DNA of 33,353 nt, taken from positions 1 through 33,353 of IMG/VR virus record IMGVR_UViG_3300045988_174038. One strand, written 5' to 3'. A program made the translations under genes and the position numbers. This document shows, piece after piece, positions 1 through 33,353 of the stretch; positions within the stretch are counted from its first letter, which is position 1; each line of letters opens with the position of its first letter. The notes under the pieces were generated by a model, which worked only from the letters and a program-made list of their open reading frames with translations, ran no database searches and had not been told where the DNA came from. This stretch comes from a virus.

Positions 1-64
1 AGAAGATAATTGCGCCGAAACACGGGAAAGATTGCTTGCGCAGTTTTTGGAGCGGTTTAACCCT
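1..64. repeat. Terminal direct repeat = circular-closure overlap (identical to 33290-33353)
   Basis: Read directly: the first 64 nt (agaagataattgcgcc...gcggtttaaccct) recur exactly as the last 64 nt of the window, implying a 33,289-bp circular or circularly permuted unit. Confidence 0.95.
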
Positions 65-220
65 AATAATTTTTGCCAAGTAATGGCGTATAAGATACTA
101 CAAAGCAACATTGTGTGTGACGATTGCCTAGACCCTAAGACGGAACGCCTAAAAGCTTTGGGGATAACGGCTGCCCCTAAGTACGTGAAAGCCAAGAAAA
201 AAACTTTCAAAAAGTTGTGA
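1..220 (+). CDS. 3' part of a truncated SAM-dependent methyltransferase-like gene (continues from ATG 33039; 5'-partial in this linearisation)
   Basis: Frame 2 is open from nt 2 to TGA 218-220. It is the in-frame continuation of the ORF starting at 33039 once the 64-nt overlap is collapsed (156 aa in total). Confidence 0.7.
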   Translation, partial: EDNCAETRERLLAQFLERFNPNNFCQVMAYKILQSNIVCDDCLDPKTERLKALGITAAPKYVKAKKKTFKKL

Positions 221-227
221 AAAACAG

Positions 228-256
228 TTGACAACAGCCTACGCAAGTAGTATAAT
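228..256 (+). promoter_or_regulatory. Sigma-70/SigA-type promoter P1 (TTGACA-17-TATAAT)
   Basis: TTGACA 228-233, 17-nt spacer, TATAAT 251-256. Upstream A-tracts at 197-203, 209-213 and 220-224 are about one helical turn apart. Followed by AAAGGAG (287-293) and ATG 303. Confidence 0.75.
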
Positions 257-302
257 AAGGGTGTAATCAAGAACGGGACACACCCGAAAGGAGAATATTG
301 AA

Positions 303-596
303 ATGTTGGTAAAGTACGAATTGAAACACGGAACGGTAGAAGCGGAAATTACGAGAGCGCAAGTGTTGGAATACGTGGCAAGCGATATTGTGTTTTGGAG
401 CGAAATGATAAAGACGGATAAGTTTTCCAAAGAGCAACAACAGCTTGTCGTTACGGCGATAATGACGGGACTTGAAAAGCTCGGTGGCGACGAAGAAGAA
501 ATTTGCAAAGCAATCGGTATTGACACCGACGAAATGCGTTTGGAACTTGCAAAGGACGTGTTGAGTGAAGAAGATTTTGCCGATTTGGCGGAGTGA
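303..596 (+). CDS. Hypothetical early protein, 97 aa, acidic
   Basis: ATG 303 lies 9 nt after AAAGGAG. It is the first gene after P1. The protein is rich in D/E (..GGDEEEICKAIGIDTDEMRLELAKDVLSEEDFADLAE). No family recognised. Confidence 0.75.
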   Translation: MLVKYELKHGTVEAEITRAQVLEYVASDIVFWSEMIKTDKFSKEQQQLVVTAIMTGLEKLGGDEEEICKAIGIDTDEMRLELAKDVLSEEDFADLAE

Positions 597-606
597 GGTA
601 AGGAAA

Positions 607-792
607 ATGTCGGAGTTATTGAAGAAACTGAAACGTTACAATTACGCTCACGATTGGCTTGAAGCACAAGGCTTTGAGCCTGTGAGTGCGTATGGCAAGT
701 ACGTGCTTATTACGGTAGACGGCGAACTGAAAGACTATAAGGACTTTGCGGAAGCGGCGGAAGCGCAGGGGTGGAAGTATGAGAGAGATTAA
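607..792 (+). CDS. Hypothetical protein, 61 aa
   Basis: Internal ATG 607 of track ORF 565-792, preceded by GAGGTAAGGA. No family recognised. Confidence 0.6.
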   Translation: MSELLKKLKRYNYAHDWLEAQGFEPVSAYGKYVLITVDGELKDYKDFAEAAEAQGWKYERD

Positions 793-1129
793 ATTCCGTG
801 GTAAATCTAAAACTACGGGCGAGTGGGTATACGGCGACCTCGTGCGATTGCAAGACGGCGAAAACACGATAACGGCAATCTACTACAAAGGCGAAGTTGA
901 ACCGAAGTCTGTCGGACAATTCACAGGGTTTACCGATAAGAACGGCAAAGAGATTTACGAGGGTGACATTTTAGAAAACTACGACCAAGCGTTGGTGACA
1001 TTCCGTGACGGCACGTGGAAGTTGGACTGGCTAACAGGGTACACGGCGAACGACTTGAACGAGGGTTTTGACGAAACAATGGAAGTTGCAGGAAATGCGT
1101 TCGATTGGGGGATAGATTATGACAAATAA
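779..1129 (+). CDS. YopX-family phage protein
   Basis: ATG 779 gives MREIKFRGKSKTTGEWVYGDL....QFTGFTDKNGKEIYEGDIL, the hallmark N-terminal and central motifs of YopX-domain phage proteins. Confidence 0.85.
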   Translation: MREIKFRGKSKTTGEWVYGDLVRLQDGENTITAIYYKGEVEPKSVGQFTGFTDKNGKEIYEGDILENYDQALVTFRDGTWKLDWLTGYTANDLNEGFDETMEVAGNAFDWGIDYDK

Positions 1130-1484
1130 AGACTACAAGCGACTGACAACATGGAACGAAGAATTACAAAGACCGTGTATGAGTGCCGATAGTAGCAACG
1201 AACAGACGGTCGATATTGTAGCAAGACACGTTGACCGTCTATTCGAGTTAGAAAACGCAATCGAGAACGGCACGTTGGTGTTTCTGCCGTGTAAGGTGGG
1301 ACAAAAATTTTGGTGGATAAGTGGTTGGAATTTTCAAGAAATAATTGAACAAAAAGTTTCCGCTATTAGAGTTGAAAACTTGAGATTTGTTATTTACGAC
1401 GAGGACGATACGAGGTGGCTTTTAGGCGAAATTTATTTCACCAAAGAAGCAGCCGAAAAAGCGTTGGAGGAAATGAAGAAATGA
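1119..1484 (+). CDS. Hypothetical phage protein, 121 aa
   Basis: ATG 1119 overlaps the end of the YopX gene. ORF taken from the track. No family recognised. Confidence 0.7.
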   Translation: MTNKDYKRLTTWNEELQRPCMSADSSNEQTVDIVARHVDRLFELENAIENGTLVFLPCKVGQKFWWISGWNFQEIIEQKVSAIRVENLRFVIYDEDDTRWLLGEIYFTKEAAEKALEEMKK

Positions 1485-1735
1485 CAACAGCAGAGCAAGC
1501 AAGAAAAATGGCAACCTCGTTCAAAGCACAAAAGCGACTTATAAATCGAGAGTTAAAAATCATAAATAAATACATCAAACAAGCCGCACGAAGAGGGGGA
1601 ACATCTATTTCTTATGCGACTGGTTTCTACAATTATAAAAAAGATATTATGAAGAAATTACAAGAAGCCGGGTATCGTGTTCGAGATGGTTACGGTCGGG
1701 ATGTTATAGAAATTGATTGGAGCGAAACAAAATGA
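1481..1735 (+). CDS. Hypothetical protein, 84 aa, basic
   Basis: ATG 1481 forms an ATGA overlap with the previous stop. It is the internal start of track ORF 1415-1735 (MTTAEQARKM...). Confidence 0.7.
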   Translation: MTTAEQARKMATSFKAQKRLINRELKIINKYIKQAARRGGTSISYATGFYNYKKDIMKKLQEAGYRVRDGYGRDVIEIDWSETK

Positions 1736-1839
1736 GAAAGTTTGCAGTGGTAGAAAAACAATTCCAATATAAAGGACACGATTGTATTTGCGTTTTTAAT
1801 CGTATGAAGATAGATGGAATGGTTTTAGACTATGGTTGA
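1732..1839 (+). CDS. Possible small ORF, 35 aa (MRKFAVVEKQFQYKGHDCICVF...)
   Basis: ATG 1732 forms an ATGA overlap with the upstream stop, and TGA is at 1837-1839. The ORF is below the 60-aa track cut-off and fills an otherwise empty 160-nt gap. Confidence 0.35.
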   Translation: MRKFAVVEKQFQYKGHDCICVFNRMKIDGMVLDYG

Positions 1840-1895
1840 AAGACGGGTTCTATAAAGATTTTGACCGTGATTGTACATGGGAGGTAGTGTGATAA

Positions 1896-2093
1896 ATGAC
1901 TAATCGAGAATGGCTACAAACATTGACCGACGAAGAGTTTGCAAAGTGGCATGTAGAAATCGGGTGTGGAAGTTGTGCGTATAATCCCGAAAAATGTTTT
2001 TGTAATAACCTTAGTGACATTGCATCGTTTGAAAAAGACTGTTGTGTTGATGGTACGGAAAAGTGGCTTAACGCCGAACATAAGGAGAAGTAA
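1896..2093 (+). CDS. Small Cys-rich protein, 65 aa
   Basis: ATG 1896 follows GGGAGG. Seven Cys lie in ..EIGCGSCAYNPEKCFCNN...KDCCVDG, a possible metal-binding cluster. Confidence 0.65.
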   Translation: MTNREWLQTLTDEEFAKWHVEIGCGSCAYNPEKCFCNNLSDIASFEKDCCVDGTEKWLNAEHKEK

Positions 2094-2094
2094 A

Positions 2095-2298
2095 ATGATA
2101 GAACTAAAAGAAGTACGAAAAGAAGAAAAAAGCAAAAAGCGGATGTTGTACCGCCTAATGAAAGCAGGTAAGATAAGATGCTTTTACGGCGAGGACGGCG
2201 CATATATGTACGACGTTGCCGAATACGAAGCGTGGGCGAAAATGCACAAAAAATACGGGCATTGCCAAAGGAGCGAGAACAATGGGGAACAAAAGTAA
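2095..2298 (+). CDS. Small basic protein, 67 aa; possible excisionase/MerR-like HTH (weak)
   Basis: ATG 2095 follows AAGGAGAAG. The segment ..RMLYRLMKAGKIRCFYGEDGAYMYDVAEYEAW.. resembles excisionase-type DNA-binding folds. The functional call is tentative. Confidence 0.55.
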   Translation: MIELKEVRKEEKSKKRMLYRLMKAGKIRCFYGEDGAYMYDVAEYEAWAKMHKKYGHCQRSENNGEQK

Positions 2299-2524
2299 AC
2301 GCAATACGTTAGCTTCGAGAGCACTCGGAGCGCAAGTTGAGGTTTTGAACTTACGGCGAGAATTGTTGCAAACCAAAAGCGACATGGCGATAATCAGCAA
2401 GGCGTTTATTGACTATGTGGCTAATGCGGAAAAGAAAAGCGGAGCGGAAGCGCTCGAAAAAGTGAACGCTGTGATTGCCGACACGGTAAAGGAGTTAAAC
2501 GATGATAAAAACAATTGCGATTGA
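2282..2524 (+). CDS. Hypothetical protein, 80 aa
   Basis: ATG 2282 follows AAAGGAG. It is the internal start of track ORF 2216-2524. Confidence 0.6.
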   Translation: MGNKSKRNTLASRALGAQVEVLNLRRELLQTKSDMAIISKAFIDYVANAEKKSGAEALEKVNAVIADTVKELNDDKNNCD

Positions 2525-2858
2525 TGTTGCGAAAGATATTGTTGTGTGCGAAATCGACTACGACACATACAACACCATCTCACGTCAAGTTGCGAAAGTC
2601 GCCTATATGAAAAAGCACCTTGACCGTAGAAAACAGGAAGTAAAAACATTACAAGCAAAGTTGGCGAAGCGGAAAGTACAAATGAAAGAAATGTTGTCGA
2701 TTATAAACAACGATGAAGGAAACGCAGAAAATGCGATGTTGAAAGCGCAAATAGAACAATACGAAGATACAATAGAGGAACGAGACAATCAAATCTCGCT
2801 CCTATATGCGGTAATAGCGAGGTTAAAAGGCGATGAAACGGAAAATAACGGCGATTAG
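2502..2858 (+). CDS. Hypothetical coiled-coil protein, 118 aa
   Basis: ATG 2502 follows AAAGGAG. The protein has heptad-like K/E/Q-rich sequence. Confidence 0.65.
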   Translation: MIKTIAIDVAKDIVVCEIDYDTYNTISRQVAKVAYMKKHLDRRKQEVKTLQAKLAKRKVQMKEMLSIINNDEGNAENAMLKAQIEQYEDTIEERDNQISLLYAVIARLKGDETENNGD

Positions 2859-3150
2859 TATAGTGGTGGTGTGTTTGTGCGTGCTTATGTGTTTGACGGC
2901 TTGTGGCGCAAATGTGGGCGTTGAAACCGTAAGTGCTGACGAAAAGAAAGAAATTGAGATTGTCGCAAACGACAAAATAACGATAACTGTACAAGAGTTG
3001 ACCTATGACGGTTGGCGCATAACGGAAACGGTACAATCGGTGAAGTGGTCGGAGAACGGCGCATTGCTGACAATAACCTACGCAAACGGTACCACTGTAA
3101 TCACATCGGCGAACAACTACATCGTAAAAATTTATGCAAACGAAAATTAA
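2833..3150 (+). CDS. Putative secreted lipoprotein, 105 aa
   Basis: The N-terminus MKRKITAISIVVVCLCVLMCLTAC has a basic n-region, a hydrophobic core and a lipobox L-T-A-C. Confidence 0.75.
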   Translation: MKRKITAISIVVVCLCVLMCLTACGANVGVETVSADEKKEIEIVANDKITITVQELTYDGWRITETVQSVKWSENGALLTITYANGTTVITSANNYIVKIYANEN

Positions 3151-3158
3151 AAATAGGG

Positions 3159-3186
3159 TTGACAATACCAAAACGTGTGATACAAT
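3159..3186 (+). promoter_or_regulatory. Promoter P2 (TTGACA-16-TGaTACAAT, extended -10)
   Basis: TTGACA 3159-3164, TG 3178-3179, TACAAT 3181-3186. It lies directly after the lipoprotein stop and is preceded by an A/T-rich stretch. Confidence 0.7.
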
Positions 3187-3192
3187 AGTATT

Positions 3193-3371
3193 GTCAAGAA
3201 GTAGCGATAAGGGACGACCGAACAACGGTACGTTCCTATTGCGCTATTCTCCCCTCTTTTGCGCAGTCGCTATGCTTGGCTGACCTTCCTAATGGGCGGT
3301 TTGCGGAGTTCCGTTGAAAAATTCCGCACCTTTACAAATACAGCCCCCCCCCCGTGGGGAGAGGTGATAAT
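3193..3371 (+). promoter_or_regulatory. Structured ~180-nt 5' leader of the packaging/structural operon
   Basis: No convincing ORF. There is a long imperfect hairpin at 3200-3248 (AGTAGCGATAAGGGACGACCG / CGGTACGTTCCTATTGCGCTATT). A second hairpin pairs TGCGGA 3302-3307 with TCCGCA 3323-3328. C10 lies at 3344-3353. UUCUCCCC (3247-3254) is complementary to the SD GGGGAGAG (3356-3363). Confidence 0.5.
3344..3353 (+). repeat. C10 homopolymer in the P2 leader, 2 nt upstream of the SD
   Basis: Counted directly: cag-CCCCCCCCCC-gtggggagagg. Confidence 0.95.
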
Positions 3372-3944
3372 ATGGAACGTAGGCAAAACGATTGGTCGGA
3401 TGTCGAGAAAGATGACGGCAAGAGCAGTGGCAATATTGGGTTGCCATTTGGACTTTGTGAGAAATACGGCATAAAGCTACCCGAAAACGCAACACCCCGT
3501 GTAGCGTGGGATATGTTGAAAGAAAAGCGTGGTATAGAGCCGCCGTGGACGGACGATGGCGCAAAACAGTGGACGGACGGTAAACCCACCGTGCAACAAA
3601 AAGAGCCGCCACAAACGAAACAAACGGCTTACGACGTAATCGAAAATAAAGAGGGACGATACAAAATACACGGCGAGCTAATAACGGCAAAACCGTACAG
3701 TCTTATTGAAAGTTGGATAAGTGTATCGAAACGTGGTTACGGCTATTATTTTGGCATTGATGTCGGCGGAAAAAAATATTTTGTTTCAATTGACTCCAAA
3801 ACGGCAAATGACCGACGTTGGGTTGAGCCGTCGATATTAGGCTATAAAAATATGAAAGTTAGCGCAAACGGATATATATACGTCGACACGAAAGGGTATG
3901 CTAATTTTGTAATAAAAGATTTGAATAATTTTTCAAAAATCTAA
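3372..3944 (+). CDS. Hypothetical protein, 190 aa (first gene of the P2 operon)
   Basis: ATG 3372 lies 7 nt after GGGGAGAGGTG. It is the internal start of track ORF 3354-3944. No family recognised. Confidence 0.75.
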   Translation: MERRQNDWSDVEKDDGKSSGNIGLPFGLCEKYGIKLPENATPRVAWDMLKEKRGIEPPWTDDGAKQWTDGKPTVQQKEPPQTKQTAYDVIENKEGRYKIHGELITAKPYSLIESWISVSKRGYGYYFGIDVGGKKYFVSIDSKTANDRRWVEPSILGYKNMKVSANGYIYVDTKGYANFVIKDLNNFSKI

Positions 3945-3965
3945 AAATAAAAAGTGGGGGAAAAT

Positions 3966-4538
3966 ATGCAAGTTAAAATGCCGACGGCTGAAATGGTTGA
4001 CATTGCGCTATTAAAGCCGTACAAAAAGAACACAAAGCGACACAATCAAACGCAAATAGACAACGTTGCGGAAAGTATCCGCAAATTCGGGTTCGTGCAG
4101 CCGTTTGTTATCGACAAAAACAATGAAGTTGTAATCGGGCATTGTCGGCTGTTGGCGGCGCAAAAACTCGGCATAACGGAATTGCCGTGCGTTCGGGTAG
4201 ATTATCTGACGGCGGCTCAAGTCAAGGCATTGCGTATTTTGGACAACAAGCTCAACGAGAGCGAGTGGGACTTGGACTTTTTGAACGAGGAATTGCCCGA
4301 AATCGATTTGGCAGGGTTTGACGTAGACTTCCCGAACGATATTAGCGGAGTTATGGATACTCTATTAGAGGACGGTTTTTCGCTTGACAAAGACCTAAGG
4401 GGCGGCGATGACGGTACGTTTGAAATCTCGCTTGCAATACCAAATGAATACGATGAACAAGTACACGAGTTCATAAGAAAGAGTGGTAAAGACCCATTGG
4501 TGGCGTGCGTTTTGGAGGCTTGTAAAAATGGCGATTGA
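3966..4538 (+). CDS. ParB-like N-terminal (ParB/Srx nuclease-type) domain protein
   Basis: The segment ..IALLKPYKKNTKRHNQTQIDNVAESIRKFGFVQPFVIDKNNEVVIGHCRLLAAQKLG.. matches the ParB N-terminal domain pattern found in phage ParB-like proteins. Confidence 0.8.
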   Translation: MQVKMPTAEMVDIALLKPYKKNTKRHNQTQIDNVAESIRKFGFVQPFVIDKNNEVVIGHCRLLAAQKLGITELPCVRVDYLTAAQVKALRILDNKLNESEWDLDFLNEELPEIDLAGFDVDFPNDISGVMDTLLEDGFSLDKDLRGGDDGTFEISLAIPNEYDEQVHEFIRKSGKDPLVACVLEACKNGD

Positions 4539-4764
4539 TTGCGGTAGTCAAATTATTTTGTGCGACTTGCCGATACGCTACGATACGTACACAGGTTGCT
4601 CACACGCTTGCGCTTATTGCTTTGTAAAAAAGAAAAGGGATATATCACAAATTGCGGTTGACGCAAGTATCGATACACTTAAAAAGTTCATAAAGGGCGA
4701 AAGGACACAACAGACACGCTGGTGCGATTGGAATATACCTCTTCACTGGGGGGGGGGCAAGTGA
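4528..4764 (+). CDS. Radical SAM (SplB/COG1533-like) protein, N-terminal fragment ending just after the G10 tract
   Basis: ATG 4528. A CxxxCxxC cluster (CSHACAYC) follows ..YDTYTGCSHACAYCF... The ORF ends ..IPLHWGGGK*, one codon after the G10 tract. Confidence 0.8.
   Translation: MAIDCGSQIILCDLPIRYDTYTGCSHACAYCFVKKKRDISQIAVDASIDTLKKFIKGERTQQTRWCDWNIPLHWGGGK
4748..4757 (+). repeat. G10 homopolymer inside the radical SAM gene
   Basis: Counted directly: cact-GGGGGGGGGG-caagtga. Confidence 0.95.
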
Positions 4765-4810
4765 CCCGTTTCAACCGTTAGAAAAGAAAGCGAGAGCCTC
4801 ATATAGGGCG

Positions 4811-5548
4811 TTGCAAATATTCGCTGAAAGTAAATATCCTTTTGTCGTATCAACGAAAGGTAAGCTAATAGCCGATGATGAGTATTTAGCATTGCTTGAT
4901 AAATGCAACTGCGTAGTTCAAATATCGGCGGCTTGCGGTGAGTACGATAAGCTTGAAAAAGGTGCGCCAACATTCGATGAACGAGTTGAAATAATGAGAA
5001 AGGTCGCTCCGCATTGCAAGCGGCTAATCGTCCGTATTCAGCCCTATGTTGTAGAATGTCACAACAGTATTATGATGCAAAGCCTACAAAGGTTTAAGGA
5101 CGCTGGTGTGTACGGTGTAACTGTTGAGGGAATGAAATTCCAAAGAGCAGTCAAGGGCATGGAAAAATGCGCTGGCGATGTCGTGTATCCGATTGCGATA
5201 CTTAGGTCGAGGTTTTCCGAAATCAAAGAAGAGTGCCACCGTTTAGGTTTGGCGTTTTTCTGCGCCGAGAATAGACTACGCTCAATGGGTGATGACCTAT
5301 GTTGTTGTGGAATCGCGGGTCTTGACGGTTTTACAACAAATAAATTCAATTACAATCATATATTCAATGGTGATTTTGAAAAACCCACCGAGAATATGAA
5401 ACAAAAAGGCACAGCACAATTATTTTCGGCACTATTCCAAAATGCAGGAATTGCGGCGGTACTCCGTAATCGTTCGTTCGTAGAAGCGATGTTGAGCAAT
5501 GATACACGCCGTTGCGCCAGCAAAGTCTTTGGGAGAGTGCGTAAATGA
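4811..5548 (+). CDS. Radical SAM protein, C-terminal part in the +1 frame (frame is open and protein-like from the tract at about 4758)
   Basis: The +1 frame reads SDPFQPLEKKARASYRALQIFAESKYPFVVSTKGKLIADD... immediately after the tract. This is the expected continuation of SplB-like radical SAM proteins. Only a TTG (4811) is available as a separate start. Confidence 0.75.
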   Translation: MQIFAESKYPFVVSTKGKLIADDEYLALLDKCNCVVQISAACGEYDKLEKGAPTFDERVEIMRKVAPHCKRLIVRIQPYVVECHNSIMMQSLQRFKDAGVYGVTVEGMKFQRAVKGMEKCAGDVVYPIAILRSRFSEIKEECHRLGLAFFCAENRLRSMGDDLCCCGIAGLDGFTTNKFNYNHIFNGDFEKPTENMKQKGTAQLFSALFQNAGIAAVLRNRSFVEAMLSNDTRRCASKVFGRVRK

Positions 5549-5745
5549 GTGAAATAAGACGAACAATATCCCTATTGAAACTCTACCGTTCGCAACTAAC
5601 TTCACAGCAGTTCCGCACTTTATGCGGACAAGCGAAGAATGGCGACACGGCAGGAGCGTTAAAAGGGTTAGTAAAATTAACAAGGGGAGTGAGTGAAAAT
5701 GCCGAGAAAACCGAGTGGGATGCCGAATGGGCGACCGCCATGTGA
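5545..5745 (+). CDS. Hypothetical protein, 66 aa
   Basis: ATG 5545 follows GGGAGAG and forms an ATGA overlap with the radical SAM stop. The 3' end overlaps the small terminase start by 47 nt. Confidence 0.5.
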   Translation: MSEIRRTISLLKLYRSQLTSQQFRTLCGQAKNGDTAGALKGLVKLTRGVSENAEKTEWDAEWATAM

Positions 5746-6097
5746 CGGGCATACTCCAAAGGAAAAGGCACGGTTCAAACAGCAGTTCGAAACTTTGTGT
5801 TTCTACCAATGCACCGAGGAAGAAATATGTGGGATACTAGACTGTAATCACGAAACGTTGGGAAGATGGTGTAAAGAAATCTATGGATATGGTTTTTCGC
5901 AGATTTACAAGGTAAAACGCCAAGGTGGCAAAGTTTCGTTGCGCAGACAGCAGTTTGAGATAGCGAAAACGAACGCTACAATGTCTATTTGGTTGGGCAA
6001 ACAATACCTCGGACAAACAGACACGCCTGTTGCGGTGGAGCATTCGGCGTTGGATAAGTTGTGCGACACGATAAGTGCGGCTATTAAAGAAGAATGA
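5699..6097 (+). CDS. terS: Terminase small subunit (HTH-type)
   Basis: ATG 5699 follows GGGGAG. The gene lies immediately upstream of, and overlaps, the large terminase. It has an HTH-like ..EEEICGILDCNHETLGRWCK.. and a C-terminal ..MSIWLGKQYLGQTD.. motif common in small terminases. Confidence 0.65.
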   Translation: MPRKPSGMPNGRPPCDGHTPKEKARFKQQFETLCFYQCTEEEICGILDCNHETLGRWCKEIYGYGFSQIYKVKRQGGKVSLRRQQFEIAKTNATMSIWLGKQYLGQTDTPVAVEHSALDKLCDTISAAIKEE

Positions 6098-7419
6098 ATT
6101 TTACGGGTTTAACGGCGAAACAGAAAGATTATTTGCGCAACGGACATCGGCGTTGGAATATACTCACAGGCGCGACAAGAAGTGGCAAGACGGTAGGTAC
6201 GTTCTTTATGTTGCCACTGCGTATCAAGGAGCATTACAACGACCGAATACTATTTATCGGGAAAACGCTAAACACGATTGACCGCAACATCTTTGACCCA
6301 TTGAGGGAACTGTACGGTTATGACAACATCGGAAAGATAGTCGGCAATCGAGAGATAACGATGTTCGGCAAGAAGTGCTACGTAGTTGGCGCAAATGACG
6401 ACCGTGCTATTACGAAGATACAAGGTGTCGGCATCGGTTACGCATATGGCGACGAGCTAACGACGTGGACGGAAAACTTTTTCCAAATGTTGAAAAGCCG
6501 TCTCGACTTGCCGAACAGCAAATTCGACGGAACGTGCAACCCCGAAAGTCCGAGTCACTTTATCAAGAAACACCTCGACAACAAAGAGTTGGATATTTAT
6601 CAAAGTCATTTTACAATTTACGACAACCCGTTTTTGTCGCCCGAGTTTGTGCGGAATTTGGAGAACGAATACCGCAACACAATTTACTTTGACAAATGGA
6701 TATTGGGCAAGTGGGTAGCTAACGAGGGACTTGTATATCCGCTATTTAGGCGTGAGCGTCACTTTATGACGCCTGCGGAGTTTTCGGCGAAGTTCGGGCG
6801 GTTGCTTATTAAGTACGTGATTTGGGGCGGAGACGGTGCGACTACAAACGACAGTACGGCGATAATACCGCTAGCTATTCTCGAAAACGGAATAGGCGTA
6901 ACGTTGGAGCCGTTCTACCACAACCCACAAACAAACGGTCCGTTGTCAAATGCGCAGTTGATGCCGTACATTGAAGAATACCTTGCCGAAATGGAAGACA
7001 AGTACCACTTCGATAGTAACGGCGTGTTGCACTATATGCCTGTTGACTGTGCGGCGGCAGACCTCGTGTTGACGTTGAGTTACAATCTAGGCGAGAAGTA
7101 CAACGCCACAGCTTACACGAAAAAGAACATACAGTTGACAACGGATGTGGTGAATAACGCATTCGGACGTAACGCCCTATACATTCTAAATTACGGCGGT
7201 TACTACAACTATATTCGACATAGATTTGAACGAGTAGAACATCCGCTAGTGATTGACCTTGAAAGTATGGTTTGGGACAAGCACAACAAAGGGTACGACG
7301 ATAGCGTGCCGAACGATTGCGCCGATGCGTTTCGTTATGCCGTGAACACGTACTACGCAAACCCCGACAGCTTGTGGGAAACACCAAATGCGGAAGAATA
7401 CTACAAGATAGGAGATTGA
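6094..7419 (+). CDS. terL: Terminase large subunit (PBSX/Terminase_3-like)
   Basis: 441 aa. Walker A GATRSGKT lies near the N-terminus. Size and position (terS upstream, portal downstream) fit. Confidence 0.9.
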   Translation: MNFTGLTAKQKDYLRNGHRRWNILTGATRSGKTVGTFFMLPLRIKEHYNDRILFIGKTLNTIDRNIFDPLRELYGYDNIGKIVGNREITMFGKKCYVVGANDDRAITKIQGVGIGYAYGDELTTWTENFFQMLKSRLDLPNSKFDGTCNPESPSHFIKKHLDNKELDIYQSHFTIYDNPFLSPEFVRNLENEYRNTIYFDKWILGKWVANEGLVYPLFRRERHFMTPAEFSAKFGRLLIKYVIWGGDGATTNDSTAIIPLAILENGIGVTLEPFYHNPQTNGPLSNAQLMPYIEEYLAEMEDKYHFDSNGVLHYMPVDCAAADLVLTLSYNLGEKYNATAYTKKNIQLTTDVVNNAFGRNALYILNYGGYYNYIRHRFERVEHPLVIDLESMVWDKHNKGYDDSVPNDCADAFRYAVNTYYANPDSLWETPNAEEYYKIGD

Positions 7420-7422
7420 GCG

Positions 7423-9039
7423 ATGGCTGATTTTCAAGACGTAAATGTCGACGGACTTGCGCCATTTCAAAACGGAGCAGCTTTTAACACGTATTGGACG
7501 TACAATCCGAGTACGAAGCAGGCGTTTTGGGCGCAGTTGTCAAGCCGATATACATACTTTGGGATGCGGTACTTGCAACATTGGTTGTATTGGTACGACG
7601 GTTGGGTGCCGTATTTCCACAATTCAAACAATGGAATATTCAGCACCAAGCTTGCGCAAAGCCTTGTAAACCGTATTTCGGATAAAGTCTATGGCGGAAA
7701 GCTGATGTTCAAAAACGCAGGTGCGGAACAGTGCAAACACGAGCCTAACGAAGCGTTGCGCACCGTGAGCAAGTGGGCGGAACACAACTTTTGTGAAGCT
7801 TTTCATCGGGCGATACTATACGCAGGTGCAGGCGGTACGGCACTGATAAAGGCAAACCGTGACAAGCGAGGACTGTGGACGGAAGCGTTGCGAGTGGATA
7901 GTTTTATCCCCACCGTAGATTTTAGGGGAAACGTTATTCGTGTAGAGTGTTTCCTAACACAATACGCCGACTTGCAACAAAACGAGAACGGCAAGAAAGC
8001 CGAGAATTATTATCTCGTAGAAGAACGGTATTTCGGCGACATCGAAACGGAACACGTTGTTTTGCACAACAGACCGTTGGTGCGCTATTCAATCAAGAAA
8101 GCGAGCGGGGTGGTTGGAACAGGTGGCGATGTAACAAGCGTGAGTACCGAAACTGTGCTGTTTGGGCGTTTGCCGAAACAAGTGCGTAGAGCATTGTTGA
8201 AAAATTACAATGCGCTGATATTCGATGTTCCGCAGTTGCTACCGTTTCACGATTGGCTGGGTGTAGAACTTGTCAAGTGGACAACGAACGTGAGCGACTT
8301 GCCGATGTTGCCTTTTGGTGAAAGTTTGCTTGCACCGATAATTTCGCAGTTGATGGCGTACGACTACTATTTCAGTGCGTTTGCGACCGATATGTACACG
8401 GGGCGTGCCAAAGTGCTTATGCCAAGCAATATGATTGACCCCGTAAAGGCGAAAGAAACGCAGAATTACAACTCGAATTTCGACAGCTTTTTGTACAAGA
8501 GATATCCGAGCCGAAACCCCGAGAGCGAAAAGCCGATACCGTTGCAGTTTGATTTGCGCGCCACCGATTGGAAAACAATTCGTGACACGATACTCGAAAA
8601 CATTGCCGTCAGTTTGGGCGTTAATACATCAACGATTGCAGGCTTTTTGGGCGACAACAACGCAAGAACGGCAAGAGAAATTTCGACCGAAGAAAACGAA
8701 ACCGCAGGTTACATCAACAACAAGCGCAACATTTTGGGAATGTCGGCAAACCGATACTTAAAACACATAACCGAGTATTTGGGATATGCCGATACCGTAG
8801 ATGTGCGTTGGAGTCGTGCAGGGTTGACGAATATGCAAAGCCTTGCCGAGATACTCAACATCGGTTTGCAGTCGGGGTTCATAAGCAAGCGCAAAGCGGT
8901 TGAAATGTTCAACCTTGACGACGACGTAATGCAAGTAGAAGAAGAATACAACGCCATACGAGCGGACGATGCGGTTCGGGAAAGCAACGAGTACGCAGGG
9001 TTCGGGGCGTTTGGCGGTGACGAGAGGTTGCCTAAATGA
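7423..9039 (+). CDS. Portal protein
   Basis: 538 aa, directly after terL and before the Mu-F-like head protein. The call rests on synteny and size; no diagnostic motif was read. Confidence 0.75.
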   Translation: MADFQDVNVDGLAPFQNGAAFNTYWTYNPSTKQAFWAQLSSRYTYFGMRYLQHWLYWYDGWVPYFHNSNNGIFSTKLAQSLVNRISDKVYGGKLMFKNAGAEQCKHEPNEALRTVSKWAEHNFCEAFHRAILYAGAGGTALIKANRDKRGLWTEALRVDSFIPTVDFRGNVIRVECFLTQYADLQQNENGKKAENYYLVEERYFGDIETEHVVLHNRPLVRYSIKKASGVVGTGGDVTSVSTETVLFGRLPKQVRRALLKNYNALIFDVPQLLPFHDWLGVELVKWTTNVSDLPMLPFGESLLAPIISQLMAYDYYFSAFATDMYTGRAKVLMPSNMIDPVKAKETQNYNSNFDSFLYKRYPSRNPESEKPIPLQFDLRATDWKTIRDTILENIAVSLGVNTSTIAGFLGDNNARTAREISTEENETAGYINNKRNILGMSANRYLKHITEYLGYADTVDVRWSRAGLTNMQSLAEILNIGLQSGFISKRKAVEMFNLDDDVMQVEEEYNAIRADDAVRESNEYAGFGAFGGDERLPK

Positions 9040-10073
9040 AACGACAAGCGAGCAGTCGGTTATCTGCCGAAGCGCAAGCTGTAATGGACGGACAAACGGC
9101 TGTTAAGCAAATCGTCAAGGACTTGTACTTGCGTGGGTTTTCGTGGGCTAAAATTGAAACGGCGGTGCGAAAAGAAATAGCGGTAACGCAAAGTGAGATT
9201 GACATCGAGTATCTCAAAGGCGAAACCGCTAAAAGCCTTATTGCATTAGCGTGGCGAGTTTACAACGATATGAAATCGTCGGCGAGTTTCGGCGATTTGG
9301 CGGTACTTTGGGCGGTGGTTGGGTTGCGGTCGAAGAATTTACCGAGCGCACAACAAGAAGCCGCAGAAGAGCTAATAGAGCGCGTCACGTGGCAAATGCC
9401 AAAGGGAACGCAAATGACACAGCGCATCTACCACTATTGGAAAGATGTTAAGGCGACCGTAGCTAAGCTTGCGGACGAACGAGCCTTAGACGAGAGCGAC
9501 AGTGGCGAAAGCAAAATATCTTTGCGGGCGAAAGCTGAAATTATTGTCCGTGAAGAGTTCCACAAGAAAGAAATGGAGCGTATGCGTGCGAAAACACGGT
9601 TGGTAATAATTAGCACTCACAGCGATTGTAGCGACCGTTGCGCACCGTACCAAGGGCGTGTTTACAGCCTTGACGGTACGAGCGGAACAACGCCCGACGG
9701 ACGTAGTTTTGTACCGATTGAAGAAGCGACCGAAAACCCGAGGGATAGATACGTCACCAAAGCTGGCGTAGTGTATCAGAATGGGTTGTTCGGGTTCAAT
9801 TGTAGGCATATCATGATAGAATACGCAGACGGACTAACTCCGCCGACGGAAAGCGAAGCCGTGCGACAACGTGAAGTTGCAATCGACAAGAAGCAACGTG
9901 AGTACGAGCGAGAAATAATACGAGCAAGGGAAAAGGCTGTTGCTTACAAAGGAATTGACCGCAAAGAATATACGAAGTGGAAAATTCGTGCGAGCAAACT
10001 TTTGGAAGAATACGCCGATTATAGTCACAAACACGGCAGGTCGTACTACACGAGCCGTATTCGAGTTTTATAG
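9036..10073 (+). CDS. Minor head / head-morphogenesis protein (Phage Mu F / SPP1 gp7-like)
   Basis: Position after the portal. The C-terminal region ..HSDCSDRCAPYQGRVYSLDG...GLFGFNCRH.. resembles the conserved Mu-F-like core. Confidence 0.7.
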   Translation: MKRQASSRLSAEAQAVMDGQTAVKQIVKDLYLRGFSWAKIETAVRKEIAVTQSEIDIEYLKGETAKSLIALAWRVYNDMKSSASFGDLAVLWAVVGLRSKNLPSAQQEAAEELIERVTWQMPKGTQMTQRIYHYWKDVKATVAKLADERALDESDSGESKISLRAKAEIIVREEFHKKEMERMRAKTRLVIISTHSDCSDRCAPYQGRVYSLDGTSGTTPDGRSFVPIEEATENPRDRYVTKAGVVYQNGLFGFNCRHIMIEYADGLTPPTESEAVRQREVAIDKKQREYEREIIRAREKAVAYKGIDRKEYTKWKIRASKLLEEYADYSHKHGRSYYTSRIRVL

Positions 10074-10243
10074 CACCGTCCGAAAGGGCGTTGTATATCG
10101 ACAGCACAGTCGTTAAAAGCAAAGGGGAAAGCCGCAAATTAGCCCTATTGACCGAAAGCGTGAGGCGTGAGTAACTCAAAACGTGGGCGTTTGGCGAGGG
10201 AGTAACCTTTACCTAGGTAAATATAAAAGGAGCGTAAACAGAA

Positions 10244-10774
10244 ATGGCAATTTTCGGAAAGAAAATCACGACGGCAGAAATGCTGTTAAAGGCGTTGAAC
10301 GACTTGTCGGACGAGGAAAGAACGAAGTTTGAACAGAGCCTCAAAGACCGTGTCGACGAGAGCGTAGGCGCACAAGAAGAAGCGGACAACGAACAAGACA
10401 CGCAAAGTGCCGTAGACCGTGTAGACGAAAGCGTAGGAGCGGAGAACGCTAACGCTGACGAAAATGCGGACGGTGTGGTGAAAGAAAGTACGGACGATAC
10501 CAACGTTGAGGAAACCGAGGATACGGACGTACCGACAAACGAAGAAGTTGCCACAGCTGAGGACGAAAAGTACAAGGCTTTGCTTGCCCGAATTGACGCA
10601 CAAGACGCACAAATCGCAAATCTAATGACGGCGTTTGGCGAAATTGGAGAGTTGAAAGACAAAAGCGAAAATTTCGGCGCAACGGAAGTGGGCGATAATG
10701 TGGATACGAGCGACGAACAACGTGACGACGACCGTATTATGGCAAACTTCTACGGCAGTTCCTACCGTAAATAA
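10244..10774 (+). CDS. Scaffolding protein (acidic, repeat-containing)
   Basis: 176 aa, very D/E-rich, directly upstream of the major capsid gene. It contains an internal duplicated DRVDESVGA. Confidence 0.6.
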   Translation: MAIFGKKITTAEMLLKALNDLSDEERTKFEQSLKDRVDESVGAQEEADNEQDTQSAVDRVDESVGAENANADENADGVVKESTDDTNVEETEDTDVPTNEEVATAEDEKYKALLARIDAQDAQIANLMTAFGEIGELKDKSENFGATEVGDNVDTSDEQRDDDRIMANFYGSSYRK

Positions 10775-10810
10775 GGGACAAAACAAAATTTTAATTAAAG
10801 GAGCCTTATT

Positions 10811-12115
10811 ATGAGCGCAATTTTTGCAGACATTAAAACCCCGTATATCAACGAGTTGACCTTGAAGCGTTACCTCGTACCCAAGACCAAAGAAAACATC
10901 TTCCAAGGCGTTGTACTCCGTCCCGGCGAAGCATGCACCGACAAATTTAGCGACGACACCGATGCCGCCGAATTGCAAGTTATCCGTATCAAGCCGAACG
11001 ACAAGCAAGCACGTGACATCGGTGCTGACGTGAACGGTGGCTATTTCAACGAAGAAAACGCCGTACAACCTACGTCTGCGGCTTATGGTATCAAGATTTT
11101 GACTACCATTGACTACAACATCGACATCCCCACCAATGCGCAAGACATGATTAGCGTAGACCTCGTAGAAGCCGAGTTGCAAAACTTGTCGGGCAAGGTT
11201 AACCGCAACATCAACGCAGTTACGCTTGCGGCGCAATTCAAGACTTACCTCAACGCAAAGACGGCAGGTACGGTTGAAAACCTTGTTGAAGTTGATACCG
11301 CAAACTACCAAAAGGGCGATTACAAAAACGCTTTGCTTGATGCAGGTGCATACCTTGACGCAGGCAACGAAGAGGAAGGTATCGACCTTTATCCGTCCGA
11401 ACAACGTGCTTACCTCGTAAGAGCGGCTGTACGTTCCAAGCTTATGCGTGACGGCGACATCATAATTGGCGGCAGTAACGTGGCGCAAGACATGCAAGCG
11501 GCTGGTGGTTTGTCTCCTCGTGCAAGACGTTTCGGCGTAGACGGTTACGCTGGCGAGCTTGACGGTACGCCTGTGTACGTTGTAAGTGACCCCACTTTCA
11601 ACCTTGTGGCTGACTACCTCGACCTCGACAAGGCACAACTCAAAGGCGTGTTGGCGGTTCTCGTATCCGCAATCGGTACAGGTCGTGCGCTTGCGTTCAA
11701 CAGCGTTATGAAGACAATTCCGTCGCCTGCTGGACAAGGTGTGCGTTTGCAACCCAAGTACAGAATGGGTGCTGAATGTTGGGATGCACACAGCGTGGTG
11801 CTGATTGTCGAAAAGGACTGGGCGGCACCTACTGGCGCATTGACCGTCGTTGCCCCCGCAAGCCGTGCAGGCTTTGTGGCTATGACTGTAAACGTCAAGG
11901 ACGGCGGTACAAACAAGAGCGGTGCAACCGTTACGGCTACGAGTGGCGCAAGAGTATCTACGGGTACTACGGGTGCTGACGGTAACGTCGTGATTTATGT
12001 ACGCAAGGGTTCGGCAGGTTCCGCTACGGCAGTTCTCGGCGCAAAATCGGGTACGGTGACGTGGCAAGCTTCCGACAGCGTGCAAGCATTTACCAAAAAC
12101 GCAGCTTTGGCGTAA
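10811..12115 (+). CDS. Major capsid protein with a C-terminal Ig-like/beta-sandwich extension
   Basis: 434 aa with a strong RBS (AAAGGAG), following the scaffold gene. The tail ..VAMTVNVKDGGTNKSGATVTATSGARVSTGTTGADGNVVIYVRKG.. looks like an appended beta-sandwich decoration domain. The call is by synteny. Confidence 0.75.
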   Translation: MSAIFADIKTPYINELTLKRYLVPKTKENIFQGVVLRPGEACTDKFSDDTDAAELQVIRIKPNDKQARDIGADVNGGYFNEENAVQPTSAAYGIKILTTIDYNIDIPTNAQDMISVDLVEAELQNLSGKVNRNINAVTLAAQFKTYLNAKTAGTVENLVEVDTANYQKGDYKNALLDAGAYLDAGNEEEGIDLYPSEQRAYLVRAAVRSKLMRDGDIIIGGSNVAQDMQAAGGLSPRARRFGVDGYAGELDGTPVYVVSDPTFNLVADYLDLDKAQLKGVLAVLVSAIGTGRALAFNSVMKTIPSPAGQGVRLQPKYRMGAECWDAHSVVLIVEKDWAAPTGALTVVAPASRAGFVAMTVNVKDGGTNKSGATVTATSGARVSTGTTGADGNVVIYVRKGSAGSATAVLGAKSGTVTWQASDSVQAFTKNAALA

Positions 12116-12123
12116 ACCAGAAA

Positions 12124-12185
12124 TTGAGGGGTGGGCAACTGCCCCTCAAATATGCTACTAAGAGTATGGGCGGTGCAACTCCGCC
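12124..12185 (+). promoter_or_regulatory. Two GC-rich hairpins after the capsid gene (no U-tract; possible partial terminator or mRNA-stabilising element)
   Basis: TTGAGGGG 12124-12131 pairs with CCCCTCAA 12142-12149. GGCGG 12169-12173 pairs with CCGCC 12181-12185. The loops are similar (TGGGCAACTG and TGCAACT). Confidence 0.45.
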
Positions 12186-12197
12186 GAGGAGCGAAAT

Positions 12198-12560
12198 ATG
12201 GAATTGTTGGTTACTTACGAGGATGTAAAAAACGAATTGGGTGTTGACCTTACAGTGGAATTGGGGCAACCTCGGGATGTCAACTTGTGGTTGAAGAGAC
12301 AAGAACGAGTAGTGTTGAACTTCATTGCGGCGCACAAAATAAGCGGATATGTAGCCGTGCAAGAAATGTTGAAAGACGAAAAAGCAACGGCAATAATAAA
12401 GCAAGCGATAGTCGAACACATCCACTATTTGGCGGAAAACAAATTTGTCGAGCCCGACCTATTGGCGCAAAAGGACGGCGACCAACTAGTGCCGACAATT
12501 GCAATGCAAGCGCAGTGGACGTTGGAAAACAGCGGTTTGTTGTATTCGGGGCGGATATGA
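12198..12560 (+). CDS. Head-tail connector/adaptor protein (gp6-like, by position)
   Basis: 120 aa, the first gene after the capsid gene. The N-terminus is MELLVTYEDVKNELGVD.., typical of small head-tail connector proteins. Confidence 0.55.
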   Translation: MELLVTYEDVKNELGVDLTVELGQPRDVNLWLKRQERVVLNFIAAHKISGYVAVQEMLKDEKATAIIKQAIVEHIHYLAENKFVEPDLLAQKDGDQLVPTIAMQAQWTLENSGLLYSGRI

Positions 12561-12925
12561 GCAAAAGAAGATACACAGCGGCGGCGTTTGCAAGACTTTG
12601 GGTGACGGTCGCTAAAAGAGAAACGTCACGGCGCAGTTACCACCAAGTGCGTGACGGGCAGTTTTCGTATCGGCTTTTTGTGTCGGGCAAAGGCAATATT
12701 CCGTTTGACACGGGCAAATTGCAAGACAGTATTTTCCTTGCCGAAAGGGGAAATAGGTCGGCAACAATACGAATACCTGTGCATTATGCTGTTTACTTGC
12801 AATATTGCACTCGGGTAGGCACATCGTGGGCACCTAATCAACACAAAAATTGGTTGCAAAAATTCACGAGGGGCGAATACTACCGCACCGTTAGCCGTAG
12901 GTACGAGGGGGTAAGGATAGAATGA
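12557..12925 (+). CDS. HK97 gp10-like head-tail joining protein
   Basis: ATG 12557 (ATGA overlap). The motif ..IPFDTGKLQDSIFL.. resembles the conserved (V/I)P.DTG.L..S motif of the HK97 gp10 family. Confidence 0.55.
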   Translation: MSKRRYTAAAFARLWVTVAKRETSRRSYHQVRDGQFSYRLFVSGKGNIPFDTGKLQDSIFLAERGNRSATIRIPVHYAVYLQYCTRVGTSWAPNQHKNWLQKFTRGEYYRTVSRRYEGVRIE

Positions 12926-13266
12926 TAAGTCAAGTTGCGAGGCGGTATCAGTTAGAAAACGGACACTACCAAGAGGGTGAGATTGCGCACGGAAAGGAAA
13001 CGGCGAAGTTCAAGTACGCAATAAAAGCTGACAGCACCACAAGAACGCAAGCGTTGCACGGTTTTGTGACGGCAGATGTCGCACGAGAAATTGAAGTTGT
13101 GAACATAGCGTTTATCAATCAGAGTGACACGATGATGTTGGCGGACGGTGCGCAGTACATGGTGGTGGGGTTCGACCAAAAACCGATAGACGAAAATCAA
13201 TTGCGAAACCTACCTTGGGAAAAGGTTGACAAGGTTTGGCGAATAAGTTTAAGAAGCGTGAGGTGA
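12922..13266 (+). CDS. Virion structural protein, 114 aa (neck or tail completion, by position)
   Basis: ATGA overlap with the upstream gene. No family recognised. Confidence 0.6.
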   Translation: MISQVARRYQLENGHYQEGEIAHGKETAKFKYAIKADSTTRTQALHGFVTADVAREIEVVNIAFINQSDTMMLADGAQYMVVGFDQKPIDENQLRNLPWEKVDKVWRISLRSVR

Positions 13267-13272
13267 TAGTCA

Positions 13273-14112
13273 ATGCTAAACGAAATGTTCGGAGAAATAC
13301 AAAGCATACTAGGCGACGGATACGGACTGTTTCAAGAGTTCGCCCCGAAAAGTATTCTAAGCAAGGAATATTGGGATAAATACAAAAACCTAGGTGTGCT
13401 TTACGTGAACGACGGCACTCCGAATTTTGTCCCCGACGGGGCGAGCATGACTATTGACTACACGCTTTCTCTTTTAATGCGGATAGAAAACGGCGTGAAC
13501 ACGTCTGATTTGATTGTTGAGCCGTTGGAAAAATTGTCGTCGGCAATGACGGGAATATTGTACACGGAAAAAGAAACGTGGAAGTATATGTTGAACGTCG
13601 GTTTGCCTACTACGGACGGCGAAATACACGTTGGTAGCGGTTTTCAGTTCATAACATACGATATCCCAATTACGGCGATTGTTGCAAGCGGAGTGCTATT
13701 GACGGATACCACAAAAAAAATAAAAGTCAGCATTGGGACGACATCGGCGTTCTTGAAAGGCGTGATAACTTGCACGGAAATGCCCACATCCGAGCTAGAA
13801 AGCGCAATCTTCCTCAACTCGGGTACTTTATTGGGCGAAACCGCAAATTCCGTAGAAAGCCTTGTAGTGGCTCGTGGGTGGGGTTTGCACATAACGAAAC
13901 TGTACCGTCCCAACGACCCGATAGACGTTGCGTTGCGAAGTGAAGCTTTGCTGGTGACGTCGGATAACATTATATCGGTGGAATACGCTATGGGCGACGA
14001 AAGTCCGATAACAAGGAGCTGTATTATAAGCGATGTTACGTTTGCTAACGAAAAGGGGCAAGCAGTAATAATGTCGTTTACGTTATCCAAGGCAATGCGG
14101 ACTACGGCGTGA
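13273..14112 (+). CDS. Virion structural protein, 279 aa (tail tube or adaptor candidate)
   Basis: Track ORF within the structural module. No family recognised. Confidence 0.6.
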   Translation: MLNEMFGEIQSILGDGYGLFQEFAPKSILSKEYWDKYKNLGVLYVNDGTPNFVPDGASMTIDYTLSLLMRIENGVNTSDLIVEPLEKLSSAMTGILYTEKETWKYMLNVGLPTTDGEIHVGSGFQFITYDIPITAIVASGVLLTDTTKKIKVSIGTTSAFLKGVITCTEMPTSELESAIFLNSGTLLGETANSVESLVVARGWGLHITKLYRPNDPIDVALRSEALLVTSDNIISVEYAMGDESPITRSCIISDVTFANEKGQAVIMSFTLSKAMRTTA

Positions 14113-14120
14113 GGTGAGAT

Positions 14121-14564
14121 ATGGCTGACCTAGAAGTAAAATTTTACGTCAACGGTGGTGGCGGTTCGGGCGCAGTTGCGGAGACGGCAGGCATTGATAC
14201 CGAAACAGCCGAGGAAAACTCCAAAACGGCACTTACTGTTGAAGAAACAATGCGAATAGTACGGCGTTTTTCACGGCAAATAGCGACGAACGTTGCCGGC
14301 AGTATCGGCACATTTACAGGCAACAATGTGCTACAAGAACGAGTTGAAAGGGGCGTAAGCTTTACCACTAGGGCGGTAAGTGTTGGCGTTGCATTTGTTG
14401 CAAATCCGATACTCGGCGGTTTTGCGCTTGTTGGCGAGGGTGTCGATATTGCGTTTAGATTGGCGCAAGAAAACCGCAAACGAGAATGGCAAAACGTTGC
14501 GGCTAGCGAGTTAAGACGGCGTGCAGGGTACGAAAGCAATCGGAATAGAGGGGGCATACGGTAA
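14121..14564 (+). CDS. Gly-rich hydrophobic internal protein, 147 aa (mini tape-measure or ejection-protein candidate)
   Basis: A hydrophobic Gly/Ala/Val stretch ..AVSVGVAFVANPILGGFALVGEGV.. It occupies the position where a tape-measure gene would normally lie. Confidence 0.55.
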   Translation: MADLEVKFYVNGGGGSGAVAETAGIDTETAEENSKTALTVEETMRIVRRFSRQIATNVAGSIGTFTGNNVLQERVERGVSFTTRAVSVGVAFVANPILGGFALVGEGVDIAFRLAQENRKREWQNVAASELRRRAGYESNRNRGGIR

Positions 14565-15307
14565 TGAACATCACAATCAAGCGTGGTAGCGAAACATTGC
14601 ACGGTATCGTCCCACTAGACTTGCAGTGGCGGTTAAACGAGCAATTGGACGGTGGCACGGCTAATTACATTAAAACAGAAGATAAGGCGTTAGGGGCGAA
14701 TACACCGCTCGACAAGTACATCGTGACAATCGACAACGAAACGTTTGAGTTTGTCGGTATGGATAGCTTTGCAGTGTGGAAACGTCAGCGTGCGAGTAGA
14801 ACGGACGAAAGCGGAAACGTAAGCTTTTATACCGCCGAAATACGGAAACATCAACTTGCGCTGACAGAGCCGACAAAGTTGTTGCAAGGCGTAATGATTG
14901 ACGGCTTTCAAGTAACGCAACCTAACCCACCGACAAAAACGCTGAAAGACGTTGTAACGAGAGTGCTGAAATATTCGCCGTTTGACGGACAGCGTTTTTA
15001 TTTGACCACTGACACGACCATTGTAAGCGTTTTGACGGCAACAATCTCGCCCGAATTTCGGTGGAACACGCAAACAACGCTTTTTGAAGTATTGCAAGAC
15101 ATCGGCGCAGTGATAAACGCAATTCCAAGGCTTGTGAGCGGTGCAAACGGCGAGTTTACGGTCGTCACGTATGATTTTGTGGACGATTACGGAACGGCGG
15201 TTACAGACCTAGCTGACGGCTTTACAACGGACACAGGCAACAGCGTTGACGGCGACCAATACAACAGCGAGCTAACGGCGGTTGTTGAAAATCTAACCGA
15301 GGAGTAA
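14564..15307 (+). CDS. Tail or baseplate structural protein, 247 aa (distal-tail-like by position)
   Basis: ATG 14564 overlaps the previous stop. The call rests on size and position only. Confidence 0.55.
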   Translation: MNITIKRGSETLHGIVPLDLQWRLNEQLDGGTANYIKTEDKALGANTPLDKYIVTIDNETFEFVGMDSFAVWKRQRASRTDESGNVSFYTAEIRKHQLALTEPTKLLQGVMIDGFQVTQPNPPTKTLKDVVTRVLKYSPFDGQRFYLTTDTTIVSVLTATISPEFRWNTQTTLFEVLQDIGAVINAIPRLVSGANGEFTVVTYDFVDDYGTAVTDLADGFTTDTGNSVDGDQYNSELTAVVENLTEE

Positions 15308-15310
15308 GGA

Positions 15311-17164
15311 ATGAAAAATACATTGACATATCCGAGCTATTCGGGGTGGATAACGGTCCGGACGGACGATATACAACTGACGACCAATAATGCGATGTTG
15401 ATAATGCCAAAGCCTATCGTGCAAATACAAAAGGTGCTGTTGGATATTATCGGTATCGGCACGGTTGGTATAACATTCAAAGACACGTCGGTAGCGAGCA
15501 CTCGGAAACAAATAAATGAAATAACTACGGCGGCTGGCGATACAAGCACGACGTTGTCCGTTTTAGACATCTCACACTACATCGTTGAACAAGACTTATA
15601 CAAGACGTTGTCAACACAAGGCGCATTTGACCCCGCAACGGACGACATCTCGAAAAACAACACGAGCTACTACAAGCTTTACGACAAAAACATCAAGATT
15701 TGCACCGAAAAGGCAAACATTTTTGCGGATGCGCCGATTTACAATTCGATAGTATATGCGTTGAACGACTTGTTGAAAACGCAATCGCTGTATTGGAGTG
15801 GACAGGAAATCAGCGCAGTATCGGGTTTTATCGAAACCACCTCGCTACTACGGTGGCAATGGCGTGTTGTATACGAGCCGTTGGGCGAAAACGCAAAACT
15901 AAACGTCCCAAAAACAAACGCCGAGGAAATTCCTTTCGCTATTCCGTACAATCAACAACAACAAATAGCGTCGTCGGTGGGATTGGGGCGCAATATGCAA
16001 AGCGTTGCAAACCGCACAGGAACGGAGCAAAAGCAAGTTGTGCGTTACATTACCAAATTGTCACAAATGAGGCGTGTAGGCGCAGTGGCGACGTTAAACG
16101 GCGAGATATGGCGTTTGACGGAAGTTGCAGGAACATTTACGCCGATAAGGGCGAGAATTACAGAAACGTGGACAAAGGGTTGGAGTATGCGTTCGGAATA
16201 CGTCGGTATTAACCGTGAGTTCCGTTCGTGGAATATCCCGAGCCAAATCACCGAGCGCAATTTGCTGTATCAAGACTATTGTTTAATTACACGCAAAACG
16301 GCGTTGAGTTTCGCCGATAACGCAAAAGTCGGCACGTGGGCAAAGCATTTGCTTGTCAAGTTTATCGACAGCACAAAGGCAATTACGCCGACAAGGACGG
16401 AACAAACAGCGATGTGGATATACCGTGAGGGCGTGACCGACCAAGGCGTAATATTGACGGCTTCGGCGTTTGGTTTCGGCAATTCACTCGTGTTTTCGGG
16501 GCGCACGCAAGACAACCTAAGCGCAGGAATAAAGCGTGTACAACTCAACAGTGGTGATAATATTTTGCAACAGAACATCGACACCTACTATTGCAAAGCG
16601 GACGGTACGTTGGAAAAGGCGAAAATTTGGTTTTCTTCCGACATTGAAAGTATGAACGGCGACACGTACCCCGAAGCAATAGGCGCAATAAATACGCCGT
16701 ATTCTGACGGCGCACTATTCGGCACCGCACCGTATTGGTTTGACATTGACAAAGACCCTGCCGAGCAAATAAACTTCACATATCAGTTGCATATGTTGAC
16801 CGACGACCCGAATTTGATTATCGGCACGACGTGGGCAGGGCGCAACCCACTTGTACATCAGTACGACAGTGCTCCGGCACGCAAATATTGGAAAATAACG
16901 AAACGTTTGCCGCAAGGTGCGCAAGTAATGACGAGTGCGTTTGGCGAAACGTCGTCGTCGGCGATATGCACTGTGACGGAGCAATCGGTGAATACGAGAG
17001 TGTATGAAAACATCGCTTTTGTCGTTCCGAGCGGAAGTTTGGGTGTTTGCGTGACGGACGAGAACAACAATATACTTGTGGCGTGGCAAGGTGGCGCAAG
17101 CGCAACGTTTACGACCTATTACACGCACGACTACGGCGCAATCAAAAAAGCCGTTAAAAGCTAA
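15311..17164 (+). CDS. Large tail or baseplate structural protein, 617 aa
   Basis: Track ORF, upstream of the fibre genes. No motif recognised. Confidence 0.65.
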   Translation: MKNTLTYPSYSGWITVRTDDIQLTTNNAMLIMPKPIVQIQKVLLDIIGIGTVGITFKDTSVASTRKQINEITTAAGDTSTTLSVLDISHYIVEQDLYKTLSTQGAFDPATDDISKNNTSYYKLYDKNIKICTEKANIFADAPIYNSIVYALNDLLKTQSLYWSGQEISAVSGFIETTSLLRWQWRVVYEPLGENAKLNVPKTNAEEIPFAIPYNQQQQIASSVGLGRNMQSVANRTGTEQKQVVRYITKLSQMRRVGAVATLNGEIWRLTEVAGTFTPIRARITETWTKGWSMRSEYVGINREFRSWNIPSQITERNLLYQDYCLITRKTALSFADNAKVGTWAKHLLVKFIDSTKAITPTRTEQTAMWIYREGVTDQGVILTASAFGFGNSLVFSGRTQDNLSAGIKRVQLNSGDNILQQNIDTYYCKADGTLEKAKIWFSSDIESMNGDTYPEAIGAINTPYSDGALFGTAPYWFDIDKDPAEQINFTYQLHMLTDDPNLIIGTTWAGRNPLVHQYDSAPARKYWKITKRLPQGAQVMTSAFGETSSSAICTVTEQSVNTRVYENIAFVVPSGSLGVCVTDENNNILVAWQGGASATFTTYYTHDYGAIKKAVKS

Positions 17165-17178
17165 ATGGGAGGCTTAAA

Positions 17179-19944
17179 ATGCAATCAAACAGAATTGTGG
17201 TAATGCTTGCCGCCGACGGCGTGAACGGACTTGACATCAGCTACGGCAAGAACATCAACACAATGTATCTCAACTCGCACCTAAACAGCGAGTTTGTGGT
17301 GCGCCCTGCATTTTTGTTGGGGGCGTCGGAAACGATGTGGGTAACGTTCAGCAAGGGCGAAACATCCACACGTCCGCTACTGTTGGCACAACGTCAAACA
17401 AACGACAGCAACAATAGCCGTCAAGTTGTGGACGGTACGGAAAGTACAATTGAAAAGATACCCAACACGGGATACGAGTACTTTATCGATATGCCCGATG
17501 TCGTGTTGCAAAACGTCGGCGAGTGGAGTTTTTCGATAACGATTACCGAGTTGCCTGTGGACGTGGAATACAAAGGACAAGTGAACGCTACGAGCGATTT
17601 GCCGTCGAGCGGAAACGCCGTCGGCGATACCTATTGGGTCGGCGGTTCTGTAAACTCGTACTACTATTGGAACGGCTCGGCGTGGGCGGTGCTTAACATC
17701 GTCGCCGTGTCTACATCCGATGTCGGTACAATTACGGTAAATCGGAGCGTGGGCGGACAAATCGGCGGATATGCCACCGACCTTGACATCCAAGTGCTGT
17801 ACAATTTCGTGTTGCGAGTGCTGAATAGATTGTCTGACTATTTGCCGAAAATTGTTGACGGCTATTGGTGGGTTTGGAACAGCGACAGCAAAGCGTATGT
17901 CAACTCGGGCGAAGTGGCGACATCGTTGATAACGTTGCGTGCGATAACAGGACTTACAAAAGTACCGACCATAAACGACACCATTACGAGTAGAGCGGCA
18001 ACATTTAACCGTGTACCGCAAATAGGCGAAACCTACGTGTCCCTTGCAAGTACCTCTAATGCACTCGGTGGCGATACGTATATTTGCCTAATGAAGTACA
18101 CATCCGAAAACACGTCGACCTATATGTATGTTGGCAACACTCGTGGCGCAAAGGGCGAAAAAGGCGATACGGGCGCACAAGGTCAAAAGGGCGATACAGG
18201 CGCAACGGGCGTGGGCATTGCGAACGTAAAGCAAGAAGTCGTGACAGGCGGCACAAAGGTTACAATCACGTTGACGAACGGCACAAGTAGTTCATTTATT
18301 GTGTATAACGGCACTGCGGATAACATCACCAACTTGGAGTTTCCGCACGGTGACGCAGTAGTCACGTATGATAATGTAGACGGACTGCACATACACGGCA
18401 ATTGCCGAATTACGCTTAACGGCGTTAACGTTGATGTACCTATGGATGTCGAGATACCGCAAACGGCGGGCGACGGCTTGACCGAGGACGCAACGGACGA
18501 CGCAAAAGGTGCGGTATTGAAAGTCGACGAAACAGTAATACGCACTAACAAGGCAAATCAAATCATCAACGGAAACGTTACAATCGGCGGCAACGTGACA
18601 GTCAACGGCACGGTCACGAGCGTGAGTGCCGAAAATTTGAAAGTAAAGAACAAACTAATAGTAGTTGCCGAGGGTAACACGGTCACGCTGACAAGTCCCG
18701 CAGGTTTGCTCGCTCCGAAGTACGACGGCACGAACCACGGCGCATTGGTATTTGACGGTACGGGTACGGCGTATGTCGGTGACGTGGTGTTGGACAGCAA
18801 CGGCGATATTGATGTGTCGAAGTCCGACTTGCAACCGCTCGTAACACGCGGCACGCTCGCTGACGGCAAGTTGGTGAAATGGAACGCCGCAAAATTGCGT
18901 CTGGAAGATACAGGTATAGCCGCCGACCAAGTGGCGACGAAAGCCGACCTCGGCGCAACGAGTAACTTCATTTACAAGTTAAACTATGAAAGCGCAACAA
19001 TACCGACAATCGGGCAAGTATTGACGTTGACAAATGCGAATTTTAGCCGCACTCCCGTTGTGGGCGACGTTTTTGCGCTTATGGAAGTTGTAAACGTCAA
19101 CGATACTTACTACAACAATATGGAAGTATTGACCGTTGGCGAAACGACTTGCACGGCGAAAATAATGTCATTCACGGACATCACGAGTTGCAAGGTGACA
19201 AAGGTTACTACGGCTACCACCACGAAGCAAGCCTATGTAAAGAACGCCGACGGCACGCAAGGAATGGTAGACATCAATAATAATGCGACTGCTCAAAGTA
19301 TTGTCTTACGTGATAATGCTGGTAGAATATACGTCACAGCTGGCGCAGAAGAGGGACAGGCTGTAAACGTCAAACAAATGAGCAGTGCTATTGCGACGGC
19401 AATGGAAGTAGGCACAAGTGGGCTTGAACGCACGGACAACAAGGTAGGTTCGATTACGGGCGAGGGCGATGATGTACAATATCCGTCCACCAAAGCCGTG
19501 GTAGATTACGTTAAAGCCAACGCACCGACGGCATACCACGTTGATTTGAGCGGTGATAGCGGTACAATCACTACTGACCAATACAATGCTCTAAAAGCTG
19601 ACAATGATAGCTACATTTTGCATACGGTAGGTGTTGCTGTTATGAGGCTTGCAAGGGCAGTAAAAGTTGAAGCACAAAGTGGTAGTTTGCAATATCAAAA
19701 GTTTATCGGTGGTACTGCAAGAACTATTAAAATAGAACCGTCGGGTGCTTGGACGAAGACTGAGACCACATATCAGTCAACAAGTAAACTTACAACAACC
19801 TTGTCGTCGAGTTCCACCAATACTCAATATCCAAGTGCAAAAGCAACGTACGATGCCGACCAAGCAACACTGACAGCGGCAAAGAGTTATGCGGACACAG
19901 CAATCACAAACGCAATCACAACGGCGTTGAACACCCCTGTGTAA
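17179..19944 (+). CDS. Tail fibre protein with a collagen-like segment, 921 aa
   Basis: G-X-Y repeats GAKGEKGDTGAQGQKGDTGATG. Recurrent ..QYPS.KA..DY.. motifs (DDVQYPSTKAVVDYVKAN, TNTQYPSAKATYDAD) are common in phage fibre proteins. Confidence 0.8.
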   Translation: MQSNRIVVMLAADGVNGLDISYGKNINTMYLNSHLNSEFVVRPAFLLGASETMWVTFSKGETSTRPLLLAQRQTNDSNNSRQVVDGTESTIEKIPNTGYEYFIDMPDVVLQNVGEWSFSITITELPVDVEYKGQVNATSDLPSSGNAVGDTYWVGGSVNSYYYWNGSAWAVLNIVAVSTSDVGTITVNRSVGGQIGGYATDLDIQVLYNFVLRVLNRLSDYLPKIVDGYWWVWNSDSKAYVNSGEVATSLITLRAITGLTKVPTINDTITSRAATFNRVPQIGETYVSLASTSNALGGDTYICLMKYTSENTSTYMYVGNTRGAKGEKGDTGAQGQKGDTGATGVGIANVKQEVVTGGTKVTITLTNGTSSSFIVYNGTADNITNLEFPHGDAVVTYDNVDGLHIHGNCRITLNGVNVDVPMDVEIPQTAGDGLTEDATDDAKGAVLKVDETVIRTNKANQIINGNVTIGGNVTVNGTVTSVSAENLKVKNKLIVVAEGNTVTLTSPAGLLAPKYDGTNHGALVFDGTGTAYVGDVVLDSNGDIDVSKSDLQPLVTRGTLADGKLVKWNAAKLRLEDTGIAADQVATKADLGATSNFIYKLNYESATIPTIGQVLTLTNANFSRTPVVGDVFALMEVVNVNDTYYNNMEVLTVGETTCTAKIMSFTDITSCKVTKVTTATTTKQAYVKNADGTQGMVDINNNATAQSIVLRDNAGRIYVTAGAEEGQAVNVKQMSSAIATAMEVGTSGLERTDNKVGSITGEGDDVQYPSTKAVVDYVKANAPTAYHVDLSGDSGTITTDQYNALKADNDSYILHTVGVAVMRLARAVKVEAQSGSLQYQKFIGGTARTIKIEPSGAWTKTETTYQSTSKLTTTLSSSSTNTQYPSAKATYDADQATLTAAKSYADTAITNAITTALNTPV
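18145..18216 (+). repeat. Collagen-like G-X-Y repeat coding segment
   Basis: Seven consecutive GXY triplets read in frame (ggc gca aag ggc gaa aaa ggc gat acg ...). Confidence 0.9.
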
Positions 19945-19956
19945 AGGAGATAGATT

Positions 19957-20508
19957 ATGGCGAAAAACAATAATTTAACGGACTTCCTAACCGATGTAGC
20001 CGACGCTATTCGGGAAAAGGACGGCACGACAGGGACGATTAACCCACAAGATTTCAGCGACAAAATCAAGGCGATACAAACAGGCTTGGACACGTCTGAC
20101 GGCAACATCGAGCCTACAACAGTGTTGAAAGGCTACAAAGGCTACGCAAAAGGTGTGGCTGTTGATGGTGCGATTGAAACGTATGACGGGACGGTGGAGG
20201 ATGTTGGGTTTACCGTAACAATGAATTTCAGCGGTCCAACAGTGACCAATATGGGTTTTTACAGTTTGGACGCAGGTAGTACTTGGATAGATTTATTTGC
20301 CACCGAGCAAACGCAATTAGTATTGAACAATGTCAAACAAATAATGTTCAAGGCACAAGGCGACTATTCCCATTATATATCTATAAGTGGGGATGGTTTC
20401 AGCAGTTTGTATATTAACGGTTCTGTCGGACCAAGTACTACGGAGCAAACACCGAATATTACTCTTACGCAAAATATGGTTGTTGACATTGGTACAGGCA
20501 GTGATTAA
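19957..20508 (+). CDS. Tail fibre/RBP-associated protein, 183 aa
   Basis: The N-terminus MAKNNNLTDFLTDVADAIREKDGTTGTINPQDFSDKIKAI is a recurrent N-terminal motif of fibre proteins in Gram-positive phages (from my recollection, not searched). Confidence 0.6.
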   Translation: MAKNNNLTDFLTDVADAIREKDGTTGTINPQDFSDKIKAIQTGLDTSDGNIEPTTVLKGYKGYAKGVAVDGAIETYDGTVEDVGFTVTMNFSGPTVTNMGFYSLDAGSTWIDLFATEQTQLVLNNVKQIMFKAQGDYSHYISISGDGFSSLYINGSVGPSTTEQTPNITLTQNMVVDIGTGSD

Positions 20509-20581
20509 AAAGAAATGATACACTTTAATTACCCAATCCCCGTCCGCAGGTGGCAAGGCGGTCACTCTTTAAGGAGTAGAT

Positions 20582-21760
20582 ATGAACGAAATAAAAATCT
20601 TATCCGACAGGATAATCATAGATGGTCACGCTGATACACGAGAGCAATGCGAAACTGCAACAATGTTGGCAAATCTATTGTCAGCACAAGGCAGTGGTTT
20701 TAATTGCGTTGAGTATCGAAGTGGCTATGCCGAGTTTAAGAAAAGCGATGTTGTCAAGTTGGCTGATAGTGAGTTGAAGTTTGTTAGTGGTGAACCTGTT
20801 AGCTATAAAACAATATATGTAAATGGTAATAGGGTCGAAATTTCAGACACTATGGGCAATACTTGGCAAGAGCTTGAAACCTATAATAGCCAATATAGAA
20901 TTGAAGGTAATACCGTAGTTTGGAGGAGTGATGACACAATTTTGCAATACAACGGTGTTGATGTATTACCAACCGATACCATTGTAGCGAACAGACAATA
21001 CACAACTCGCTCGTCATTCGACGGCAAAATCAACATCACAAAATCAGCAGGCGTTGTCCTCAAAACGCAAGGTAAGTATTGCGACAAAGACATAACTGTT
21101 GTACCCGTACTTGAAGAAAAGAGCGTAACCCCGACTGAAAGCGCACAAGAGATTGTACCGAGTGACGGAAACTGCGGTATTAGCAAAGTAACCGTCGGAG
21201 CGGTACAAACTGAAACAAAAACGATAACTCCGACTACAAATCAACAGACGTTCACTCCTACAAGTGGCAAGTACTTCAAGCAAGTCATTTGTCAAGCAAT
21301 ACAAGCCTACCAAGGCACGGCAACACCCGCACAAGGTGAACAGACAATCACCCCGACAAGCGGTAAGTTTTTCAGTTCGTTCAAAGTAGGTGCAATACCG
21401 AGTGACTATGTAATACCGAGTGGTACATTGCAAATCACGGCTAACGGCGCAAAGGACGTTACAAACTACAAGAATGTCAACGTAAATGTAGAGCCGAATT
21501 TGGAGCAAAAGACTGTGACAATCACCGAAAATGGTACGACCGAAGTTACCCCTACAACGGGCAAGGACGGTATGAGCAAAGTCACTGTAACGACAAATGT
21601 CCCGACGGCAAGTGCTGTTGAAGAGGTTGCGACAGCAAGTGCAATGAACGCATTGTTGGTAGAAGCTAATGTTGGCAAGTACTACAAGTTTACAGGCACG
21701 ACCGATAGCAACTACACCAACGGCGACCTTTACCTTGTTGAGGGGGGGGGCAGTGAGTAG
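20582..21760 (+). CDS. Fibre/receptor-binding protein A, upstream ORF (392 aa) ending just after the G9 tract
   Basis: Shares an N-terminal block with RBP B (GNTVVWRSDDTILQYNGVDVLPTDTIVANRQYTTRS). It has tandem ~30-aa T/P/Q-rich repeats (..TPT..Q...P.SGK.F..V.V.AI..). It ends ..GDLYLVEGGGSE*. Confidence 0.8.
   Translation: MNEIKILSDRIIIDGHADTREQCETATMLANLLSAQGSGFNCVEYRSGYAEFKKSDVVKLADSELKFVSGEPVSYKTIYVNGNRVEISDTMGNTWQELETYNSQYRIEGNTVVWRSDDTILQYNGVDVLPTDTIVANRQYTTRSSFDGKINITKSAGVVLKTQGKYCDKDITVVPVLEEKSVTPTESAQEIVPSDGNCGISKVTVGAVQTETKTITPTTNQQTFTPTSGKYFKQVICQAIQAYQGTATPAQGEQTITPTSGKFFSSFKVGAIPSDYVIPSGTLQITANGAKDVTNYKNVNVNVEPNLEQKTVTITENGTTEVTPTTGKDGMSKVTVTTNVPTASAVEEVATASAMNALLVEANVGKYYKFTGTTDSNYTNGDLYLVEGGGSE
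21742..21750 (+). repeat. G9 homopolymer at the domain junction of RBP A
   Basis: Counted directly: ttga-GGGGGGGGG-cagtgagtag. Confidence 0.95.
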
Positions 21761-22115
21761 TGGATATACGGTAAGTTATATTTTGAGCGGTGGAATGGGC
21801 GGTGCGTTAATTCCTATGTTTGTTTACAATGGTAAGAAATACGGCTACAATTCCACTAAATATCCTAACGGAGATAATAAATTTTATAAAGACGATGTAG
21901 TTGTATCTGCCGAAGAATATAGTGGTTCATATGCTATAATTGGCGAATTAAACATTCCAAGTGTACCAACAACAATTACGTGGGGATACAATGACACTTT
22001 GCAATATGCCAATAAAACAGGAGATATAACTATAACAAATGGAACATCGGGGAAACTTGACGGTACTATAATTGTTAATGGAAATGGTAGTTTCGAGATA
22101 AAAGGTACCGACTAA
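21753..22115 (+). CDS. RBP A distal domain ORF in the +1 frame (about 120 aa; frame open from 21669)
   Basis: The +1 frame reads ..GGAVSSGYTVSYILSGGMGGALIPMFVYNGKKYGYN...FEIKGTD*. A GTG at 21753 is the only nearby start. Deleting one G fuses it to 20582-21760 (510 aa). Confidence 0.6.
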   Translation: MSSGYTVSYILSGGMGGALIPMFVYNGKKYGYNSTKYPNGDNKFYKDDVVVSAEEYSGSYAIIGELNIPSVPTTITWGYNDTLQYANKTGDITITNGTSGKLDGTIIVNGNGSFEIKGTD

Positions 22116-22166
22116 TACACAGCATAAACCTTATCGGGTAGGCGGTCAAACCCGTTAGGAGAAACT

Positions 22167-22856
22167 ATGTGGAAACATAAAAACTTTATAAATTTGCAGT
22201 TGTGTGCTGGACCTATACCGTTCCCAATAGTAGTAAACGGTACAGATGTTTATATCCAAAGGCTTAGTGATAGTGGGGAAACTGGCGAGGAAACTTGGAG
22301 TTATAATGCAAGTATAAATACGGACATTTATTCAATTTCGGGCAATACTGTTGTTTGGAGTGACGGAACTATTTTGCAATATAATAGCATTGATGTTTTA
22401 CCTACTGACAATATTATTGTTGATGGTGAATACACAACTCGTACTGCCTCAACCCTCAAATTCAAACACCTCACTGACGCAGGCACTATCGGCAGTGGGA
22501 CGGTTAAGTTTAGACACTACTCGCAACAGGGGCTTAGTACGGGCGAAACGTGGGTGTTGAATAGTACTATAACAGCTCCAAGTAGTAGTATTGACAAAAA
22601 TATCGATTTTCTTTGTGTAGGTACGTCACAAAACTTCATACGTATACTGATAGAAAGCGAAGGTAGAGGTGTACATCTGGAATATTTTGCACAAGGTGAT
22701 AGTTCCACAGCAGGTACTGTTGTATCGACTGGCGGCACAGCAGTCGCTACTGAATATCGCACGCTTACGTTCGATAGTCCTGTAACCGACACGGCGTTGT
22801 TGACTTGGCTACAAGCTAACGGAACAAAGCAAGGTGGGGGGGGGGCAAGTAATTAA
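22167..22856 (+). CDS. Fibre/receptor-binding protein B, upstream ORF (229 aa) ending just after the G10 tract
   Basis: The paralogous block GNTVVWSDGTILQYNSIDVLPTDNIIVDGEYTTRT. It ends ..LLTWLQANGTKQGGGGASN*. Confidence 0.75.
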   Translation: MWKHKNFINLQLCAGPIPFPIVVNGTDVYIQRLSDSGETGEETWSYNASINTDIYSISGNTVVWSDGTILQYNSIDVLPTDNIIVDGEYTTRTASTLKFKHLTDAGTIGSGTVKFRHYSQQGLSTGETWVLNSTITAPSSSIDKNIDFLCVGTSQNFIRILIESEGRGVHLEYFAQGDSSTAGTVVSTGGTAVATEYRTLTFDSPVTDTALLTWLQANGTKQGGGGASN

Positions 22857-23211
22857 AGCAGGGACGTATCAGTTTATTGAAGACATAAATTTTCCAACTG
22901 GTATAGATATAACTGAAAAAATAACTGCTACTATAAATACTTTGACAGAGAATGATGTTTACGGTAGTCAAAAAACCATTGATACAATCGTGGTAGCGCA
23001 GTCGGGTGATGCAGGTGCTTTATCATTATTTAATGAAGAACCGTATTATGGTATAACACACGCATTTGACTGGGAATATACTACCGAAAATGGTGATACG
23101 TTTTATGTTACTGACACAGCAAAACTACGAACAATAATAATCGCTACTGACCAAACAGTAACTAACGAATTGTATCAGTGGTTCACTGCCAACACAACAA
23201 AACTCTCATAA
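22834..23211 (+). CDS. RBP B distal domain ORF in the +1 frame (125 aa from GTG 22834)
   Basis: Reads (GGG)QVIKAGTYQFIEDINFPTG...LRTIIIATDQTVTNELYQWFTANTTKLS*. There is no SD upstream of the GTG. Deleting one G fuses it to 22167-22856 (347 aa). Confidence 0.6.
   Translation: MGGGQVIKAGTYQFIEDINFPTGIDITEKITATINTLTENDVYGSQKTIDTIVVAQSGDAGALSLFNEEPYYGITHAFDWEYTTENGDTFYVTDTAKLRTIIIATDQTVTNELYQWFTANTTKLS
22836..22845 (+). repeat. G10 homopolymer at the domain junction of RBP B
   Basis: Counted directly: aaggt-GGGGGGGGGG-caagtaattaa. Confidence 0.95.
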
Positions 23212-23224
23212 AGGAGACAAGCAA

Positions 23225-23497
23225 ATGCGTAAAGGCTTTACCCTTGTAGAGCTCATTGTAGTAATCGCACTCATAAGCTTATTGACAGCTTCTGTATTTG
23301 CGTGGTACAACGAGTTCAAGGACAAACAAATTGTAGACACCAACGGCGACGGACTTGTGTACTACGACGACATCACGTTGCCAAAACCGCCGAACTATCG
23401 GGAAATTTTGAAACAATACGGTATCGACGTCGGGGAATTGACCGACGAGGAATTGAATGAACTTATAAAGGAGTTGCAAAATGGAACAAGTGATTGA
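23225..23497 (+). CDS. Prepilin-type N-terminal cleavage/methylation-motif protein, 90 aa (pilin or pseudopilin-like)
   Basis: MRKG/FTLVELIVVIALISLL matches the type IV pilin class signal: a short basic leader, Gly at -1, Phe at +1, Glu at +5 and a hydrophobic helix. RBS AAAGGAG. Confidence 0.7.
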   Translation: MRKGFTLVELIVVIALISLLTASVFAWYNEFKDKQIVDTNGDGLVYYDDITLPKPPNYREILKQYGIDVGELTDEELNELIKELQNGTSD

Positions 23498-23717
23498 ATG
23501 GTTTGACGTGGCAAAGGACGAATGCGAAACATTGCGTGATTATGCCGAGAAATTGGACAAGGTGGACGAAAAGGACAACTTGCGTGAGATTATGGGCGAC
23601 GAAGTAAATCACGCTCTAATTGCGATTGTGGCGGCGTGTAGGCTGTTGGAGCTGAAAGTGCCGACGGACAATTTGGAGGGCATTGACGAAATATTCGAGG
23701 GGGGCGGCGAAGAATGA
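23481..23717 (+). CDS. Hypothetical acidic protein, 78 aa
   Basis: Track ORF with ATG 23481 after AAGGAG. No family recognised. Confidence 0.6.
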   Translation: MEQVIEWFDVAKDECETLRDYAEKLDKVDEKDNLREIMGDEVNHALIAIVAACRLLELKVPTDNLEGIDEIFEGGGEE

Positions 23718-24181
23718 AAGTAACACTGAAATTACGCAAATTATCGGCGTACTTCGTTGAAAAGTCCGTAACGCTTGCCGATGACGAAGTGTTGCAAGTA
23801 CAAGTTGCCGACAGGGGCGCACTGTCGGGGCGTGTGGCGTTATTGTGTAACGGCAAGAGTTACATTGCGGACGAAAACAAAACCGTCCACATTGACCGCC
23901 AAAGCCTTGAAATGGTAAACGTGTTTGAATTGCAACTTCGAGATACCGACGGCAAGATTTTGCAACGTTGGGTAACCGAGGGGTTGTACGTTGCGCCACT
24001 GTCGACGGACTACGAGAACGACCGCCTAATCACGGAGCGAGAATTTTACGCCGACTTGCTGACGAAATACAGCGAAGTCAATGAAACGTTAAAAGAACAA
24101 GTCGCTGACTTGAAAAATAGAGTAGCCGCACTCGAAAACGGCAAATTTTCTATCCTAAAATTTGGGGGTAACGAACAATGA
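23714..24181 (+). CDS. Hypothetical protein, 155 aa, C-terminal coiled coil
   Basis: ATGA overlap with the upstream gene. The C-terminus is ..LKEQVADLKNRVAALENGK... Confidence 0.65.
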   Translation: MKVTLKLRKLSAYFVEKSVTLADDEVLQVQVADRGALSGRVALLCNGKSYIADENKTVHIDRQSLEMVNVFELQLRDTDGKILQRWVTEGLYVAPLSTDYENDRLITEREFYADLLTKYSEVNETLKEQVADLKNRVAALENGKFSILKFGGNEQ

Positions 24182-24756
24182 AAGCATTTGCAAGAACAGT
24201 CACCATAGTGGCACTCGTGATTATGATGTTGCTGTTGGTAATTAACGGCATAAACGTTGAAATTCCCGAGGGGCAAGAACCGACCAAAGCACAACAACTA
24301 TTGCTTGACATCAAAGCAAACATCAACCTAATTGCAGGCGCATTGGGTACAACTACGTCGGCGATTGTCGGGTTTCTTATGGTTGTAATACAAAAGACGT
24401 CCACTATTACAGGCGACAACACGGCTAAACTAATCGCCGAGGGCGCAACTACTAACGGCAAGATTGATAATTTGCAAACAAAGACCGACCAAAACAGTGC
24501 GGATGTTGCCGTACTTGCGAAAAAATTAGATATGTTGATGTCTATGCTAACCGACACACTACTATTGAGCGACTTACCCGTGACGGTGCGTGAGCAAGTA
24601 AACACCACCAAAGGCGCATATTTGGCTTTGGGGACGGAAACGGTGAAACCCGAACAAGTTATCGTGCCGACCGAAAACACGGCGCAAAACGAAAATGTGA
24701 CCGCCAAACCGACCGAAACAGCCGAAGAAAAGCCGATTGCGCCGAGTTACTTCTAA
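24178..24756 (+). CDS. Membrane protein, 192 aa (two predicted TM helices)
   Basis: Hydrophobic stretches TVTIVALVIMMLLLVING and LIAGALGTTTSAIVGFLMVVI. ATGA overlap with the upstream gene. Confidence 0.65.
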   Translation: MKAFARTVTIVALVIMMLLLVINGINVEIPEGQEPTKAQQLLLDIKANINLIAGALGTTTSAIVGFLMVVIQKTSTITGDNTAKLIAEGATTNGKIDNLQTKTDQNSADVAVLAKKLDMLMSMLTDTLLLSDLPVTVREQVNTTKGAYLALGTETVKPEQVIVPTENTAQNENVTAKPTETAEEKPIAPSYF

Positions 24757-24770
24757 TATAGGGGGTAATT

Positions 24771-25214
24771 ATGAAAGGTATGACCTATGGGCAAAAAGCC
24801 TTGCTATATAAAATACTCGGATATTTGGCGAGTATCGGCGTGCCTATCGGGACTGCGGCTATAATGTTTCCGCCCGAGATTGTCGAAAGTACATCGATGT
24901 CGATTAGCGCAACGCTGATATTGACGTTGATTATCGGCGTTTCGGCTTTCCGAAAAAAACTTGCCGAGATGTTTAGCAATTATTCAGTGATAATGACATA
25001 CGCAGTTATTGCCGTTATATCAGTAGTGGCGGTCAATTTTTTTTCGGAGATGCTGACAATCTCGCTAGTCGGGTTGGGCGCAAACATCGGCGCAATGCCG
25101 CTGTTTAAGTTGGGCGACAACAACGCCGAGTTGGCAAAACTCGTAAAAGAAGAAGAGCTGAAAGCGAAAGTGCAACAAAACGTGCAAAACAACAACGGTG
25201 GGGGTAATACGTAA
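24771..25214 (+). CDS. Multi-pass membrane protein, 147 aa (holin candidate)
   Basis: Three or four hydrophobic helices followed by a charged C-terminal tail (..KLVKEEELKAKVQQNVQNNNGGGNT), a holin-like architecture at the end of the late operon. Confidence 0.55.
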   Translation: MKGMTYGQKALLYKILGYLASIGVPIGTAAIMFPPEIVESTSMSISATLILTLIIGVSAFRKKLAEMFSNYSVIMTYAVIAVISVVAVNFFSEMLTISLVGLGANIGAMPLFKLGDNNAELAKLVKEEELKAKVQQNVQNNNGGGNT

Positions 25215-25216
25215 AA

Positions 25217-26053
25217 ATGATAAAATCTTTCGGGAAGTTGTCGGACAAGTTGCCATACTTGATAACATCGGCGGTAATATTGCTGTTGGCGGTAATGATG
25301 TTTGTCGTGCTAAATATCACGGTGGACTTCAAATCGCCACAGTTTTACGCCGAGTTGGGGTTTGGGTTGGTGTTGCAAATCATTATGATTGCAACGTGGA
25401 TACCGCAAGGAAAAGCCGACGGCTACAAAATACCCGAGGTTATACAAACGACCGAAGTAGCAAACAAGCGTATGGAAATAGCAAAAGACAAAACGAAATA
25501 CACGGAATTGGCGGAGTATTGCAAATTCGCCACCGCCGAAAATCGCCGAGCCTACGTTATCAACAAGTGCGCTAAAATGGGCGTTGACTACGAGCGTTGG
25601 CAAACCGACGAGGACTACCACAAGGAATTTGCGCACCCCGACCGCATACAAAGCCGTATATTGGGCATAGAACGCCGTTCGCACTCCGCTGTAAAACCTA
25701 TCAAAGACACCGAAATTACCGCCGTAACGTCCGTTAAACTCGTTTACGACATCAAAAATCACACAGGGCAAGAGGAGTTTTGGCGATTGTTCGCAAAAAT
25801 ACTGACTTCAATAGTGACATCGCTTGTCGGCTCGTTCTTTTTGTTTGAGAACGCAAAATTCTCGCTCAACGGCTTGATGAAGTTTGTGTATTGGGTGGCA
25901 ATCATCGGAATGACGATATTTTACTCCATACGCACAGGGCGTAGCCTTATCTCCGGCGCACACAAAGATTATTTGATACGTCTGATAGACTTTCTCGACC
26001 GCTACGAAGCGTGGCTGACTAAAAATGACAAAAAAACGTTGACAGTACAATAA
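25217..26053 (+). CDS. Membrane protein, 278 aa (2 + 2 TM helices flanking a soluble domain)
   Basis: Hydrophobic segments lie near the N-terminus (LITSAVILLLAVMMFVVL, LGFGLVLQIIMIATW) and the C-terminus (ILTSIVTSLVGSFFLF, FVYWVAIIGMTIFYSI). Confidence 0.65.
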   Translation: MIKSFGKLSDKLPYLITSAVILLLAVMMFVVLNITVDFKSPQFYAELGFGLVLQIIMIATWIPQGKADGYKIPEVIQTTEVANKRMEIAKDKTKYTELAEYCKFATAENRRAYVINKCAKMGVDYERWQTDEDYHKEFAHPDRIQSRILGIERRSHSAVKPIKDTEITAVTSVKLVYDIKNHTGQEEFWRLFAKILTSIVTSLVGSFFLFENAKFSLNGLMKFVYWVAIIGMTIFYSIRTGRSLISGAHKDYLIRLIDFLDRYEAWLTKNDKKTLTVQ

Positions 26054-26067
26054 ACAAGTGTTATTAT
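26039..26067 (+). promoter_or_regulatory. Candidate promoter (TTGACA-17-TGtTATTAT) overlapping the last codons of the late operon
   Basis: TTGACA 26039-26044, TG 26059-26060, TATTAT 26062-26067. An A-rich stretch lies upstream (aaaaatgacaaaaaaacg). Confidence 0.5.
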
Positions 26068-26073
26068 ATTAGC

Positions 26074-26167
26074 GTGAAACCTTACTCTTTGCTATGTTTC
26101 ACTTCAATATTTCTCCTTCTGTATTTGTTAATACGGCAATTAAGCACTCGCCAAGGGGTGCTTTTTT
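26074..26167 (+). ncRNA. Candidate ~95-nt small RNA (or 3'UTR-derived RNA) with an anti-Shine-Dalgarno stretch
   Basis: It is bounded by the candidate promoter and the intrinsic terminator. A 5' hairpin pairs GTGAAAC 26074-26080 with GTTTCAC 26096-26102. An unpaired TTCAATATTTCTCCTT lies at 26103-26118. No ORF is present. Confidence 0.35.
26143..26167 (+). terminator. Rho-independent terminator ending the late operon
   Basis: Stem AGCACTC 26143-26149 pairs with GGGTGCT 26156-26162 (one G-U), with a 6-nt loop. The T6 run is at 26162-26167. Confidence 0.8.
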
Positions 26168-26223
26168 GTTGCAATTTTCCCGAAAAAATTTACAAAAATT
26201 TATAAAAAAATGTTAAAAAAAAG

Positions 26224-26252
26224 TTGACATTTGCCGACGGAAGGCGTATAAT
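26224..26252 (+). promoter_or_regulatory. Promoter P3 (TTGACA-17-TATAAT) with phased A-tracts
   Basis: TTGACA 26224-26229 and TATAAT 26247-26252. A-tracts start at 26183, 26194, 26204 and 26215 (10-11 nt spacing). Confidence 0.8.
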
Positions 26253-26284
26253 CTACTTGTAAAATACGAAAAGGAGATCACGAA

Positions 26285-26494
26285 ATGCCCCAAATACCAA
26301 ACCGCAAAGAATTTTTAGACTTTTACATCAAATTGAACGAAAAGCAAAAGAAAGAAATATTTACCGACGAGCAAATTGTCATATTTGACAATATGGTAAC
26401 GCTCGAAAAGATGTTTAACGACCCTGCGTTTTTCTACGCTGTACAGTCGGCGGTTGCCGAGGCGGTGTACGAAGATTTTAGAAATCAAAAATAA
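26285..26494 (+). CDS. Hypothetical early protein, 69 aa
   Basis: ATG 26285 follows AAAGGAG. It is the first gene after P3. Confidence 0.7.
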   Translation: MPQIPNRKEFLDFYIKLNEKQKKEIFTDEQIVIFDNMVTLEKMFNDPAFFYAVQSAVAEAVYEDFRNQK

Positions 26495-26534
26495 ACCGCT
26501 CCGCACGGTAATTGCGGAAAAGGAGAATTTGATA

Positions 26535-26708
26535 ATGGACATTTACAACTATCTAGGCACGCTGAACCACTTAAAAACGAACAGCGACAATCGAAACGCA
26601 ATCAACGCCTATTGGCAAATGGGATGTTGGGCGTTTGGCAAAGACAACCTCGTAAAAGCGGCAATAGCAATCGACGAGTACGACACAGTAAAGGAGTTTA
26701 TAAGATGA
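26535..26708 (+). CDS. Hypothetical protein, 57 aa
   Basis: ATG 26535 follows AAAGGAG. It is the internal start of track ORF 26454-26708. Confidence 0.6.
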   Translation: MDIYNYLGTLNHLKTNSDNRNAINAYWQMGCWAFGKDNLVKAAIAIDEYDTVKEFIR

Positions 26709-27085
26709 CAGAATACGAAGAAGTGGCAAAGTTGATTTACAAGAAACGCTCGTATTTATCTAGGACGAGGAAAAAGGAAACGGCGGAACGCCTAGAAGCG
26801 GAAATTGCGGAACTAATGGCAAAGAAAAACGCATTGCCGAAACTTGAACACGGGAAAATTCAAAGCCACATACGCAATTACCAAAAGCCGACACCTGCGC
26901 CACCGTTTAGAATATACGTCAACGAGATGTCCGATGTAATGCGTTTTGTGCCGACGGCGTATCTGTTTATAAAGTCGAACGGAAGTTTTAACGGAAGTAC
27001 GAGTTGGCACTACGACCGTGGCGGACAGCTTGACGGTGACGGCTACCGTACAACAAAAGTTGCAAGCCGTAGAACATGCGATTAA
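26705..27085 (+). CDS. Hypothetical protein, 126 aa
   Basis: ATG 26705 (ATGA overlap). It is the internal start of track ORF 26612-27085. Confidence 0.65.
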   Translation: MTEYEEVAKLIYKKRSYLSRTRKKETAERLEAEIAELMAKKNALPKLEHGKIQSHIRNYQKPTPAPPFRIYVNEMSDVMRFVPTAYLFIKSNGSFNGSTSWHYDRGGQLDGDGYRTTKVASRRTCD

Positions 27086-27098
27086 AGGGGGTGAAGAA

Positions 27099-27278
27099 AT
27101 GGAAACACTACGAGATAAAATGATAGCGTGGCGAGCTAAAAACGGCGTAACGCTAGAAGAGCTAGCACAGCGTTGCGGACTTACTTATGTAACCGTACAG
27201 CGCATTGAGAGCGGAAAAGGACATCCGACGAGAACGACCGTAGCCAAGATTTTGACGGTAATAAACAAGAAAAAATAA
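27099..27278 (+). CDS. XRE-family helix-turn-helix transcriptional regulator, 59 aa
   Basis: METLRDKMIAWRAKNGVTLEELAQRCGLTYVTVQRIESGKGHPTRTTVAKIL is a classic Cro/C1-type HTH pattern. RBS AAAGGGGGTG. Confidence 0.75.
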   Translation: METLRDKMIAWRAKNGVTLEELAQRCGLTYVTVQRIESGKGHPTRTTVAKILTVINKKK

Positions 27279-27301
27279 AAATCAAAGGAGAATTATTGAA
27301 A

Positions 27302-27997
27302 ATGGCAAGATTTAACGAGAAAACGCAAGAAGGCAACCTGCCCGTAGTCAACACGGCGAAGTACAACGAAAGCAAAGCGAAAGCAATCGAAATGATTGAT
27401 AGTAAAAAGTACGGCTTGACCGACGGCGACTTTTGGATATTGATGAACCAAACGAAAGCAAAAGACAAAATGCTTTACACAGGCTTGATTATAAGCCACA
27501 ACGGTTGTTTGAAAGTCAACGATACGTTGGAAACAAAATTCAAGCCCGAGTGCGTAACAGTCAATCAGAACGGCTACAAAAATAGTCTTGTATTTACGTA
27601 CTGTTGCCCCGAACAAGGCGTGTACGAAGTCGGCGAAGTCAGCGCAACAAACTGCAAAAACGAATATCCCTACGCAATGGCGTTTAAGCGTTTGTTTGAC
27701 CGTGTGGTACTCAAACTTAGCAAGCTTGCGTATTCGGGCATTTACTCCGAAGTCGAAGCTGACGAGTTTGAGGAACAAAAACCCGACACGCCGACGGAAC
27801 GCAAAGCTACCGAAGAACAAATACAACTCGCAGTTACGTGCGGTGTAGATTTTGAACGAGTTATAGGCGCATACAATCGCCAAAACGGCACAAAAATAAC
27901 AGCCCCACTAGATTTGCCGTATGACATCGTAAACAGAGCTATACTCAAAAAACAAAGCGCAAAAGTCGCTACCGAAGCGCAAGAGGTGTTCAAATGA
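27302..27997 (+). CDS. Recombination-module protein, 231 aa; possible single-strand annealing protein (uncertain)
   Basis: It lies immediately upstream of the exonuclease gene. The segment ..NEYPYAMAFKRLFDRVVLKLSKL.. resembles the conserved helix of Rad52/Sak-type or ERF-type annealases. I could not assign the family by eye. Confidence 0.45.
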   Translation: MARFNEKTQEGNLPVVNTAKYNESKAKAIEMIDSKKYGLTDGDFWILMNQTKAKDKMLYTGLIISHNGCLKVNDTLETKFKPECVTVNQNGYKNSLVFTYCCPEQGVYEVGEVSATNCKNEYPYAMAFKRLFDRVVLKLSKLAYSGIYSEVEADEFEEQKPDTPTERKATEEQIQLAVTCGVDFERVIGAYNRQNGTKITAPLDLPYDIVNRAILKKQSAKVATEAQEVFK

Positions 27998-28908
27998 TTA
28001 TACTTGACAAAGACACGCACACGTACTACGTAGACGGCAAAGAGGCAAATACAAGCGTAACACGGATGTTGCACGAGCAAGGACTTGCGCCCGACTATTC
28101 GGGCGTGAGCCAAGCGGTGCTAAACGCCAAAGCGGAACGAGGAACGAACTATCACGAAGAAATCGAAAAGATTGTCAACGACGGTGCGGAACCCGTCAGC
28201 CACTACGGCGAACTATTCAAGAAATGGTACGACGAACACGTACAGACGGCGATTGCGGAAAAGGCATTTGCTTATAGCAAGAACGGCTATATTATTTGCG
28301 GTAGCGTTGACCTACACGGTACGCTAAAAGGCACGTTAGAACCGTTTGTTGCTGACTTCAAATTCACGGCGACTTGCCCGAGAGACTACGTGACGTGGCA
28401 AACGAGCGTGTACGACCTAATGATTGAGAACACATACGAACATTGGGCGACGGCGCAGTTGTTTTGCTTGCACTTCAACAAGGGCAAAATGAAAGTTTAC
28501 GAACTCGACCATAAGCCGAACGCCGAAGTGCAAGAGTTGCTCGACCGAGAGTGCGACGGTGACTACTATATAACGCCGACACTTGCCCCACAAGACGGAA
28601 ATCTACCGCAACAATGGGAAAATGCGGAACTCGCACTAATCGCCTTACAAGCGCAAATGAAAGCGCAAGAGGAACAGTGCAAAGCGTTTCGGGCGAAAAT
28701 GGCGGAAGCAATGGAAGAGCAAGGTATAGCGACTTACGACGGCGAACACGTCCGTATCAGCTATATTGCGCAACACCCTACCGACCGAGTGGACACGGCG
28801 AAACTTAGGGAAGAATATCCCGAAGTTTACGAAAACTGTATAAAAACTACACTTACGAAAGCAAGCGTAAGAATAACGGTGAAGAAGAATGACACAAATC
28901 AAGATTAA
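27994..28908 (+). CDS. PD-(D/E)XK (Cas4/RecB-like) exonuclease with a coiled-coil C-terminal region
   Basis: The N-terminus ..DKDTHTYYVDGKEANTSVTRML...GTNYHEEIE...VDLHGT...ADFKFT.. follows the phage PD-(D/E)XK exonuclease motif order. The C-terminal half is helical. Confidence 0.7.
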   Translation: MIILDKDTHTYYVDGKEANTSVTRMLHEQGLAPDYSGVSQAVLNAKAERGTNYHEEIEKIVNDGAEPVSHYGELFKKWYDEHVQTAIAEKAFAYSKNGYIICGSVDLHGTLKGTLEPFVADFKFTATCPRDYVTWQTSVYDLMIENTYEHWATAQLFCLHFNKGKMKVYELDHKPNAEVQELLDRECDGDYYITPTLAPQDGNLPQQWENAELALIALQAQMKAQEEQCKAFRAKMAEAMEEQGIATYDGEHVRISYIAQHPTDRVDTAKLREEYPEVYENCIKTTLTKASVRITVKKNDTNQD

Positions 28909-29440
28909 CGACATCGGACTGTTTAAGACGTTTGACGGCACGTGGCAAATGAGTTTGCTAGTCGACGATAAATCTATCACGACGGCGCAAAAAGCCGTCG
29001 ACAACGCAAAAGAACGGCTCACAAACGGCAAGGATGTCGGAGTTGAGGTCGATAGGCTTAAAAAACCTAGAAGTATGAACGCAAACGCCTACTTTCACGT
29101 TTTGTGCGATAAGATTGCCGAAAAACTCGGAAGTACGCTTGACGACGTAAAGACACGGCTTGTTGTAACGTACGGTACGCCGCTTTATTCGGTAACGATA
29201 CCCGAAACAGCCGACATCGGCGACTTTTGGCGGTATTACCGTTGGATAGGAACGGCGGACGGTAAATGCACTTATTTGCTGTACAAGCAAACGCACACGC
29301 TAGACACAAAGGAAATGTCAAGGCTGATTGACGGCACGGTGAGCGACGCTAAATCGTTAAACATCGAAACAAAGACACCGCAAGAGATTGCGGAAATGAA
29401 ATTACATTGGGAGACAGAATATGGAAAATGCAGTGAGTAA
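28889..29440 (+). CDS. Phage recombination or replication accessory protein, 183 aa (NinB-like RS..N.Y.H motif; tentative)
   Basis: The segment ..KKPRSMNANAYFHVLCDKIAEKLG.. resembles the R-S-x-x-Q/N-N motif of NinB/Orf-like and related phage nuclease-like families. Confidence 0.4.
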   Translation: MTQIKINDIGLFKTFDGTWQMSLLVDDKSITTAQKAVDNAKERLTNGKDVGVEVDRLKKPRSMNANAYFHVLCDKIAEKLGSTLDDVKTRLVVTYGTPLYSVTIPETADIGDFWRYYRWIGTADGKCTYLLYKQTHTLDTKEMSRLIDGTVSDAKSLNIETKTPQEIAEMKLHWETEYGKCSE

Positions 29441-29660
29441 TCAAAATCAACAAGTAGAACAACATCTCAAAACATATGGAAGTATAACGAGTTGGGAAGC
29501 GTTCGAGTTGTATGGAATAACAAGGCTATCGGCGAGAATTTACGACTTGCGCCGTGAAAACGAGATAATGTCTAAGCCGATGTCGACGACAAATCGTTTC
29601 GGAAATACCGTGAACTACGTCAAGTACGTTTATATGGGGGCAAAATATGCCGAAGTATAA
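29421..29660 (+). CDS. Small winged-helix/HTH DNA-binding protein, 79 aa
   Basis: The segment ..HLKTYGSITSWEAFELYGITRLSARIYDLRRENEI.. is the typical pattern of a common phage HTH family (G.IT..EA...GI.RL.ARI.DLR). Confidence 0.6.
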   Translation: MENAVSNQNQQVEQHLKTYGSITSWEAFELYGITRLSARIYDLRRENEIMSKPMSTTNRFGNTVNYVKYVYMGAKYAEV

Positions 29661-29961
29661 ACAAAGCATACTACAAAGCGATTACTCCGCTTGCTACTTA
29701 TGTGGCAAGTCGGGGTGGCTTGAATGTCATCACATCTTCGGCAAGTATCAGCGGAATTTATCATCGGAACAAGGCTTTACGGTCTTTCTATGCCACAATT
29801 GCCACAACGAACGCCCGAACGGCGTACATTTTAACCGAGAAGTTGACCGCCGACTAAAAGCGGAATGTCAGCGCAAGTATCTTGAAGCGCACACAATGGA
29901 CGAGTGGATGTCGCTCGCCGGAAGAAACTACATCGAAACGGAAACATTAACGGAGGTATAA
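29647..29961 (+). CDS. Zinc-binding HNH-like phage protein, 104 aa
   Basis: CYLCG...ECHHIFGKYQRNLSSEQGFTVFLCHNCHN..GVH: paired Cys/His motifs typical of small phage HNH/zinc-finger proteins. Confidence 0.6.
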   Translation: MPKYKQSILQSDYSACYLCGKSGWLECHHIFGKYQRNLSSEQGFTVFLCHNCHNERPNGVHFNREVDRRLKAECQRKYLEAHTMDEWMSLAGRNYIETETLTEV

Positions 29962-29962
29962 T

Positions 29963-30340
29963 ATGAACAACATTATAATCAGCGGTAGACTTACACGTGA
30001 CCCCGAAACGGCGGCACTTCAAAACGGCAACAAATACAGCAAATTCAGTTTGGCAGTTGACCGTCCGTATCAAAAAGACAAAACAGACTTCATTGATGTC
30101 ATAGCGTGGAACAAAACGGCGGAACTCGTGGAACGTTACCTCATAAAGGGCAGGCAAGTAATTGTGCAAGGCTCGCTACAAATCGACACCTACGAAAGAG
30201 ACGGCGTAAAACGTACCAAGGCGGTTGTCCGTGCCGAGCGTGTTGAGTTTATCGGGGGCAACCCAAACACGGCGCAAAATCAAAATGACGGCGTTAAACC
30301 GACACTTACGCCGACCGAAGACGATGATTGTCCATTCTAA
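29963..30340 (+). CDS. ssb: Single-stranded DNA-binding protein
   Basis: The OB-fold N-terminus MNNIIISGRLTRDPE....FIDVIAWNKTAE....GRQVIVQGSLQ, and an acidic C-terminal tip ..TEDDDCPF resembling the canonical DDDIPF tail. Confidence 0.9.
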   Translation: MNNIIISGRLTRDPETAALQNGNKYSKFSLAVDRPYQKDKTDFIDVIAWNKTAELVERYLIKGRQVIVQGSLQIDTYERDGVKRTKAVVRAERVEFIGGNPNTAQNQNDGVKPTLTPTEDDDCPF

Positions 30341-30351
30341 GAGGTGCGGAG

Positions 30352-30921
30352 ATGGACTACAAACAACGGTACGCCATATTGGCGAGCAACAAAAAGAAAC
30401 TTTTGAAACTGTTTCCGACACTTACGGACGACAGCGGAATATATGTGCTAACGAGAGAAGAAGACGGTATCAAGTACGCATACGTGGGGCAATCAATACA
30501 TTGTTTGTCACGGCTTGCGGAACACCTTGTAGGGTATCAACACATCGATTTATCAATCAAAAAACACGGACTATTTACGATCGACAACCCGACGGGGTAT
30601 ACAATAGCGCAAATCTATTGTCCCGTCGAAAAGCTCGACGAAATGGAACAAGTCTACATCCTCACTTGCGCAAACCGTGGGTATCAGTTGCGAAATCACA
30701 CCACAGGCTCGCAAGGGGTCGGGAAAAAGGGCGTAAATCAAAAACCGAGCCGTGGCTACTACGACGGCAAACAGCAAGGACAAGCGGACATCATAAAGGA
30801 ACTACAACGGCTAATGAAGTACGTGGACGTTGCGCCGAAAGGTGGCAAGTTGTCTGAGCGGATGTATCAAAAATTTATTGCGACTATTTATCCCAAAGGC
30901 ATTGACAATTGCGAAGAATAG
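30352..30921 (+). CDS. GIY-YIG domain nuclease
   Basis: SGIYVLTREEDGIKYAYVGQS...RLAEH reads as the GIY / YVG / R..EH motifs of GIY-YIG nucleases. ATG 30352 follows GAGGTG. Confidence 0.8.
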   Translation: MDYKQRYAILASNKKKLLKLFPTLTDDSGIYVLTREEDGIKYAYVGQSIHCLSRLAEHLVGYQHIDLSIKKHGLFTIDNPTGYTIAQIYCPVEKLDEMEQVYILTCANRGYQLRNHTTGSQGVGKKGVNQKPSRGYYDGKQQGQADIIKELQRLMKYVDVAPKGGKLSERMYQKFIATIYPKGIDNCEE

Positions 30922-30930
30922 GCGTATAAT
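30902..30930 (+). promoter_or_regulatory. Promoter P4 (TTGACA-17-TATAAT) inside the 3' end of the GIY-YIG gene
   Basis: TTGACA 30902-30907 and TATAAT 30925-30930. Confidence 0.75.
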
Positions 30931-30937
30931 GTAAGGG

Positions 30938-30986
30938 AAGATTGAGTTTGTGGTCGAGGCAAATTCAGTCCACACAACTTAATCTT
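30938..30986 (+). promoter_or_regulatory. Long leader hairpin A (16 bp, one bulge, one G-U)
   Basis: AAGATTGAGTTTGTGG 30938-30953 pairs with CCACACAACTTAATCTT 30970-30986. The loop is 16 nt. It begins at about the predicted +1 of P4. Confidence 0.6.
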
Positions 30987-30996
30987 TAACATTACA

Positions 30997-31043
30997 GCGA
31001 TTTGCGAAAGGTGCTCGACCCACTGAGTAGCAAGTCGCTTTTT
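30997..31043 (+). terminator. Terminator-like hairpin + T5 in the P4 leader, 20 nt upstream of the replisome-organiser start codon
   Basis: GCGATTTGC 30997-31005 pairs with GCAAGTCGC 31030-31038 (9 bp, one G-U). TTTTT is at 31039-31043, followed by the SD GAGGTG and ATG 31064. Confidence 0.55.
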
Positions 31044-31063
31044 GTTACCTATGCGAGGTGAAA

Positions 31064-31783
31064 ATGGAACAACAAAGAGAATTTAAGGGAGTTTGGATAG
31101 ATAGGGTAATATGGCTCGATGAAAGGTTGAGCGCATTGGACAAGTGTATCTTTGCCGAAATAGACAGCTACTCATTAAACGAAAAAGGGTGTTATGCAAC
31201 AAACAAATACCTTGCGGAGTTTTGCCAATGTAGTGAAAGTCAAATATCAAAGAGTGTTTCAAAGCTAATAAAATACGGCTACTTGCAATGTTTATCTTTT
31301 GACGGTCGACAACGAGTTTTGCAAAGCAGAGTAGTAAATTTTACAAGGCAGGGTAGTAAATTTTACGAGGCAGACTGGCAAAATTTAGGACAAACTAACA
31401 AAATAGATAAACAAAATAAAAAAGAAAGTATATATATAGGTCAAGTTGCGGAAATTATTGCGTATTTGAACGACAAGTTGCATACAAAGTACTCGGCGAA
31501 ATCAGCGGCTAATGTCAGACTAATAATGGCAAGGCTGAAAGACGGATATACGGTGACGGACTTCAAAACGGTAATTGACAAGAAATACAGCGAGTGGAAT
31601 GGAACGGAATTTGCGGCGTACTTGCGTCCTCAAACGTTATTCGGAACAAAATTCGACAGTTACCTAAATGCTCCGATACGCAAGAAAACGCAAAGCAAGA
31701 CAAATGCGGTCGGTGGCGTAGAGATAGAACGGCGACAATACAGCGACGACGAAATGAACGGACTGTTTACCGACCTAGATTAA
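31064..31783 (+). CDS. Replisome organiser / replication initiator (N-terminal HTH + conserved phage C-terminal domain, Phg_2220_C-like)
   Basis: The C-terminal IIAYLNDKLHTKYSAKSAANVRLIMARLKDGYTVTDFKTVIDKKYSEWNGTEFAAYLRPQTLFGTKFDSYLN matches the conserved phage replication-protein C-terminus. The N-terminus has a DnaD/HTH-like segment. Confidence 0.85.
   Translation: MEQQREFKGVWIDRVIWLDERLSALDKCIFAEIDSYSLNEKGCYATNKYLAEFCQCSESQISKSVSKLIKYGYLQCLSFDGRQRVLQSRVVNFTRQGSKFYEADWQNLGQTNKIDKQNKKESIYIGQVAEIIAYLNDKLHTKYSAKSAANVRLIMARLKDGYTVTDFKTVIDKKYSEWNGTEFAAYLRPQTLFGTKFDSYLNAPIRKKTQSKTNAVGGVEIERRQYSDDEMNGLFTDLD
31327..31392 (+). repeat. Iterons: two 22-bp tandem repeats (20/22 identical) plus a degenerate third, followed by an AT-rich tract (31393-31440); candidate origin
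   Basis: cagagtagtaaattttacaagg (31327-31348), cagggtagtaaattttacgagg (31349-31370), cagactggcaaaatttaggaca (31371-31392). Then comes aactaacaaaatagataaacaaaataaaaaagaaagtatatatata. Confidence 0.65.
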
Positions 31784-31793
31784 AAGGAGTTTT

Positions 31794-32120
31794 ATGGATA
31801 GAAAAATATTCTATGCGCCGTCAACGATAAAAGCATTGTGCGAAAAGTTGATTGGGCGACTTAGCGAGTACGAAATTTTAGACATCGAAGAAGGTCTGAC
31901 CCGAATGGCGATAGGTGCTATTGAAAAGAAAGAAATATGTCTAAGAATGAGTGATTTCGTCCATCGAAATGCGAGAACCTTTTTCGTGAGTTTGGAATGG
32001 GACATTTGCGAAAATTACGATTATTATGTTATCGGTGGAGAAGTGCGAGAACTAACGATAACAAAAGACGGAAGAGTTAAAAATGAACAACTTTGTCAAG
32101 TTGGGTATCTGAGAAAATAA
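31794..32120 (+). CDS. Hypothetical protein, 108 aa
   Basis: ATG 31794 follows AAAGGAG. No family recognised. Confidence 0.65.
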   Translation: MDRKIFYAPSTIKALCEKLIGRLSEYEILDIEEGLTRMAIGAIEKKEICLRMSDFVHRNARTFFVSLEWDICENYDYYVIGGEVRELTITKDGRVKNEQLCQVGYLRK

Positions 32121-32134
32121 GAGAAGGTGATACT

Positions 32135-32980
32135 ATGTATGAACAACAGGGTTTGTGGGGCGAAACGGACTTAGAATTTGCCGAGCGCACTGCAATTGAA
32201 TTGATAAAGACGTTTGAACCCGTAGCATTGCAACGTTGTCCGGGACACGGCTACATCGTGGGTTACAGCGGTGGTAAAGACAGTGATTGCTTGGTAGACT
32301 TGTTTATCCGTAGCGGAGTAAAGTTTACTGTGATACATAACCACACAACGCTAGACATACCCGATACGGTGCGTTACGTCCGCAAACGTTTTGCAGAGTG
32401 GACTGCACAAGGTATTCCGTGCGAGGTACATAAGCCGAAAGAAAGCTTTTGGCAAATCTGCATACGCAAGAAAATGTTGCCGTTTCGCACTCGTCGCTTT
32501 TGTTGCGAGGAACTCAAAGAGTATCAACCCTACCCATTTGCCGTGTATTCGTTTGGCGTAAGACGAGCGGAAAGCAACGGTCGGGCGCAAAGACGAAACA
32601 ACATCGAAACACGCAACACAAAGAAGTACAGCGACGTTCAGCTTTTCCACTTTGACAAGTCGGAAGAAGTCCGCAACACCGATATGTGCTACACGAACAA
32701 GTACTTTATCGTCAACCCAATGGCGCAGTGGTCTACGGCTGTACGGGATAAGTACATCGCCAAGTATAACCTTGAAATCAATCCGATTTACGAAAAGTAC
32801 GGACTTGACCGTTGCGGTTGCATTATGTGCCCAATGTCAAGCGACAAAGAACGGCGCAGAGAAGCAGAGATGTCTCCGAACTATGTCAAAACGTTCAAGT
32901 GGTGTTGCGACAAGATAGCGGAACAACGGGACAATGTGGAAAGCGGCGAACAGCTATTTGACGATTATTTGCATTGGTGA
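32135..32980 (+). CDS. PAPS reductase-family PP-loop protein (DndC/IbrA-like)
   Basis: ..GYIVGYSGGKDSDCLVDL.. is the PP-loop SGGKDS motif of the PAPS reductase/ATP-pyrophosphatase family. A C-terminal Cys cluster ..DRCGCIMCPM.. and ..KWCCDK.. is present. Confidence 0.85.
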   Translation: MYEQQGLWGETDLEFAERTAIELIKTFEPVALQRCPGHGYIVGYSGGKDSDCLVDLFIRSGVKFTVIHNHTTLDIPDTVRYVRKRFAEWTAQGIPCEVHKPKESFWQICIRKKMLPFRTRRFCCEELKEYQPYPFAVYSFGVRRAESNGRAQRRNNIETRNTKKYSDVQLFHFDKSEEVRNTDMCYTNKYFIVNPMAQWSTAVRDKYIAKYNLEINPIYEKYGLDRCGCIMCPMSSDKERRREAEMSPNYVKTFKWCCDKIAEQRDNVESGEQLFDDYLHW

Positions 32981-33038
32981 GGTGACAAAATGACAGAAAA
33001 TGAACTTATGGTAGCAAAAGACGAAAAGTGGAGAGAAA

Positions 33039-33353
33039 ATGAGCGAACTGATAAAGAGCAAAGAAAGAGTTAAAAAGTTTGCCGAAGTCTACACTCCCGA
33101 CTACATTGTAAAGGATATGTGCGACTTGATACCGTCGAAAATTTGGGACAATATAGCGAGTACATTTTTAGAGCCTGCGTGTGGAACGGGCAATTTTCTC
33201 GTCGAGATATTGGCTCGCAAGTATGAACGTTGCAAAGACGTTAGGGACGGTTTAGTTGCGCTGTCGAGTGTAGTAGGCGTAGACATACAAGAAGATAATT
33301 GCGCCGAAACACGGGAAAGATTGCTTGCGCAGTTTTTGGAGCGGTTTAACCCT
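33039..33353 (+). CDS. 5' part of the truncated SAM-dependent (N6-adenine-type) methyltransferase-like gene; runs off the window and continues at nt 65
   Basis: ATG 33039 follows GGAGAG. FAEVYTPDYIV, then FLEPACGTGNFL (SAM-binding motif I), then VVGVDIQ (motif II-like). The ORF is open to the window end and in frame with nt 2-220. Confidence 0.7.
   Translation, partial: MSELIKSKERVKKFAEVYTPDYIVKDMCDLIPSKIWDNIASTFLEPACGTGNFLVEILARKYERCKDVRDGLVALSSVVGVDIQEDNCAETRERLLAQFLERFNP
33290..33353. repeat. Second copy of the 64-nt terminal overlap
   Basis: Exact match to nt 1-64. Confidence 0.95.

Follow-up and report, generated by a model that had tools for sequence, protein, structure and literature searches.

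Poly-G tracts as candidate contingency loci in a radical SAM gene and two putative tail-fibre genes of a human gut virus

Phase variation at poly-G tracts is already known from the Campylobacter Fletchervirus phages, whose receptor-binding protein (RBP) genes are phase variable (Sorensen et al. 2021, Cell Rep 35:109214, as recounted in PMC10579305 and PMC12823448); according to the same two accounts, changes in polyG length shift the reading frame and yield phenotypically mixed progeny. Contingency loci also occur in T-even and other cultured phages, where homopolymers in phage genes gain and lose units reversibly through polymerase slippage as a form of bet-hedging, agt being the proven case (Gomez, Barrick and Waters 2025, bioRxiv, PMC12633550). 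Here we describe poly-G tracts in a 33,353-nt sequence of an uncultured phage (IMG/VR record IMGVR_UViG_3300045988_174038, analysed over its full length and hereafter the window). What appears to be new is the lineage that carries them, their linker-and-stop design and how widely they are spread. If they are switches, these tracts look like a means of giving two putative tail-fibre proteins an outer domain or taking it away, and of turning an accessory enzyme ON or OFF.

As far as the cited accounts describe the Fletchervirus tracts, the likeness lies in G homopolymers within phage host-recognition genes (putative here) and in several tracts per genome. In contrast, there is no sequence relationship, tblastn of GenBank/INPHARED phages returning two human-faecal 'Bacteriophage sp.' only, and this virus has a ~33-kb genome of 46% G+C, an SPP1-type portal and a human gut origin. 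A further difference is that the tracts here form poly-Gly linkers that coincide with module boundaries and are followed by a stop in each alternative frame; as read from sequence alone, a distal module and not the whole protein would be toggled. One of the tracts here, moreover, interrupts a radical SAM gene. T-even agt is an accessory DNA-modification gene, to which a radical SAM gene switched ON and OFF would be the parallel; however, the repeats of T-even and other cultured phages are for the most part A runs of 6-9, and an A+T-rich genome holds dozens to hundreds of them, whereas the G runs here, 7-13 nt long, are few, greatly over-represented and restricted to particular junctions. The polyG/polyC contingency loci in surface-structure genes of Campylobacter, Neisseria and Haemophilus are likewise homopolymers of at least 7-8 nt inside reading frames, with phase states that vary among isolates and non-slippery alleles in relatives. 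Unlike these, the present tracts are virus-borne and lie at mosaic recombination boundaries, and OFF would give an apparently designed truncated isoform. With DGRs (BPP-1 Mtd) and invertible segments (Mu G segment) they share the presumed purpose of varying host recognition within a lineage, but variation would arise from a homopolymer that changes the frame, in place of mutagenic retrohoming or site-specific inversion.

A run scan of the window located C10 at 3344-3353, G10 at 4748-4757, G9 at 21742-21750 and G10 at 22836-22845 (all features given here are on the + strand), in agreement with the original prediction. That prediction had also seen no further G or C run above 6 nt and had noted G6 at 23699-23704; this G6 was indeed the only other G/C run of at least 6 nt in the whole window. 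The four runs of at least 9 nt compare with an expectation of 0.14 from base composition or, with a first-order Markov model, 0.05; the Poisson probability of at least four is ~1e-5. The ~0.2 estimated earlier was fair. A/T runs in the window showed no excess (two A8 against a hand estimate of ~2.6). The G10, G9 and G10, all longer than the about 7 nt from which a homopolymer inside a reading frame or promoter can slip at contingency loci, are read as Gly codons on the coding strand of three genes, the radical SAM gene and two genes of the tail-fibre region (RBP1 and RBP2). Among the 684 Gly codons of the window GGG is the rarest (13%), yet G homopolymers account for three of its six Gly runs of three or more. 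The ORFs 5' of the tracts end in HWGGGK, VEGGGSE and KQGGGGASN, with the stop codon one to three codons past the G run, not at its end. Since each protein continues in the +1 frame, deletion of one G repairs all three, and uninterrupted homologues were found for all three split genes. Strand, codons, nearby stops, +1 continuation and one-G repair had all been read correctly beforehand, as had the resemblance among the 3' flanks, which belongs to a family-wide pattern.

The G10 of the radical SAM gene (4748-4757; in-frame length G9) falls in a conserved W-G-G-(A)-S-D-P motif and is the reason why the 78-aa N-terminal fragment (4528-4764, with the CxxxCxxC motif), deposited as DAO90222.1 'DNA repair photolyase', ends in HWGGGK. 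The continuation, GGASDPFQPLEKK to the stop, occupies the +1 frame at 4757-5548. Once repaired, the protein carries the cluster motif as CSHACAYC and matches PF04055 (Pfam Radical_SAM) at 32.6 bits (cut-off 29.5) over residues 20-160, across the tract, as expected of the Radical SAM superfamily (SplB/PA0069/Rv2578c-like); NCBIfam subfamily models scored far under their cut-offs and assign neither subfamily nor function. The uninterrupted homologue P0001 is 99% identical. Elsewhere the tract is G7 (L025, L026), G8 (L018) or G9 (L010, an intact 338-aa gene), and only G9 is in frame. The 3' flank is the same throughout, and the 45-nt 5' flank is identical in L025 and L026, 1 nt off in L010 and more diverged in L018. 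At the same position the 80%-identical relative L019 has an interrupted TGGGGAGGGACA, in frame. One cluster at ≥90% identity contains at least seven intact 338-aa sequences together with N-terminal fragments that stop after HWGGK (G7), HWGGQVTRFNR (G8) or HWGGGK (G10). ON and OFF sequences have rare substitutions in common, and in two sub-lineages intact and split genes are equal at all compared residues or all but one: P0365 (ON) and P0380 + P0366 (OFF) share all N-terminal residues and differ at a single C-terminal one, and P0363 (ON) matches P0379 + P0367 (OFF). The G7 state was identical across two ENA assemblies. A tract placed in the W-G-G motif, with G9 alone yielding the enzyme, would act as an ON/OFF switch.

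In RBP1, a 392-aa N-terminal part (20582-21760; P0243 = DAO90281.1) ends in NGDLYLVEGGGSE, and its G9 (21742-21750; in-frame length G8) lies at the junction of LYLVE, the Gly linker and the C-module. The C-terminal module, beginning AVSSGYTVSYILSGGMGG, follows in the +1 frame at 21750-22115 and is joined in frame in the fused homologue P0245 (LYLVEVGAVSSGYTVSYILSGGMGGALIPMF). Homologous RBP1 junctions are in frame at G7 (L006), G10 (L022), G11 (L023, product found on 10 contigs) and G12 (L020), and in phase +2 at G9 (L001/L005), G10 (L012) and G13 (L021); L007 has the non-homopolymer GAGGGTGGAGCA, in frame. RBP2 has a 229-aa N-terminal part (22167-22856; P0121 = DAO90279.1) ending in WLQANGTKQGGGGASN, a G10 (22836-22845; in-frame length G9) at the junction of TKQ, the Gly linker and the C-module, and a C-terminal module in the +1 frame at 22846-23211 (QVIKAGTYQFIEDINFP to TANTTKLS). 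The fused homologues P0122 (TKQGGGGQVIKAGTY) and P0123 (GGGGEIIKAGTYQFIEDINFPTGIDI) join this module in frame, and the AF2 model of P0122 comprises two confident beta domains, 130-222 and 225-342, split at the Gly linker. Homologous RBP2 junctions are in frame at G9 (L020) and G10 (L023), in phase +1 at G11 (L015/L016), G7 (L022) and G10 (L021), and in phase +2 at G8 (L006); L001 has mixed codons, GGTGGAGGTGGTGGGGGG, in frame. The G11 OFF state was read at two loci, in samples from ENA and Logan, and was identical in both; its product is on record from 13 contigs. Junction tracts in tail-fibre genes thus range from G7 to G13.

A 921-aa tail-fibre-like protein (17179-19944; collagen-like GXY repeat at aa 322-345, weak PHROG tail-fibre matches) is encoded nearby, which places the split genes in a host-recognition module. 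One relative, L015, carries a complete DGR beside its poly-G-bearing genes, in the equivalent region. Synteny, swappable modules and this DGR fit the receptor-binding label proposed earlier; however, RBP1 and RBP2 had no Pfam or PHROG match and no significant Foldseek match in the PDB, and no family or fold backs the name. We keep the label as putative, a receptor-binding role being plausible. The tail-fibre-region proteins matched no cultured phage by tblastn, and blastn plus tblastn against 50,697 phage records gave two unannotated faecal 'Bacteriophage sp.' matches only, at 37-39% identity.

Tract length and frame were compared across relatives, a check that the original prediction had proposed; lengths vary and all three phases occur. 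Among 23 tracts of G7-G13 from 12 loci, 9 were in phase 0, 8 in +1 and 6 in +2, a distribution for which uniformity was not rejected (p = 0.74). This DNA sample was chosen partly from protein endings, and the unbiased evidence is a protein survey of 186 homologous junctions ranked by similarity. Truncation directly after the linker occurred at 0/46 junctions with at most one Gly, 10/75 with two and 35/65 with three or more (0%, 13% and 54%; Fisher p = 1e-11). At the DNA level, 14/23 long-tract junctions were out of frame. Stops within 8 nt of the tract in both non-continuing frames were found in 37/46 cases, or 20 of 26 distinct flanks, against a background of 16% (p = 2e-11). The mixed-codon linkers of L007, L001 and L019 were all in frame. 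Poly-G homopolymers recur at four or more kinds of junction; the lineages that have them are many and belong to two different phage backbones. Modules 3' of the tracts are still open over long stretches and remain highly identical to their fused homologues. The original prediction had stressed that the three split genes have the same net +1 phase. This is true of the window, but homologous tracts of relatives are +2 or in frame, so the shared +1 is a coincidence, and the window's consensus, OFF or short at all three genes, is the state of one population and no rule.

As at contingency loci, tract length differs among close relatives with conserved flanks, and length toggles the frame. We judge that the three G tracts are probably real hypermutable contingency loci (probability about 0.72), and these comparative data support what had been the first of three readings put forward, in which slippage-prone tracts produce ON/OFF or short/long forms. 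As the phage DNA is replicated, slipped-strand mispairing would add or remove G, moving a tract among the three reading phases. In RBP1 and RBP2 the tract encodes a poly-Gly linker joining a conserved proximal part to an exchangeable distal module. With the tract in phase, this module would be fused to give a long form, and out of phase, translation would stop within ~3 codons of the linker to give a clean short form. Switching within a population may be fast and reversible and may serve as adaptive bet-hedging. Stable OFF states, such as the G11 of 13 contigs, fit slow switching or selection as well as fast switching.

Programmed recoding, the second of those readings, would instead make the out-of-frame genotype the designed state, with RNA-polymerase slippage or ribosomal frameshifting setting the short:long ratio, as modelled on lambda G/GT, T7 10A/10B, dnaX and Citrobacter tssM. 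G runs of 9-13 are plausibly slippery for RNA polymerase and tRNA-Gly, about every second long-tract junction is out of frame, immediate stops in both alternative frames define a short product, and one OFF state is on record from 13 contigs. To the extent that the review PMC5009743 and PMC4256274 treat them, lambda G/GT, T7 10A/10B, the +1 site of Listeria phage PSA and the poly-A of tssM resemble the present genes in pairing a short with a C-terminally extended protein. Sites of the lambda G/GT type shift in one fixed direction at a conserved slippery heptamer or run, and a stimulatory structure often accompanies them; in contrast, homologous tracts here need 0, +1 or +2, the two tracts of L021 differ in phase within one genome, and the stops lie past the run. 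Over the 80 nt that follow each tract, RNA folding was no better than in shuffles (z = -0.4, +0.5, -0.8), with no stimulatory structure detected. Many relatives, moreover, have constitutively fused proteins with non-slippery linkers, and the radical SAM OFF product, a 78-aa stub, is an implausible second isoform. Mixed phases and the missing RNA structure contradict recoding in a fixed direction, and we consider programmed recoding unlikely, although RNA-level slippage may add leaky expression atop variation in the DNA.

It is equally doubtful that the tracts are real and unstable but non-adaptive, their frameshifts being ordinary inactivation of dispensable modules on the way to becoming pseudogenes. 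The near-random phases would suit such a mutational hazard, as would a genome OFF at all three genes yet abundant enough to assemble, and the RBP2-like gene of many relatives (42 cases in the protein survey) ends at TKQ without linker or distal module. Against this stand the use of the rarest Gly codon at these recurrent junctions, the preserved downstream modules and the enrichment of stops in both alternative frames. Without selection, synonymous interruption of the kind present in L007 and L019 should also come quickly.

Short-read assemblers have no systematic homopolymer bias. The third earlier reading, miscalls at true tracts of G9, G8 and G9 with one G overcalled at each, could draw on the uniform +1 departures in the window, the ~11x coverage of the matching ENA contig and the error-proneness of homopolymers in principle, but is highly improbable given contig names of short-read assemblers (SPAdes NODE_, MEGAHIT k141_), ENA tract lengths identical to the window, identical truncated products recorded from NCBI, JGI, ENA and Logan, tract states reproduced in independent samples and assemblies, departures both ways in relatives (+1 and -1; G7, G8 and G10 around G9) and a truncation contrast between long and short linkers far beyond any consensus error rate.

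The C10 (3344-3353), which the original prediction had grouped with the G tracts, is present, but it is non-coding, forming part of the 5' leader of an inserted ORFan. It is a separate intergenic tract, and its grouping with the G tracts is unsupported on present evidence. It lies 18 nt 5' of the ATG of a 190-aa ORFan (3372-3944) and abuts the 5' side of that ORF's Shine-Dalgarno-like sequence, GGGGAGAGG. The ORFan had no Pfam, PHROG or NCBIfam match and no IMG/VR relative. Promoter or leader poly-C tracts phase-vary expression in Bordetella fim and Neisseria opc/porA, and C10 is likewise a long C run directly 5' of a gene; however, its flanks contain no promoter hexamers and no -35/-10 pair at workable spacing, the RNA fold around it is not significant, and the parallel is a lead only. 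The segment 3334-3942, which holds C10 and the ORFan, is missing from L010, and in L018, likewise, no ORF separates the 105-aa gene from the ParB_N gene. C10 sits 10 nt inside the left edge of this insertion relative to L010, and its only carriers are contigs identical to the window.

A direct scan of the window returned C10 at 3344-3353, G10 at 4748-4757, G9 at 21742-21750 and G10 at 22836-22845, with G6 at 23699-23704 as the sole further G or C run of at least 6 nt, exactly as the original prediction had located them. The excess that it claimed was likewise borne out, as four G or C runs of 9 nt or more compare with 0.14 expected from composition (G 25.8%, C 20.0%) and 0.05 under a first-order Markov estimate (Poisson probability of four or more, ~1e-5); a hand estimate from run counts found no excess of A or T runs. 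Each of the three G tracts falls within Gly codons on the coding strand, one in a radical SAM gene and one in each of two split genes in the tail-fibre region, here called RBP1 and RBP2. At each, the upstream ORF ends early (HWGGGK*, VEGGGSE* and KQGGGGASN*, respectively; asterisk, stop) and the long downstream frame is +1, hence removal of one G fuses all three genes, again in agreement with the prediction. Of the four Gly codons, GGG is the least used in the window (13% of 684), yet G homopolymers account for three of the six runs of at least three Gly in its proteins.

The window is the genome of a tailed phage, with genes for a large terminase, an SPP1-type portal, a ParB_N protein and a tail-fibre-like protein of 921 aa that contains a collagen-like repeat. 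Database entries for its proteins carry the title 'MAG TPA: ... [Caudoviricetes sp.]', with fragments entered separately (DAO90222.1/DAO90248.1, DAO90281.1/DAO90280.1 and DAO90279.1/DAO90278.1), and an ENA SPAdes contig (ERZ1748977 NODE_221, 11x coverage) is identical to the window, tract lengths included. Megablast and blastn searches of the phage collection found no relatives of the window, TerL resembles phages of Gram-positive hosts at <40% identity only, and the sole genome match in the host search was a 25-kb contig from the bin of a Bacteroidaceae MAG (capsid identity 49%).

At the radical SAM gene, tract length is polymorphic at very short evolutionary distance, around the in-frame length and in both directions. 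Across relatives the site reads CACT-Gn-CAAGTGACCCG with n varying, being 10 in the window (out of frame), 9 in Logan contig L010 (ERR11473944, ~96% nucleotide identity; gene intact), 8 in L018 (SRR29133789, 5' flank diverged to ..CCATT-G8; out of frame) and 7 in two ENA assemblies, L025 and L026 (out of frame). In L019 (80% identical), the tract is interrupted as TGGGGAGGGACA and the gene is intact, and an uninterrupted homologue (P0001, 338 aa, 99% identical) reads ..HWGGASDPFQP... A single cluster at ≥90% identity contained no fewer than seven different intact sequences of 338 aa (some present on 6 to 8 contigs), together with N-terminal stubs ending HWGGK*, HWGGQVTRFNR* and HWGGGK*, the predicted products of G7, G8 and G10. 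Rare substitutions were common to ON and OFF sequences: P0365 (ON) is identical to the OFF fragments P0380 and P0366 at 75 of 75 and 243 of 244 residues, and P0363 (ON) matches P0379 plus P0367 (OFF). The out-of-phase product is predicted to be a 78-aa stub, a true OFF state.

The protein encoded by this gene (gene 1) carries a CxxxCxxC motif, and its PF04055 match spans the tract once the frame is repaired. Likeness to SplB/PA0069/Rv2578c was found at sub-threshold scores only; there was no sequence relative in PDB and no match in the IMG/VR scan. A ParB_N-domain protein is encoded directly 5' of the radical SAM gene (the pair at window 3966-5548), an order found in every relative locus covering the pair with its start (L010, L018, L025 and L026), and a PAPS-reductase-like gene is situated close to the right end of the window (32093-32980). 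The three might constitute a DNA-modification module of which the radical SAM gene is the phase-variable part. L025 (ENA ERZ27306441 k141_172683), which shares the ParB and radical SAM pair with the window (G7, OFF), also encodes a tyrosine integrase (3231-4226) and has a different head module (HK97-type capsid, Mu F), indicating that at least part of the group is temperate and highly mosaic.

Comparison of tract length and frame among related genomes, as the original prediction had proposed, found variable lengths and all three phases. In 12 loci, 23 coding tracts of G7 to G13 were distributed as nine in frame, eight at +1 (as in the window) and six at +2, indistinguishable from uniform (p = 0.74), and tracts occurred at four kinds of junction (radical SAM, ..LYLVE, ..WLQANGTKQ and ..YTES). 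The shared +1 phase is thus true of the window but is not a rule, and on these counts we rejected any meaning in it; three random-phase tracts would all be out of frame in the same direction with a chance of ~7%, and the window had been noticed for this pattern. Homologues of the window G9 were in frame as G7 (L006), G10 (L022), G11 (L023) and G12 (L020) and at phase +2 as G10 (L012), G13 (L021) and G9 (L001 and L005, with a different distal module downstream), and L007 has GAGGGTGGAGCA instead, in frame. Since the choice of the 12 loci was partly guided by protein endings, all stored homologues were also classified without selection, giving 186 junctions, each counted as truncated if the ORF stopped within 9 residues of the linker. 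Truncation was absent from linkers with at most one Gly (0/46), occurred in 10 of 75 with two Gly and reached 35/65 in those with at least three (Fisher p = 1e-11). The truncated endings (GGGQ*, GGGSN*, GGGGASN*, GGGGGK* and others) are the exact predictions of the two out-of-frame readings, and at least 45 independent truncated junctions were counted on two genome backbones.

Two side observations concern tracts in relatives. At a third kind of junction in L020 and L023 (9985-9993), G9 splits a 90-aa N-terminal module (..YTESGGGR*) from a ..DKMTINVTKSAG.. body; the two parts are fused in P0294 and P0306, indicating that one protein can bear poly-G joints at both ends. Contig L010 (Logan ERR11473944_41343) begins with a G14 run (1-14), which may reflect either a break in the assembly at another polymorphic G tract or a poly-G artefact of two-colour chemistry.

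The tracts code for a poly-Gly linker at a module boundary. Nucleotide homology of the window to nine of ten relatives is broken at 21747-21761, that is, at the G9 tract, and the internal RBP2 module (22529-22832) has a 94% identical copy in L020 directly 3' of an RBP1-type G12 tract. Uninterrupted homologues read through the junctions of RBP1 (P0245, ..LYLVEVGAVSSGYTVSYILSGGMGG..) and RBP2 (P0122 and P0123, ..TKQGGGGQVIKAGTY..), and the AlphaFold model of full-length P0122 (AF2, pLDDT 71; two C-terminal domains at 85-90) has confident beta domains at 130-222 and 225-342 with a linker between them. Both non-continuing frames stop within 8 nt of the tract in 37 of 46 cases, or in 20 of 26 over 13 distinct flanks, compared with 16% at out-of-frame positions of the same genes (p = 2e-11). 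In the tail-fibre-region genes, Gn-CAGTRA or Gn-CAAGTAA gives Ala-Val or Gln-Val when in frame; of the two alternative frames, one yields Gln-stop and the other Gly-Ser-x-stop. The likeness of 3' flanks noted in the original prediction is real, and in the tail-fibre-region genes it is explained by these early stops; the resemblance of the radical SAM flank stems from conserved Ser-Asp-Pro codons (AGT GAC). Given these early stops, the out-of-phase tail-fibre-region product would be a clean short isoform ending at the linker, and junction peptides of the fused forms would include ..LYLVEGGAVSSGY.. and ..TKQGGGGQVIK...

RBP1 and RBP2 are located after the tail-fibre gene and returned no Pfam, PHROG, NCBIfam or cultured-phage match, nor a significant PDB fold match in a Foldseek search with the model of P0122, the full-length RBP2 homologue (best E = 0.03, TM ≤0.2). 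A receptor-binding role is suggested by position, by extreme modularity and by a complete diversity-generating retroelement (DGR) at the equivalent place in a relative. In that relative (L015, ENA ERZ27287454 k141_576602; DGR at 3562-5017), a reverse transcriptase (PF00078, 3974-5017) and a template repeat (3738-3871) accompany a variable repeat (3562-3695), with which a gene of 444 aa terminates at its 3' end. The two repeats differ almost exclusively at template adenines, and the tail-fibre-region genes of L015 carry G11 and G6 tracts. Few relatives of the tail-fibre-region genes were found in IMG/VR, and many in ENA and Logan assemblies. Two different backbones bear the poly-G-linked tail-fibre cassette, one of 33-37 kb with an SPP1-type portal and one of 50-55 kb with an SU10-type portal. 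The window also encodes, at 23225-23497, a 90-aa protein with a prepilin-type N-terminal cleavage/methylation domain (TIGR02532, 29.5 bits; cut-off 16.3), an unusual companion of tail-fibre genes that follows the RBP2-like gene in every relative with a gene table examined. Presence of the poly-G-linked cassette, including the pilin-like gene, on both unrelated backbones (L020 and L023 versus L021 and L022) implies horizontal exchange of a whole host-recognition module.

The G-tract pattern is a real feature, and we consider hypermutable contingency tracts its probable basis (probability about 0.7), as the rival explanations accommodate the evidence poorly; that switching is fast, reversible and adaptive, we infer. 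Non-adaptive decay of the genes agrees with the near-random phases but fits poorly with the choice of the rarest Gly codon, with tracts that recur across many junctions and lineages, with intact distal modules and with a design flanked by stops. A sequencing or assembly origin of the tract lengths is very improbable, given that the contig names point to assemblers of short reads, that independent samples and assemblers gave the same states again, that lengths depart from the in-frame value in both directions and that truncation at 54% of long versus 0% of short linkers is far above any consensus error rate. Programmed recoding with a fixed-direction shift is contradicted by phases mixed even inside one genome (L021), and no stimulatory structure was found 3' of the three tracts (z = -0.4, +0.5 and -0.8). 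Under the contingency-tract reading, slippage of RNA polymerase or the ribosome on such runs might nonetheless let OFF genotypes make some of the long form. An 86-nt segment that ends at the RBP2 G10 (22775-22860) folds better than shuffled sequences (z = -2.7; 3/200 as good), with the G run pairing with an upstream GUCCU, one of six folds tested and possibly a chance result.

More tentatively, these joints could be a lineage-wide design of uncultured gut phages, a 'switch-linker' in which a poly-Gly-coding G run is followed by a CA(A)GTRA-type sequence that places stops in the two other frames. Such a cassette would be a phase-variable fuse by which distal receptor-binding modules are joined on or left off and would also serve, alongside DGRs, as a common joint for module exchange, including between unrelated backbones, and the C10 tract at the edge of an inserted ORFan would have come from this process too, as a scar or joint. 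In principle, the window tracts match the hypermutable polyG tracts known from Campylobacter Fletchervirus phages (cited in PMC10579305 and PMC12823448), but the window genes do not belong to the Fletchervirus gene family, as no homology was found. Contingency loci recently shown in T-even phages also match in principle; agt, the case proven there, serves in DNA modification and is accessory (PMC12633550), as is the radical SAM gene of the window. In the literature searched, demonstrations of phase-variable host recognition through homopolymer slippage come from Campylobacter phages only, and it was not until 2025 that contingency loci were put forward as a general strategy of phages. Relative to that literature, the lineage (uncultured human-gut phages), the siting of tracts at poly-Gly linkers between exchangeable modules with stops in both alternative frames, the DGR alongside in a relative, the involvement of a radical SAM gene and the breadth of occurrence appear to be new. 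These data suggest that uncultured human-gut phages of an abundant group commonly use this homopolymer strategy, in a specific design of slippery Gly linkers at domain boundaries with stops in either alternative frame. If confirmed, single phage populations would contain mixed tail-fibre configurations and mixed accessory-enzyme states, with a bearing on host-range prediction, gut phage-bacterium dynamics and phage-therapy design, and ORF pairs that are annotated as 'split' or 'hypothetical' at G runs in viral MAGs may each represent a single switchable gene.

The C10 tract is intergenic, 18 nt 5' of the ATG of the ORFan (190 aa, 3372-3944) and immediately 5' of a ribosome-binding-like GGGGAGAGG. 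Segment 3334-3942, comprising C10 and the ORFan, is absent from L010, where its flanks abut immediately beyond a hairpin; in L018, too, no ORF occupies this place. The insertion starts right after a terminator-like hairpin (GCGGAGTTCC...TTCCGC). The ORFan had no homologue in Pfam, PHROGs, NCBIfam or IMG/VR, and C10 was carried only by contigs identical to the window. A promoter spacer was unsupported, as no promoter hexamers bracket the tract, as was a hairpin with the Shine-Dalgarno-like sequence, the leader fold not being unusual. C10 may vary in phase as a tract of the leader or promoter type, or may mark a recombination joint. Elsewhere in the window, a 122-aa ORF (12557-12925), an ordinary missed gene, is absent from public gene tables, leaving an apparent 360-nt gap; the ORFs at 12198-12560 and 12287-12925 were rejected as a further frameshift, being two genes with an ATGA overlap at 12557.

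Follow-up and report, generated by a model that had tools for sequence, protein, structure and literature searches.

A G9 tract at a module joint in a tail-fibre-like gene of an uncultivated phage as a probable slipped-strand contingency locus

To our knowledge, demonstrated cases in which a poly-G tract switches a host-recognition protein of a phage come almost exclusively from Campylobacter phages. Receptor-binding proteins of Fletchervirus carry tracts of 7 to 11 G residues (Sorensen 2021, Cell Rep 35:109214, as relayed via bioRxiv 10.1101/2025.10.21.683753; cited in PMC12823448). Contingency loci of T2, T4 and other coliphages are homopolymers in which polymerase slippage causes reversible frameshifts, a form of bet-hedging (Gomez, Barrick & Waters, bioRxiv 10.1101/2025.10.21.683753), and a 2025 survey found that coliphage repeats are mostly runs of at least 6 bases and are under-represented in tail-fibre genes (bioRxiv 10.1101/2025.10.21.683753).

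The present locus belongs to an unrelated, abundant metagenomic lineage in which long G runs lie exactly at fibre-module joints. As in Fletchervirus, to the extent that the relayed account describes it, G runs of about 7 to 11 are found in host-recognition genes, several per genome, and a change in length shifts the frame and would create subpopulations with different fibre proteins. The tract lengths observed here (G7 to G13) fit poly-G of the Fletchervirus type; ORF A itself has no family match, and its identity as a receptor-binding protein is suggested by its position. The phage is an analogue and not a relative, with no Campylobacter phage match among 50,697 records. It further differs from Fletchervirus in that the tract sits exactly at a module joint, which is retained with 12 or more exchangeable kinds of distal domain and in at least two joint types, and in that neither out-of-frame reading passes the linker. 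For Campylobacter phages, mutation rate and phenotype have reportedly been measured.

Other systems share single elements with this locus. The T2 and T4 loci are likewise homopolymer frameshift switches in phage genes, but the runs here are G9 to G10 and occur only at fibre joints, in a radical-SAM gene and at one intergenic site. Bacterial poly-G and poly-C surface genes (Campylobacter, Neisseria and Haemophilus) have the same slipped-strand mispairing and ON/OFF logic; here the carrier is viral, and the OFF state would drop only the C-terminal module and leave the rest of the protein intact. As with Mu Gin, P1 Cin and the diversity-generating retroelement of Bordetella phage BPP-1, the distal host-recognising end varies while the proximal part is constant, but variation here would arise by frame switching and by cassette exchange between genomes, and an invertase was not among the genes noticed. 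The programmed -1 frameshift of the lambda tail assembly chaperones (G/GT) also involves two overlapping tail-region frames with a short and a long product; in contrast, the relation here is +1 and unconserved, simple fusions predominate among the homologues and no stimulatory structure was found.

The DNA analysed, termed the window, is the whole 33,353-nucleotide stretch of IMG/VR record IMGVR_UViG_3300045988_174038 and has a GC content of 46%. Direct reading placed a G9 homopolymer at positions 21742-21750 of the plus strand, within ORF A. The features of cassette A are as follows.

20582..21760, plus strand: upstream ORF of cassette A, 392 aa, ending GGGSE and a stop in the G9 state
21751..21760, plus strand: post-tract linker CAGTGAGTAG, from direct reading, which reads differently in each frame
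21750..22115, plus strand: distal-domain frame, 121 codons and a stop, +1 relative to the upstream ORF

The initial annotation had described ORF 20582-21760 as a 392-aa protein lacking a distal domain, with a +1 frame running on to 22115, and had proposed that G8 would yield a 510-aa fibre. Its coordinates and sequences all proved correct. The 392-aa product ends ..TNGDLYLVEGGGSE (LVEGGGSE and a stop), the +1 frame reads RGGAVSSGYTVSYILSGGMGG...GSFEIKGTD before its stop, and deletion of one G in silico gave a 510-aa product with the junction peptide ..DLYLVEGGAVSSGYTVSY... Reading of the frames indicated that G8 or G11 would join the two ORFs and that G9 and G10 end the protein. The linker encodes A-V-S-S in the fused frame, while the third frame is stopped by TGA at 21754-21756 and the present frame by TAG at 21758-21760; both out-of-frame readings after the G9 tract of the window hence end within 1 to 3 codons. 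In all junction classes of the fibre locus, both such readings stopped within 6 codons, usually after 1 and 3, against a baseline for early double stops of 5.3% at random in-frame positions.

A search of both strands with the pattern GGGGGGGGG gave 7 matches at 4 tracts, namely, the G9 tract at 21742 and those beginning at 3344, 4748 and 22836:

3344..3353, plus strand: C10 tract in non-coding DNA, some 20 nt before the ATG at 3372 of a 190-aa ORF
4748..4757, plus strand: G10 tract in the radical-SAM gene, out of frame here
22836..22845, plus strand: G10 tract of the second joint type (..ANGTKQ, then GGT and G(n), then CAAGTAATTAA), out of frame here

Dinucleotide-preserving shuffles contained a mean of 0.05 matches, and 7 matches were reached in 0 of 100 shuffles. 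These tracts are therefore not chance features. Three of the four form the exact meeting point of two long ORFs in different frames.

The upstream ORF, which is identical to P0001 (GenBank DAO90281.1), begins with a conserved anchor at its N-terminus. A variable module, some four repeats of ~32 aa each (TPT..Q..P..GK..V.V) and a conserved end, ..VGKYYKFTGTTDSNYTNGDLYLVE, make up the rest. Alignment with 125 homologues detected at least 90% conservation up to the LVE motif and none beyond it, so the proximal part is conserved and the distal part is hypervariable and exchangeable, as is typical of tail fibres and receptor-binding proteins. The LVE motif was present in 116 homologues, of which 94 (81%) were fused and 22 stopped at the tract. 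The fused proteins had 1 to 4 glycines at the joint and at least 12 types of distal domain, and the same distal types recurred on different scaffolds. An earlier suggestion that a tract encoding a Gly linker at a domain boundary tolerates length change was borne out by these in-frame alleles with 1 to 4 glycines.

The order of genes (TerL, portal, minor head protein, further structural ORFs, genes of 617, 921 and 183 aa, cassettes A and B and a pilin-like gene) places cassette A in the tail module. The adjacent 921-aa protein matched tail-fibre PHROGs at an E value of about 1e-5, and the 183-aa gene is itself fibre-like:

19957..20508, plus strand: third fibre-like gene, 183 aa, with anchor MAKNNN...GTVEDVG and a distal module

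In homologues that share the anchor (P0122, P0123 and P0125; also P0068), a distal domain of the cassette A type takes the place of this module. Searches of Pfam and PHROGs with the upstream and downstream parts of cassettes A and B and with their in silico fusions gave no match, as did a search of PDB sequences with the family profile, and no likeness in sequence or fold to a characterized fibre or receptor-binding protein was found in Pfam, PHROGs or the PDB. Gene position and modular architecture suggest that the product of cassette A is a virion tail fibre or receptor-binding protein.

The distal frame had 0 internal stops in its 121 codons, and comparison with relative L023 detected 10 synonymous codon differences and 1 non-synonymous difference. 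An AF2 model of the isolated domain had a pLDDT of 91.3 and a pTM of 0.84 and was compact and all-beta; a model of the whole fused homologue P0021 was poor (pLDDT of 53), with values of 76 to 88 for the repeat region alone. In-frame fusions of the domain are present in L037 (G8), L023, P0003, P0015, P0021 and P0271, and its homologues were found on three different scaffolds. The prospect raised in the initial annotation, that the downstream ORF is unconserved or not protein-like, was contradicted by the codon differences, the confident model and the in-frame fusions. The distal ORF is a real coding sequence.

These data also bear on decay, in which the frameshift would have inactivated the gene for good and the distal ORF would be a degenerating relic. 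The gene is indeed out of frame as assembled, but many lineages, for which in-frame counterparts exist, are broken at this very tract, and the domain has a confident fold. We regard decay as extremely improbable, and the pseudogene reading was rejected on the codon-position evidence. The distal domain is presumably the receptor-contacting part, so that switching would alter host range. Fold searches gave no significant match in the PDB (best E = 0.16) or in BFVD, where the best matches were uncharacterized proteins with E values of 2e-3 or worse, and a profile search of 1.84 billion representatives with the distal domain returned only 3 real clusters.

A DNA census of the homologous joint in relatives detected uninterrupted tracts of G7 to G13, with in- and out-of-frame states that matched tract length. 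Uninterrupted in-frame alleles were G8 in L037 and GAA plus G7 in L023, both with the distal domain of the window, together with G7 in L030 to L032, G11 in L022 and G13 in L033. Out-of-frame alleles were G9 in the window and in L001, L011, L014, L017 and L018, G10 in L002 and L012, G8 in L013 and G7 in L038. The data sets concerned include ENA ERZ1748977 (window), ERR6170279 (L037), ERR7738584 (L022), ERR11473944 (L035) and ERZ808286 and ERZ808277 (L011 and L013). The proposal that tract length adds or removes a tip domain is supported by this series and by the fused form in L037 and L023. In an 801-bp comparison, relatives L011 (G9) and L013 (G8), both out of frame, were distinguished by a single mismatch and a single G of the tract, and tract length thus varied between near-identical genomes. 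Interrupted tracts were found in four alleles (L015, L025, L034 and L026 to L029), all in frame, including the locked G8 form of L015, GGTGGAGCA. These in-frame interrupted alleles show that the plain fusion is the product selected in the long term.

We conclude that the G9 tract is probably a hypermutable slipped-strand contingency locus. It links the conserved anchor and shaft of a tail-fibre-like protein with a C-terminal domain that can be exchanged. It is a homopolymer of at least about 7 nt within a reading frame, and a change of one G in either direction toggles between full-length and truncated products. Slipped-strand mispairing during replication of phage DNA would alter the run by one G. 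Tracts of G8 or G11 would give a fusion of ~510 aa (..LVE-Gly2-3-AVSS-distal domain), and with G9 or G10, a TAG or TGA 1 to 3 codons past the tract would give a clean, tip-less protein of 392 aa. The window would have been assembled in the OFF state, and high-rate switching may occur within one population.

Where the same strain was present in several samples (L001 and L020, L002 and L021, and L030 to L032), the consensus length was mostly unchanged. This constancy counts against the switch model.

A different origin of the out-of-frame state is a homopolymer miscall, in which the true genome has G8 here and G9 at each of the other two coding tracts. The gene would then be an ordinary fibre gene of 510 aa with no interruption, and its split would have arisen in the sequencing or assembly of this sample. 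Each of the three coding tracts of the window is exactly one G longer than in the in-frame close relatives (G8 in L037, G9 in L038 and G9 in L035), as a miscall would produce, and the coverage of the ENA contig, as judged from its record name, was about 11x. However, an independent ENA assembly (L036; 33,241 bp) had 100% identity over 21 kb, G9 and G10 included, and the same 392-aa product was present in NCBI, JGI, ENA and Logan, although possibly all from the same reads. Many unrelated data sets were out of frame in both directions, and the pair L011 and L013 differed by one G with neither in frame. Uniform over-calling of G runs was rejected as a general cause, as the frame was displaced the other way in other data sets. 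We consider a miscall unlikely, and a miscall in one sample would leave the polymorphism at the family level standing.

Frame restoration required the loss of 1 nt in some relatives and the gain of 1 nt in others. This difference in direction between data sets argues against a uniform miscall and equally against a fixed recoding signal. Programmed recoding would involve RNA polymerase slippage on G9, or +1 ribosomal slippage on GGG, with production of 392-aa and ~510-aa proteins at a set ratio from a single genotype. Long homopolymers are slippery for both polymerases and ribosomes, and a presumably useful radical-SAM enzyme shares the out-of-frame state in the window. About one-third of the distinct long-tract alleles were in frame, as though the DNA frame were unselected; this share fits neutral flicker and also expression that is independent of the DNA frame. 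Against recoding, the frame relation was not conserved between relatives and most homologues were plain fusions. Folding of the RNA after the tract gave a minimum free energy of -22.4 kcal/mol versus -25.0 for shuffles (z = +0.88), so there was no stimulatory structure and a classical frameshift stimulator was rejected. Documented transcriptional slippage in bacteria, moreover, involves mainly A or T runs. Overall, recoding seems very unlikely.

A further alternative is expression as a split gene, with the distal 120 aa made separately from the GTG at 21753-21755 and joined non-covalently to the shaft. The G run would act as a Shine-Dalgarno sequence in termination-reinitiation coupling, and the tract would toggle between fused and split forms. 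This GTG, proposed as a start in the initial annotation, does lie in the downstream frame, 2 nt past the G-rich run, where it would give 120 aa; the out-of-frame stops lie at distances of 0 to 5 nt, with an overlapping GTGA in the G10 frame, and the GTG is chosen by gene callers, including that of ENA. A natural split occurs in L016 and L009, in which the upstream ORF ends ..NGDLYLVEET and is followed after 6 nt by a second ORF that has its own Shine-Dalgarno sequence and ATG and encodes a TWxLN-type domain. The start is not general, however, as the sequences that follow the tract in other cassettes (CAGTAACTGAA, CAACACTAATT and CAAGTAATTAA) contain neither ATG, GTG nor TTG. In addition, every in-frame relative has the domain covalently linked to a scaffold of some kind, and all 4 interrupted-tract alleles are fused. 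Split expression is a rather unlikely account, and the contingency-locus reading is preferred.

Under the contingency-locus reading, the same kind of device would be present in the two G10 tracts, that of the following fibre gene (22836) and that of the radical-SAM gene (4748). The ORFs of cassette B flank its G10 tract:

22167..22856, plus strand: upstream ORF of fibre cassette B, 229 aa, ending ..LLTWLQANGTKQGGGGASN and a stop
22846..23211, plus strand: distal-domain frame of cassette B, QVIKAGTYQF...TKLS and a stop

The upstream ORFs of cassettes A and B share the module GNTVVW..ILQYN..DVLPTD..YTTR. In-frame alleles one G shorter were found for both additional tracts. Cassette B of L038 has G9 and forms an intact 390-aa gene, and L035, ~96% identical, has G9 in an intact radical-SAM gene of 338 aa. 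The second joint type is also in frame in L022, as G10 plus CAGTAATTAAGG, and P0063 has a distal domain of the cassette B type directly after LVE. In the window, the radical-SAM gene is divided into a 5' part (4528-4764) and a 3' part (4757-5548), the tract interrupts the invariant HWGG-x-SDPFQP motif, and the fused protein exceeded the Pfam Radical_SAM cut-off across the joint. If these tracts work alike, the phage would therefore bear a small set of switchable genes.

A broader and more tentative reading is that G(n)-CAGTRANTRR could be a plug-and-switch joint for fibre modules in uncultivated, probably gut, phages. Such a joint would be a common exchange point for 12 or more distal domains among at least 3 scaffold genes, and it would allow a one-nucleotide, reversible attachment or detachment of the downstream module, with the truncated protein staying intact because both out-of-frame readings hold built-in stops. 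In the AVSS class, it would also provide a Shine-Dalgarno sequence and GTG for a restart, so that the fibre would consist of two chains and not of one fused chain. If this were true, serial joints (anchor, shaft, domain and domain, in genes A and B) would give combinatorial tips without an invertase or retroelement.

Homologues number in the hundreds in public assemblies, where ~1,100 contigs bear them, and the same cassette occurs in nature both in frame and out of frame. True switching within populations would make contingency loci a general phage strategy beside diversity-generating retroelements and invertible segments, and it would explain the splitting of such fibres into two "hypothetical proteins" (GenBank DAO90281 and DAO90280). 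In that case, G(n) plus an all-frame stop linker would also be a virome signature for switchable, exchangeable receptor-binding modules. Consensus genomes would then under-describe the host range of these phages.

Searches outside the family provided little further context. A DNA search of 50,697 phage records returned a single irrelevant 67-bp match, a scan around the joint for promoters and terminators detected no enrichment, and a scan of GTDB genomes with the fibre found nothing. The same scan with TerL found one MAG contig assigned to "Clostridiales bacterium", a weak hint of a host in Clostridiales. The C10 tract at 3344 coincided with the left edge of a segment that is missing from L035.

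The window is the genome of a tailed phage. Its head genes encode the large terminase, the portal and a minor head protein; on their 3' side lie further structural ORFs and then the gene of a 921-aa protein (17179-19944) that has weak tail-fibre PHROG matches and a collagen-like stretch of G-x-y repeats (GAKGEKGDTGAQGQKGDTGATG). Three fibre-like genes lie in a row:

19957-20508, third fibre-like gene, with an anchor (MAKNNNLTDF...GTVEDVG) and a distal module (FTVTMNFSGPTVTNMGFYSLDAGS)
20582-22115, cassette A
22167-23211, cassette B

Directly 3' of these genes, a small 90-aa protein (23225-23497) carried a prepilin-type N-terminal methylation motif (Pfam N_methyl, E = 3e-7), a position kept in the related loci L022, L027, L033, L034, L037 and L038, and its gene was followed by a replication and recombination module. 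A DNA search of 50,697 phage records detected no annotated phage resembling the window. A Clostridiales MAG includes a contig with a TerL relative at 77% identity, a weak hint of a Clostridiales host.

Direct reading of positions 21737-21760 of this 33,353-bp, 45.8% GC sequence gave gttgaGGGGGGGGGcagtgagtag, with a G9 run at 21742-21750. ORF 20582-21760 encoded a 392-aa product ending in ..TNGDLYLVEGGGSE and a stop. The frame one base ahead was open from the tract to 22115 (..GGAVSSGYTVSYILSGGMGG...GSFEIKGTD, then a stop) and contained a GTG at 21753; in silico deletion of one G resulted in a 510-aa product. Every detail of the initial annotation (coordinates, sequences, 392 aa versus 510 aa, the GTG) was borne out by this re-reading. 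The G9 tract is no chance feature. The pattern GGGGGGGGG had seven matches, counting both strands, versus 0.05 on average after dinucleotide-preserving shuffling, and four tracts lay behind these matches:

3344-3353, C10, non-coding
4748-4757, G10, in the radical-SAM gene
21742-21750, G9, in cassette A
22836-22845, G10, in cassette B

In GenBank, the two halves are annotated individually as hypothetical proteins, DAO90281.1 for 20582-21760 and DAO90280.1 for part of 21750-22115, the latter being 106 aa long because its start was placed at an internal ATG. These fibres are systematically split by gene callers.

The in silico fusion of cassette A detected 1,111 homologues, of which the best 120 were analysed. 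The motif ..G[DE][LIV]Y[LIVM]VE was present in 116; 94 of these ran on into a C-terminal domain of 74 to 123 aa after 0 to 4 glycines, and 22 stopped within eight residues, with ends such as GGQ, GGGQ, GGGSE, GGGSN and GGGGE. Conservation was at least 90% as far as ..NGDLYLVE, with none beyond, and at least 12 mutually unrelated types of distal domain followed the joint in these best 120 of 1,111 homologues. The window's own distal domain was fused in frame in proteins P0003, P0015, P0021 and P0271.

The downstream ORF encodes a genuine domain and, as its proposal as a fibre tip required, was found to be protein-like and conserved in homologues, including the fused ones. Of the codon differences from locus L023, 10 were synonymous and 1 was non-synonymous, and 10 of the 11 nucleotide differences affected the third codon position in the downstream frame. 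This codon-position evidence contradicts a fixed frameshift with a dying distal ORF, which is extremely improbable. An AF2 model from a nine-sequence alignment was a compact all-beta domain (pLDDT 91.3, pTM 0.84). As a fold search of this model yielded no significant PDB or BFVD neighbour and the domain matched no Pfam or PHROG family, a receptor-binding role is suggested by its position. Homologues with 62% identity formed the C-terminus of 196-aa proteins whose N-terminus matched gene 19957-20508, and another was carried by a third scaffold (P0246). The 19957-20508-type anchor was kept in P0122, P0123 and P0125 with an A-type distal domain instead, and the distal module of 19957-20508 followed the LVE shaft in P0068, indicating that modules are shuffled between scaffold genes.

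DNA sequence across the joint was obtained for 38 loci. Uninterrupted tracts were in frame in L037 (G8), L023 (GAA+G7), L030 to L032 (G7), L022 (G11) and L033 (G13); the first two carried the window's distal domain and thus provided the G8-type fusion that had been predicted. Out-of-frame uninterrupted tracts were observed in the window, L001, L011, L014, L017 and L018 (all G9), L002 and L012 (G10), L013 (G8) and L038 (G7). From these counts, about 5 of 15 distinct long-tract alleles were in frame, and a proportion of about one-third is the expectation for a randomised frame. Interrupted tracts (GGTGGAGCA, GGTGGGGCA, GGGGGTGGGGCA) were in frame without exception, so that stabilised alleles were fusions in every case. 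The variation in glycine number among in-frame alleles (1 to 4) indicated that the linker tolerates three-base steps. Along 801 bp, loci L011 and L013, from two samples, were alike except for one substitution and a single G of the tract, and strains found in several samples mostly had an unchanged consensus tract length, indicating that the tract is mutable but not chaotic.

An additional G miscalled in the window's sample would also explain the G9 tract. Each of the window's three coding tracts exceeds the in-frame allele of a close relative by exactly one G: cassette A (G9) against L037 (G8), cassette B (G10) against L038 (G9), and the radical-SAM gene (G10) against L035 (G9). Either the population is OFF at all three tracts, or the +1 call is specific to this sample. 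However, independent assemblies agreed, with L036, an independent ENA assembly, having 100% identity to the window over 21 kb, both fibre tracts included, and other data sets were out of frame in both directions, the frame-restoring change being -1 in some and +1 in others. A miscall is therefore quite unlikely. Transcriptional or ribosomal slippage at the tract could likewise account for the one-third in-frame fraction, but the frame relation was not conserved and no stimulatory RNA structure was detected after the tract (z = +0.88), making this explanation very unlikely.

The sequence directly after the tract of cassette A, CAGTGAGTAG, reads Ala-Val-Ser-Ser in the fused frame, Ser-Glu-TAG in the G9 frame and Gln-TGA in the G10 frame. 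About 10 linker variants were present at fibre-locus tracts of at least 7 G in the data set, including this one, CAGTAACTGA, CAACACTAATTAA, CAAGTAATTAA, CAGTAATTAAGG, CGATAAAATGA and ACAGTAACTCCTGA. In every variant, both out-of-frame readings reached a stop within six codons, usually at 1 and 3, a property shared by only 5.3% of random in-frame positions in window genes. Out-of-frame products are thus clean truncations with a tail of one or two residues. Separate production of the distal domain from GTG 21753 would be consistent with the resemblance of the G run to a Shine-Dalgarno sequence, with out-of-frame stops 0 to 5 nt from this GTG and with the naturally split architecture of L016 and L009, where the shaft ends in ..LVEET and a stop, and a second, separate ORF has an SD and ATG of its own. 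No start codon followed the tract in other cassettes, which rules out split expression as a general rule; for cassette A it is plausible, if rather unlikely.

Overall, the G tract of cassette A is probably a slipped-strand contingency locus, this being the best-supported reading. Direct support comes from the tract and its frames, from alleles that occur in nature both in and out of frame, from the difference in length between near-isogenic loci, from coding constraint and from the all-frame stops. A fibre with its tip would result from G8 or G11, and one without it from G9 or G10. Switching within populations would presumably be reversible and occur at a high rate, with the product located in the virion and an effect on host range.

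Cassette B has the same architecture. Its upstream ORF ended in ..LLTWLQANGTKQGGGGASN and a stop at the G10 tract, which was out of frame and lay between ..LLTWLQANGTKQ and a 122-aa distal domain (QVIKAGTYQF...). With G9 in L038, it was a single 390-aa gene, and the joint was also in frame in L022. The end TKQ without a tract terminated cassette-B-type genes in many relatives. In L022 (3727-4987), a G9 tract at 3985-3993 linked a stand-alone 90-aa 'HTLT'-type domain ORF to the next fibre gene (MTINITKSAG..), and fusion of both would need G8 or G11 (..TESGGGDKMTINITKS..). It is a third type of joint and suggests chainable modules. The G10 tract at 4748-4757 split the radical-SAM gene (4528-5548), which had a ParB_N-domain gene on its 5' side; the fused protein cleared the Pfam cut-off across the joint, and the gene was intact (G9, 338 aa) in L035, a locus of ~96% identity. 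The initial proposal of a tract at a domain boundary held for the fibre genes but not for this gene, whose G10 tract lies inside the invariant HWGG-x-SDPFQP motif; what the sites share is the mutable tract, not a domain boundary. The C10 tract lies ~20 nt 5' of ATG 3372 of a 190-aa ORF, and the segment containing both (3334-3942) was wholly missing from L035. The tract may act as a phase switch in the promoter or 5'-UTR of an inserted gene.

The closest precedent, as outlined for Fletchervirus phages of Campylobacter, is the hypermutable polyG tracts of 7 to 11 G in receptor-binding protein genes (Sorensen et al. 2021). The window's tracts would work alike but are an analogue and not a relative, given the DNA search of 50,697 phage records. 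Beyond what is outlined for Fletchervirus, the window lineage has its tracts where conserved modules join, a linker that stops either out-of-frame reading, and more than one joint in a row, with the same distal modules exchanged between three or more scaffolds. Phage contingency loci have been generalised in a 2025 preprint (bioRxiv 10.1101/2025.10.21.683753), which nevertheless reports that homopolymers are depleted in coliphage tail-fibre genes.

Several further features were observed. Precomputed Pfam matches placed Hint/intein-like and DUF6273 domains in fibre-locus genes of L026, L028 to L030 and L033, and the fused B-type gene of L022 matched DUF6273 (E = 6e-11). In the more distant L016 (3996-6902) and L009, the shaft gene ended in ..NGDLYLVEET and a TWxLN-type distal ORF began 6 nt on, continuing into a Hint/intein-like domain. 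The intergenic sequence between cassettes A and B (22126-22165, AAACCTTATCGGGTAGGCGGTCAAACCCGTTAGGAGAAAC) contained a CGGGT...ACCCG hairpin, was nearly identical to a copy after the TKQ stop in L026 to L032, and may serve as a conserved spacer or RBS element between cassettes. A PAPS-reductase-domain gene was located near the right end (32093-32980; Pfam E = 1.7e-17) and may, with the ParB_N and radical-SAM genes, form a DNA-modification or defence-evasion set.

Follow-up and report, generated by a model that had tools for sequence, protein, structure and literature searches.

The question raised by this locus is what a run of ten G residues does between the two domains of a phage fibre-associated gene, where the second domain stands out of frame with the first. 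The DNA analysed here, referred to as the window, is a 33,353-nt segment of a phage genome in which every gene lies on the + strand (positions 1 to 33,353 of IMG/VR record IMGVR_UViG_3300045988_174038); the same contig is found in ENA as NODE_221 of the human-gut assembly ERZ1748977, and also under the title "MAG TPA: Caudoviricetes sp.". Its genes include those for a terminase (6094-7419), a portal protein (7423-9039), a minor head protein and a 921-aa tail fibre (17179-19944), which contains collagen-like repeats and has PHROG tail-fibre matches; the terminase has distant relatives only, sharing less than 40% identity and coming nearly all from phages of Gram-positive hosts. Two fibre-associated genes with a common N-terminal domain, cassettes A and B, lie 3' of the tail fibre and start at 20582 and 22167, respectively. 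Cassette A (20582-22115) consists of an ORF at 20582-21760 with a G9 tract at 21742-21750 and a +1 ORF running to 22115, and a G8 or G11 tract would give a 510-aa fusion.

Cassette B, which carries the tract in question, opens with a Shine-Dalgarno-like AGGAG (22157-22161) and an ATG at 22167 (together 22157-22169, from the sequence and the ORF list). Its N-terminal domain, approximately residues 1-95 (22167-22451), is homologous to part of cassette A in BLASTP (44% identity, E 7e-17), and an 85-nt DNA repeat (72%) joins 20925-21009 of cassette A with 22357-22441 of cassette B; AF2 pLDDT exceeds 90 over residues 21-90, and this domain is presumed to be the virion-attachment part. The left edge of the next module is marked by a G4 run, CAGGGGCTT (22529-22532), a putative relic tract in the alignment to the relative L014, which has G12 at the equivalent position. 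Domain D1 (residues 125-222, GETWVLN...LLTWLQANGTKQ; 22539-22832), delimited by the AF2 model and family alignment A1, is beta-rich with a terminal helix in that model and forms the distal tip of the product in the assembled (OFF) state. It is followed by GGT and G10 (22833-22845), a homopolymer presumed to be length-variable and encoding a Gly linker when in frame, and then by two overlapping off-frame stops (22850-22856), a TAA at 22854-22856 in the assembled frame (..ASN) and a TAA at 22850-22852 in the third frame (..GK). The coding region of domain D2 (QVIKAGTYQF...WFTANTTKLS and stop; 22846-23211) lies in the +1 frame and would be expressed only as a fusion with G9 or G12.

The original prediction held that the G10 separates ORF 22167-22856 from the +1 frame, that only the first part is made as assembled and that one G fewer would append the second, and both the sequence and the ORF list bear this out. 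The junction DNA reads ...ACA AAG CAA GGT, then G10 (22836-22845), then CAAGTAATTAAAGCAGGGACGTAT / CAAGTAATTAAAGCAGGG, and the tract lies inside continuous coding potential from 22167 to 23211. The assembled ORF encodes 229 aa with the end ...WLQANGTKQGGGGASN, and the +1 frame has no stop across the tract and runs on to ...LYQWFTANTTKLS at 23211. Removal of one G yields a 347-aa fusion with the junction ...ANGTKQGGGGQVIKAGTYQF... (also written ...KQGGGGQVIKAGTYQF...), G12 yields 348 aa, and the product of G8 or G11 ends ...GGGK. The predicted peptides are thus QGGGGQVIK or ...ANGTKQGGGGQVIKAGTYQFIEDINFPTGIDITEK for the fused form and an end ...QGGGGASN for the shortened form. An in-frame, locked version of the tract would be GGTGGAGGTGGC. 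The predicted Gly linker between the two domains stands as well, fused homologues with the predicted junction exist, and the G10 between the two domains of cassette B is confirmed as a real feature.

Runs of this length are far commoner in the window than expected: G5 occurs 12 times and G6 once, followed only by a G9 (21742) and two G10 tracts (4748 and 22836), with a single C10 (3344). Four tracts of at least 9 were seen against 0.05 expected, and none of 100 dinucleotide shuffles reached four, thus the long G/C runs of the window are not due to chance. A poly-G read artefact of the NextSeq type was rejected, given that the tracts are short, occupy conserved codon positions and are found repeatedly in independent assemblies. 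Pairing of the C10 (3344-3353) with the downstream Shine-Dalgarno was not supported, its fold being no more stable than that of shuffled sequences (z = 0.61). All three coding tracts of the window are repaired by the same change, the loss of one G; one of them interrupts a radical-SAM domain that reaches the Pfam threshold only once repaired.

If the second domain is not fused, it might be translated by itself into a small protein, the G run mimicking a Shine-Dalgarno, and we consider this extremely unlikely. A G-rich run does stand 6 nt 5' of an in-frame ATT (22852), and gene callers annotate a 125-aa ORF from GTG 22834. However, the D2 frame is without any Met or ATG, the GTG at 22834 is its first possible start and overlaps the tract with zero spacing, and no spaced Shine-Dalgarno was found before it, which agrees with the earlier judgement against independent translation of the second ORF. 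The ATT would be a very weak start and is not kept as a start in relatives, in homologues D2 forms the C-terminal portion of a fusion, and a free D2 would be without the N-terminal attachment domain. Promoter and terminator scans between the two ORFs gave nothing above chance.

It had also been proposed that the two halves are a duplicated domain ending in the same motif. A common terminal motif does exist, but it is weak in pairwise comparison (BLASTP E = 1.4, 11/29 identities) and credible only at the profile level, where the D1 and D2 family profiles (A1, 28 sequences; A2, 15 sequences) matched with an hhalign probability of 76-78% and E ~2e-5 over the last 28 columns only (YRTITF..LLTWLQANGTK in D1 vs KLRTIII..ELYxWFTANTTK in D2). 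A forced global alignment of the profiles was collinear and weak (probability 27%), no DNA repeat linking D1 and D2 was found, and the same terminal signature also closes other domain types in these phages. The duplication itself was therefore not upheld: D1 and D2 are different, separately widespread families of which only some 28 C-terminal columns align. In the AF2 fusion model the elements of both domains follow one order (first strand, beta strands, RT(I/L) strand, helix, last strand), and the two probably have a distant common fold type. We conclude that D1 and D2 belong to a broad fibre-module family with a common C-terminal element, and that there was no local tandem duplication.

What these domains bind is presumed from gene position and modularity. 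Cassette B lies just 3' of the 921-aa tail fibre, has an N-terminal domain in common with its neighbour and has mosaic distal domains, and its product is presumed to be receptor-binding. Neither cassette protein, whether split or fused, matched a family in Pfam or PHROGs, and a sequence profile search of the PDB found nothing. The AF2 pLDDT was 83 for the fusion overall and 96.9 for D2 alone; Foldseek returned for the fused model only non-significant tandem-galectin-like rows in the PDB (best E 0.03, TM <0.2) and only uncharacterised gut-virus proteins in BFVD, and for D2 alone no neighbour in the PDB (best E 0.34).

The fate of the tract in relatives is informative. A search with the fused protein gave 384 homologues, and the orthologous junctions have G7, G8, G9, G10 and G11, with protein tails implying up to G13 and all three frames represented. 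The relative L014 has the same flanks around a G9 (caaggtG9caagtaattaag), is in frame and has an intact fused gene (P0002, 342 aa) that reads KQGGGGQVIKAGTY; L074 is in frame and fused with G9 (P0013, 373 aa), and L073 is in frame with G10 and an altered 3' flank (P0003). Out of frame are L075/L076 (G7) and L078 (G11), which read ..(G)ASN or ..GSN and stop, and L077 (G8), which reads ..GK and stops; L002 and L006 have G7 at the orthologous site. In L078, a reverse-transcriptase gene lies beside the cassettes. The in-frame homologues with the same D2 (P0002, P0003, P0013, P0034, P0053, P0066, P0092 and P0095) run from KQGGGG(Q/E/R/A)VIKAGTY... to ...WFTANTTKLS, and the out-of-frame homologues end in GGGASN, GGGGASN, GGGGGASN or GGGGGSN, or else in GGGK or GGGGGK, the two types being the two out-of-frame readings of the same DNA. 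In some homologues other domains follow KQ-Gn (VTEHTL..., TLINFTINGTAYQAEEG..., IVELPSYDNWTATKV... and TTAHTLTWSD...); some have Gly-free linkers, e.g. KQESAPIKAGTY in P0056, and others stop right after KQ. The close relative L001 encodes its linker, KQGGGGGG, by the interrupted codons GGTGGAGGTGGTGGGGGG, which cannot slip as easily. At the cassette A junction (...GDLYLVE) relatives with G12, G10, G8 or G7 are in frame, and others with G9 or G7 are out of frame.

We extended the comparison to related loci, 416 kb in all, taken from IMG/VR, from human-gut metagenomes and from contigs of individual homologues. Coding-strand G runs in this set are bimodal in length (G5 95, G6 9, G7 11, G8 8, G9 17, G10 11, G11 2, G12 2), and C runs of at least 7 number only 7. 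Counting a junction tract where it was distinct and followed an ORF of at least 80 codons, we obtained 35 junction tracts, of which 13 are in frame, 12 need one more G and 10 need one G fewer, and all 35 keep a downstream ORF of at least 40 codons. The tract had earlier been viewed as a feature of one gene, and the family survey replaces this with one instance of a clade-wide architecture.

On these grounds, we propose, with a probability of about 0.68, that the G10 is a contingency locus at which slippage at the DNA level makes the attachment of D2 phase-variable. The tract would gain and lose G residues through slipped-strand mispairing during phage DNA replication. At lengths of 9 or 12 it would be read as Gly codons, giving a protein composed of the anchor domain, D1, a Gly4-5 linker and D2 (347-348 aa); at other lengths translation would stop 1-3 codons beyond the tract and D1 would form the end (229 aa as assembled). 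With length thus deciding between fusion and stop, one population would mix particles with a fibre tip of either D1 or D2, and with the tract of cassette A added there would be at least four fibre states. The outcome would be bet-hedging for adsorption and host range.

Variation in frame could also be bridged in the RNA or on the ribosome, the DNA being stably G10 and the fusion arising in a fraction of products by RNA-polymerase stuttering or +1 ribosomal slippage on GGG. This has a small but appreciable chance of being right: a long homopolymer in the mRNA could permit either process, efficient recoding would leave the genomic frame nearly neutral and so would also predict a distribution in thirds, identical out-of-frame alleles occur in several contigs, and the direction of the shift is concordant in five of six genomes with at least two out-of-frame tracts (chance ~0.07), a concordance that leaves room for RNA-level slippage as well as for sample-specific homopolymer miscalling. 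On the other hand, the frames needed differ among relatives in the proportions given above, there is no single programmed shift direction and no conserved slippery heptamer with a stimulator, and tract lengths vary in the DNA itself, from 7 to 13. Transcript slippage is, moreover, best documented on A/T runs, whereas this is a G run. A programmed ribosomal frameshift of the kind known from dnaX or from tail assembly chaperones (G/GT type) was rejected, as a distribution in thirds, with 13/35 already in frame and opposite corrections in similar numbers, does not fit it.

The equal thirds are also hard to explain by occasional assembly error, which bears on another alternative, namely that the true tract is G9 and the gene an ordinary two-domain fusion with no switch. 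A G10 is an error-prone context, the coverage of the contig is only ~11x, and the coding tracts of the window, the radical-SAM one included, would all be mended by removing one G. Nevertheless, the 229-aa product (P0001) is on record from several sources in 3 contigs, two thirds of the 35 junctions are out of frame in both directions across many samples and assemblers, and even if this contig were wrong the tract would still be a member of a variable family. The conserved immediate stops in the alternative frames, in addition, make sense only if those frames are read. In the unproductive frames, a stop is found at a median of 2 codons past the tract and within 6 codons in 90% of cases, vs a median of 8 codons and 44% within 6 for control off-frame positions inside the same downstream ORFs (Mann-Whitney p = 7e-21, a generous value because homologous junction sequences are not fully independent), and the pattern is seen with several unrelated downstream domains. 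The window's linker DNA, CAAGTAATTAA, has TAA in both alternative frames, and that of cassette A, GCAGTGAGTAG, has TGA and TAG. Miscalling is accordingly rather improbable as the explanation of this tract.

A further possibility is that the frameshift inactivated the distal domain and that D2 is a pseudogene remnant in this lineage. The closest comparison of D2, window vs L073, gives a dN/dS of ~0.9, compatible with relaxed constraint, yet it is based on 14 differing sites, too few to separate relaxed from diversifying selection, and these sites are concentrated in a single loop (residues 66-83), as would be expected of a binding surface. The 121 codons of D2 contain no stop, the domain is modelled at an AF2 pLDDT of 97, and all 22 of the 22 out-of-frame junctions keep intact downstream ORFs despite a dS >1 between lineages. 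Between diverged homologues, the out-of-frame genomes (window, L075 and L077) included, the dN/dS of D2 is 0.15-0.35, and between L074 (in frame) and L075 (out of frame) it is 0.21 at a dS of 0.28; judged by these substitution ratios, D2 is under purifying selection even in out-of-frame genomes. Decay of D2 is hence very unlikely, and so is its independent translation.

Several observations on relatives count against the contingency locus or are neutral towards it. An identical out-of-frame protein (P0058) recurs in 13 contigs and P0001, as noted, in 3, thus the majority tract length can be stable. The few near-identical genome pairs have equal tract lengths (cassette B of L075/L076, both G7; L042/L049, both G9), and no near-isogenic pair of differing tract length was found with both flanks at least 90% identical; in the only differing pair (G10 vs G7) the left flank has diverged, hence the difference may reflect recombination and not slippage. 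An exact-flank search of IMG/VR did not recover the window and a degenerate flank pattern recovered two contigs only, and the DNA of the fibre region had no match among GenBank phages.

The state without D2 need not be a defective one. Among 42 distinct D1-type junctions (...W(L/F)xxNxTKQ), 12 belong to proteins that end naturally after ...NGTKQ, thus a fibre ending in D1 is a normal architecture, and the truncated form that ends in D1 is plausibly functional. The switch most likely alternates two usable tips and does not turn a gene on and off.

Where the modules meet, the tracts may have a second role. The D1 of the window (22531-22832) has ~95% DNA identity to the module that follows the cassette A G12 tract in L014; the similarity begins exactly at that G12, where the window has only the G4 relic, with none further upstream, and its other border is AAGCAA|G10 in the window and AAACAA|TAA in L014. 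Judged by this alignment, D1 is a shuffled module that is also present in a different gene of a related phage. Similarly, L075 and L076, from different samples, are identical over 3.27 kb downstream of the cassette A tract and 14% divergent in the 260 nt upstream of it, with tracts of G10 and G7. In these two individual cases the tracts thus coincide with points of exchange, and they mark borders of domain exchange between genes and between phages. Tentatively, and with more doubt than belief, we suggest that the poly-G runs of this clade are dual-purpose universal joints, serving both as a reversible frame switch for the distal domain and as a common site for module recombination between fibre genes and phages. 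If that is true, phase variation and module exchange would rest on one sequence element, and the Gly-linker reading together with the stops in both other frames would be adaptations rendering the element harmless in every state.

If confirmed, the switch would extend poly-G phase variation of fibres from Campylobacter phages to widespread uncultured human-gut phages, with a design in which tracts at domain linkers let one genome specify fibres with different tips. Gene callers split these genes, so that fibre proteins are mis-annotated in gut viromes, and a host range predicted for such a phage from its consensus assembly would not be reliable. The junction rule (...NGTKQ-Gn-..., ...GDLYLVE-Gn-...) also offers a simple handle to find or engineer swappable receptor-binding modules.

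Switches with some of these properties are well known. In Campylobacter, Neisseria and Haemophilus, slipped-strand mispairing at poly-G/C tracts switches the frame of surface-interaction genes; what these bacterial switches usually turn on and off is a whole enzyme or adhesin, whereas here the C-terminal module of a virion protein would be added or removed. DNA inversion by Mu Gin and P1 Cin and the diversity-generating retroelements (DGR) of Bordetella phage BPP-1 produce alternative distal fibre domains from one genome, which resembles the present case in outcome, while the mechanism here would be a change in homopolymer length. In the region 19900-23600, we found neither long inverted repeats nor a template/variable repeat pair, only inverted repeats of 14-19 nt at chance level and no long direct repeat, and fibre switching by an invertible segment or a DGR was rejected for this reason.

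The closest parallel is provided by the Fletchervirus phages of Campylobacter, in whose receptor-binding proteins tracts of 7-11 G are reported to generate diversity by which a subpopulation can infect receptor-negative hosts (Sorensen et al. 2021, Cell Rep 35:109214, as described in bioRxiv 10.1101/2025.10.21.683753 and PMC10579305); poly-G tracts have been noted as well in the methylase gene of BPP-1 and in a PB1-like baseplate gene (bioRxiv 10.1101/2025.10.21.683753; PMC10579305). As far as the citing papers describe that system, it agrees with ours in having 7-11 G tracts within the coding sequence of fibre or receptor-binding genes, frame shifts and several tracts per genome, and length changes there create subpopulations with different fibres. 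The present phages differ in being uncultured human-gut Caudoviricetes with a terminase resembling those of phages of Gram-positive hosts. They also stand apart from Fletchervirus, as the latter is known through those citing papers, in that the tracts lie in inter-domain linkers and encode Gly when in frame (a difference that may be smaller than it seems), that the distal domain alone is putatively toggled and the truncated form looks functional, and that there are stops in both alternative frames and domain-shuffling borders. Our literature search for poly-G fibres in gut phages found no report. A general occurrence of contingency loci in phages has recently been proposed (Gomez, Barrick and Waters, bioRxiv 10.1101/2025.10.21.683753), and the loci of that study resemble ours in being homopolymers in phage genes with reversible frameshift by polymerase slippage and bet-hedging. 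Their runs of at least 6 in T2/T4-type coliphages are, however, under-represented in tail fibres, whereas the long G runs described here concentrate in fibre genes and at domain junctions. We therefore regard the locus as a gut-phage version of poly-G switches already known in Campylobacter phages, set apart by the lineage, the linker placement, the proposed toggling of a distal module, the off-frame stops and the link to module exchange, even if some of these differences may prove smaller.

Poly-G tracts are found in both fibre-associated genes of the window, cassette A (20582-22115) and cassette B (22167-23211). The cassette A tract is G9 (21742-21750) and lies directly after ...GDLYLVE; a 121-aa distal domain becomes fused at G8 or G11, and the linker DNA, GCAGTGAGTAG, contains stop codons in both alternative frames. 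At least four different domains were found after this ...GDLYLVE junction among relatives. Two related phage loci from different samples, L075 and L076, are identical over the 3.27 kb that follow the cassette-A tract and show 14% divergence across 260 nt upstream of it, the tracts being G10 (2192-2201) and G7 (351-357), respectively, both in frame. Identity on one side of the tract together with divergence on the other suggests that a recombination breakpoint lies at the tract itself. In cassette B, the left edge of D1, the domain module preceding the G10 tract (22836-22845), carries CAGGGGCTT (22529-22532), and the related locus L014 has G12 at the matching position; CAGGGGCTT resembles what is left of a poly-G junction after decay. 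The +1-frame domain after the tract, D2 (22846-23208), gave a predicted model with pLDDT of 96.9 and pTM of 0.88, for which a Foldseek search of the PDB revealed no structural neighbour (best E 0.34), and the modelled domain may represent a fold without a solved representative.

A third tract in coding sequence, G10 at 4748-4757, interrupts a radical-SAM gene (4483-4764 and 4811-5548), indicating that poly-G tracts occur outside fibre genes too. The G9 version encodes a 354-aa product in which the Pfam Radical_SAM match spans the tract and scores 32.6, above the gathering score of 29.5, compared with 18.8 for the N-terminal fragment by itself. All three out-of-frame tracts of the window require the loss of one G, and when the window, L018, L027, L038, L048 and L077 were compared, the out-of-frame tracts of one genome required the same correction in five of the six genomes (chance about 0.07); the cause of this concordance could be technical or biological. 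A C10 run (3344-3353) is also present in a 5' leader, 8 nt upstream of a GGAGAGG Shine-Dalgarno sequence with ATG at 3372, and folding of its pairing with this G-rich sequence showed stability no greater than that of shuffles (z = 0.61).

The split radical-SAM gene adjoins a gene for a ParB_N protein (3954-4538), and a PAPS-reductase-domain protein (32093-32980; E 2e-17) is encoded near a Phg_2220_C/HTH replication-type protein (31058-31783); these four genes together may point to a putative DNA-modification function. Immediately after cassette B lies a gene (23225-23497) for a 90-aa protein whose N-terminus matches the prepilin-type methylation motif (PF07963, E 3e-7). Such a protein is unusual in a phage structural module, and it is kept at the same position in L001, L014, L073, L075 and L078. 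In L078, the relative carrying the cassette B family homologue P0058, a reverse-transcriptase (RVT_1) gene (1-517) is found immediately upstream of the fibre cassettes, and this gene may be part of a diversity-generating retroelement working alongside the poly-G tracts.
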